A stretch of DNA of 63,858 nucleotides, counting the filler, from Reclinomonas americana ATCC 50394 (Eukaryota): NCBI GenBank assembly GCA_048213135.1. It is 7 parts of 3 records of this genome, joined end to end, with 100 filler letters (N's around TTAATTAATTAA, not from the genome) between each part and the next. Parts side by side here need not be neighbours in the genome. Positions count along the whole stretch, not along the records: positions 1 to 18,951 come from PS015215.1; positions 19,052 to 26,028 come from PS015215.1; positions 26,129 to 40,200 come from PS015215.1; positions 40,301 to 49,198 come from PS015215.1; positions 49,299 to 56,993 come from PS015218.1; 2 more parts are not named here. One strand, written 5' to 3'. The position numbers were made by a program, and so were the translations under genes. Each line of letters begins with the position of its first letter. Position 1 is the first letter of the stretch. Below, piece by piece: positions 1 to 63,858 of the stretch. The notes below the pieces were generated by a model. That model was not told where the DNA came from. It saw only the letters and a program-made list of their open reading frames with translations, and did no database searches.

Positions 1-3000
1 CGACACGTACCGAGAAGAAAGACTGTGTTTGCGCGCTCAGCGACACAGTACATCCTGTCATGGACACGGTGCTGGCACCGGTGCTGCTTATCATCGGAAT
101 GGTGCTAATGAACAACGAAATCGTTTGTCCGTTGGCGTTTGTGACCGAATCAAAAGTGGAACTGGTGAAGGACAGGGTGGAAGCGTCGGCGGAGAACAGA
201 GCTGCATCCTCGGACGACAGCGTCTGAATGAAATCCATCACGAATTTCGAGTTGGTGACAGTGACCGTGGCTTGCGACAGAGCCTGTGCGGAGATATCAT
301 GAGCGGGGCGCGGATAATGCTAAAGAACGCTTTCAACAATCAACGCACCGAAACAAGATTACCGCGACCGTAATACGTCACGTTGTCGAACTTGACCTTG
401 CCAGTAACGCGACCAAAGTTGGCCTGCACAAGTGTGTGTGAGGATAATAACCACGGTCCCTTGTTGTGAATGGGTGGGTATGCGACTATAGCTGGCGCAC
501 CTGGAAAAGTGGCTCACGAAGAATCGTGCCAGGACACGAAATGATCGCATTTGACAACGAAAAAGTTCCTTGCACGAGGAAGATGGGGGACGTGGTGGTC
601 GAATGATCAATCTGCGTCGGGTCGGTGGACACGACACAGCTCAGTGTCATGGGGCGGGTGGCGTCGGCGGACTTGATGGTCACACCAGGGTCGCCGGAAA
701 CAAGTTGCTGTCAACGCAGACGAGCTCGATTCAGTAGGCAGTGAGCACGAGGCAGCAAGCGACACCAACGACGCACCTGTGTCAGCGGCAAATTGAGCGA
801 CAGACCAGCTTCCACGGTGATGCGACGGCAGCCGTTCTTGTTTCGCGCACTGGTGATGGCATCCTGAAGTGTGGAGAAGTCGGTACTTGCTAGCGGGGTG
901 GCTAGCACTTGGTAATCTATGCGCGATTTGCTCGTCAGTACACAGAGATGCACAGCATCAGCTACGCTCGTCAAGTGTCACTCCTCACCGCAGTCGCTGT
1001 GAAGACAAATGGTTTGCCATGTCAGCCACCATTGACTGGGAACAAAGGCAACGCTCCTCACACTTACCAATATTGCGGACATGAGACCCTCGCTGCCGGA
1101 AGTTGCGTCATGTCTGCCCACGTCACACCGTCCTTGCTGTACTCCAGGATATTGGGAGCGTCACCGTCGTCGGTGAACCCGTACAACTCGAACCTATTCT
1201 CACACACAATGAGCTACCAAGCACGGAAAAGACGTCGCCAGTCATGACGCACAAGTTGTCGACATCTTTGCCCACGGCGACGGTGCACGGGCCAAAATTG
1301 CGCACAGTAGGATCAGTGGCCATGTCGAACGTCACGCCGGCGGTGATCTTGCAAGAGGCGGCAGTGAGTGGGATAGGATTGGGGTTCGCAGCATCCTGGT
1401 TGATGGCAGCCTGTGTAAAAAAGAAACCCAAACGCAATCGTGAGACGGCAGGAACAGTCGCGAGAACAAGAATGTACGAGCGCGGACAGACCAGGGTGTT
1501 TGCCGAGTTCATCGTCAACCCACCGCGGATGAAAATGGTATCAACATCCGGCCGGAAGTACACGGCAATGTAGTGTGCGAGGTATTTGAGGGTCGTAATC
1601 GAGGATGTTTCGCACACGCGACGAGCGTACTGGCCACGCATATCCGGCAGTGATGACGCCGTGCACACCGTGCTGCTCAACTGCAAGCGAGATTTCGATC
1701 TGTCAATGCCAGGGTGCGAAGACTTCAGCGATCGATGGCGTGCATCACACCTGACCAAATACTTGAGCGGCGACCGAGAACGTGGTCGGCTTCGACGTGG
1801 TGATCGAGTACGAGGACACTTGCCAATACACATCTGCCGGCGATTGCGTGAGCGTCGGAAGGGGATGCCAACAACAGAGACAATGTGCGTGTACTCACTG
1901 GCGGTCGCCTTGTTAGGTGACGAGCCCGCATCCACATATGCATCAGACGTCGACACCTTGTTCTCAATCGACATCAGGCCGGGCGTTTGATAGTCAAAGT
2001 ACGTCAAGTAGAAGCTGAGGCATACAGAATCAGCAGAGGGAAGAGAGGCCACTGTCAAGACTTCTCATGCGATACGCACGTGTACATGGAACCAGGATCC
2101 AGTGTCGCCGACACGCTCAGTACCGAGTACGGCGAGTTCCAGTCGAGGCTCCAGTCGTACGCGGTGAGAATGTTGGTTTGTACTCCGTTGAACAAGTACT
2201 GCAAACAGAGAGCACAAGTCAGTTGGATCGCGAAGAATGCTTAAAGCATTCGAAAGTCACAAAACCGCTCACCGCTGCCGCGCGACTCCTGCACATGGTT
2301 GACAGAAACAAACACGCAGAGATTTTTTGTGGTGAGATGCGGATGGCGACGAATGAGAGGAGAAGTCCATCACACACACCATTCCGCGCCAATGCGAATC
2401 TGGTACGTCGTAGTTGCCGTATTTTGTCGCGTGTCAAAGTCAATGCCGACGCGATACACGGCGTTGTCGCTGCTGGTGCAGCCAAAAGTGCGCACATTGA
2501 ACATTCGGAAGCTGTCCACATTTTGCTTGGAGCAGTACACTGAAGTGGCCTGCACACGAAATCGATTGTTTAGAAGCAGGGCCACCACAACAAACTGATC
2601 AACGCATCGCACATGCTCACCGTCTCGAAGAGATTCTCAATGTCGGTCCACGACGTCGATGCAGTGATTGGCGATCCCGTCGTCGCAGAGAATGGTCGGG
2701 TACCGGCATCAAATGTTGTACCTGTTACGCAAAGACAACACTTCAATTGAGCGCACGCGGACTGTCGGGATTCTTGCACTATAACACGCACCGTAGACCA
2801 CATTGAAGGTCACCGGAGTGGCGTTGCCGAGCAAGTCCACCAGCGACACCGTCTGATCGGTCAGCGACGAATCACCGGACATGGCATACTGCGCGCAGAG
2901 TGCAAACGTGCCGGGTGTTTGACCTGCAATTCCGTCAACAATTAGCATGACACACGACTGTTAAAACACACAGATCGACAATCGAACCTGCCACGGTCAC

Positions 3001-6000
3001 AGCAAGGACGAGCTGCGTGGAGCTGACAAACCACGCGCTTACAGATGCCGTAGACAGNNNNNNNNNNNNNNNNNNNNNNNNNNNNNNNNNNNNNNNNNNN
3101 NNNNNNNNNNNNNNNNNNNNNNNNNNNNNNNNNNNNNNNNNTGTCTTGCCCGCACAATTCGTGTCTGCGCTTATGTACATGGCGGTGGTAAGCGCACTGC
3201 TGAGACCCTCGCCAGTGATGGTGACCAGTTGGCGCGGTCGGTTGTACAAGGAAGTCGAGGGTGCGATGCTTGTGAACCGGGCTGCACGGTCACATACAGA
3301 ATGCACATTTAGGAGAGAGAAACCACAAGCGCGCGATGCCACGCCACCACGCGCGCACCATACGACAGCAGATTGCCGTCCGAAACCCGACTGCCAAACA
3401 CGTCCATGCACAAACGGTACTGCGCAGTGCCGTCGATCGGGCGTGTGACTGGCATCGTGGCAGATACTTGGGTGGTCGACACAATGTTGTACACGATGTC
3501 GACGGTGGTTCCAGCTGGTGCCGTACATGTGTCCGTCGAACTGACCACGAACATGCTCTGCGCCCATGGCCGTCAACAATAGACACTCAGCCAGATGGTC
3601 CTACAATCTTACCGTGACTGATGCTCTGGTGATGGAGCAAAAGTTGACCGACAGCGTTGTCGACTTTGTGTCGTCGGCCGTAATGTTGTCGTACAGAGCT
3701 GTGGCAGACACGCTCACAGGCGATGCGTCTGCACGGTATCGTGAGTCAGAAAAAATGGGGAAAAACAGCAGCGAGTGAGCTACTGCACAGAACGCACTTG
3801 TAGGCAACACAACCATAAGATTCGACTGTCGTGAGGCGGAGACAGAGAGAACGGAAATGAGAACCGCGAAACAGAACAGGAAGAAAGCACATGGGATGCA
3901 TACAACGCACCGCGACGGTGGACACCGCATAGAACGAATTGGACAGAAGCGACCGCGAGGACAAGCCCACAAGTTGCGTGTTGATGGAGAGCACGGTACC
4001 AGTGCTGCCATCGGGCTGCAGCTGCCGCAGCAGCGTGTTCTGCGAGCACACATCGTAAGCGACACCGCATGTTCGCGCGCGATCGTCTACGAGGCCACAC
4101 AAACGAACCACCGACGATGCCGTGTCGATGAAGAGGACATCCACGCCATTTCCGGCAATCATGTTGCCGATGGTAGTGGAGGTCAGAGTAGCCAACAGGA
4201 ATTGGTAGGCTGTGCATAACATCAAGGCAACTGTGATAACATGGAGCACTCTCATCGACGAAAATCAAAAGCAACGCAACAGTCATTGAGGTCAACCAGA
4301 GCGACTTGCCCAGTGCTCTGCAACGACGCGAACGATCAGCAGACCGTAAGGACAGAAAGAGAAACAGAGAGAAAGAGTGGAAGGTGCACACCCCGCCGCC
4401 AATGAGCAGTCGCTTGGAGGGCGTGTTGCCGTCGTCGACGAGTGTCATTCCGCTCATGCTACACACATTTACACACACGCGCGACACCAAATTCAGTGAG
4501 GATATGATCATCATGTTTACAGAGACGCAAGCACAAGATGCACCTTGTCGGCACTCCACTTGTGAGAAGCGGCCCTTCAACATATGCCGCCATGGCCGCC
4601 GTTCCCACTACCGTCGTCGCAGTGCCTGTAGCGACCCATCGAATGAGTGCAACTGCATGTGTGAAGGAGGAAGGCACGAGAGAACAACACGCACATGGCA
4701 GATACACGTCGCAGGTGCTGGTCAGCGCCAGGGTGCTAACGGTGCGCAGCGACTCGTCTGCACATCATTGTGAGGTAAAGCACTTCGAGTCTCTTTCTTG
4801 CATCCTCTGTGCACAACAACACTTGCCTGCGACATACAACTTGGAGTTGACCGAGTCGAAATACAGGGCAGTTGGCCTGACGAATGCTGCCGAGATGGTG
4901 CTCACAAGACCTGCGGTGCATTCCAGTTGGTGTGCGGTAGCAATGCAGGTGAATGAACAGGGAGCGCTGCACGCAACGTCCTTGCAACGACACACGACGG
5001 ATGGAGCCACTGCCAACGTCCGCCACGTACAGGATCATGTTCGTACTATCGGCCTGCACGACAGAAGAAGAGAGAAAGAAAAGAGAGTCAGACACGGAGC
5101 GACTCGCTTGCCATCAAGCAAGAAGAATGCCTTCACCTGCATGGCGGTCGGTTGTGAAAACTGCGCCGACTCAAACGGCGCGTCTCGTGTTCCTGCCGTG
5201 CCGTAGGTGCCAGCGACGCTGGTCATTGTGCCTTGTGGATCGATGCGCCACATGACATGCGACTGTCCGCAGTGGACACATGTCAACTCACTACTTATCA
5301 AGTGGCACAGGGAACCAAGACAACTCACCGTCGAATCCGTGACAAACACGTCGCCGCCGACGCTGGCGACTTCGGCAACCGCAGATGCGCGCGATGCAAG
5401 ACCGGGCGCGTTCACGGGTACGCTGCATGCGGTCGGCGACACTGCGCGCGCAAGAGAGGAACATCAGCGGGCCGACACATGCTGATGGTTCTTTTTACAC
5501 AAATCAAACTCACCGACAGTGACCGTGCCGAGCAGCAAGTACGACCAGCCCGAATTCCACGACACACACAAGTACCACGTGCCGGCGGTGGCAGTCGACG
5601 CGTCTACTTTAATGAACTTGCGGGAGTCGCCAGACGGCGAGCTCATCATGGCACTTGGCAGAGTTCCAGTCGTCGATGACGCGCCGTTGCAGTTGCTACT
5701 TGTCATGATGATCGCAGTCGCCAAGCTCGATAGGTCCGGAAGCGCTGTGCCCTTGAGTACAAGCACCTGATCCACGGCCGCAAATATGGTCGATGGCGTG
5801 GGAGTGCCCGTCACCGACGCTGAGAAAAACGAAACGAGTGAATCGACAGGAGCTGTGTCATGCATTTGCACATGTACGAACCAACGCGCAAGACACCGGC
5901 TGCAGAAGCCTGACCACCCTTGGTGGCGCACACGTGATACACGCCAGCCACTACTGTTACTCCCACGGAGATATTCACAGTGCAGAGAGACGTGCTACTG

Positions 6001-9000
6001 CAGCTGCTTGACGGAACGCTTGTGTCGTTGACCTGCGTCGTGCAGTCGGCAGTGGTGGCCAGCATCCACGTCGAATTGTCAATGTTGCAACCCTTGACAG
6101 TGACGGCAACCTGCGACGACAGCCCAGCCACAACAACGGGATTCGACACGAAAATCGGAGCCACTGCGCGATTGAAACAAATGAGACTTTTACACATCGC
6201 CGTGTGACTATCCAATCACACAAGACGCACCGCGATAGCCGAGGAAGGTGATGCTTGTCTGCATTCACATCGAAGTACATCAGTGAGCCGTGTCACAAAC
6301 GGGAAGGTAAAACGAGAGAGCGACTCACCGCCTGCGAGAAGAGAGCATTGTAGCTTTTCAACGATACACCGGTAAGGTTGTTCTGCGAGTACCGCAGCGT
6401 TGCCACTGCAAGAGGTCAGCGAGGACAAGGAAGCTCACGCACAGGAAAAGGTGCTACACACCACCGCCACTGGTAAACTCATACAATCCCTGAGTAGAAA
6501 ACAGGGCAAGACCGACAGAGGAGGACCCGACAGGAGTCAAGGCTGCCGCTGAGGTGGACGCGATCACGACCGGTACTGCATTTTGGGCAAGCAGAATGGT
6601 TGGCGCTCACACCTCTCAGAGTCAACAACACCGCGTAAATCACACAAACCAGCGACCGCGGGTCCAGTGATGATGGTTTGCGTGGACGTGGACACGTACA
6701 GGGTAGTGGGGCCACCCAGGTCCACAGCGATAGCCTTCGGTGATGTGATGCCAGTGAGGTATGTGGTGACAGCGCCGGTGCCTGCAACATAGACAGGATA
6801 AATGACGACTCAGTCAGCCAAGCAACTGGTCACTCGACAGAAGCGAAGGGCGAACCAGTGAGGGCGACTTGGCGAATCGAATTGTTGTTCGTATCCGCTA
6901 CGTACAGCGATGTGCCAGACACATCGAGACCGGAGGGGGAGTTGAACTGTGCACATACATTCACCTTGCTGAGCGAGCGACTGGATTAGACACTTGACGA
7001 GGATTTCACTCACCGTGGCACTCGTTCTCACAGCACTGTTAGTCGAACCAGCGACACCCGCCGTTCCGGCATAAGTTGTCACGAAGCCTGCATGAAGGGA
7101 GACAACAATTAGATTCATCATCCGCCGCCCACCAATGCGCGAACCGGGCAGCAGTCAGGCATACATACCATCAGCCGAAATCCGTCGAATCACATGAAAG
7201 CTCTGCATCACGACGTCGTGCAGTCAGTACACGATTCTCATAACAAAGAGAGACGAGCGTGCACGCGTACCGGCTCAGCCACAAACACGTTCTCTGAATA
7301 ATACGCAATGCCGCCAGTGGTGGCAGTCCAGCCGACTGAGGAGGTCACACCGGAGAGCGACGATGCACTTGTAGCGCGGGCTCCATTACCAGCAAGAGAT
7401 GTTACGTTGCCGGCGGGATCCACGCGACGAACGTACGACGCCTGCGCACATTCAACCGTGAGAAACAACGATGCGAGCACAATCATCACTGTCACTGCAC
7501 TGACCGATTGATCAACCACGAATATGCTCGACACACTCGGAGTATACAACACGGCAGAGATGCCCGAAAACGAGTTACCGGTAAAGGTTGGAGCACACAC
7601 AGCCGTATCTGCGCGAGTTGCAACACGCATTCACATTTGCGATGTCGACCCGACACACACNNNNNNNNNNNNNNNNNNNNACCAGCAACAATGGTGACGG
7701 TCACCGTGAGAACGAGAGCAGCATAAGTGCCGTGAGTAGCCTTGATACTCAGGGAGGTCGTGCCGGATGGGAGCGCACTGCCAACGACTACAGTCGAGCC
7801 AGTGACCTTGTATCCAGTCTGGAAACAGCGCGAAAGCAAGTGAGCACGTGTTGCTTTACAGTAGCACGGCATGCGCACACGAGCACACCGTCACAGTGAT
7901 GAGCGAGTAAGAATACACGTTGGCACCCGCAGCGGTGTTGCTGGGCGGTAATAGTGTCGATAGTGATCCGACCAGTGTGTCCTCACTGGAGCCCAGAGAC
8001 ACCACGTTGGGTGACAGGCTCACGGTAGTGGGTCCGAAGAACACTGGGTGGCAGATGAGCGGACATCAGAATTTCTGCGCGCGATCGTTTCAATTGCTTA
8101 CCATTGATGGTAAATGACACTGGTGTGGCGATCGATGAAGTACCGTCGCTCACAGAGACCGACACAACAAACTTCAAGTTGGTGGTGGAGGCGAGAGAGA
8201 GCGGAATCGTCGTCGTCGGTTTCCACTCCAGGTAGGCGTACGAGCACGGACTGGCCAACGATGTGAGCTGCAGGTAGGTCGTGTCGCCCGACGTGAACGT
8301 AAACGTGTGACAGTCCTTTGGATTTTCTGTCGGAGAACAAAAGGAATAAGATAGGGCGATTCGGTGCGACGGGAGACACGCGCGTCGCAACTGTCGATGG
8401 CGCGAAGCGTGCCAATCGGTCGCGACGCAGTGTACGGCGTGCTGACGGTGGTCCCGTCAGTAGCCGATGTCGCCGAGGCGACAAACAGGTTGAGGGTCTC
8501 CGCCGCGCACGCAGTCCCGGAACAACAGGTTCCAACGGCGCCGGAACACGCCAAGATGTCCGTGGGAGCATAGTTTGCTGCACATAAACGATGGTGTCAA
8601 CGCACAAGCACAGGGCGACAGCAGAACCAATGCGTACTGCGGGACGAAACTCTCATTGACGGTGCACGATGTGCTGAAATTCAGCGTTGCTGAACCAGAA
8701 TCGGTAGCGGTGACGCTGAGTACGTATGACCCTGACAAGGCCAGACTGCCTTTCTTGAACGAGAGGCCAGTGACACGGAATGCGTCGACAAGTGGCGTCA
8801 GAGTCACATCGCCAACCGCCGTGACAGAGTTGAGTGTCAGCGTGTTGCTCGCGCCACTGCCATCCGGATCTGCGCAGCAATACACAAAAATCCACATGAA
8901 CAATGCAACGCGTGGGCACCATCACCATTCAAACTCGCCCAACCGTACCGGTAATGGAAAACGAGCCAAGTACAGTGTCAGCAGTCGCCGACGGGTCATA

Positions 9001-12000
9001 CGATGTCGGACACGTAATGGCTGATGGCGCGCGATTCACCGCCACAGTGAGTGCTTGCGAGAACGTCAAGTTGCCGGTGCCACTATCTGTGGTCTGTAGC
9101 CGAATCCGAATCGAGGTGCTGGAGAACGAGTTTGCCAGAATTGTGGTTGCATTGTCGACCACCAGCGAGCTGTTGCTGATAGAGAACAAGCCGTTATCGT
9201 TGTCGCCGGTTCCCGACACCTTGGCGTACTGGAATGTCTGTGCCGGCAGATTGGGATCGGTGGAGGACAGCGTGCCAATGGTAGTACCAGCCGGCACACC
9301 AGCAGTCGGGATCAGAAGCACGTTACTGGCGGCGTAGGCGCCACTGAGCGTCACGCTGATGGCAGTCGGAGCACGATTCTCTGTGAGCGGGAACACGTGG
9401 TCAGCTGCAGTCGCTAGCCGAAGCAATAGATGCTCACGCAACGCTCCGTGAGTGTCAGCGACACTGTTCGCGCCAACGTTGAAAATTGAGTATCGGTCGC
9501 CGTGAGGCTGACGACAATGGTGTTTTTCAGTTGCGCAGACGTGGCCGCCAGCAGCAGCTGGTTGCTGCTGTTGACAGTGAAGAGCGACTTCAGGTCAAAG
9601 TTGTCGATCTGTCGCACCACCGAGCTAATCGACAGCGTATTCTGCCTGTACGCGGCGGCAGAATCACCATCTGCAGACCGAGATCAGCTAAGGCAGAGAG
9701 GCACACACAGAAAAAACATGGTGACGTACCAACAATGGCAAAGGTGCCTATGACTGCGCCCACAGTAGCCGTCGTGTCGTAGGTCGACGGTCCCGTGATA
9801 TCGGTGGCTGGATTGTTGAGTGGAAACGTAATGGTCGTGGTGGTGAACAGATTCGTCGGAGTGCCATCGTCGGTGGCGCGAACGCGGATGGTCAGCGACG
9901 TAACACCACTCGAGTATGCGATGCCACCGACAGCGGGAAACAGCGTGGTGCCGACAATGCGGAACTTGGCATTGTCCAACGCACCACCCACACTGTCGAG
10001 GGTAAAGGTCAGCGTCTGACCGACGTTGGCGTCCGATGCCGACAGCGTGCCGATACTGACTGCATCCGACCGCCCAGTACCCGTGATGGGCACCACGAGC
10101 GCACCCGAAGTCGCATAATCGGTGCCAGCTGTCGCTTGCAACACAATCGAGGTCGGCGCCACATTGGCTGCACATGACAGAATAGAGCGTGAATTCGAGT
10201 GAGCGAAATGTGGCGGCGACGAAAAAAAGCCAGAAGCTCTTGACTCAACTCTCCTTCAGCACAAACGTCTCCTCGTAGAACAGCGTACTGAGCTGTGAGT
10301 CTTCCGCGCGCACACGGACGGAGACCGTGCCGGTTGGAATCGCGGAGCCCAGCTTCAGCGTCAGTCCAGACAAGGTGAATGCATTGGTCAGTGCCACGCC
10401 ATTTTGTGTCACCGACACCAACGAGAGCGTGTTGGTCTTGTACGGTGCCGCATCGGCATCTGTTACAGTAACGAGGCAGAAGGGGGCGTCAATACAAGAA
10501 GCAGCGAACTGGAGCACAACAGTACCACGCAAACACACCAACAATCGCAAAGTCGGTGGTGACCGAGTCATTTTCCATGCCGTTTTGGTTGTAATTGGTG
10601 GGTCCGGTGATGTCGGTGGGGGCATTGTTCAGCGTCAACGTGTACGACAGATCTTGCGAAAGGCCGCCAGAGTCTGTCACGCGGAACTTGAGCGACAGTG
10701 TGCCGTATGTCGGAGCCGCAACACCAGATGCCGACACGCGGATCTTGTTGGTGGAGTACACCTCGAATAAGCTGTTACTCGTGCTGTTGTCCGTCGGCAG
10801 CGAGTATGTCAGCGTCTGCGCCGGCAGATTGGCGTCGTTGGCGCTTAGCGTGCCAATGTCGGTACCCGCGACGAGACCACTGGTCGGGATCGGCAAAACA
10901 GTTGTCGTTCCGGTATAGGGACTTGAGAGCGTAAAGGCGAGGCTTGTCGGCGCCACATTGACTGCAAGAATGTGATGATGATGATGATGAGGGGCGTGAG
11001 AAATGATGAGAATCGGATGAACGCAATTTGTTGACGAAACTTTCCGAGAGCGTGAACAACTTCGTGACAAACAGAGTCGACACTACCGAGTCGGTGGCCT
11101 TCACGCTGACGGTGACGTTGCCGGAGGGTGTGCTCGTCCCGAGTGTCAGCACGAAGGTGGAAGAATTCAGCGACAACACGTTGTTGCTGAGTGCGCTGCC
11201 GAGACTGTCGGTTACCGAGACGATGCTCATCGTGTTGCTGTTGTATGTCGTGTCGGCATCTGGTGATGATGAAGTGGCAAAGTGAGACGGCCTGTTGACA
11301 GAGCGTGTGTGCACAAAAGAAACAAAAAAAGCACGCACCGGTCACGGTGAATGTTCCAATGGCGGTGCTTGTGCCGGTTCGATCGTACGTGCTGTTCGAG
11401 AGTGTAATGTCGGTTGGAGCGTTATCAAACGCAATGGTGATGACCGAGTCGGTGGATGCTGGAGTGGAGCCAGAGTCGGTGGCGCGCACCAGGATGCTCA
11501 ACGACGCTGATTGACGCAGTGGCAGCGCCGTGGCCAGCACGAGACTTGTGCCGGTGATTGTGAACTTGGAGTTGTCTGTGGATCCTACGCCACTCTGAAG
11601 GCTGAATGATACCGTCTGGCCCGTGTTGACGTCTGTCGAGGAGAGTGTGCCGACGGTGATGCTGGCTGCCAGTCCGCTTGCAGGCACTGCCAGCACCAGA
11701 GGATTCGAGGTGGAGTATGCGTACGTTGCTGAGAGGGTGAGGGCCGGTGCCGTTGGCGGCGTGTTGACTGCACACACCGCTCTGTCAGACCTCGGAGAGG
11801 AGATGATGGAAGAGCAGAGGTCGCACGCAACATTCAGACACCGTGATACTTTCCTCGTACCAAATGCCCGGGAACGTTGCATCAGAGGCACGGATGGTGA
11901 GCACATATGTGCCCGAGGGCGATGACGTGCCGATGATGAGAGTTGACCCGTCTGATCCGGAAACATCAAAGAAGCCCGACTGCAGCACCGAGTTCTGACT

Positions 12001-15000
12001 CACGCCAGACAGCGTGTACGAGTTCGTCGCGTACGTAGCAGAGTCCGTGTCTAGTGACGGCAAAAACACATCGTAAGTCTCCGACTACTTGTGCTCGTGT
12101 CAGTGACACACACACACACACACCTGTGCTCGATATTGTGGCTACTGTGCTCCCGGTTGTCGGCGGCACAACGTACGCCGTCGTGGACAGGTTGATCTTG
12201 GTGGCCGGGCGGTTGAGAGTGATCTGTTTAAGGAATGCCGTGCTGGTCATCGCCGGTGAACTGTGTGTTCGTGTCTCGCGAGTGAGCGCGCTGTCCAAAC
12301 CATCCGCACACGCACGCACACACAAACACAAATACCCATTATCGGTGACCAAGATGCAAATATTGAGTGTGGACGTCGACGACACAGTACTCGGCGTGAT
12401 GGTGGATGCTGTCGACACGAGTCCGGTGGAAGAATTGATGGAGAACAAGTTGTTGTTGGAGGTACCACTGCAGCCGGAGCCGAGTGAAAAAGTCTTCGTC
12501 TGCCCACTGTTCACATCGGTTGCCGCCGCTGTGCACACGCTGGTGGAGGCGGCGACACCAGTCTTGAAAATGTTGAACGCTCCCGTGAAAGTCTCCGTGC
12601 AACCAGTAACCGTGGGAGCCTCGTTCTCCTCGGTGATGTTCAGGGCAAAGTCGGCCGTCAGCGATGTGAAATTCGTGTCCGTGGTGCGCAAGTTGATCGT
12701 GTAGGTGCCAGAACGCGTTCCCGTGCCAATGTACAGTTTTGAGCCGGAGATGGTGAACAGCGTGCTGCTGGCGGCACTACCGTCCAACTTGGTAATGAAA
12801 CTGACAGTGACGGCATTGGTGTTGTACGTTGCTCCCGTGTCATTGTCTGGCAATGCCGAGAAACGTCAGTAACGACGCACAGCTCACCGACGCATGGCAT
12901 CGCACTCACCGGTGACAGTAATATCGCCGACTTCGGTTCCCTGGGTGGCCGACACCTTGTAGGTCGTCGGAATGACGACAGCTGTTGGCGGATTGTTGAT
13001 TGGCAAACTGTATGTGTACGTGGTCGACAGCGAGCCATCCGAAGCGCTGACCACAATGTACAGCGGACTCTGAAGGTAGCCCGTCAGCGGCGTATTGTTC
13101 GCCGGGTACAAGCTGCCGGCTTGGTCCATGCCGAANNNNNNNNNNNNNNNNNNNNTTTGCTGTTGCTGTCCGTGACGCCACTGGCGGTGGTGAACGAGAA
13201 GGTGATGGTCTGACCAGTGTTGTACTCGGACGCCGAAAAGGTGCCGATCAGTGACGTCTGCCCGATAAGCGCGTAGGCACCCTTGGTGACCAGGCTGGTG
13301 TCGGAGGCGGTGAAGGCGACATTGTACGGCGCGTAGTTCACTGAGTGCGAGCAACGAAAACAAGCAAGTGAGCAGGCGAATGGTGACCATCAATCAGTGC
13401 GCGACGCACACTCGGTCAGAGTAAATGCCTTGGAGAACGTCAGCGTGTTGAATGTCGAACTGGTGGCCTTGAGCGTCACCGACACAGTTCCGCTAATCAC
13501 CGTGGTGCCGAGTGAGAGCGTGAGACCCGACACGGAAAACGCGTTGGTCAGTGCCTGATTGTTGGAGTCGGTGACCGAGTCCACCGTGATGGTGTTCCCG
13601 TTGAGCGGCGAGGGGTCGCCGTCTGCGCAGAGTGAGCGAGTAATCGACGGGAATATGCAAGCAAGAGAGGCGACTGGGACGCACCCGTCACTGTGATGGT
13701 AGCCACCGTGAGTGTCAGTCGGCGAATATCGTACGTTGAAGCCGACAGGGTCAAATTCGTGGCAGCATTGTCGAGTGCAATCGATACAGATGTCGTGGAC
13801 GTGGTGGATCCTCCACTGTGACGGCGGTGAGCTTCTTCTACACATCGAAAAGTAGACGACGTAAATAGCGCTGCTGGGTGTAACCAACGCAACTTTCCGT
13901 CGCTGACAGAAAACTTAAAGGTCAGCGGTCCGACTTTTGGCGGGAGCAATGTTGCCTTCAGCGTGACGTTGCCGGTGGACGAGTCGACGTTGAACAAGGA
14001 GCTGCTGTCGGAACCACTGCTGACAATGCTGTAGGAGAGTGTTTGTGCCGGTGTGTTGGGATCGGTGGCCGACAACTGCACCAGCACGGTGCTGGTGGGA
14101 ATTCCCGTTGCCGTCAACGGGATGGCGTTGTTGGCGCCGGCCAGATTCGTCTCCACGTTCGTGTACGTCAGGCCGGTCGGGGCCTCGTTGACTGTGCGTC
14201 AACAACCCGTAAGTCCTTCTCAACCGGGATGCACACGTTCATCACCCACGCGCAGCGTGCGCGCACGCAACTCTCGGTCAGCGTGAACGTCTGATCAAAG
14301 TACAACGAAGAGTAGCTGGAGTCGGCGGCGCGAATCGTCACCGACACGTTGCCGCTGATGCTGGCGGCCGAGCCGCGCACCAAAGAGTAGGTGCTACCGA
14401 CCTTGGAGACGGTGAATGCGTTGGTCACGGACTGCGAGTTTACCGTCGGTACGTTGATTTTGAGGGAGGCGGACGAGTCGGGATCTGCGGCGGTGGGGTG
14501 GAGTGAGGGGAAGAGAGGGACGAAGAGAAGAGAAAAGGGAGGGGGAGAAGGGAGGGCGAGAGAGAAAACACGCACACACATATACACACAAGCGCCGCAC
14601 CAGTGATAGTAATGGTGGCCACAGATGCACCCGAAGCCGATGTGCGGCTGTAGGTGGTGGTGGAGAGCGTGATTGCCGAGGGTGGATTATTCAGCAAGAT
14701 CGTTGTCGTGAGAGTAGAGCTCGTCAGCGCCGGCGTGCTGCGAAAGTGTGAGAGGTAAGCCGTGCGATACATGCACACGTGCCGGCAACACTCGACGAGA
14801 GACGCAACCCGCTGTCTTGCGCGTAGGTCTTGACAACGAGGCTGCCCACGACAGGCCCCAGCAGCGTGTCGGAGGGGTACAGTCCGGTGCCGCTGATGGC
14901 GAAGAGGAAATTGTTGCCTTGCCCATCGGCCAGCACGTACGTAATCGTCTGCGTCGTATTCGCGTCGGTGGCCGAGTAGGTGCCAAGGAGAGTCGAGCTG

Positions 15001-15171
15001 GGGACGCCGCCGGTCACCAACGGCAGGAAGCCGTAATCCTTCAGTGGCTGGTACACGGCCGTGAATGTCAGGCCAGTGGGCGCAACATTGGCTGGGGAGC
15101 ACAACAGAGTGAGAAAAGCAAGATGATGACATGCATGCATTTCTCCATCTCATTCATCTCTCTCTCTCTCT

Positions 15172-15245
<74 letters not shown>

Positions 15246-16211
15246 GTACTACGACGACGACGACGACGACGGNNNNNNNNNNNNNNNNNNNNNNNNNNNN
15301 NNNNNNNNNNNNNNNNNNNNNNNNNNNNNNNNNNNNNNNNNNNNNNNNNNNNNNNNNNNNNNNNNNNNNNNNNNNNNNNNNNNNNNNNNNNNNNNNNNNN
15401 NNNNNNNNNNNNNNNNNNNNNNNNNNNNNNNNNNNNNNNNNNNNNNNNNNNNNNNNNNNNNNNNNNNNNNNNNNNNNNNNNNNNNNNNNNNNNNNNNNNN
15501 NNNNNNNNNNNNNNNNNNNNNNNNNNNNNNNNNNNNNNNNNNNNNNNNNNNNNNNNNNNNNNNNNNNNNNNNNNNNNNNNNNNNNNNNNNNNNNNNNNNN
15601 NNNNNNNNNNNNNNNNNNNNNNNNNNNNNNNNNNNNNNNNNNNNNNNNNNNNNNNNNNNNNNNNNNNNNNNNNNNNNNNNNNNNNNNNNNNNNNNNNNNN
15701 NNNNNNNNNNNNNNNNNNNNNNNNNNNNNNNNNNNNNNNNNNNNNNNNNNNNNNNNNNNNNNNNNNNNNNNNNNNNNNNNNNNNNNNNNNNNNNNNNNNN
15801 NNNNNNNNNNNNNNNNNNNNNNNNNNNNNNNNNNNNNNNNNNNNNNNNNNNNNNNNNNNNNNNNNNNNNNNNNNNNNNNNNNNNNNNNNNNNNNNNNNNN
15901 NNNNNNNNNNNNNNNNNNNNNNNNNNNNNNNNNNNNNNNNNNNNNNNNNNNNNNNNNNNNNNNNNNNNNNNNNNNNNNNNNNNNNNNNNNNNNNNNNNNN
16001 NNNNNNNNNNNNNNNNNNNNNNNNNNNNNNNNNNNNNNNNNNNNNNNNNNNNNNNNNNNNNNNNNNNNNNNNNNNNNNNNNNNNNNNNNTAAGTACGTAA
16101 CGTACGTACTACGTACTACTACCTACTCTACCTTACTACTCCTACCTTCTACCTACTACCTCCTACCTACCTACCTACCTACCTACCACCACCACACACA
16201 CACACACACTA

Positions 16212-16291
<80 letters not shown>

Positions 16292-16794
16292 GCACGCAAC
16301 TCTCAGTCACCGTGATTGACACATCTTGCTGCCCGCTCCCGCCTGCATAGATCGCTCGCACCGTGCACGTCAGAGTCCCAGAGGCCGCCGACGTGTTATC
16401 TATGAGCACTTGCGCGGTGCCGTCTCCATTGTCGGTCAACGTCAGAGAGTTGGTCGGGGACACGTTCCTGATGGTGATGCTGTTGGGAAGCGGGTTGTCG
16501 GTGTCGCTGTTGGTGAAGGTCACCGTGCACATCAGGTCGCCCGAGGTCAACGAGCTCGCTGTATTTCGTTCATCATCATCAGCTGCAGAGTTGGCGAATG
16601 TGTGTTCGAATTGGTTCTTTTGCGTAACGTGGAGCGTGCGCAGGCGAGGTGGGCGATACAGAGACGGAGATGGTGGCCTCGGCCGCGTGCAGGGTGCTGG
16701 TCCACGCCACCACCGCTGCCATGACAACAATCAGGGTCGCCAACTGCTGTTGCCGCCCATGTCTCTTCCGAGGCCAAGTGCACCACTCCAGCAT
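1..16794 (-). CDS. Giant secreted/surface adhesin-like protein: signal peptide, ~19 cadherin-like domains (alternating A/B types), NHL-repeat blocks, Cys-containing beta-sandwich domains; multi-exon, appears to continue past the window start, spans N gaps
   Basis: ATG at 16794 gives MLEWCTWPRKRHGRQQQLATLIVVMAAVVAWTSTLHAAEA (hydrophobic signal). Repeats of N.APT...GTLSSTD.N..QT..Y....F.I.G..L...V.ATD.G lie at ~7680-15090. NHL motifs: VTTYAGTAGVAG..ATFNSPSGLDVSG.SLYVADTNNNSIRQV (~6860-7090) and SVAGTYGTAG..AQFSQPTAM..LYVADVGSGSIRRV (~4980-5260). Exons join via GT-AG introns (one GC-AG). Exon structure below ~4500 was only partly traced. Confidence 0.8.
15156..15271. repeat. Compound (TC)n/(CA)n/(GAC)n microsatellite at gap edge
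   Basis: Directly visible simple repeats. Confidence 0.9.
16091..16291. repeat. Degenerate (CTAC)n plus (CA)n/(TC)n microsatellite
   Basis: Directly visible simple repeats. Confidence 0.85.
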
Positions 16795-17755
16795 TGTGCG
16801 CAGCGAAGCAGGGTGGTGCGCGCGCACACACACACACGCACAAGGGAAGGGAATTCTACGGGTGGCGGCGGAGAGGAGAGTGAAAAGCGCAGTACTAGTG
16901 TTTGTCCGATTTGCCTGCGACGGAGATATCGCTCGCAATGCGCGCCATCTGAATCCGCTTCCGTAGTCAATTTCCGTTCCTCCATCCACGACCGAGCGAG
17001 GCTGCCTCTGAGTCTGCGCTCATTTTCTTCACCACTCAGTTCTGCAGGCCATGGTGAGGGCACACACCTCGAGTGAAATCGATTGTTTCGTCTCATTTAT
17101 GCCGCGCCTTCACCTCACGGCGAGTGGGACTGCGCACAAGTCTGCCCAACGGACACTCTCCGTACACTGGAGACAGTCTGTGGAAGAACCGTGGGGCTGC
17201 GGGTGGACACGACAACAAAAATTTGCAGGACTGACCGTTACTCATTGTGCAGATTCGAGTTCCCGCGCGTCGCGCCACCACAGCACTCCCCTCGTCGTTG
17301 CGCGACAGGGGGCCCTGCTCATCCACATGCGCATGCACACACGCGCACACATCGATGCTTGAACAGTGCTCTCGCCGAGGACACACCGCGCAAGCCGAAC
17401 AAGCTGGACCGTTACAGTATGTTTTGTCGGTGAGAAAAGCGTGCCACAGCGAGCTTTCTGCGCGTCGCCCGCATGCACTTCTGGGTGGCACGTGTGTGGA
17501 GTGCGAACAGCGCTGCGCCACACCCCTCAGGAAGTCACCACAGTGCCCAGAACGCCGATTCTTCCTGCATGATCCGAGTTGACCGTTGCCGGAAGACGTT
17601 ACTCGATTTTGTGTTTTCCGACGAGCAGGCGCATATCGTCTTTTTTCCTTCGATTCTTGCGCACAGACAACGCACCTCCCCTCTATCACTTTTTGTTGCT
17701 TTCGCCTTGCTGCATCACCCCCTTGCTCCTCCTCCCTCCCTCCCCAATCACCGAC

Positions 17756-18944
17756 ATGCGCTCGTTCATTGTCCTCGCTGCCCTCTTCTTCCTCGGCCTC
17801 GTTGCCGTGTGCGCTGCTTCCTCAGCTGAGGAGTCAGGTGAGCAGTGTGACGTGCACGCGCGCCAGACACACCCGCACACCCCGCCCCACCCCTCCCCAC
17901 TCGCTGACCCCACTCGTGTGTGTCTTTATTTCCTTGTCGTCGATGCCTGCAGAGTATGAACTCACCGATGAAGGTGCGTGCTCCCGACCGTTACTTTGCC
18001 TCCTGCATTCAAAAAGGCACTCACCTGTGTGTGTCTCTCACCCACAGAGTTCGCCAACTTGATGCGATGTTGCGACGCGCTGCATGAACACACACACGCC
18101 TCGTGAAATCACCTCGTCGTCTCACCTCGTCGTCGTTTGCGTACATACAGTTGCCCAGTTCGACTCCTTTGCGGAGGACTGTTGCGTCTTTCCCCCACTT
18201 TTCCCGCCACACACAAACACGCTATGCATCCATGCATCCAACCCCACTCACATTACTTTGTGTGCCGCGCAGCATACGATGACACCGAGTCTCAGCTGCA
18301 AGCTCAGGAGGCCGCCAACAAGCAAAGCGCTGCCCTGCTGCTGTCCTTCAACCTGTCGACTGAGAAGTGCTGCGGTGCTCGTGGCTCTGTCGGCTACTGG
18401 TTCCAGAAGCTGCTGGACGCCCGCGCGTTGCGTCTCCATTTGCCGACCGTGCTCGTCGGAAGTTTGTGTCCTCACTCTCTGTGCTCTCCATGCAGCGCTC
18501 TGATCGCCGCCACCCGCAACCTGGTGGCCGACAACAAGGCCATTGATGCTCTGAACGCTGCCGTGGCCTCGCAGACCGCCCAGTGCCAGCAGTACCCGTA
18601 CGACACTGTTTCGTTCGACTTGCTCCATTTTTCTATCCAGTTTGCTCGCCTACCTTTGACTTACGATTATTCCCCACCTTCTCGTGTCGTGCAGACCTGC
18701 GCTGCTAAGCTGGCCGCCATCAAGAACGACCTGGCTGCCGCCACCGCCAAGCGCGATGCCGACCAGAAGTCGATCAATGAGTTGCGCCACGGAAATGAGA
18801 TGATATCACCCCATCTCTGTCTCTGCCTTGCTGACTTTGGTGGTGTGAACGCGCGCACACAGCATCAACGGCCAGATTGGCTCGATCACTGGCGACCTGA
18901 ACTACTGGACAGGCCTGGTGCAGACGCAATGCATCAGCAAGTAA
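17756..18944 (+). CDS. Small secreted protein (~195 aa, 8 exons): signal peptide, acidic N-terminal region, helical body with Cys residues
   Basis: MRSFIVLAALFFLGLVAVCAASS signal peptide. Spliced product SAEESEYELTDEEFANLMRFAQFDSFAEDSYDDTESQLQAQEAANKQ...EKCCGARG...TAQCQQYPYDTTCAAKLAAIKNDL...YWTGLVQTQCISK*, all introns GT-AG with consistent phases. Confidence 0.75.
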
Positions 18945-19051
18945 TTCTGCGNNNNNNNNNNNNNNNNNNNNNNNNNNNNNNNNNNNNNNNNNNNNTTAAT
19001 TAATTAANNNNNNNNNNNNNNNNNNNNNNNNNNNNNNNNNNNNNNNNNNNN

Positions 19052-19173
<122 letters not shown>

Positions 19174-19177
19174 ACAG

Positions 19178-19385
19178 CGGCCTCGTCTCGCGATGGCACA
19201 CGGTACTTTGTGATCACACTGACCTGCTTGAACTCACAATGGACATCAAGAAGGGTCAGCAAATACTCCCTCACACAAAGAGAGAAGACGCGGATGTCAC
19301 TCACTCTCACTCTCTCTCTCTCACTCCCACACACACACAGCGATATAGCGAGTTTGAGGCGCTGCTTGAGAAACTTAAGGTTTGT

Positions 19386-19421
<36 letters not shown>

Positions 19422-22400
19422 ATGTGTGTGTGTGTATGTGTGTGTGTGTGAGTGAGTGTGTGTGTATCGGTTGGTCTCTGACGATTCATCACACTCACTC
19501 TTGGTACTCTCTCTCTCTCTCCCTCCCTCTCTCTCTCTCCCTCTCAGGCACAACACGCGGCATTTTTGGCCGACCATCCACCACAGAACGACGCTCAACT
19601 GGTGAGACTGCTTTTTTCCTCCCACTTTCCTCCCTTTTTTCTCATTGTGGAGTAGTCACCGGAGAGTCGACGACTGATGGCCGAGGCGCGCGTGTTTGCC
19701 TTCCCGCCCTTCCCACCCAAGACGTGGTTTACTCCGTCGGAGGCCGAGGTGCAAGAGCGACGTGCCAAGTTCGATGCGCTGCTGCGTGCGGTGCAGACGC
19801 AGCCGCACTTGGCCAACAGCCCCGATTTGATGGTGTTTCTCGAAGTCAATGTTGCGTGCTTGGTGGTGGTGAGGCTCAGAGCGCGCGGTGAGGAATGTGT
19901 GATGATGGGCTGGTGCAGGAGAGTCCGGTGGCGCATCTGTTGCGCATTGCACCGAGTCCGTTCCCGGAGGAGGAACAAATTCGTCGCAAGAAAACGTGAG
20001 CGCATTTTCCATCTCGATCTCTCTGTGGAACGTCACCACCTTACGTGCGCACGCTGGTAGGATTGTGCGCCGTCGGCTGCAAAAGTCGCTGGCTGAGTTG
20101 CAGAATGGCACGCTGATGGCGTCGTCGATCATGGCGGGAGGGTCGTCGATGAGCATGTCGCAGAGCGTCATGTTTCCGGTTGATGCGCAGGAGCGCTTTG
20201 CCGCCGCGTTTATGAAGACCGAAAAAGTGAGTGGCGTTGCGATTCCTCGCCATCGCAAGCGTGGCTGACTTGGTGTGCACCGAACAGCTCAAGTCGAGGC
20301 TGCGCCGCCTCCAAAAACGCGGCGATAGTTTCCTCTGTGAATTGGTCGCCTTCAGTCCCGCACCACCAGCAGGCATGTTGTTTAATGTCGCGCTGTTCCT
20401 CACGTTGTTTTTTTTGGCTGACACACGCATGCAGAGGAAATCAACAAGACGCGTCACTTGGTGCGGCGCATCGACCCGTCGCAGCACAGTTTTGTGATCT
20501 CGGTGTACGACGGATGCATTCTGTGTCGCGTCTACCACCCGCAGCGAGTGGACATGCTGGCCGATCGCGCGGTGATTCAGCACGTGTTGGACACTCCCAA
20601 CGAGATTGTCACGCTCCCGTCGGGCACTGGCGAGCCGTCAGCATCGGCTCTCATGATCTCCACCATTCGTGTCACCAGCGGCGGCCGACAGACTGCTGGT
20701 GCGACGGCAACGACGGCAGCGGCGGGTGCTCACCCTCTTGCCGACGATGATTGGCCGTTTGACGATGAGGACGAGGACGACGAGGACGATGGCAAGGGTG
20801 GTGGACCATCGCGGAGCACCCTAATGTCGTCGGATTTCGAGCCAGTGGAGGATTCGACCGAGGTCACACCGACTCCTGCTACTGCTGCTGCTGGTGCTGC
20901 TGCTGATGGAACCGGTGCTGCGTCGGCGGCGGCGAGCAAGGCAAACGACGATGACGACGAGTGGCAAGTGGTGGACGAGGCGGCCGTGGTGATGGTACCG
21001 AGCGCGCCGGCGAGTTTGGCCACCGTGCCGCTCGATCAGTCGGCGGTGGTGCAGACGGGCACCTATTCGATTCACCTCAATCCGCACCCGTCACGAGGTA
21101 CGATGACGATTGCTTTTATCTTGCCTTCTTGTGTCATGTGCGTCGCTGATGCACGATGCGCAGCGGTGGCTCGACCGGGTGAAGAGGCTCTCTCGCCGCG
21201 ACGCGTGCGAGCTGTTTTCGACTTTAACCGGTGTCCCATGCCCAAGTTCTGGTTGTTCCTGGACCAGTTGTTGAATGTGAGCAAGGAGCGATGTGAGCTG
21301 CGCGCACAGAGGAGAGGCGATGTGCCGGGGGGAACGTCGCGAGTGTCCATTGAGTGGATTCCGCTGTCGCTGCCGCCGCTCTCGCAAGTCCTCGCCCCGC
21401 TCTCCGACGGCTCCGTGACGCACTCGAGTTGCGTTCTGCCGGTCGTGCAGATATAGTCGTTTTGTGCGCTTACCGCCTATGATACACGAAGTCGTGTTGG
21501 TGACCGACGACCATCCGATCGACACGGTTGGTCATCTTGTCTTCCCCTCTTTGCTCTGAAGTCAACTCATGTGTGCCTTGTAGTGGATCATGACGCTGGA
21601 GACGCTGTCCGGAGGCGAGCTAGTCGACACCATGCGCTTCATGCGTGAAGAGCAGCGGGATCGCTACTGGAATGGTGAGTTGTTTTGCCCCCTTCCTGTT
21701 TCGTGCCATCGTCGCTCCTCATCCGTCATCGCGGTTCAGTGATCGACACGTTGCGCGACATGGAGGGTAAGCACGTCTGCGTTGCACCACTTCTGATGTC
21801 GTGACTACTCACAATTGTGTGTGCAGCATTGCGGAGCTCCAAGTGCAACCTGGAGAGCGCGCGTCACCAAAGCCTCCTCGAGGACCTCTTTGAGGCGGTG
21901 TTCCCGGACGAATTGTTGACGTCGATGTACAATCCCAAGTGGAAGGTTCTGGGTTTCCAGGTACGTCGCGCCATATCGTGCATGAAGAAGGAACAGGATT
22001 AGCTCCGCACCAACACCATGTGATTTCGTGTTGCAGAATGCCAACGTGGCACGCGATTTTGAGACGTGCGGCGTCCTTGGTCTGCACCAGCTGGTGAAAT
22101 TCGTGAAGCGGTACCCGGAGTTGACGCAGCAGATGATCAAGCAGCACCATCGGTACAGCATTGTGCAAGCCAGCACTCATGTTGCGTCTCGCAGTTGGAA
22201 CGCTGCATGTGGCCAGCTGGCTGACAACGTAAATACTGTCGCAGATCACGGTGCTCCTCTGCAACTTGGTCGGCATCTCGGCTGGTGAGTCTCGCGCGCT
22301 TTCTTTCCCTTTTCGCATCGTGCCCATTTCCTGCTTGTCCATGTGCACAGAAATCTACCAGTACGAGTCGGGCGCACGGTTGCGCGACGGCAGCTTCAGC

Positions 22401-23378
22401 GCGCTGCAAGACACGATTCGCGGCAATGCCATGTTCTCGTTCCTCGTGCGTGGCTCGCGTAACGTGACGGTCACCGATCTGTTCCACGAGATGCATGCGG
22501 CGATGCTGCATTGCGTGCACGTGCACACGGTGGAGCACAGCCAGATTTCGTTCTTTGACGGCTTGCGTTCGGCGGCGCGTCTGTTGGTCGACGCCATTTG
22601 CCCTCCCGACCAGACCGTGGTCGCCAAGCTGCCGGTGGCCACCCTCGGCGCCTTGCGCGTCGAACTCGGTCTCTCGGCCGATCCCAGTCCAGCCGTGATT
22701 GTGCCCTCGGACTCGGTGACGAGCGCGTCTGGCCTGACGCTCTCGGAGGACGATGTCGCCGAACTGCTGTCGGATGACATTCGACACAGCCGCAATTCGA
22801 CGCTGGCTGTCGAGGCCGAGTGGGCTGCCTTGGTCGCCTCTCGAGGCCAGGCCGCGATGGCAGCCGCCGCATTGGCAGCATCGGCATCGGCCTCAGGAGC
22901 AGTGGCACCCCCGCCACCAGCAGGTGCAGCAGCAGCGACAGCCGCAGCGGCGACAACCACTGAACCTGTCGGAGACGACGTCGACGCCGCTGGTGATGAC
23001 GACGACGACGCCGGCAGCTTCCAGTCGCTGGAGGAGCCCGACGAGGAAGAGAGTGCAGCCGCCGCCGTGGCCACGGCCGTGGCTGCCGCGGCTGCGGTCG
23101 CCCTCTCCTCCTCGCTCTCCTCCTCATCCTCCGCCTCTGCTGCCGCCGTGTCCGCCACGGCTTCACTGGAGCCGTCGCACTCGGGCGCCTACTCGCCATC
23201 ACCACTGCCACCGCTCTCCGATGAAGACGTCTCGCGCTGGTCAGCCATTCCCCCTCCACCTCCACAACCCTCATCCACCACCACAACCGCGACTCGCCCA
23301 CCACTGCCAATTCACATTGTGGCCGCCACCCCGCTCGACGAGTCCTTTGGCTCACAAAGCACGGATAGCGAATGGTAA
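19178..23378 (+). CDS. PX-domain + ELMO/CED-12-domain protein (5' end lost in gap)
   Basis: PX motifs SQWTSRR|RYSEFEALLEKLK ... FPPFPPKTWF...VQERRAKFDALLRAV...SPDLMVFLE. ELMO signature HQSLLEDLFEAVFP...KWKVLGFQ|NANVARDFETCGVLGLHQLVKFVKRYP. Low-complexity A/D/S/P tail; TAA at 23376-23378. Confidence 0.8.
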
Positions 23379-23542
23379 ATTTCTCTCTCTTTCGGCCTCT
23401 CTCAAGTGCAGTAGTAAACAAGTTCAACATAGTCTTTGGAGCAAAGCATCCCGGATGTGAGCTTACCTGCTTGACTGCAATCGGTATTGCATTGGCCGAT
23501 GTTCGGGTTTAGTAATTGTGCGTGTGTTAGAGAGGGAGACTC

Positions 23543-24009
23543 ATGGCACTCGGGGGCCACCAACTCCCCGCGGTCGAGTTCCTCAACTATGGCGACGCAG
23601 TGACACTGCGTTGTGTGGTCACCGGCCTCATTGTGTGTGAAGGGTGAGCTGTGTGTGACAGTCGCTCTCCTTCCACTCTCTCTCACACTGATGCACGCAC
23701 AGCACACACTCTGTGCGACTCGGCGTGGAGCCCAACAACACGCAGCACCCTCCGCCTTCATTCGCAGGTGCGAGAGAGAGAGAGAGAGACAGTCACACAG
23801 TGTGTGCGTGAGAGTACGAGAGAGAGACTCACTGTGTTGCCACTCAGATTCGTGCTTTGTGGTGTGCCCTCTGCAGCCGGTGACTGCGCAAGAGCGCATG
23901 CAGTCGGCACTGGAGGCGCTCAGTGTGGAGGAGTTCGATCCAGAACTGCCACCGCACACACTGCGCGCGGAGGAACTGCTGCGACTCACACAATTGCATG
24001 TTGCGTCTC

Positions 24010-24040
<31 letters not shown>

Positions 24041-25961
24041 AGGCAGTCAAGCAGTGTGCTGACAGTGGTGGGGGGTGTGTCGCGCAGAAAGAGGCCGAGG
24101 ATGAGCGTCTGCGCAATCGGGAAGACGAGGCGCGGTGAGTCAATGGATTCTGTGATGTGATCATTCTTCTTTTGCTCATGCATGTCATCAGTGGTGCGGG
24201 TCGTGTGGTCAAGTATGGTGATATCGTCATGGTGTGTCGTCTCTCATGGCTCCGCCTGTGACGGCCTTGATTGCTGAGTGTCGAGAATGTGTGCGTGTAG
24301 CTTCGACATTTGCGATCTGAGGGATACATTACGATGTTGCGGAACCACTCGGAGACGGAAGCGCAGTGCTCGATGGTGCGTTTGCAGCAGTACTGTCACA
24401 CCGACAGTGGGTTTGTGCTGGAGCCGTCGGCGAAGCGGCGCGCAGAGGGCGACAAGGTGCGTTTCAACGATGCCAGTGACTGCAGTTTGTGTGCTCATGC
24501 CACGCAGGTTCGCATCGGTGACCCGTTGGTGCTGCTGAATTCGCGCACTCGGCTCGCTCTTCACGTATCGACGTCGTACATGGCGCGGGGTTCGTGCAGG
24601 CATGCTCTGCACGGTGACTCGCGTGCAACTGCGCTCACTATTCTGGTGCAGACAAACGACTGGAGGTCAACGCCTCCATTACGGCCACGACGTTCCTTCT
24701 CAGCCGCTACGACACCTTCCATTGGATGCGTCTGATCAACTCGGCTGGCACGGATCAGAAGCACCTGCGTTTTGGTGTGTGTGCGGGGGTGGCGCTGTCA
24801 TTTCCATGCTTCTACTGATCTCGTCGTCACGCTGCAGGCTCTGTCGTCACCCTCACGCATCCCGACATGGCCGCCCGCATGTGTATTCGCAGCTTCCGTG
24901 GCCGCCCACGAGGTGCGTGCCACTTGCTTGTTTGCCATCATCATGCCCCCTTTCTCACTTTATTCCGCCCAGCTTACGCACGACCCATCAATCCAGCTGG
25001 TGGTAGTGTGTCGAGTGCGGAGATGCTGGTCATTGAGCGGCAGGTGCAGTGTGTGTATGTACGAGAGAGAGAGAGAAAGGCGCGGCGATTCACGTTCGTG
25101 CGGTGTGGCACAGGATTGTACCAAGGGTGGACCGCTTACTTACGGCGCTCGCCTCCGACTTCGCCAATTCGCTGGCTCTGTGTTTCTGGCCGCCTCCCGT
25201 CGTGGCCCGCCGCGGCAGTCGTCGATTCTGCGTCACAGTGCGTCAGCTGTGTGCGATTGTTGTTTCGCTTTCTCTCGCACATGCGCTCAATATCTCCCTG
25301 TACAGACTTGGAGTTGCTCTCGCGTCAAGGTGCAAAGTCGCTGCCCGTTCGCCTACTGTGTACGTGCACTCCTCTCAACTCTCTCCGTGTGTGTGCGTGT
25401 GCAGGTTTGGCGGGGTACACCACGCGCGAACAATTTCGTCCGGCACACCAAGTGGAAGACGACGACGACGACGACGACGATGGAGTAGATGGTGGTGACG
25501 ACGAACATGACGCGGAATCGTTCGAGCCCGGCTCTGTTGTGGTCGAGAATCCACTGCAAGGCCGGCAACCGCCTCACCTCCTGCCAGCCCCTCTGGTACC
25601 GGTGGCGGCCGCCGCCCCTCGTGTCGTTCCTGGCCGAGCTGCTGTATTGCAGTTCTATCTCACCCCCGACCGGTATGACTGATTTGCGCGCCTCGTGCAT
25701 GCCGTCACATTGCCCACACTGTGTGCGCGTCTGTGGCAGCAATGATCCGGCCACGCTCTTCGAGTTTGGAGAGGGCGAGAGTCACCGAGATGGCGGCACG
25801 GACATTGAGGTACCCGCCGTTAAGGGTGAAGTCATTCTTTACAGCGTGCACTGTGATGCGTTTGTGGCATTGAGCCAACAAAGTATGGCGGAGACCGAAG
25901 TGCCGGGAGACGCACAGCCTCGCGCCAGCTCATTCGATGATCCAGCTCACACGTGCTTCTC

Positions 25962-26028
<67 letters not shown>

Positions 26029-29000
26029 NNNNNNNNNNNNNNNNNNNNNNNNNNNNNNNNNNNNNNNNNNNNTTAATTAATTAANNNNNNNNNNNNNNNN
26101 NNNNNNNNNNNNNNNNNNNNNNNNNNNNGTGTGTGTGTGTGCCACTTGCGATTGTCTGTGCTATCACCCTTCACCTTCGCTCACGTACCGCTTTCTGCGC
26201 CTACCAGCCTACCCTGACGTCCTCGTCGTTCGATGCGGCGTGGATTGTCGAGTCCATACCACGCCCCCTGTTTGCAAAAACCTACGCCATCGCGGTGGTG
26301 CTACCGGTACGGCTGTTGATAAAATCTACACACAATCCGCTCTCTCTCTCTCTCTCTCTCTCCATGTTTACGCTCGAGGGAAATTGGAACAGGACCTGGC
26401 GGTGTTGCGCGATGCGCTGGCTGTAGGTCGCCTGCCGGCAGAGGCGGGCGATGCGCAGCGCATTCACATGCTGGAGCGGCTGATCATCTCGTGCACGCAG
26501 AGCAGCGATCCGGATCCCGCCACACGCGAAGGTAGCCGCCCATGGCGGCGGCATGGTGTCTTTTTTCTGCACATCGCTTGCTGATTCTCTCGGCGCAGGC
26601 ATTCCGGTTGTCGACTATCAGATCATGCTCCGCGACCTCGGTGTGCTGGCCATTTGCTGCGACTGCGTGCGCTACTTGCGTCACATTATGAAGCCGCGCA
26701 ATGTGGCCGACCACGAAGTTGCCCCCCTCGAGTCGTGCGTGGACGCCGTTCCGCTGGCGCCGCGCTTTGCTCGATACGCCTTCCTCATCAACCGGCTGCT
26801 ACGCTGTGCCGTCATCGGCAATCTCATCAACAAGAAGCTGGCCATGCCAGTTCTCAACGACGTTAGCATCTTTGGCTTGATGTATGGCGGCCCTGACTTG
26901 CTGTTGGAAATGTTGCGCCTCCTTTGTGTTGTGTACTTGTGACTTGCTTTGGGTGTGCGTTCTCATCGGTCTAATGCAGTTTGCGTGATGCCCCCGAGGT
27001 GCTGGAGGAGTGGATCAAGCAGAGTGGTCAACCGGTAGAGTACTGGGTTTCCACTGCCGCACGTCGTGGCGTGCGGAGTCCGCAGTTACGTACGCGTGTG
27101 CTCGGCGCGGCTCCCATTTGGAGACCGAATGCTGATACTGTGGCACATGCAGATTGTTGCAGATCTTTAATATTGCGTGCATTTCAAGACAATGGGTGGA
27201 CCTCGTGTTGCACTACAAGCTCGCGGGTACGAGTGAAATCGACACGACGATTCACAGTCACAATCAACGTCGCATTCTCGAGTCGTTGAAGCAACTCGAG
27301 GTGTGTTGCGGATAAAGTCATTGCTGTTGCTGTGTGTCGCGCTCATCACGCTCTGCTGTCTCGGCAGTACAATTGGGTGTTTATCCGCATGCAGGTGATG
27401 ACCGTTATTTCTGATCCTTCCATGCTTCTCGAGCGTTCCCCTCACACGCCTTCTGGGACTGCAGATCGGCGACGATGATCGCAATGTGCAACTCACATTG
27501 CTGGACGCGTCGGGCCGAGTTGAGCGCAACGACGTTTGTCTCGCTGACTTGGTTGTCGATGCGGAGAGTGCGACGTTGGTGGAGTTTCTCATTGCGCAAC
27601 TGGAGGCGTTTGGCTCACTCTGTGTCGTGCGTCGCTCGCATGTTTGTCATTTTTGTGTGCTCCATTCAAAGATCTCAATATTATGCTGCTGTGCACGCAG
27701 GGTCGTCAATCACTTGCGCCGTCTGTTCTCTCCGATTGGGTTCCGTTTGATGCACTGATGCGATGGTACTGCTTGCCGTCGTCATCCTGCTTGTGCTGCT
27801 TGCCTTTGTTCTCACCAACGCACTCGCAGCTCGTTTGACACTCGGCTTCCGACGCCGTTGCGAGCCGTTGCGTTCCACCATGTGTGACGCGAGCGCGTAT
27901 AGAATGCTCGCTAACAGTGGCACTGCAGGCGGCATGCCGGCTGCTGTGCGCACTCTACGTGGAGCAGGATCCATTCGAGCCAGTGCCTGCACACGTTCCT
28001 TCGCACGTGTGGTCTCAGGTGCCAAGCGTGCCGAGCTATGAATTCGACCAGAGACGACGACTTCGTGCGCTTGACGAGCACCCTACGCACCCGCTGGTGT
28101 TGGCCTCGCCAACCATTATCAACTTGGTGCAGGAGGCCTTGGTCTGTCATCTCACCTCTCACTCCTCCTCTTCCTGTCTGTGACTGACCGACTCGTGCAG
28201 GAGTTTCACTCGCGATTTCGCTGGGCCGATCGTTCCGGCAATCAGTGGGTGGCCGAGGTCTGTGGGGGTGTTCTCGAGCGACTGCAACTCCAGTTGACAT
28301 GAAACTGGCGGTTGCAGGTGGTGTCTTTGATCAATTCGTTGATCCGCCAGGGGTTTGTGGCAGTGCATGCGGCTGTGGACATTTTGCACATGTTGCGTCG
28401 CAGTGCCTTAGCAGATGCGCTCTGCCATTCTGGTTCTGTTTACTGACCGATTCTGTGGTCACACAGTCTGTGGGATGTAATGGACGACTCCAAGGACGAG
28501 CAATTCGGTCAGTCAATGTGTTTTCCCGAGAGTGAGAATGGCTCCACCAAGCTCACGTTTATATTGGTCTCTCGCGAGCAGACAAGGGCACTGCTCAACT
28601 GCGGTACACGTTCAGCGAGAATAGTGCCGTCATCATGCGCACACGACTGTTGTGCTTGCGTGTGATCAAGTTGCGTCCGATGGAGTTTGAGTGACTAAGA
28701 GGTGCCTACCTGATCCTCAAGCGCTCCTCTTTTGAAAGTTACACTCTCGAGCTGGAGAGCTGTCATCGCGTCCATGTGCTACTCCGGTGGGTCGAAATGA
28801 CTGCGCACATTGTTGACGAGCGACTACGTCTCACACTCGCGGACATGCTCGCAGATTCTTCAAGAGTCGAACCCCGATGCCGCCATTGTCCGAATTCATC
28901 GTTGTTACGTAACTGCAATCACCAGCAATTTTGCTAGCGTTTACCGTGGCTGATGTGGAACGATTCATGTGCAGAACTCATTTATCGGCCGCGCAAAGAT

Positions 29001-32000
29001 CAACGTCTTTACCACCCTAATGCGACTGTGCAAGTACCAGTGTGCCGATCTCCAAGCGGAGACGTTCCGCACGTACGTGGTCCTTCGGGGGTGAGTGTAT
29101 GACTTGTGGCCATCATCAGTACCCATGCGCGATCATACTCACGCGTGTGAGACAGGCGCATTCGACAAATGACTGCGCTCGCTCCCAGGACGCAACTGTT
29201 CGTGTCGCGGAAGACTGTCGAACTGTGGGAACTAACGCAGCAGGTGAAGCTTCGATTGGCACAGCTGATCAAGGGAAAGGAGCTGTGGACCAGTACCGAG
29301 CGTGTGCAGCGAGAGATGGAGTCGCGACTGCAAGTGGTCTCGCAAGGTTTGTTATTGTGATGTGCTGTGAGAGTTCGTCACACGCAGCTCTCTCAACGCG
29401 GAGGGCTTCGTGCAGCGCTTCATGGTTGCGATCTGCGTGACGCACAATCGGTTCTGGCTGCCACCTCGTTTCCCCAGTTCATTGTCGAGGTCTTCCGCGC
29501 CGACTTGTTGCGTGCAGCTTGCTGCGACAGTTTCTCGCTGAGCATGCCAACTAAAATTTGATTGTCGTGCAGACGAAGCACTCCACCCCCTCCAGCAGGC
29601 AGCAGCTTGGCATTTTGTTGCGTAGACTGCATCGGCACAAAAACAGCGTATAGTTCACCGTTGTACTCACCGTTCATTGCTGTCGATGCAGTGATGAGCG
29701 GAATGATTGCAATTTTGGCCATGGTACCGTGCTTGCACAACGCGGCTTGATTTCTCAGGAGCACTTACTGCTTCTCTCTTCACTCTGGTCTGCAGTTTGT
29801 TAAGAAGAATCCAGCGACGCAGGTGCTGATGGTCAACAATTTTGATATTCTGCTGCCGCACCTGGGGTGAGCCAATCGACAGTCTCGCTTCCGTTGTCGC
29901 ACACGATTCCTAACTCTTCTCTAATCATGCGCTTATGCAGTGCTGGTGTTGGTGCGGAGGAGTTTAGTTACGTCACCGGTCGTGGACGCTGCCCCCGACA
30001 TGTGTGCGCATGCTGTACTCACTTGTCGTTTCGCGTGCAGTGGTGGCGGTTTTGGAAGACAACCGTCGCATCTGCCAGGACATTGCGCCAGAGACGTACG
30101 GCAGCTTTGCAGATCTCATCCTCGCTCGAGGCTTCCTGCCAGTCGCGCTACGAGTGTTGCGAGTTGCGCCCTGTATTCTCTACGCACATCGTTTTTGTGG
30201 CGTTCACTCTCACGCGCTCTGCGGCAGACCACTGTTTTGTGTTCCAAACTGCCGATTCCGCGCAATCAGCGACTGGTGTTGCGGACTGTGCGTGCGCGAC
30301 CCGCACTGATCGTGAGTGACAGGAAAATCGCCTCTTGTGTGTGTGCCGACTGCAGAAAATTAACGTGACACGCGCAGGTTTTGTTTCGTGACAGCGCCGG
30401 ACGTCAGACGAGGTGCTGTAGGGACTTGGGGAGGCTGTTGCGAGCACGTGTTTCTCGATACTCAAACTGTGTGCACACAGACGCGACCTCATGCGTGCCC
30501 TGGACAACCGTCTCAACCCCGCCACCAGTTTGCTGACGTACCACATTGAGCTGTTGCTGTTGTTGGCAGCCACCGCATCTGGCGAGAACGACGACGCGGA
30601 GGTGCTGTGTCAGGATCTGCTGCCACTCGAAGAGTGCGTGGACATGTTTGTGGAGCCGGGAACCCTGGTGGAGGTGCACGATGCGCTGTTGAAATTCATG
30701 GAGGAGGTGAGGCGGTTGTGCTTGTATCGCAGTCTCTTGTTTTCACTCTCATGCTAACGATGGAGATGTAGGTGTACTTGATGACTGTTGCGGCTTGCGT
30801 GGAGTGCTTGCTACTTGGACTTGATGTAACGATTGTGGATTGCTCAGGAATTATCTGTTGATCCCATCGCAGGCACATGCCGTGAGCGTCGGCGATGCGC
30901 TCCGTCGCCTCCTGGAGTTTTTGGTATTGCAGATTGATGAGCTGGTGAGCTACAGCCGCGCTGGTCTTTCAGCGTCGGCGAGCGACAGTGGAGCTGGTGC
31001 AGACATGCACAGTCCGTCGTCCGCGGCAGCAGCATCGCCTCCTGGCAGCCCAAACGAAAAGTGCGTACTCTGGCTGCACTTCGTTCTTCACGCATCACTG
31101 TGTGCTCATTCCGCTTGCTGGCAACAGGCGGCCTCTACTGACCCGCGCCTCAGAGGACACAGGCGAACCCTCGTCTTCCTCGGCAACCTCGTCGCTTGTT
31201 GACGACAGCAGTCGAAGGAGAGTCACTCTTCTGGCGACAGGCGAACGACTCATCCAGGCGCCGAGTTTCCGCGAGGCTCGGCAGTACGTGATTGCTCGGC
31301 TCACCGGCTTCCTTCGCCGATTCTTCAGCGAGAGCACGCTGTCGGATGTGTTTGTCGGGTACGTCATGCATGTTGACGACGTTGGCGTGCGCACGTGCAT
31401 GGGTGGGAGAGACTCATCGTTCCTGCGTAGACGCCACCAGGATATGTTCCACAATCTGACACGCGCACTGCAACAGCTTGCCGCTGTGGCCCGCAGTCAG
31501 CGTGAGTCGTCGGTGATTGAGAATGCTCTCCGCGCGCTCCACCAACGCGGTTGGGTGCACCGCGGCTTCACTATTCCCAAGGTCTCTTCGTACACTGGCG
31601 TACACACGCAGCCCCTTCACTCGCCGCTCATTCCATGGAACACACACACAGTGGCAGAACGACTCGCGTCTATCAAACACGCCAAGTGGCCGTATTGTCG
31701 GCTCCACCACAGTCGACTTGACCAGCGACGTGTCGACCAACATGCAGGAATCGGCTGAGACCGTACTCAACGGCGACTGGCGTCAGTTCCTAGAAGACAA
31801 TGTCGGCGACTGGTCCGCACGACTCGATGCACCGTGGGAGCAGGTACGCGCGTGCCTCGGTGGCGTCGGTTGTAGCGGTGGATGTATTTATTTGGCTATT
31901 TGGTGCAGTTGATCGAGCAGGTGCTGGAAACTCCTGGATTTGTAGAGTCGATGGTTACCGGTGGCCCGTGCGTATTTACCTTACTTGTGACCTTTTCCTT

Positions 32001-35000
32001 GTCGGTCGTTGTGTGCTGACGGCGCCACTTTTGGTAGGGCTTTTTACTTTTTGGAACCACGAGACCCGGCAAAGGTCGAGCAGCTCATTTACATTCAGTG
32101 CACGCTGTTGGAGCGCATTGCTGCTGTCGGGGAGCGTGGTCAGCAGCGCCTGTTGGACGCCGGACTCGGTGCGTAAGATTGTGACAGGGGCACGAAAAAG
32201 AAATCTACGGCCATTGATGACTAAACGACGTGTGTCTTGTGCCTGCAGTGTTGTATGTGCGTTCGGAATGACTACGGCAAAGTGAGGTGGGATAGCGTCT
32301 AACTGGGGGTGTGCATTGCAGTGTGTGCGTGGCATACAGCAGACCACGTACAACACCGAACTCTTGCGCATGATTCAGCTGGCCAGTGCATTGCTGGCGG
32401 GTGGTTATCAGCCGTCGCAGAATGGGTTTCTGCGAGCTATGCAGGAGCGTGACGGGCTGCTGCTGAAGCTTCGCGACAGACTTCGTGCGGCCGCGCAGTC
32501 CATGGAAGACCAGCGGGTGCTCGACAATGCTCGACAAGAGAGCGTTGCTGGCGACGATGACGAGTTGCGTGCGATGTATACGCTTGTGCTGGTGTATGTT
32601 CGCGGCTCTAATTCATGTGACCTACGAAATAAAACAGCACACAAAACGCCGAATCACCCGCGGATCTGAATGCAGACGTGGACTTGTTCCTCATTCGCGA
32701 TTTCCAGACCAACATGGATACGGCTACGTCTGTGTTGCGGTTCCTCCAACTCCTGTGTGAGGGGCACAACAGTTGTGTCGATCCCTGCTGCCGCTGGAAA
32801 CCTAATATAATCATTCACTCATCATTTTTCTTGGCAACCGCAGCCGAAGTGCAGTCATTCCTGCGCGTGCAGCCGACGGCTCGCCGCAGTGTGGACATGC
32901 TGGAGGTATGTGGGGGAGATGTGCAGAAAGCTGGGTGACGTGCGCGATGACCATGCACCGTGCAGGAACTGGCGAATGTGGCAGCGCTGTTCGAGTTGCA
33001 CATGTCGGCGGGCAATCTGCCGCTATTTGTGCAACTCTTTGACACGGTGGCCGAGATGATGCAGGGTCCACATCAAGAGAACCAAGTTACGAGTTTTGTG
33101 TAGAGGTCCATGACGCGCCTACTCTGAATTTCCCATTTTCCGATAGGTGGCGGCGCTGACCAGCGGCCTTCCGTTCCTGGCCAATCGTGTCATCACCACG
33201 TTGGTAAAGGACTGGCTGGCTCCACCATTTGTTGCTGTGCAGCAAGCGGCAATTAACATGCTGTTTGCGATGCTCGAGGGGCCGACAGCGCACACCGAGA
33301 ACGCTGTCCGTCTCCTGGAGTCTCTCGATGTCGGGCGCATCAGTTGAGCGTGGCTGCGATTCATTTCTCTGCTCTGTCACGGAATGCTTACTGTCGTGTC
33401 GGCGCGATTGTTGCAGTGTCGCATGCGGTGCGCGTGCATCAGCTGTACTCGATGGCGCGCCCGGGCAGTCGCAAGAAGCGCCGTGGCATCACGCCAATGC
33501 CGTCGATCATGGAACTCTCAGTGCAACGCAACCACGCGGAAGAGTTGGAGGCTCTCGGTATCAGCTTGTATTCGTTGCTTCGACGGATGGAAGATGTGCG
33601 ACCAAGACTCCTGGATGAGGTGCGTGCAAAGGCGCAGTTTTGCCGACAGTCGCTTCATTTACTCACCCTGCAAGCAGTTGTGCAAGGCCGCGGGAAGTGA
33701 GCTCACGGGACCTCGACCTGGAGACCTCTCCCTGCAGCTGTTCCGCGACCGTACCGGTTCTGTGGAAGTGTTGCGCGGCGGCAACATTGAGAAGGTGAAG
33801 CGCGTGCTCGTGTGTATCGGAGGAAGAGCGTATGTTGTTGTTGCCTCACTCGTGTTGCGCACGCTGTGCAGCTGTACTACCCCATCCCGCGCAATGTGCA
33901 CTTGCTGGCTGATAATGTGTATGAGGTTACGTCACGAAGTGTTCCGTTGTTGCTGTCGGTTTGTCTGTGTTGCTCACATTCTGCTCTGCAGCACTGGCAA
34001 ACGACAGTCAATCGCGAGTCGCCGACACGAAAGGCCGAGGGCCTGGTCAATCAAGTGGGAGCCTTTTATGATGAGCTCGCTCACGCGGTATGCTCGGGAA
34101 AGCAAAGCCCGTCCACGAGTTGCTGTGCAATCGCAAGTCTCATACGTACTGTGCCGACAGGCGTCATTGGACTCGTCGCGCATTTTCCGTCCATTACGGC
34201 GGTATTACCTGCCGGGGCACAATCTGCTCATCGTAATGGGCATCATCCTCAACCTGCTGACGTTGTTTGGCTTCCAAGTGGAGACGTACGACGATTCCGG
34301 GACAGTAGTGTTGCGTCGCGGTATTGGGGAGACCACGCGGTGCGGATGGTGGTAGGAGCATTGACACTTGTCAACAGAAACAGCAAGTGGCGCGACTCGG
34401 CCCTGTATGCAGTGGTGTTAGCCCTGGCGATCACGCAGCTCACGATTACAGTCATCATGACCGTGGTGTACAGTTGCGTGGGCGACGGCTGTGGCCAGTG
34501 CTTTTTAAGGCGGCGGTGGTGACACTTCTTTGTCCTTTTTCTCGTAGTCGTTTACGAAGGCGTGTTGAGATGGCGATACGTAGTACGGATGCGAAAGCCG
34601 TCACTGCCGCTGGTGAGTGTGCGTGCACGCCTTTGACGAAATTCAATAATAGCTGACGAGCTTCGTGTTTCAGCGATACTGGGAGACGGTGCCCCGCAAC
34701 GCCAAGTACTACCTCAAGTACACGGTCTGCAGCTGCCCTCGGCAATCGCATTGTATCATTGTTGACACCACTGGCCTTCATCGCAGGGCATTCTCCTGTC
34801 GCAGCCGACATTTTACTTCCGACTGGCGTACATTGTGTCGTTGCTGCTGGGCATTACTGTGCATCCAGCATTTTGGTCATTTTTGTTGTTTGTTGCGTTT
34901 TTGTTTTGTTTCGCCAAGCACCACCACCATGTCTGTGTCCTTCACGTTTGCGACTCACTGGCGACGACGCGTGCAGGAAGTGGTGCGGTGGAGCAGTGTG

Positions 35001-36244
35001 CTTCTCAACGGTGCGCCTCTGCCCTGTGGGTTGTTGTCGTGCGCGTCCCGCTCCTCACGCGTTTCCATCTGCTGCATGCAGTGCTGCGATCGGTCACCTC
35101 CAATGCGCGCTCGCTGATCACGACGAGCCTGTTCGGCCTCATGCTCATCTACGTCTACGCACTTCTGTGGTTCATTTTCGAGAACGACTACATGCAGTTG
35201 GCCACCGGCAATCCAGACGACCCGACGAATCATCTCTGCGACACGCTCTTCTCCTGCTTCATAGCTCTGTTGGACTTTGGATTGCGCTCATCGTCGTTCT
35301 GGGAGGGCCTGTTTGCCGCCAACTTTAATGCGTTTTCGATCGTTCTGCGCCTGTCGTTCTTCATCTTCATCATTGTCATTGTGTTGAACATGATCTTTGG
35401 GTGCGTCGAGATTCAACTGTGTGTGTGTGTATGCATGTGAATCTTGGTGATGACTAACTGGTGGTGTGGCTGCCTGTTGTGTGCAGTCAAATTCTCGACA
35501 CGTTTTCGCAACTGAGAGCGGAGCGTGATGCAGTTCTCAACGACCGTCGCAACGTGTGCTTCATCTGTGGTCTGGAGCGCGGACTGTTTGATCGCGTCGG
35601 CAAAGGTTTGTGCGGGGCGGTGAAGGTGTGCCAGAGTGCGTCTACAACAGGGTGCCCATGCCGCGCGTGCAGGTTTCGCAAATCATCTGCGACACGAACA
35701 CAGCATTCATGGCTATGTTTTCTTTTTGATGTACGTGGCCACCAAGTCTCGTGATGAACTGACAGGTGTGTATGTATGGTGTGCTGTGTTGACAGTGGAG
35801 ATGTATTTGCTCACCTGCCACACATCCAGGTCCGGAGCAGGAGATTGCGGACAAGGTGAGACGCATTTGTGTGGCGGTGGAATGTAGAGGGTGAAATGCC
35901 TGACTTGTGCTGGTGGTTGTCGTCGTCGCAGTTTGCCAGCGGAGACATTAGCTTTATGCCACTGCAACGGGCGCTGGTACGTGACGATGCGTGTGCGTGT
36001 CGGGTTCGGTTTCGGTTTCATGGATCAGCGTGTTTTGTCGTGTTTGCAGGTGTTTGAGCAGATTCGTGTCGGCGACGTGGCCACTGACAAGGGCACTGGC
36101 GCCGGTGCCGTGTCGAAGACACTGCGCCGACGACCTGGCGCCGGCAGCGATGACAAGAAGAAGGAGCGAGCGGACAATGACGACGACGATGACGGCGGCG
36201 GCGACGACGACTACGACGACGATGCCGACGACCGGGAGAACTGA
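23543..36244 (+). CDS. ITPR: Inositol 1,4,5-trisphosphate receptor / ryanodine receptor family Ca2+ release channel (very intron-rich; crosses the gap at 26029-26128)
   Basis: Collinear IP3R motifs: FLNYGD...HPPPSFADSCFVVCPLQPVTAQ (suppressor domain); YGDIVMLRHLRSEGYI...RAEGDKVRIGDPLVL (MIR); YHIELLLLLAATASGENDDAEVLCQDLLPLEE (RIH); LRFLQLLCEGHN..VQSFLRVQ and MMQGPHQENQ (RIH-associated); HPAFWSFLLFEVV..LLNVLRSVTSNARSL (TM region); FFIFIIVIVLNMIFGQILDTFSQLR...CFICGLER...HEHSIHGYVFF...ELTGPEQ (S6 and linker). Confidence 0.93.
25963..26141. repeat. (GT)n microsatellite flanking a gap inside an IP3R intron
   Basis: GT repeats on both sides of the gap. Confidence 0.9.
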
Positions 36245-36395
36245 GACATCGAGTGGGGCGCTCTGTGACAGTCACATGGCATCCACTATTCGTCGGAGCT
36301 GTCGCGTTGTTGTCTGTCCGCCTCTCTCTCACACACGTTCAGGAATGTCAGCCAGCCAGCAGCAATATAAACAACCTAATTATTCTTTTTCTACA

Positions 36396-38390
36396 TTATG
36401 GATGCCACAAGTGTGGCTTTTGATCTTGCGGCCACAGAGATCGCTGCGGCACAGGCTGCTGCGGCTGAGGTGGAGGGTCGGAATCGACTGCCGGATCGCG
36501 GATATCCAGGTTGTGCATGCCGACCTCCACGTCCACCAGATCCTTGTGCTTCAGCTGCATGGCGCGACACGAGGCTCTCAGTGGAGACGGAGAAGAGTGA
36601 GATGAAAGATGACGCACCGTCGTGTGTCGCTTCAGATCGGCCTTGGTCATGAACTTTCGTCGACATCCACGAGAGATGCACGAGTACTTTTTCACGTCAC
36701 CGCCGCTCACCGGGGTCGTCGGCGACGGTGGCCTCCTGCGTCGCGAGTTCGCCGACGGCTGATCAGCCGCCACCATCACCTCATCGCTGTTCATGTTCGC
36801 ACTCTGCCTGTTGTCCGACAGGGGTGGAGACGACATGCCGCTAAACCTCGCTCCTGTCACCGACGTGCATGTGGTGGTGGTCGACGACGACGCCGACGAC
36901 GCCGACGACCCGAACTGTGGCGGGGAGAAGGCACTGGAAGGCAGCGACGACATGCTCGCCACGGCACCGGCCGCGGCCGCCGGGGCAGTAAAGCTGTAAT
37001 GATGAGGATGATGATCAGCAGACGCACTGTGTTGGTGGTGGTGGTGAGGCGGCTGAGGTGGAAAGGCGCTGACAGTGTGCGGCGCCATTCCACTGCCATA
37101 CTGCGGCAGAGGCACCGTGGCCATCACAGCAGCCGTGTGCTGCAGTGCCGCCATGGGCGCGGCATCGGAACTCTGACGATCCACCAGGGCAGACAGACCT
37201 GGGCAACAGAGTGCGCTGAGTGAACAAAACAGAGGGGGACAAAGAGTGCACGTACCGCTGGCCTCTGAGAAGCCTTGCGCGGCACCGGCGGCCAGCATCT
37301 GCGTGCATGAGAATGACGCGTGGGGAGAGAGTGAGAGCGTGAGAGCGGGAGAGAGAGGAGATTTACCAGCAACGGCAGCTGCCCTGGTTNNNNNNNNNNN
37401 NNNNNNNNNNNNNNNNNNNNNNNNNNNNNNNNNNNNNNNNNNNNNNNNNNNNNNNNNNNNNNNNNNNNNNNNNNNNNNNNNNNNNNNNNNNNNNNNNNNN
37501 NNNNNNNNNNNNNNNNNNNNNNNNNNNNNNNNNNNNNNNNNNNNNNNNNNNNNNNNNNNNNNNNNNNNNNNNNNNNNNNNNNNNNNNNNNNNNNNNNNNN
37601 NNNNNNNNNNNNNNNNNNNNNNNNNNNNNNNNNNNNNNNNNNNNNNNNNNNNNNNNNNNNNNNNNNNNNNNNNNNNNNNNNNNNNNNNNNNNNNNNNNNN
37701 NNNNNNNNNNNNNNNNNNNNNNNNNNNNNNNNNNNNNNNNNNNNNNNNNNNNNNNNNNNNNNNNNNNNNNNNNNNNNNNNNNNNNNNNNNNNNNNNNNNN
37801 NNNNNNNNNNNNNNNNNNNNNNNNNNNNNNNNNNNNNNNNNNNNNNNNNNNNNNNNNNNNNNNNNNNNNNNNNNNNNNNNNNNNNNNNNNNNNNNNNNNN
37901 NNNNNNNNNNNNNNNNNNNNNNNNNNNNNNNNNNNNNNNNNNNNNNNNNNNNNNNNNNNNNNNNNNNNNNNNNNNNNNNNNNNNNNNNNNNNNNNNNNNN
38001 NNNNNNNNNNNNNNNNNNNNNNNNNNNNNNNNNNNNNNNNNNNNNNNNNNNNNNNNNNNNNNNNNNNNNNNNNNNNNNNNNNNNNNNNNNNNNNNNNNNN
38101 NNNNNNNNNNNNNNNNNNNNNNNNNNNNNNNNNNNNNNNNNNNNNNNNNNNNNNNNNNNNNNNNNNNNNNNNNNNNNNNNNNNNNNNNNNNNNNNNNNNN
38201 NNNNNNNNNNNNNNNNNNNNNNNNNNNNNNNNNNNNNNNNNNNNNNNNNNCAAAGCGCACAGCCTGTCGCGGATTGCCGTGCGCCGCGTGTGGGAGAGGA
38301 GGTGGTGCGGGTGGAGGGCCGGGTGCGCGTGCACTCTGAAACATGAAACCCATGCCCATGGAGGAGCGCGGCATGCCCGCCTGCCGCCAT
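36396..38390 (-). CDS. C2H2 zinc-finger protein, probable transcription factor (N-terminal part interrupted by gap; first exon ~38335-38390 tentative)
   Basis: YSCISRGCRRKFMTKADLKRHTT|LKH matches C-x4-C-x3-F-x5-L-x2-H-x4-H. H/S/P/A-rich low-complexity region upstream; TAA at 36396-36398. Confidence 0.7.
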   Translation of the reverse strand: MAAGGHAALLHGHGFHVSECTRTRPSTRTTSSPTRGARQSATGCALXXXXXXXXXXXXXXXXXXXXXXXXXXXXXXXXXXXXXXXXXXXXXXXXXXXXXXXXXXXXXXXXXXXXXXXXXXXXXXXXXXXXXXXXXXXXXXXXXXXXXXXXXXXXXXXXXXXXXXXXXXXXXXXXXXXXXXXXXXXXXXXXXXXXXXXXXXXXXXXXXXXXXXXXXXXXXXXXXXXXXXXXXXXXXXXXXXXXXXXXXXXXXXXXXXXXXXXXXXXXXXXXXXXXXXXXXXXXXXXXXXXXXXXXXXXXXXXXXXXXXXXXXXXXXXXXXXXXXXXXXXXXXXXXTRAAAVAGKSPLSPALTLSLSPHASFSCTQMLAAGAAQGFSEASGTCTLCPPLFCSLSALCCPGLSALVDRQSSDAAPMAALQHTAAVMATVPLPQYGSGMAPHTVSAFPPQPPHHHHQHSASADHHPHHYSFTAPAAAAGAVASMSSLPSSAFSPPQFGSSASSASSSTTTTCTSVTGARFSGMSSPPLSDNRQSANMNSDEVMVAADQPSANSRRRRPPSPTTPVSGGDVKKYSCISRGCRRKFMTKADLKRHTTVRHLSSHSSPSPLRASCRAMQLKHKDLVDVEVGMHNLDIRDPAVDSDPPPQPQQPVPQRSLWPQDQKPHLWHP

Positions 38391-52200: not shown

Positions 52201-55200
52201 AGTAAGTGGATACGTGGGACTCATTTGTCGTGACCATTGCAGCGAACGTTAATCCAACTGCGCCGACACTGTCCTCCTCAACGTACACGCCACCCCTTGC
52301 GCTGAACGGAGTGATCGGCACCCTTGCGTCGACGGACCCCAACACGGGTCAGTCACTGACGTACACGATCACTGGTGGCACGGACATGGCATCCTTCAAT
52401 ATCAGTGGCACGAGTTTGCAATCGAATGTGGCTGGCCTCTCTGGCAACAATCTGCAAGTGATTGTGCAAGTGAGTGATGGGGCAGGTGGAGCGGCAAGCA
52501 CGACGTTCACCATCAACGAAGGTATGTTTTCTTTGAGCCATTTTACGCAGCGAGTATTGTTTACGTCCTCACCATTTCGCAGCTAATGTTGCGCCGAGTG
52601 CTCCAACGCTGTCCTCCTCGACCTACACTCCGCCGCGCGTTCTCAACGGCACGATTGGCACGCTGTCGTCCACGGACCCCAACACTGGCCAGACGCTGAC
52701 TTACACGATCACGGGCGGCACGAATCAAGCATCGTTCAACATCAGTGGCACGAGTTTGCGATCGAATGTGGCTGGGTTGACGGGTAATAACCTTCAAGTC
52801 ATCGTGCAAGTGAGTGATGGAGCAGGTGGCACGGCGAGCACGACGTTCACCATCAGCGAAGGTGAGCATGCCTTCGAGTGCTTCATACTGTGCTTATCTG
52901 TCTCAGTCACTGACGCCGCTCTGCACAGCCAACGTGGTCCCCACTGCTCCGGCTCTGTCATCAACCACGTACACCCCACCACTCGCTTTGAATGGTGTGA
53001 TTGGCACCATGTCATCGACAGACCCGAACACGGGCCAGACACTCGTGTTTTCCATTGTTGGCGGCACCAACTCTGCCTCGTTCAACATCAGCGGCACCAA
53101 CCTGCGATCAAATGTGGCAGGCCTCACTGGCAACAGCCTGCAAGTGATTGTGCAAGTGAGCGACGGTGCCGGTGGCGTGAACACGACAACGTTCAACATA
53201 TCTGAAGGTAAGGCGATGCATTTATTCACTCTTACTCCAGTGCATCACACGCGTTTATGAGCACAGTTAATGTGGTACCCACTGCGCCGACACTCTCCAC
53301 CAACTTGTATGTGGCGCCGCTCGCGCTGAACGGAGTAATTGGCACTCTGGCGTCAACCGATGTCAACACCGGTCAGACACTGACCTTCTCCATCACCGGC
53401 GGCACCAACTCGGCATCGTTCAACATCAGCGGCACGAACCTGCGCTCCAGTGTGTCTGGCCTCACCGGCAACGGACTTCAAGTGATTGTAACTGTCAGCG
53501 ACGGAGCTGGTGGAACTCGCTCGTCTACATTCAACATTTCGGAAGGTTTGCGTGATGCAGATGATCATTGATGGGATCGTCATTGGTGCGCTGACTCTTT
53601 CCTTGCAGCCAACATGAGCCCTACGGTCCCCGTCTTGTCGACAACGTTGTATACGCCGCCGCGTGCTCTGAATGGCGTGATTGGCACTCTCTCCGCAACA
53701 CCTGCCATGGCTGGTGACACGCTCACATTCTCGATCACTGGTGGCGCCGACCAAGCATCCTTCAATATTAGTGGCACGGACCTGCGTTCCAACGTCGCGG
53801 GCCTTGTCGGGAACAACTTGCAGGTTGAGATCACTGTTACGGCTGGCACTGGTGGCACGAACTCGTTCGTATTCGACATTGATGAGCGTTGCGTCTGTTG
53901 ATCCTGTTCCTTATTTGTTTATCTGCGTTGTTGTTCACCGCCGTGGCTGCAGTCAACGTGATACCAACCGCACCAACGCTGTCGTCGTCGACATATGTGC
54001 CGCCACTGGCACTTGGCGGCGGCATTGGCATGCTGTCGTCGACGGACCCAAACTCGGGACAGTCGTTGACTTACTACGTCTCTGGCGGCACCGACCAGTC
54101 ACTGTTTTCAGTCAGTGGTGGGAACAGCCTCGTGACAGCAGTGTCGAATCTGACGGGCAACAACCTTCAAGTGATCGTCACAGTCGACGATGGAGCAGGC
54201 GGCACCAACTCAGCGACATTCCTCATCAACGAAGGTTGGACTGGCTCGCACTGCGCTCGTCTCTCTTGCCCTCACTGACCCATCGCTCTTGTCTCTTGCG
54301 TAGCCAATGTGAATCCGACGGCGCCCACTCTGTCAAGCAGCACTTACACCCCGCCACTCGCCATAAATGGCATCATTGGCACTCTCGCCTCGACAGACGC
54401 CAACACGGGCCAGACCCTGACGTACACCATCACGGGCGGCACCAGCATGGGATCGTTCAACATCAGCAGCAGCAGCTTGCGGTCGAATGTTGCTGGTCTC
54501 ACCGGCAACAGCCTGCAAGTGATTGTGCAAGTGAGCGATGGAGCAGGTGGCACCAACACGTCCACGTTCACCATCAGCGAAGGTCAGTGTGGTGGCTTGT
54601 TCTTTTGCTTCTTCCCTTTTGCACCCGCTCATTCGCACACTCTGTTGCCTTTGTGACAGCCAATGTTGTGCCAGCGCCACCGACTCTGTCCACCTCGACG
54701 TACACTCCACCAGTGGCCATGAACGGCGTTGTCGGCACACTGTCGTCCACTGATCCCAACACTGGCCAGACACTGACGTACACGATTGTCGGTGGCACGA
54801 ATCAGGCATCTTTCAACATCAGCGGCACCGACTTGCGATCCAATGTGGCTGGTCTGAGTGGCAACGGACTGCAGGTGATTGTGCAAGTGAGCGATGGAGC
54901 TGGTGGCATCAACACGTCTACGTTCACCATCAGCGAAGGTTTGTATCGCTCCTTTCTGTTATAAGTCGCGTGGCTGACTTAGTGTCTGTGGTGCGCAGCC
55001 AATGTGCCTCCGTCTGCTCCGACGATTTCGTCGACTGCGTACAACCCACCGCTGGCCCTCAACGACGTTATCGGCGTCTTGTCCTCGACAGACCCAAACA
55101 CTGGGCAGGTTTTGACGTTCAGCATTGTGGGCGGTGCGGATCAAGCCTCGTTCAACATCAGCGGGTCCAATCTTCGCTCCGACGTTGCCGGCCTCTCCGG

Positions 55201-56993
55201 CTCCAACTTGGTGGTCATTGTGCAAGTTAGCGACGGTACTGGTGGCACAAACACCGCAACATTTACGATCGGCAGCTGTTGCGTTGCATTCCACTCTCTC
55301 TTGAATCGCCTGGTTGTTGCGCCTGCCTGACTTTGCTCCGTGAAACACAGCGAACTTACCGCCGTCTGTGCCCACGTTGTCGACCGTGCTTTACGTTCCT
55401 CCTCTGGCGCTCAACGGCGTCATTGGCGCGTTGTCGGCCACGGACCCAAACGTCGGTCAGACGCTGACGTTCAGCATTCTGGGAGGAGCCGACTCGGCGC
55501 TCTTCAACATCAGTGGCTCAGACTTGCGATCCAATGTGGCTGGTCTCGTCGGCAACAACTTGGAGGTAATTGTCGAAGTCAGCGATGGATTCGGCGGACT
55601 GACAAATGCCAGATTCCTGATCAGCGAAGGTTGGTGGCACGCCGCCGCTCTCGTGTCTCGCTTGCACAAGTCGTGCATGCTGTTGCTCATTCTTCTCCCG
55701 CACACAGTCAACGTGCCACCCACCGCACCCATCCTCTCGTCCTCGTCGTACATTCCCCCACTGGCCGCGAATGGAGTCATTGGCATCCTGTCATCCACCG
55801 ACGTCAACAGCGGGCAGTCGTTGACGTTTACGATCACTGGTGGTGCGCATCAGGTACTGTTCAACCTCAGTGGTTCCAGCCTCCGAAGCAGTGTTGCCGG
55901 ACTCACCGGCAACAGTCTGTCGGTGGAGGTCACTGTGTCGGATGGCGCCGGTGGCACCAACGTCAGCACATTCATCATTGGCGAAGGTCTGATGCACCCT
56001 GCTCTCTGATTGCACGTCCCGTTTTTGTTTGCTGATTTGTTTGTCTGTCGCGACCGCACAGCCAACGTGAATCCCACTGCGCCGGTGCTGTCTGCGCTCT
56101 CTTTCACACCGCTGCTTCCGCTCAACGGCGTCATCGGCGCCCTGTCCTCCACAGACCCCAATACGGGTCAAGCGTTGACGTTCACCATTACCGGAGGCGT
56201 CAACGCAAGCTCGTTTGTCATTGTCGCCTCCGACTTGCGCTCCAATGTGGCGGGACTGAGTGGGATTAATTTGCAAGTGGTGGTGACCGTCAGTGATGGT
56301 GCAGGTGGCACCTCCAGCAGCACATTTACCATTACTGAAGGTACGGTTTCGTGTTTCCAGAATGCATTAACGCTGGTACTAATGAGGTGCTGCTGTACAC
56401 AGTCAATGTGCCACCATCTGCTCCATCTCTGTCACCCTCGACGTACGCGCCGCCTCTGGCACTCAACGGTGTCATTGGCACCCTCTCGTCATCGGATCCG
56501 AATACGGGACAGACGCTCTCGTATTCCATCATCGGCGGCGGCAATCAGGCATCGTTCAGCATCAGCGGCACAAGTCTGCGGTCGAATGTTGCCGGCTTGA
56601 CAGGAAACAGTCTGCAGGTGACGGTGCAAGTCAGCGATGGCGCCGGAGGTATCAACAGTACGACGTTCTCGATCAGCGAGAGTTGCGTGATGGAAGTCTG
56701 TGGCAAGACGCGATGTCACTCTCGCTGAATGCTTGTTCCTTGATTGCAGGCAATGTGCCCCCGAGTGCACCAACACTCTCGACTACTCTGTATGCGCCAC
56801 CACTGGCCTTGGGCGGCACAATCGGCACACTGGCTGCCACTGATGCGAATTCTGCGCAGACACTTGTTTACGCAGTCACCGGTGGCACAGATCAGTCCGA
56901 CTTTTACGTTGTTGGCAACAGCTTGCTCTCCAATGTCAATGGACTCAGCGGCAACGACCTTCAAGTGGAGCTCACTGTGTCGGACGGAGCCGG
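49299..56993 (+). CDS. Tandem array of 23 cadherin-like domains, one ~279-nt exon each with phase-1 introns; both ends lost in gaps
   Basis: Unit ANVVPTAPTLSSSTYTPPLASNGVIGTLSSTDPNTGQTLTYTITGGTNSASFNISGTSLRSNVAGLTGNNLQVIVQVSDGAGGTASTTFTISE repeated every ~335-360 bp. Confidence 0.88.
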
Positions 56994-57094
56994 NNNNNNN
57001 NNNNNNNNNNNNNNNNNNNNNNNNNNNNNNNNNNNNNTTAATTAATTAANNNNNNNNNNNNNNNNNNNNNNNNNNNNNNNNNNNNNNNNNNNNA

Positions 57095-57210
57095 CTCCCC
57101 CTCCGTCTCTCCCCTCCGTCTCCTCCCCTCCGTCTCTCCCCTCCGTCTCTCCCCTCCGTCTCTCCCCCTCCGTCTCTCCCCTTCGTCTCTCTCTCTCTCT
57201 CTCTCTCTCA
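57095..57210. repeat. ~14-bp CCCCTCCGTCTCT minisatellite followed by (TC)n
   Basis: About 6 tandem imperfect copies visible. Confidence 0.8.
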
Positions 57211-57243
57211 TGTCTCTCTCGCCTCGCCCTTGCCTCTCCGCAG

Positions 57244-58126
57244 GTACGCGCCATGAAGAGCCGACCATCGGCCACTGACTTGGCCGCCATTCTGGAGCTG
57301 CCGTCGAGCAACGTCATTCGCCTGGAGCAGGAGATCCTGGTGCCGTTGGCCGACCAGGGCAAGTTGTACACGTACGAGTTGCCTGGCTTCTGGTCGCAGA
57401 TCAAGTCGCCGGCGTTGCGTCTCGGAAGCGCTCCCGTGTATGACTGATATAATTCCTTCCCTCACCGCCGCCGCCGTCACTACCGCAGTGCTGCTGTGCG
57501 GTGCTCGGCATTGTACTTGGAGCAGTACGCGTTGCTCGGCTCACCCATGTTGTATTCCAAGCCGGCCGGTGCCGAGGGTCCAATCATCGTCGGCAATGTC
57601 ACGATTGACGAGAACGCCGACGTGCATCCCACGGCTAAGGTGCGTGTGTTGGTGAGCGTTGAGATTGTGGAAAGGGGACTCATTGGCGTCACAGATCGGA
57701 CCCAACGTGTCCATTTGCGCGGGCGCCACTGTCGGCAAGGGCGTTCGAGTGGCAAACTCGATCATTCTGGAGGGTGTGCATTTGAAGGTTTTTTGAGTCC
57801 TCTTCTCGCCACCTCCAGCATAGCCCTTCTCACTCGTATGTACATTGGCAGGACCATTCATGTGTGTTGAACAGTATTCTGGGCTGGAACTCAACAGTAG
57901 GTCGGTGGGCGCGAGTGGAGGGCACGTTCGACCCGTCGGCGGCCAATGAGCAGATGACAATCTTTGGTGCGTGACACGCCTCCACCATCGTGCTCGCCCA
58001 CGCCTCACCGAGACATGTCACACAGGTGCTGGAGTGGAGGTGAATGCAGAAGTGGTGGTGCGGAATAGTATTGTGCTGCCACAGAAGAAGTTGACGGAAG
58101 ACGTCAAGGACACCATCCTCCTGTGA
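57244..58126 (+). CDS. GMPPA: Mannose-1-phosphate guanylyltransferase alpha-type subunit, 3' part
   Basis: [34 protein letters not shown], then left-handed beta-helix VHPTAK|IGPNVSI...[10 protein letters not shown]...[21 protein letters not shown]...[15 protein letters not shown] at 58124-58126. Confidence 0.88.
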
Positions 58127-58252
58127 GAAAAACAACCTCGGATGCACGTCGGACACAACACGTTCGCACACATCGACTCTTTGTATTGCTTGAAATTTGC
58201 CGCCGTGGAGAGGTGACCATAAGTGAACATGGCTTGTAGTGGGTGGGATGGA

Positions 58253-59684
58253 CTATCGTCGACCGCCAGCACCTGAGAGAGAGAGAGAAAAGAGAAAAGT
58301 GAGAAGCAGGAGAAAACGCCTTTTGACAAGATGGCGCGACAGACCTGGCGACGACGAGTAGCGACCGGCAGAGTGGTGATCCTTGCGGCCGTCGCGATGC
58401 TCATGGCTGGGGCGGAAGGCGTGATCGGGACGACCACTGCCACGTTCGCGACCACCGAAGCTGCGACCACCACCACCTTCACCGCCTTCGCCACTCGAGC
58501 GACGGGGCGGCGCAAAGTCGCCGCCGTCGGAGCCGAAGCTGCGACGCGGGCGATACTCGCTTCCGCCACTGCGTCTTCCGTCACCACCCGACGGACGACC
58601 CCAGTTTCCGCCACTGCGTCTGCCATCACCACCAGCACCAGCCGAGGAACGCTCCCAGCTTCCACCACCACGCGAAAATCCAGGCGCACCACCGTCACGA
58701 CGCGGGCGGCGTGCATCACCACCGCCGTTGCCGTACTTTGGCCCCTCTCCGTCACCAAAACGGCGACGAGGAGCAGCGGCACGCTCCGCGTCGTCGCGCG
58801 GAGGACGCTGCGGACGCTCACTCGGTCCAGCCTCCTCTGAGTCCTCCTGCACTCGCGGCGGACGCGGCGTCCACGGGCGGTCACTGCGCGGCGCACGCGG
58901 CGCGTACGGTGTCGCATCAGCGGCAGGCGGAGAACGGACGCGTGCTGTTGTGGCGGAAGCGGCGGCAGCGGCGGCGGGAGCGGCAGCAGCAGCAGCAGCC
59001 TCTGCGCAATAATTGAGAACGACAAGAACACAGACTCTGAAACAGACACACGCTCCCCCACTCACGTCCACTGGCCGCCGGTGCCGGAGCCGAAGCCNNN
59101 NNNNNNNNNNNNNNNNNNNNNNNNNNNNNNNNNNNNNNNNNNNNNNNNNNNNNNNNNGGGATCTGCGCGGCAAACTTGCGCAACAACGCCTGCACCTCAC
59201 TCGGCAACTGCTCAATCTGTCGGTACTGCCCCACAGCAACACCGGGCTCGCCGTCAATCGCAAACTGTCCGATGCGCGTGCGGATCACGCGGTCCACATT
59301 GACGCCGGCCATTGTCAGCGTGCGTTCCAGCTGGCCCGCCTGTGGACACAACGGTGTGAGTGACCACACTCACTCACTTCCCCCACCAAGTATGCAGACC
59401 TTGTCGCCCGGCAACTCAATCTGCAGCCAGTGATGTCTTCCGCCCGCGGCGCCATCCTCCGTCTGCAGGACCGTGATTCTCGGCGGACTACCCGCCGGCT
59501 CGCCACTCTTCTCGGCCACCGTCGCAAAGTGCTGCGTGCAATGCACAACAGCCAAGTGCGGGTCGCCAAAGATACGCACGCGGTACGCATGCTCCACGCC
59601 CGACGACGGGTGCGTGAGGCACGACGCCAGCATGCCATTGTTGGTGAGCAGCACTGCGCCCTCGCCCGTGGCCTCGAAGCCGCC
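58253..59684 (-). CDS. RsuA/RluB-family pseudouridine synthase-like protein with R/G/S-rich C-terminal tail (5' partial)
   Basis: EGAVLLTNNGMLASCLTHPSSGVEHAYRVRIFG ... WLQIEL ... GVNVDRVIRTRIGQF match RsuA-family motifs. The tail is rich in RGG/RRSGG; TAG at 58253-58255. Confidence 0.75.
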
Positions 59685-59786
59685 CTNNNNNNNNNNNNNN
59701 NNNNNNNNNNNNNNNNNNNNNNNNNNNNNNTTAATTAATTAANNNNNNNNNNNNNNNNNNNNNNNNNNNNNNNNNNNNNNNNNNNN

Positions 59787-60697
59787 AGCTGGGCAATCTG
59801 GGCGTGCAGGTCCTTGATGGCATTCTGCGACTCGCCAAACTGCGCAGCCTTCTCGCGCTGCATGTTGCCGAGAACGTTGGCGTGGCGATCGGCGTCATCC
59901 TGCATGCGGACGACCACGGCGTGCTTCTCCTCCGACAGCTTGACCTTGTCCTCCTGCAGCGAGCGGACCTGCTGGTTCAGCGTCTCGATCTCGTGCTGCA
60001 GAGTCTTGCGGGTGCCGACCAGCGCCTCCAGCTGCGACTGCAACACGGCGACATTGCGCTTGTGGTTGTTGCACTCGTTCTCCAGAATCTGGTTGCGGGT
60101 ACGCTGCTCGCCGAGGGCCTCCTGCAGCGACGAGCGCTCGTCAAAGAGCACCTTGTCGGCCTGCGCCAGGCCACTCTTCATCTGGTCCTCCAAGTCGGCC
60201 AGGCGGAGACGGAAGTCGTTGCGCTGCACCTCCAGTGTGGCAATCTGCTCCTCCAGCTGCTTGGAACGGGACTCGAAGATCTCGCGCTTGGTGCGCTCGT
60301 TCTCGTGGTCACGATGGGCAACCTCCAGCTCGCGGCGCAGATCCGTGACGGCGTCCTCCATGTGGCTGACGGTCGACTGCGTCTGGCGAAGTTGTGACTC
60401 GTGCGTGGTGGCCACCGTGCCGAGGTTGCTCATCTTGGAGCGCAGGTCCTCGTACTGGTCCTCCAGCAGGCGCTTGTCCTCGCGCGCCGCATCCAGTGCA
60501 CTCTGGTACTGGCTCTTGACCTGGGCCAAAGCCTCCTGCTGCTGTCGGTGGAGGTCCGTTCGCTCGCGGTTCAGGCGCTCAATCTGAGCCGCCAGACCCT
60601 GGTTGTGTTGGGCAACCTGGCGCAGCTCGAGGCTGACCTGCTCCAATTGCGTTTGCAGTTGGACGTGAGCCGCGTCCATCGACAGTGAGCCATCCTG
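59787..60697 (-). CDS. Long coiled-coil exon, probably a mis-oriented part of the adjacent plus-strand coiled-coil gene
   Basis: Uninterrupted E/Q/L/K/R-rich heptad ORF between two gaps, with the same composition as 60813-63858. Confidence 0.65.
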
Positions 60698-60812
60698 NNN
60701 NNNNNNNNNNNNNNNNNNNNNNNNNNNNNNNNNNNNCAATGAGGTGTGTGTGTGTGTCTCCTTAGGGGGTTTCATCATTGCATATCTTGCCGCTCACACG
60801 CCGTCGACAATA

Positions 60813-63800
60813 GGACATCGACAATGTGCGTCGCCAGGCTGTGGTGCAACGCGAGCAGGCTGCGGAGGAGCAGAAGCGCGTTCGCGCCGAGCGTGATCAG
60901 TACCAGGTATGTGAAGACGACAAGTTGTGCTTTACTCGCTGGTCTGGTTTATTCACCCGATTTCCACAGCTGAATGCTTCGGAGCTGCTCGGCAAGCTGC
61001 GCATGTCGGAGGCAGAGCTGGAGAGCGCCAACAACAAGCTGAAGCGCCTGGTGGAGGAGAAGAATCTGGACGTGGAGACGTTCCAGTCGAGCGAGAAGGC
61101 CTTTGAGGACGCCACTCGCATGTTCAAGAAGCTGGCCGAGGACCAGGCCAACGAGTTCTCCAAGCTGCAAGGCCTGTACAACGAGCTCCGCTCCGACTAC
61201 GTCAACGTGCAGACTGCGCTGCAGACTGCCGTGGAGGAGAAGCGCAGCATTGCCAATGCCGCCGATGGTGAGTTGTTGCTATTCGTTGTGTGTGTGTGCG
61301 TGTGTGCTTGCCTCGAGACTAACACACGATTCCGTTCACAGTCAAGGTGGCGGCGCTGCACAGCCAAGTGGACTCGTACCGCGCACAGTTGGACGACGTG
61401 CGCCAGGAGATTCAGGTTTGTTTTCACATGCATTCCTTTCCTCTCTCTCTTACCCACGCCTCCTCATCAATGTTCTCCTCCCTCCCCTCTCCCCAGCGCG
61501 TCATGGCCGAGTTGTCAGACGTGCGCCTGGCCAAGACGACACTGGAGCGTGACAACCAGGCGCTCAAGTCGAACCTGGTGAACGTAGAGATGACCATGTC
61601 GGCGCAGCTGCAGACGGCCCGCTTGCAGGCCAGCTCGGCGCGCGAGGAGTGCGACAGCGTGGCGCAGAAGATGCAGCAGGCTGTGGCCGACCGCGATCGC
61701 CAGATCTCCTTCATGTCGTCGCAGTTGGCGATGTACGAGGAGCGCCACAAGCACACGAGCGTGGAGATGATGTCGTTGACGGAGAACGCCAATGCACGCA
61801 ACTCGGCGCAGGAGATTAGCCGCACGGAGCTCGCCGCCCGCTACAGCGACGCTGTGGATCAGCTGCGTGCTCGCGAGGAGGACGTGAAGCGTCTGCGTGT
61901 GCAACGCGAGCAGGAGACCTCGGAGCTGCAGAGCGCTCTGCGCAAGGCCGAGGCCAAGCTGGCTGAGCAACTGCGCCGCGTGGAGGCACTGTTGGGCGAG
62001 AAGGGCACTCTGGAGAGCCGCTTGCAGGCTGTCGAGGGCCGCTCCCGCACCACCGAGGCCGAGCTCAACAGCAAGATCGAGACTCTGGAGGACGAGCTGC
62101 GCAAGGTGCGCCACGCCCTCGACGAGGAGCGCACCAAGCAGACGGTGTTGAATGATCAGGTTTGTTGAGAAAGTGATGGGTTTTTGTTTGATTGGCTGGC
62201 GTGGTGCTGACAAATGTCCGTGCAGCGTGATTCGGCGGCCTCGTCGAAGAAGATGATTGCCAACGAGAACCGCGAGCTGCGCGCTCAACTCGAGGCCCTG
62301 CACCGCGACAAGTCACTGCAGGCCAAGTCGCTCGGCGAGCGCATGCGCTCCATGCAGGCGGACATTGACGAGCTGTACAACAAGCTGCAGGCGGTGCAGC
62401 GCGACAAGCTCGCCCAGCACCACGAGGCTCAGACCCAGATCAAGGCCCTGCAAGAGGTTTGTTTGTGTGTCTGTGCGTTCCCTTTCCTTTCTTGTTGAGA
62501 CAACAGTAATCTCACGATGTGCACGTTTCCCCACCACACAGGAAGTGTCGCAGAGCCAGCTGCGCCTGGAGCGCCAGCAGGACGACGCACACTCGGCCGA
62601 GACTCACCTGCGCGACGCCCTGTCGTCACTGCAGAGTGAGAAGGAGCGGTTGGAGCAGCGGTTGGAGTCGGCTCTGATGGAGACGCGCTCGCTGCACCGC
62701 GAGTTGGAGAACGCCTCGGAGCACATTCGCACGATTGAGCTTGAGCGCCAAGACATTGCTGTCGGCGCCCAGGGCCGCGAGCGTGAGCTCAGCACCGAGA
62801 CCGCCAACCTGCGTGTGGACTACGAGAACGTGTGCCGCGAGTTGACGGCTGTCCGCAAGCAGTACGAACTGCTGAACAAGTGCGTTTTTTCCCCCCCTTC
62901 CTCCTTGTTTGTTTGATCGCTCACTTTGGCCTTTCCCGTATTACCAGTGACAACCTTGAGCTGCAGCGTCGCTACCGTGAGGTCACCGCCGAGCACTTGC
63001 GCGAGAGCGACTCGGCCGCGCGTGCCATCAAGGAGCTGGAGGAGCACAAGCACCGCCTGTTGGTGGATTTGGAGCGCTCGCAGCAGGGACTGGAGAAGCT
63101 GGAGATTGAGCGTGAGCGCCTTAAGGCCGACCTCAGCAAGCACCAGTCGCAAGTGCAGTCGCTCGACCGCGACCTGCACGTGCAGTTCCAGGCCCACCAG
63201 GAGGCGCAGCGCAACCTCCGCGAGGAGATGCAGGTTTGTGTGTGTGCCCAGCGCGTCTGCTCGAGTGTGTGAACCATGGCACAGTCGACTCACACACACA
63301 CACACTCTATCTCCCTCCCTCCGCAGCGTATGAATGCCTCGTTTGAGAACTTGCAGAACGAGAAGCAGGAGCTGTTGGATTCGCAGCAGCGCCAGATTCT
63401 GGCCATTTCGGACGAGAACGCACACCTCAACGACACCATTCAGCGTCTGAACCGCGAGAAGCTGGTCCAGTTCCAGGACTTCCAGCGTGTGGTGCAGGAG
63501 CACGAGGCCAATGTGCAAAACTACAAGCGCGAGGTGCAGACGCTGCACGAGCAGCTGCACGACACGGCATTGCAGCAGGATCGCGCCCAGTCGGCACTGC
63601 GCGAGGAGGTCGACCTGATGCAGCGTCAGCTGCAGGGTGCCCGCGAGCGCATTGGCGAGCTGGAGGGCGAGTGGCGTGCCGCACACGACCAGGCTGCTGT
63701 CTTGCGGGTGCGTGACATTGTTCTTTTTTTCTTGGAGTGCAATGGTTTTTGTCTCACTTTGTCTTGTTGTTGCACACCAACAGGACGAGTTGCACCATGT

Positions 63801-63858
63801 GCAGCAGGCTTACGCGCACGACAAGCAGGAGCTGACTCGCGACCTGGAGCGCACTCGT
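60813..63858 (+). CDS. Long coiled-coil (cytoskeletal/centrosomal-type) protein, partial at both ends
   Basis: Multi-exon heptad-repeat sequence (e.g. SELQSALRKAEAKLAEQLRRVEALLGEKGTLESRLQAVE) joined by GT-AG introns; no catalytic motifs seen. Confidence 0.8.

Follow-up and report, generated by a model that had tools for sequence, protein, structure and literature searches.

The closest described counterparts of the splice sites reported here are the human '+1 shifted register' 5' splice sites of Roca and Krainer (2009), as given in PMC4856993, an experimentally documented mechanism in human cells according to that source. The human 5' splice-site registers listed there also include one-base bulges at +2/+3 (68 predicted sites, Table 3). 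Among protists, the strongest donor of Ostreococcus and other Mamiellales is GTGCGTG (PMC2483917), Thecamonas trahens combines C at +4 with a standard U1, and Mastigamoeba balamuthi combines GUGCGC donors with a U1 carrying ACGUAC (bioRxiv 10.1101/2022.06.08.495308). According to the same preprint, Physarum reportedly has both a standard and a modified U1. A second, one-base-longer donor word is not mentioned for Mamiellales, Thecamonas, or Mastigamoeba in the accessible text of PMC2483917 or the main text of the preprint, and the latter contains neither 'register' nor 'GUUGCG'. 'Non-canonical introns', recognized by a low 5' splice-site matrix score, have been described in Thecamonas, Emiliania, Symbiodinium, and Aureococcus (PMC11347168), where the possibility that these cases are annotation errors is raised and left undecided.

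The DNA analyzed here (the window, 63,858 nucleotides of Reclinomonas americana ATCC 50394 with filler included) contains a second class of 5' splice sites, which is word-specific and has no preference for G at -1. Genes were predicted with our own gene finder. Its donor matrix is position-independent, gives every donor credit for G at -1, and has no means of representing covariation. All 29 fixed introns were recovered, and 165 introns were predicted in the 64-kb window, 164 of them with usable donors. We refer to donors with G at +5 as class A and to those with T at +3 and G at +6 (GTT..G) as class B. Class B makes up 30 of the 164 predicted donors (18%), or about one intron in six, and most of its junctions are gene-finder predictions from this one window.

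Class B is strict in its sequence. T at +3 and G at +6 are present in 30/30 by definition, T follows at +7 in 26/30, and ordinary donors, in contrast, vary freely at +3 and +4. The most frequent ordinary word is GTGCGT (22/165 predicted donors), and among ordinary donors with a non-G at -1, G at +3 followed by C or T at +4 dominates. Each position of the word matters, and a one-base displacement of GTGCGT predicts T at +3, G at +6, and T at +7. The two strands of the window together hold 86 copies of GTTGCG. The sense strand of predicted genes holds 26 copies of GTTGCGT, with a predicted donor at 19 of these, and the antisense strand holds 4; one-base neighbors are seldom predicted donors (GTGGCGT, 1/9; GTCGCGT, 0/7; GTTGCGC, 2/16; GTTGTGT, 0/9). 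The strict word H/GTTGCGT (a slash marks the exon-intron junction) resembles GTGCGT, the local optimum, lengthened by a T behind its GT. The sequence-only reading had described these donors as the usual words with an extra T at +3; this holds for GTGCGT, but class B does not mirror the full range of ordinary donors in shifted form: 22/30 are GTTGCG and 28/30 have C at +5.

The clearest comparison comes from a cadherin-like array, in which the exon ends are fixed by 23 paralogous exons without any splice model. The array contains 22 homologous phase-1 introns. Nineteen exons end in G and 18 of their donors have G at +5, the single one without it being GTATTC at 52184. GTTGCGT is the donor after each of the three exons that end in another base, C (53887), T (55277), or A (56681), and after 0/19 of the G ends, as the earlier reading had claimed for this internal control. 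The three introns, all phase 1, on the plus strand, and also predicted by the gene finder, are GAGC/GTTGCGTC (53888..53952, 65 nt), AGCT/GTTGCGTT (55278..55350, 73 nt), which is obligatory and has no in-frame alternative GT within 30 nt, and GAGA/GTTGCGTG (56682..56749, 68 nt).

The mitochondrial Hsp70 gene on the minus strand provides further junctions, which were fixed by tblastn of three eukaryotic mtHsp70 proteins together with reading of the sequence. Two homology-fixed donors, T/GTTGCGT and C/GTTGCGT, stand here beside four donors that follow G and have other words. The first, ACT/GTTGCGTG (47586..47654, 69 nt, phase 0), lies between ..IVAFT and DDGQRLVG.., with spacing matching that of homologs and a stop codon inside the intron. 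The second, GCC/GTTGCGTT (47028..47104, 77 nt), lies between ..NEPTAA and ALAYGLD.., and the reading frame changes across it. The array and mtHsp70 thus give five class B junctions fixed by homology or paralogy, all GT..AG. In the C-terminal part of the gene, the predicted intron GCT/GTTGCGTT (45460..45525, 66 nt) is only probable because it is in frame and stop-free. A probable first intron, CGA/GTTGCGTT (48052..48320, 269 nt), which is outside the predicted set, was read by hand after an ATG at 48397 and a 26-codon presequence. The same gene contains AAG/GTTTTGTG (46330..46401; tblastn and sequence), with T at +3 and G at +6 and not of the GCG type, which is one of three class B donors preceded by G.

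The other class B introns are predictions of the gene finder. On the minus strand, these are ACT/GTTGCGTT (4210..4280, 71 nt, obligatory), ACA/GTTGCGAC (8327..8391, 65 nt), AGA/GTTGAGTC (10168..10249, 82 nt, in the earlier list), AAA/GTTTCGTC (10962..11040, 79 nt), AAT/GTTGCGTG (11768..11831, 64 nt), and AAA/GTTGCGTT (13816..13893, 78 nt, in frame and open), together with three that are obligatory and have no alternative GT: AGA/GTTTCGTC (8578..8650, 73 nt), AGC/GTTGCGTG (9381..9442, 62 nt), and AGA/GTTGCGTG (14192..14271, 80 nt). CGG/GTTGCGTC (14738..14808, 71 nt, minus strand) is the sole GTTGCG donor with G at -1. On the plus strand, three predictions are likewise obligatory and lack an alternative GT, namely ACT/GTTGCGTC (18181..18272, 92 nt, in the earlier list), TTC/GTTGCGTC (43502..43577, 76 nt), and CCA/GTTGCGCC (44371..44434, 64 nt, in the earlier list); three are in frame and open, CGC/GTTGCGTC (18427..18495, 69 nt), ACT/GTTTCGTT (18608..18694, 87 nt), and, after G, GAG/GTTACGTC (33926..33991, 66 nt). 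TGA/GTTGCGCC (18781..18862, 82 nt) and, in an ELMO-domain gene, CAT/GTTGCGTC (22181..22244, 64 nt) were both in the earlier list, as was AAT/GTTGCGTG (19851..19956), the acceptor of which (GAG) is doubtful. Further plus-strand predictions are TTA/GTTACGTC in an IP3-receptor gene (29967..30040, 74 nt, several alternative GTs), AGT/GTTGCGTC (34310..34377, 68 nt), ACA/GTTGCGTG (34473..34547, 75 nt), and TTT/GTTTCGCC (34908..35081, 174 nt), for which 34892 is a rival donor with the same acceptor in another frame. Over the whole class, 6/30 introns are in frame and stop-free, and 21/30 have an in-frame alternative GT at most 30 nt away.

That the junctions are off by at least one base, or that the extra T is an assembly error in GTGCGT donors, appears very improbable to us. 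Most junctions are predicted, and the draft assembly contains 21 runs of N. The sequence-only reading had listed 18 donors of this kind. All 18 strings are present where listed, begin with GTTGCG, GTTACG, or GTTGAG, and follow a non-G; 12 are in the predicted set and 48320 fits a hand-read start codon and presequence, leaving 5 of 18 unconfirmed. Donors 27085, 33343, 34892, and 42321 are frame-compatible and ambiguous, and for 24000 an acceptor was sought and none was found. Against such an artefact stand the five junctions fixed by homology or paralogy. A slide of the junction by one base needs G as the first exon base, whereas another base follows at most predicted acceptors and at two of the three in the array. 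Random T overcalls would strike G/GTGCGT as often as H/GTGCGT, but GTGCGT donors follow 11 G and 11 non-G and GTTGCG donors follow 1 G and 21 non-G (p 0.0015).

The same difference in the exon end runs through the whole predicted set, in which +5G donors follow 76 G and 30 non-G and GTT..G donors follow 3 G and 27 non-G (Fisher 9.6e-10). It persists when the array is excluded (class A, 58 G/30 non-G; class B, 3/24; p 4e-7), when both cadherin-like genes are excluded (50/29 against 2/16, p 6e-5), without any donor model (49/20 against 3/23, p 3e-7), and among obligatory introns that have no in-frame alternative GT (23/6 against 0/8, p 8e-5). The background frequency of G in this DNA is 0.15 before GTT, 0.10 before GTTGC, and 0.06 before sense-strand GTTGCG that is not a donor. 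The 3/30 of class B is therefore at the background level of 0.10, and class A is enriched 3.85 times over background (the usual enrichment is 3- to 4-fold). The covariation of GTTGCG with a non-G exon end stands as an observation (3/30 against 76/106 with G); because G is generally rare before GTT here, it is to be understood as the absence of the usual -1G enrichment and not as active avoidance of G. An unshifted model at -1 loses about 9 nats for class B (n = 18, paralogous cadherin-type exons removed).

We also considered a one-base displacement on the exon side (A at -1, C/A at -2) as support for a shifted register. With the minus-strand cadherin-like gene included, the shift scored -107.8 against -117.9 nats. 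Once the paralogous cadherin-type exons were removed, the shift (-74.9 nats) and background (-76.0 nats, n = 18) were indistinguishable, and the apparent support is attributed to paralogy.

In their other features, class B introns resemble class A. All 30 have GT..AG ends by construction of the search. C is found at -3 of the acceptor in 25/29 class B and 89/95 class A introns, the pyrimidine share at the 3' end is 0.63 and 0.62, a branch-like YTVAY word is present in 26/29 and 77/95, and the median intron lengths are equal. Class B is thus best read, as far as the DNA can tell, as ordinary major-type (U2-type) GT-AG introns with a second 5' splice-site word. U12-type introns have a strict extended donor without a preference for G at -1, and class B has this trait in common with them: in both, the donor word is strict and the exon end is not read. 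The share of class B (30/164) would also be large enough for an intron family, either minor-spliceosome-like or made of mobile 'introner' copies that bring their own 5' end. We find such a separate family hardly credible. GTTGCGT is unlike the U12-type donor motif, and class B lacks a distinct branch-site word. In their 3' ends, lengths, and branch-like motifs, class B introns match the ordinary introns here. TCCTT occurs within the last 45 nt in 5/29 class B and 6/95 class A introns, with no common word. Among the 30 class B introns there were 0 non-self blastn-short matches, and 9-mers were shared at the same level by class B pairs (16/435) and ordinary pairs (170/4753).

How the word is read is a separate question, and we consider the chances about even that U1-type contacts are placed one base further into the intron, that is, in a +1 shifted register. 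Contacts that normally fall on G(-1), T(+2), and GCGT(+3 to +6) would fall on G(+1), T(+3), and GCGT(+4 to +7). U1 would lie one base deeper in the intron with a mismatch opposite U(+2), and the cleavage site would be kept in front of the sole GU. The exon could then end in any base because the reader of its last G would be occupied by the first G of the intron, and the rest of the word would have to be near perfect because one contact would be lost.

A bulged register, in which U1 and U6 contact GU and GCGU as usual and one U of +2/+3 is looped out, fits the word literally, since it reads GT + T + GCGT, and the human +2/+3 bulges offer a parallel. We nevertheless consider it improbable. With a bulge, C9 of U1 is still available, a -1G:C9 pair would be a gain, and -1G enrichment would be expected; from the background and the class A enrichment, about half of the class B donors should follow G, against the 3/30 observed. 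The T at +3 is also nearly obligatory, as the counts for GTGGCGT and GTCGCGT indicate, although looping out would not require a U. The missing -1G preference therefore favors the shifted alignment GT-TNNGT over the bulge.

The energetics fit standard U1 less well. Duplex energies were calculated with ViennaRNA for the 11-mer 5' end of standard U1 with any register allowed, under rules that ignore pseudouridines and U1 proteins. Class B donors paired worse than decoy GTs of the same genes (mean -1.2 vs -2.3 kcal/mol, AUC 0.31). A clear gain in the stability of pairing to standard U1 from the shifted over the canonical register was sought and not found, the shifted register on GTTGCGT giving isolated pairs only, and the C at +5 is unexplained by standard U1. 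Of the earlier proposal of a bulged or shifted register, the shifted alignment is thus the part favored by the exon ends, but no register of standard U1 beats the decoys.

Because standard U1 pairs poorly with the word, and worse than with decoys, a dedicated variant snRNA was kept as a candidate: a second U1 or U1-like RNA complementary to GUUGCGU, beside standard U1, with both feeding one spliceosome. We judge this rather unlikely. Such an RNA might, for example, have A replacing the C opposite U at +2, or the full ACGCAAC. Near-perfect pairing would be expected to produce the strictness seen over seven positions and the scarcity of donors among neighboring words. We tried 16 sequence variants of U1 that differ at positions 5 and 6: G at position 5 is common to the three that discriminate best, and none yields a class B AUC beyond 0.67. 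No snRNA gene was matched by Rfam within the 64-kb window. Co-evolution of U1 5' ends with donors has been described for Entamoeba (ACAAAC) and for the Mastigamoeba pair given above, whereas +4C donors occur alongside a single standard U1 in Thecamonas and Mamiellales (bioRxiv 10.1101/2022.06.08.495308), so an odd consensus need not mean an odd U1. Correspondingly, there is a minor chance that two parallel recognition systems operate, with standard U1 serving G/GTNNGT and a GUUGCGU-matching U1-type RNA serving about one-sixth of the introns; the exon ends of those introns would then be freed from the need for G.

Class B shows a route by which a genome can end its exons without the G that is normally required. 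If transcripts confirm the junctions, what is a curiosity in humans (a few dozen to a few thousand sites) would be in routine use here, in about 18% of predicted introns. This would be a natural system for studying how the place of U1 binding is uncoupled from the bond that is cut and how U6 handles a donor with one surplus base. With one donor matrix, gene finders and intron classifiers will misplace or reject GTTGCGT introns, and rejected introns of this type may underlie some of the 'non-canonical' intron fractions reported in protists. Under a single-matrix scorer, GTTGCGT donors would count as non-canonical, like the introns described in PMC11347168.

Compared with the known systems, the ordinary class with its peak at GTGCGT resembles the GTGCGT-like donors of Mamiellales, Thecamonas trahens, and Mastigamoeba balamuthi. 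Human +2/+3 bulge registers (Roca et al., 2012; Tan et al., 2016; PMC4856993) are like class B in that GU and the +5G/+6U block are separated by one base more than usual, but they keep the -1G:C9 pair useful, whereas class B has no benefit from -1G. With the human +1 shifted register, as presented in PMC4856993, class B has in common a GU followed by U, a G-U block that comes one base later, and, if our reading is right, U1 contacts displaced by one with cleavage at GU. Class B would differ from the human shifted-register sites in forming very few pairs with standard U1. The word is based on GCGU here and on AAGUAU in the human sites, and all validated non-canonical registers together account for 1.5% of human 5' splice sites (PMC4856993), compared with the 30 of 164 predicted donors of class B.

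The splice donors of the window fall into an ordinary class with G at +5 (class A) and a second class with T at +3, a base other than G at +5 and G at +6, typically GTTGCGT (class B). A sequence-only reading had proposed this second class, and we find that it is real and that its support is stronger than was offered there. All 18 GTTGCG-type donors listed in that reading stand at the positions ascribed to them, and all 18 follow an exon end other than G. Its internal control, the cadherin-like array (23 exons of 92 codons, 49301-56994, plus strand), was reproduced exactly: among the 22 homologous phase-1 introns, 19 follow exons ending in G, with donors GTCAGT, GTGTGT, GTATGT, GTTTGT, GTTGGT and others, 18 of the 19 having G at +5, and the three that follow exons ending in C, T and A all begin with GTTGCGT. 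One boundary of the array was re-read at 52184 and then verified. The three GTTGCGT introns of the array share nothing beyond the word itself.

The gene of a mitochondrial-type Hsp70 (mtHsp70; 45.4-48.4 kb, minus strand) first showed up through antisense matches to PF10712, and tblastn with three eukaryotic mtHsp70 proteins then identified it; the protein collection does not contain this Hsp70 itself, the closest match there having 83% identity, and a metagenome scan gave one locus, at 38% identity. Homology fixes six of its junctions (minus strand, with the slash marking the exon/intron junction): ACT/GTTGCGT at 47654, GCG/GTGCGT at 47502, GCC/GTTGCGT at 47104, GAG/GTTGGG at 46826, AAG/GTTTTG at 46401 and AGG/GTTTGT at 45828. 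The gene likely has two more GTTGCGT donors, one at 48320, after a presequence of 26 codons, and one at 45525, whose intron is in frame and stop-free. Altogether, GTTGCGT stands at all five non-G ends and at none of the 23 G ends among the 28 junctions fixed without a splice model, in a comparison where the array copies are not mutually independent. As a third test of junctions, the IP3-receptor homologues were too weak to fix any: the full HMMER search gave 316 matches at an E-value of ≤0.001, and tblastn with the 45 proteins of more than 2000 residues among the best 150 of these 316 reached only a few of the exons, at identities of 25-48%; a single match, over 20 residues, had 65%.

The mtHsp70 gene also contains unusual exons. 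No single GT-AG intron closes its conserved GIDLG/TTNS junction (47754-47907, minus strand), but two normal-sized introns (47907-47839, 69 nt, donor G/GTGAGT, and 47837-47754, 84 nt, donor A/GTGCGT) do so exactly around a single-base exon (A at 47838), which gives GGA for Gly; a one-base assembly error in a G run is the alternative. In the presequence region, an 11-base exon, TCGTTTGCCAG (48041-48051, minus strand), likely lies between a first intron of 269 nt and an intron of 100 nt. Opposite the Hsp70 gene, the plus strand has long open frames (45514-47768) that match Pfam PF10712 "NAD-specific glutamate dehydrogenase" (E 2e-79), a family known to model the antisense strand of Hsp70 genes; the frames are no gene here. 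In the region 48397-48600, mtHsp70 (ATG 48397, minus strand) lies head to head with a plus-strand GTPase gene whose G1 motif is of the EF-Tu type (start at about 48460), with only ~60-100 bases between the two starts.

The window is nuclear DNA of about 55% G+C, gene-dense and with many short introns, in which an Rfam scan found no Rfam family and a tRNA scan no tRNA gene. PX, ELMO and IP3-receptor domains are encoded at 19-36 kb (plus strand), and kinase and PH domain fragments at 40.7-42 kb (minus strand). Long CT/GA dinucleotide repeats (41300-42200) lie between minus-strand exon fragments of protein kinase, PH-domain and small-GTPase-like type, and the gene with these fragments was missed by our gene finder. 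At the joins between the parts of the window, pairs of exactly 44 N with 12 real bases between them occur six times (18952-19051, 26029-26128, 40201-40300, 49199-49298, 56994-57093 and 59687-59786), which looks like a masking or assembler habit and not like ordinary gaps.

Introns of the whole window were predicted with a dynamic-programming gene finder, which scores codons by log-odds and acceptors by a matrix and allows GT..AG introns between 45 and 200 nt long. Its early versions split or over-joined genes, and their use was limited to training and to a run with no donor model, which in its last round recovered 18 of 29 fixed introns; where it erred, it had chosen an in-frame GT a few codons further downstream. 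Once one position-independent donor matrix was used, which cannot encode covariation and rewards G at -1 for every donor, all 29 fixed introns were recovered and 165 introns were predicted, weakly so in the IP3-receptor region; GTGCGT and GTTGCG are the commonest donor hexamers (22 each). The 164 predicted donors free of N comprise 106 of class A (76 after G, 30 after non-G), 30 of class B (3 and 27) and 28 of neither class (9 and 19), and classes A and B differ in -1 G with a Fisher's test value of 9.6e-10.

This contrast survives every exclusion. Given as G/non-G, it is 72/23 for class A and 3/26 for class B among introns of ≤120 nt (p 2.5e-10), 58/30 and 3/24 when the array is excluded (p 4e-7), 50/29 and 2/16 when both cadherin-like genes are excluded (p 6e-5), and 49/20 and 3/23 in the run without a donor model (p 3e-7). 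For the 44 introns that are obligatory and also lack another in-frame GT within 30 nt, of which 37 belong to classes A and B, the counts are 23/6 and 0/8 (p 8e-5). The three class B donors with -1 G are at 14808 (minus strand, GTTGCGTC), 33926 (plus strand, GTTACG, in frame and open) and 46401 (minus strand, GTTTTG). The octamer GTGGCTGA is common to three predicted donors that fit neither class, at 1029 (minus strand), 20261 and 60362 (both plus strand); these could be prediction errors or represent a third, minor word.

The earlier claim was that class B covaries with a non-G exon end. What stands is that class B lacks the 3.85-fold -1 G enrichment of class A, under which about half of class B would be expected to have -1 G. 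G is not actively avoided: the 10% seen in class B equals the background, because G before GTT is rare in any context of the window (share 0.15 before GTT, 0.10 before GTTGC and 0.06 before those sense-strand GTTGCG that are not donors). Both strands are depleted in GGTT, with G at 0.15 before GTT versus 0.27 before GTG.

The word GTTGCGT occurs 26 times on the sense strand of predicted genes (19 predicted donors, 3 in introns and 4 in exons), and some of the non-donor occurrences, for example 34892, may be missed donors; on the antisense strand it occurs four times. Its one-base neighbours are seldom donors: GTGGCGT in 1 of 9 cases, GTCGCGT in 0 of 7, GTTGCGC in 2 of 16, GTTGCGA in 1 of 7, GTTGCGG in 0 of 6, GTTGTGT in 0 of 9 and GTTGCCT in 0 of 6. 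Class B is much narrower than class A moved by one base would be (+4 G in 23/30, +5 C in 28/30, +7 T in 26/30), whereas class A is nearly free at +3 and +4 after G and narrows to GTG[C/T]GT after non-G. The donors therefore form a hierarchy, in which almost any GTNNG works with -1 G, and GTGCGT/GTGTGT or GTTGCGT is needed without it.

In length, acceptors, pyrimidine content and branch-like words, class B introns match those of class A, and comparison of the 30 revealed no common sequence. Class B is neither a minor-spliceosome (U12-type) class nor a family of introners. The idea that the donor word pairs with a CGCAAC inside the intron was rejected (0/30 class B introns), as was an assembler overcall of T as the source of the word, from the predicted donor counts.

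As to mechanism, the class B word reads as GT + T + GCGT, and two mechanisms published for human sites (PMC4856993) fit words of this kind: a shift of the register by +1, and a bulge of one base at +2/+3. We favour the shifted register, in which U1 would contact one base further into the intron: the intron's first G would stand opposite C9 of U1, so that the exon end would not be read, and T at +3 would be obligatory because it would face A7, as the +2 U does in canonical sites; the register would also account for the need for G at +6 and T at +7. The bulge, with one base at +2/+3 looped out, is less favoured, since it leaves C9 free for -1 G and predicts the usual -1 G preference, and none is seen. 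The interpretation given in the sequence-only reading is thus supported in part: a displaced register fits best, but class B is a strict word and not a shifted copy of all donors.

Three results speak against a simple shifted register. ViennaRNA duplex energies for the standard U1 11-mer (PMC4856993, Table 2), with each group compared with 600 decoy GTs from the same genes, give class A an AUC of 0.95 where the exon ends in G and 0.60 where it does not; the AUC of class B is 0.31. The +5 C of class B would face a U1 uridine, like the +4 C of GTGCGT. On the exon side, an apparent shift (A at -1, A/C at -2, A at -3) proved to be caused by paralogous GAN-N/ codons of a second cadherin-like gene (about 8-15 kb, minus strand; indicated by a sub-threshold PF00028 match and Atlas cadherin-like cluster leads), and without both cadherin-like genes the exon-side likelihood of the shifted model equals background. 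The domain-boundary introns of that gene (8327-14808) are in phase 1, after GAN plus one base, and are mostly class B (after GAGA/, GACA/, GAGC/, GAAA/ and GAAT/), whereas in the plus-strand array most of the homologous boundaries read GAAG/ and have donors of the ordinary kind; the two genes are a second paralogous contrast and also the confounder of the exon-side test.

A variant snRNA as the candidate reader of class B, the other possibility raised earlier, has precedent. According to the bioRxiv text 10.1101/2022.06.08.495308, the U1 of Entamoeba carries ACAAAC and that of Mastigamoeba ACGUAC, pairing with GUGCGC donors, and Physarum reportedly has both a standard and a modified U1; Thecamonas and Mamiellales are described there as keeping the standard U1 although their donors have +4 C. 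In a scan of 16 U1 variants that differ at positions 5 and 6, G at position 5 is common to the top three, and the Mastigamoeba-type ACGUAC is best overall (AUC 0.83); a U1 with G at that position would account for the GCGU optimum. However, none of the 16 brings class B above an AUC of 0.67, and none explains it.

For Ostreococcus, GTGCGTG has been called atypical (PMC2483917). In Thecamonas and three further protists, a 2024 survey notes many "non-canonical" introns with low scores and leaves open whether these are annotation errors (PMC11347168). Among the main-text matches listed by full-text string searches, no paper treated GTTGCG(T) or GUUGCG as a class of donors; the matches listed were primers and unrelated RNAs only.

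Follow-up and report, generated by a model that had tools for sequence, protein, structure and literature searches.

An IP3R/RyR-superfamily channel gene of Reclinomonas americana with an aromatic-glutamate filter type also found in a small group of protist channels

We describe an apparently intact, intron-rich gene of Reclinomonas americana for an intracellular channel of the IP3R/RyR superfamily that does not encode GGG(V/I)GD, the filter by which IP3R and RyR pores are customarily recognised. Compared across the family, the filter type it carries instead is not private to this protein, but is common to a small group of channels from protists, all uncharacterised. On balance, and with limited confidence, we read the product as a Ca2+-regulated cation channel and a divergent relative of that group, in which Glu side chains would form the filter and selectivity would be altered.

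The window, by which we mean the whole 63,858-nucleotide stretch of DNA analysed, comes from a draft assembly and contains 21 N runs, of which those at 26029-26072 and 26085-26128 lie inside the gene span. An HSP70 exon of mitochondrial/DnaK type is present as well, and many bacteria and algae match it at about 80% identity. A family profile built from 33 full-length relatives was searched against plus-strand ORF pieces, and the matches are collinear from profile position 479 (24301) to 2598 (35767), across 11.7 kb (Table 1). When both strands of the whole window were covered, all nine matches at E<=1e-3 fell within the gene span on the plus strand, and neither a second family member nor an alternative pore exon was found within the window.

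The introns of the gene are of the GT..AG type, and at the C-terminal end six exons can be spliced in frame across introns of 64-86 nt, closing with the usual family tail and a stop codon. Pfam matches to the Ins145_P3_rec domain (PF08709, 24301-24472) and to RIH_assoc (PF08454) score 37.7 bits (cut-off 23) and 32.1 bits (cut-off 28.5), respectively, and the central armadillo piece is 40-43% identical (tblastn) to the library proteins P0020 and P0143. Resolution is poor across the N-terminal third of the gene, which N runs interrupt; MIR and RIH (RYDR_ITPR) gave no Pfam match in 20 ORF pieces, and weak profile matches lie at 26447-26918, among short exons and N runs. Immediately before S5, the mini-exon model gives a spacing from S4-S5 to S5 that we take to equal that of IP3R1, and the model is provisional because that spacing is our assumption. 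Downstream, the exon at 35487-35605 completes the Gly codon of the pore exon and continues with QILDTF and then CFICG, and the distance from the (G)PEQEIADK exon to the (F/W)(F/M)P motif equals that in P0010, a EukProt transcriptome sequence. A C-terminal model in which VEMYLL... follows ELTG was dropped; the PEQEIADK and FASGDISFMP exons match the family tail.

Table 1. Positions of the channel gene and its recognised parts in the window
Feature	Position	Strand	Evidence or remark
IP3R/RyR-superfamily gene, minimum span (5' end undefined; many short exons)	24301..36057	+	family profile, collinear
Ins145_P3_rec (suppressor/beta-trefoil) exon piece	24301..24474	+	PF08709 E 1.6e-9; profile 479-537 E 5.5e-8
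Exon piece, alpha-helical part of the IP3-binding core	26565..26918	+	weak alignment, E 0.0015, indicative
Central armadillo-region exon piece	30476..30709	+	profile 1552-1623, E 1.3e-13
RIH_assoc/ARM3 exon piece with LRFLQLLCEGHN, first Ca2+-sensor Glu	32663..32773	+	PF08454 E 1.1e-7
ARM3 exon piece with AEMMQGPHQENQ, second Ca2+-sensor Glu	33008..33094	+	profile 2029-2057, E 3.3e-7
Mini-exon directly before S5, EVVRWSSVLLN	34977..35010	+	frame-joined to pore exon, 71-nt GT..AG intron
Pore exon: S5, pore helix, filter, short luminal loop and S6	35082..35400	+	E 2.8e-34 (family profile)
Selectivity-filter segment GLRSSSFWEG	35279..35308	+	animal channels: GLRxGGG(V/I)GD
S-I-V-L-R: Ser at a column that is Arg in 108/150 relatives, Arg at a column that is Asp in 101/150	35336..35350	+	
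Exon with S6 end (QILDTF) and zinc-site Cys pair (CFICG)	35487..35605	+	E 2.3e-14
Exon with zinc-site His pair (HLRHEH) and ELTG with Ca2+-sensor Thr	35673..35765	+	E 1.4e-11
Short exon (G)PEQEIADK	35830..35855	+	GT..AG introns, 64 and 76 nt
Last exon (FASGDISFMPLQRAL...), stop codon 36055-36057	35932..36057	+	weak profile match 35929-35979

The pore exon is a genuine sequence feature and no chance motif, because a PDB sequence search with it yields E values of 3e-10 to 5e-9 for IP3R3, IP3R2 and IP3R1 and of about 1e-5 for RyRs. It is flanked by AG at 35080-81 and GT at 35401-02, and the stop-free plus-strand translation of 35081-35401 reproduces the 107-residue string quoted in the first-pass annotation, whose CDTLF... 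begins at 35237, a one-base difference from the 35236 given there. The nearest N run is at least 1.9 kb away. At E<=1e-3 the exon matches 223 library proteins, none of them above 45% identity, and no match was obtained at this threshold among proteins of 189-2000 aa; a Pfam match of the S5-S6 region to Ion_trans has E 7.2e-7, and a protein-atlas search returned generic Ion_trans clusters, none specific. The AF2 model of the exon has a mean pLDDT of 84.7 with helices at residues 9-33, 56-68 and 84-106, and Foldseek aligns it to IP3R and RyR pores with TMq 0.68-0.82. A four-copy complex prediction, made with the pore exon alone and the alignment unused, scored 0.00 and 0.01 against a mark of 0.32, and carries no weight for or against a tetramer.

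The initial description of this pore stands in its details. Translation of 35279-35308 gives GLRSSSFWEG, with S-S-F-W-E in place of the Gly run; the luminal loop between filter and S6 is indeed shortened, at 10 residues, whereas 67 of the 99 canonical rows whose loop could be measured have 15; and the (Y/F)D expected before S6 is LR. The Arg90 column is occupied by Asp (101), Glu (15), Gln (13) or Asn (6) among 150 relatives, and Arg lies outside its six commonest residues. The Gln reported to adjoin the gate sits directly after the hinge Gly. The flanking helices are present, as is the Cys2-His2 zinc site after S6 (CFIC...H....H), formed by CFICG and, in the following exon, HLRHEH. Residues that are nearly invariant in the family are retained in the pore (C53 and C59, 150/150 each; G67, 147/150; R69, 133/150) and on the S6 side (F93, 125/150; N103, 128/150; F106, 128/150; G107, 141/150), and S6 keeps N-x-x-F-G, D-T-F and its gate (NMIFGQILDTF). 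The alignment of the filter Glu is ambiguous (HMMER), placing it under the Gly that precedes Asp in IP3R3 and under the Asp itself in IP3R2.

These observations bear on whether the gene could be a decaying pseudogene or an assembly artefact, its odd filter reflecting relaxed constraint, which we consider very improbable. The draft assembly with its N runs, the weakly recognisable N-terminal ligand-binding region and the modest identity of the pore exon to every library protein would fit such an origin. However, the in-frame C-terminal exons with their short introns and usual tail, the collinearity of the exon pieces with the family profile, and the retention of near-invariant pore residues, Ca2+ sensor and zinc site all argue against it, as does the filter itself, whose alteration takes many base substitutions and reproduces a motif that is conserved in other channels.

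Our survey places this filter in a wider context. The first-pass annotation held GGGxGD to be conserved in the family and the filter seen here to be rewritten. Among the 150 best library representatives, which by library construction are less than 50% identical to one another, the canonical filter is found in 103, about two thirds, and the other 47 deviate in some way. Nor is the filter unique to this protein, as eight of the 150 carry an x(F/W/A)(W/F)E(D/N) motif (GFWED, SFWED, GWWED, GFFED or SAFEN) with a short luminal loop of 10-11 residues, except in P0061, a fragment in which the loop is cut. A 10-residue loop occurs in only 1 of the 99 canonical rows. These W-E rows (P0004, P0010, P0012, P0020, P0046, P0061, P0075 and P0143) are uncharacterised protist channels; the filter Glu and the preceding W/F are present in all eight, and the residue that follows is Asp in seven and Asn in one. 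Of the five full-length rows, P0020, P0046 and P0143 have Ins145_P3_rec, MIR, RIH, RIH_assoc and Ion_trans in a domain scan, which gave no Ins145_P3_rec match in P0010 and P0075. A homologue search with the pore region of P0010 returned 71 matches, mostly fish IP3R1-3 and arthropod RyRs, and among the papers listed in text searches for the W-E motif strings we found no relevant discussion of them.

The window protein resembles the W-E rows in its aromatic-aromatic-Glu filter core (F-W-E), in its 10-residue loop, in an aromatic residue before G-L-R (Phe here, Tyr in 8/8) and in missing the canonical IP3-contact set. It differs from them in having Gly after the filter Glu rather than Asp or Asn, Ser86 where all seven rows with a residue at that position have Arg, and Arg90 where seven of eight have Asp or Asn. 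Identity to the group is 27-31% over 734 columns, and the changes D76G, R86S and D90R are common to no W-E relative. The occurrence of the aromatic-aromatic-Glu core with a short loop in 8/150 diverged relatives favours a working alternative filter over a dead pore.

Whether a protist clade shares this filter, a check proposed at the outset, is answered in part: the eight W-E rows have its core, but none of them has the terminal Gly, Ser86 or Arg90 of the window protein. Trees were built without the filter and loop columns, and both are quick trees with long branches; for these comparisons, piece-wise alignment of the exon pieces placed 752 residues, and a single hmmalign of the concatenated pieces placed 239. 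In the 734-column tree (34 rows), the window protein lies inside a seven-row clade with four core W-E rows (SH-aLRT 90), where it pairs with two GDIG-filter rows and does not join the W-E core directly. The short C-terminal tree does not resolve its placement, on a long branch of 1.04. Constraining a single clade raised lnL by 2.0 over the free tree in the first AU test (p 0.554) and lowered it by 1.1 in the second (p 0.403). The best reading of these comparisons is that the window protein is a divergent relative of the W-E group, a single clade being compatible with the AU tests.

Alternatively, F-W-E and the short loop may have been reached independently from an ancestor with a canonical filter, for example in the lineage of P0002, which we judge unlikely. 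The pore exon's top relative by score is P0002 (45% identity), whose filter is the near-canonical GGVGE, and convergence would also account for the free trees, which lack a direct join to the W-E core, and for a final filter residue and R86/D90 pair unlike those of all W-E rows. Against this, the motif core co-occurs with a loop length that is nearly absent from canonical rows, the constrained tree was equal or better in the first AU test and was not rejected in the second, and the seven-row clade (SH-aLRT 90) in which the window protein falls holds the W-E core.

Elsewhere in the protein, regulatory elements have fared unequally. The cytosolic Ca2+-activation site of rat IP3R1 consists of E1978, E2042 and T2657 (PMC9522344). 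All three Ca2+-sensor residues are kept in the window protein, where LCEGHN, AEMMQGP and ELTG align to the Glu, Glu and Thr positions. As the IP3-coordinating residues of IP3R1 we take R265, T266, T267, G268, R269, R504, K508, R511, Y567, R568 and K569, a list that we located on library row P0076. Among the six alignable alpha-domain contacts only R511 is kept in a weak alignment (E 0.0015), the others being replaced (R504 by V, K508 by I, Y567 by N, R568 by L and K569 by I), and the beta-domain contacts R265-R269 were not located in the window gene. All 11 contacts are kept in 4 of the 33 full-length relatives. Canonical IP3 gating of the window protein is unlikely, as judged from these residues. 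The original assignment was right about the IP3R/RyR type of the channel and about every sequence detail, but since most of the alignable IP3-contact residues are absent, 'IP3R' as a label is too specific.

Metazoan IP3Rs (ITPR1-3; for example 6uqk, 3jav and 8tkf) match the pore exon best both in sequence (E 3e-10) and, through its AF2 model, in structure (8tkf_A, E 9e-5, TMq 0.72). They share with the window protein the order of Ins145_P3_rec, armadillo/RIH_assoc, six-TM pore and Cys2-His2 linker, the Ca2+-sensor Glu, Glu and Thr, and the S6 motif N-x-I-F-G-x-I-(I/L)-D-T-F. In contrast, their filter is G-G-G-V-G-D rather than S-S-F-W-E-G, their loop is five residues longer, their R86, D90 and D76 are changed in the window protein, and five of six aligned alpha-domain IP3 contacts are replaced there, in the weak alignment described above. 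RyR1-3 have a similar pore fold (TMq up to 0.82), and the E-D pair of the W-E group has an analogue in the adjacent acidic residues D4899-E4900 at their luminal mouth, whereas their S6 is of the I-Q-G type and that of the window protein reads F-G-Q. A ryanodine receptor of about 5000 residues is ruled out because the gene spans about 11.8 kb including introns; additionally, Pfam scans of ORF pieces from the window gave neither a SPRY nor a RyR-repeat domain.

Protist precedents come from the Ca2+-release channels of Paramecium, CRC groups I-VI, as described by Ladenburger and Plattner 2011 (PMC3213138). Some of these members have variant filters or filters dissimilar to the canonical one; in CRC-V the loop from pore to TMD6 is shortened and the filter shifted, and many lack the IP3-binding region. 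The W-E motif is not spelled out in the text of that paper.

Mutated animal channels offer a counterpoint. In these, IP3R2 G2498S and IP3R1 D2550A each give a dead pore, and PCa/PK drops from 7 to 1 in RyR1 D4899Q; the window protein has Ser at the G2498 position and, in an ungapped alignment, Gly at the filter-Asp position. It is conceivable, though we think it rather unlikely, that the protein is a pore-silent or regulatory subunit that folds and assembles but is non-conducting, or that conducts only where it is the minority subunit of heteromers formed with a canonical paralogue, serving as a Ca2+-sensing scaffold or dominant modulator. In this lineage Arg86 and Asp90 are lost and an Arg is gained at position 90, which would remove luminal net negative charge, and a non-conducting role has precedent in pore-dead IP3Rs, which still support ER-mitochondria contacts. 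Yet retention of aromatic-aromatic-Glu across eight such dissimilar representatives is hard to explain if the pore is idle; the gate, hinge Gly, S6 Asn and pore-helix cysteines are all kept, and a canonical paralogue is absent from the window.

A conducting channel with a Glu side-chain filter is the reading we prefer. Such a protein would form a tetramer as its relatives do, and its Ca2+ sensor and zinc-finger linker would drive the conserved S6 gate (F...L in NMIFGQILDTF). The two aromatic side chains of the filter would pack behind the loop, and a ring of four Glu carboxylates would provide the cation site in place of a glycine-carbonyl stack plus Asp. Conductance and Ca2+/monovalent selectivity would then differ from those of animal channels. 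Because the terminal filter Asp is lost and Arg replaces Asp before S6, the luminal mouth should be less negative than in any relative examined, and lower cation conductance and selectivity are predicted from this.

A bolder proposal, which we hold to be improbable, is that the W-E filter may define a separate class of release channels, in which a Glu/Asp side-chain ring would be held by an aromatic cuff, nearer to Cav or TRPV5/6 than to a glycine-carbonyl filter. The window protein, with the second acidic ring lost and a luminal Arg acquired, would represent a further step, towards a pore-silent scaffold or a Ca2+-sensing channel whose selectivity is weak or non-cationic.

Our data advise caution in annotating protist 'IP3 receptors', as domain architecture alone is insufficient to name them IP3-gated Ca2+ channels. 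Single filter changes cause human disease by killing conduction. An aromatic-Glu motif conserved in diverged, intact protist channels would mean that one scaffold supports a second filter design. The W-E channels would serve as a natural experiment on how far pore properties, such as conductance and the preference for Ca2+ over K+, need the glycine run. As a more extreme member in which luminal acidic residues have been lost, the window protein could separate an alternative filter from a silent pore.

The rewritten selectivity filter in the window is real, and on the sequences compared it is a more extreme variant of an aromatic-aromatic-Glu (W-E) filter type, inside the known IP3R/RyR superfamily. 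The first-pass annotation had described an IP3R-family pore reading GLRSSSFWEG at its filter, and every detail of that observation was borne out by the stop-free translation, the exon borders, PDB sequence matches and the pore fold obtained with AlphaFold2 and Foldseek. Positions 35081-35401 (+) translate without a stop into 107 residues, the same string as had been quoted, and the following exon finishes a split Gly codon before reading QILDTF...CFICG. Fifty-one distinct PDB sequences matched the pore exon at E<=1, the best being IP3R3 (6uqk, E 3e-10), with IP3R2 and IP3R1 next (about 1e-9 to 5e-9) and RyR1-3 after the IP3Rs (about 1e-5). In the AlphaFold2 model of the exon (63-row alignment; mean pLDDT 84.7, pTM 0.73), S5 is a helix over residues 9-33, the pore helix covers 56-68 and S6 covers 84-106. 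Residues 69-83 are coil, pLDDT is about 66 at the filter, and the model resembles the pores of IP3R3, IP3R1, RyR1 and RyR2 (Foldseek TMq 0.68-0.82).

A family profile made from 33 full-length relatives (2000-3100 aa) recovered collinear ORF pieces on the + strand. They start at 24301, which corresponds to profile position 479 and to residue 123 of P0076, a vertebrate IP3R1, and extend to 35767 (profile 2598). Between 24.8 and 26.4 kb, where N runs occur, there are no clear profile matches, and the gene span is a minimum on its 5' side. Fifteen of the 20 ORF pieces scanned against Pfam had no domain match. The C-terminal introns (71, 86, 67, 64 and 76 nt in order, the second being 3' of the pore exon) all have GT..AG borders (5/5), and the modelled tail, ELTG-PEQEIADK-FASGDISFMPLQRAL, has the spacing of the family tail TG-x-E-x-Y...(F/W)FP...RA(M/L) in IP3R1 and in two W-E channels, P0010 and P0020. 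The profile found no further piece at E<=1e-3 on either strand of the whole window, so neither a paralogue nor an alternative pore exon lies within it.

Features located in the window
Feature	Position	Strand	Basis
PX domain piece	19656-20057	+	Pfam E 2.4e-7; upstream of channel gene, same strand
ELMO/CED-12 piece	21986-22285	+	Pfam E 3.1e-10; upstream of channel gene, same strand
Ins145_P3_rec	24301-24472	+	Pfam, single ORF piece
RIH_assoc	piece 32633-32935	+	Pfam, single ORF piece
Ion_trans	pore piece	+	Pfam, single ORF piece
C-terminal exon 1 of 6	34977-35010	+	gene model
C-terminal exon 2 of 6 (pore exon)	35082-35400	+	gene model; flanked by AG 35080-81 and GT 35401-02
Filter segment GLRSSSFWEG	35279-35308	+	translation
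C-terminal exon 3 of 6	35487-35605	+	gene model
C-terminal exon 4 of 6	35673-35765	+	gene model
C-terminal exon 5 of 6	35830-35855	+	gene model
C-terminal exon 6 of 6	35932-36054, stop 36055-57	+	gene model
Protein-kinase domain fragment	41457-41957	-	Pfam Pkinase E 9.4e-9
Mitochondrial/DnaK-type HSP70 gene, three ORF pieces	45757-47494	-	Pfam HSP70 E 7e-75, 8e-44, 5e-46

The PX and ELMO pieces (19.6-22.3 kb) are one or two separate genes upstream of the channel. Convergent with its 3' end is a long His/Pro/Ser/Ala-rich ORF (36396-37389, -), which extends into an N run of 861 bases and includes a stretch resembling a C2H2 zinc finger (pattern Y-S-C-x4-C...H-x4-H). The top library matches of the HSP70 pieces are DnaK/mitochondrial HSP70 proteins of bacteria and algae, about 80% identical; the opposite strand matches Pfam NAD-GH (E 2e-79), a well-known spurious family antisense to HSP70. 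The window has 21 N runs, among them two large gaps (817 and 861 bases) and seven pairs of 44-base runs 12 bases apart (for example 18952-19051, 26029-26128 and 40201-40300), a pattern that suggests masking or scaffolding and not a biological feature. Microsatellites of the (GA)n and (GT)n types are common.

The filter stands as quoted but is not unique. A HMMER search of 1.84 billion cluster representatives returned 223 proteins at E<=1e-3; the top match, P0002, is just 45% identical to the pore exon (E 3.4e-11), and thus no close relative is on file there. Among the best 150 of the 223, which we classified by filter, 103 have the canonical GG(V/I/L)(G/A/S)(D/E), 17 the one-residue-shorter GD(I/V/L)G, 5 a P(V/I)W type and 17 other filters. 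The other 8 have the W-E form x(F/W/A)(W/F)E(D/N): GFWED (P0004, P0010, P0075), GWWED (P0012), SFWED (P0020, P0061), SAFEN (P0046) and GFFED (P0143). Glu is present in all eight, followed by Asp in seven and Asn in one; as library representatives are <50% identical to one another, this points to constraint. The loop from filter to S6 has 10 residues in the window and 10-11 in W-E channels (P0061 is a fragment with its loop cut); among the 99 canonical relatives in which it could be measured, it is 15 residues long in 67 and 10 in only one. All of the Pfam domains Ins145_P3_rec, MIR, RIH, RIH_assoc and Ion_trans were recognised in P0020, P0046 and P0143, and scans of P0010, from a EukProt transcriptome assembly, and P0075 gave no Ins145_P3_rec match.

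Two trees, both built minus filter and loop columns, suggest that the window's channel is likely kin to the W-E group; this is not proven, because each is a 'quick' tree and has long branches. For the first we took those 106 of the 150 listed matches that span the whole C-terminal query (166 columns; 44 partial rows dropped). Six W-E sequences formed one clade (SH-aLRT 92), with P0010 and the window (branch length 1.04) unplaced relative to it; constraining all eight, window included, to one clade gave a lnL 2.0 above the free search (AU p 0.554). In the second (734 columns, with exon pieces of the window added to 33 full-length relatives; identity to the window <=32%), the window fell inside a seven-member clade (SH-aLRT 90) with the GDIG-filter channels P0051 and P0105 (support 87) and four core W-E channels (support 100), and P0010 was a long branch joined to P0093, a join flagged by the tool. 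A tree constrained to group the window with these four core W-E channels was 1.1 lnL units worse (AU p 0.403). The AU tests thus do not reject kinship, and a convergent origin of the motif, which would concern origin and not function, seems rather improbable beside them, even with the window unplaced in the first tree.

Much of the channel is kept. The window shares pore residues that are near-invariant among the 150 listed relatives, namely C53 and C59 (150 each), G67 (147), R69 (133), F93 (125), N103 (128), F106 (128) and G107 (141). The Cys2-His2 site is present, as is the cytosolic Ca2+-activation site, with its two Glu in ARM3 and its Thr in the linker (LCEGHN, AEMMQGP, ELTG; residue identities from PMC9522344). 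Three changes are private to the window and absent from W-E relatives: Gly76 (listed relatives Asp 95/150, Glu 25/150; W-E Asp 7, Asn 1), Ser86 (Arg 108/150; Arg in all 7 W-E channels with a residue there) and Arg90 (Asp 101, Glu 15, Gln 13 and Asn 6 of 150; W-E Asp 5, Asn 2, Ser 1). With Glu75, these positions would give a luminal mouth charge per subunit of about -2 in W-E channels, -1 in IP3R1 and about 0 in the window. A pseudogene or artefact is very improbable alongside the residues kept and the intact exon borders.

In the alpha-domain of the IP3-binding core, a weak alignment (E 0.0015) reads R504 as V, K508 as I, Y567 as N, R568 as L and K569 as I, with R511 kept, and no counterpart of R265-R269 was recovered. 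The 11 IP3 contacts known from the literature, as located on P0076, are all kept in 4 of 33 full-length relatives, each with an animal-type filter, and the full set occurs in none of the five full-length W-E channels. Canonical IP3 gating of the window's protein is unlikely.

Animal mutants bear on what such a filter might do. IP3R2 G2498S, which alters the middle Gly of GGG, leaves the pore dead (PMC7939385), and this position is Ser in the window and in 3 of 8 W-E channels in PDB-search alignment coordinates. IP3R1 D2550A is non-conducting yet supports ER-mitochondria contacts (PMC6700175). In RyR1, the D4899Q mutant has a K+ conductance of 164 pS in place of 801 pS and a PCa/PK of 1 in place of 7, the G4898R mutant passes K+ and not Ca2+, and D4899 with E4900 forms the luminal cation site (PMC2668181). 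HMMER sets the window's Glu under the Gly preceding Asp in IP3R3 (ungapped) and under the Asp itself in IP3R2 (one-residue gap). Under the IP3R2-style alignment, the relatives' W-E-D mirrors RyR G-D-E, and the window would keep one acidic ring, as in IP3Rs. A pore-silent or regulatory subunit, to which the dead-pore mutants lend some colour, is an unlikely reading. The most likely one, at a modest degree of confidence, is a cation channel that is tetrameric, regulated by Ca2+ and equipped with an alternative filter: the aromatic side chains would pack behind the loop, the Glu ring would serve as the ion site, and selectivity or conductance would be altered, in the window's protein probably weakened.

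Published accounts of protist filters report that homologues from parasites conserve GGGxGD (Prole and Taylor 2011, PMC3194816) and that oomycetes have GGGIGD or GGGLG(G/S) (Zheng and Mackrill, PMC7399828). Paramecium channels have variant or no recognisable filters, CRC-V with a shorter loop and a shifted filter, and their permeation was left open (Ladenburger and Plattner 2011, PMC3213138). Text searches of the literature turned up no mention of the W-E motif strings. Additionally, GD(I/V/L)G channels form their own clade (8/8 in the 166-column tree, SH-aLRT 94), and the five P-(V/I)-W channels have filter-to-S6 loops of 6-12 residues. Together with the W-E group, these indicate that the superfamily contains several alternative filter designs.
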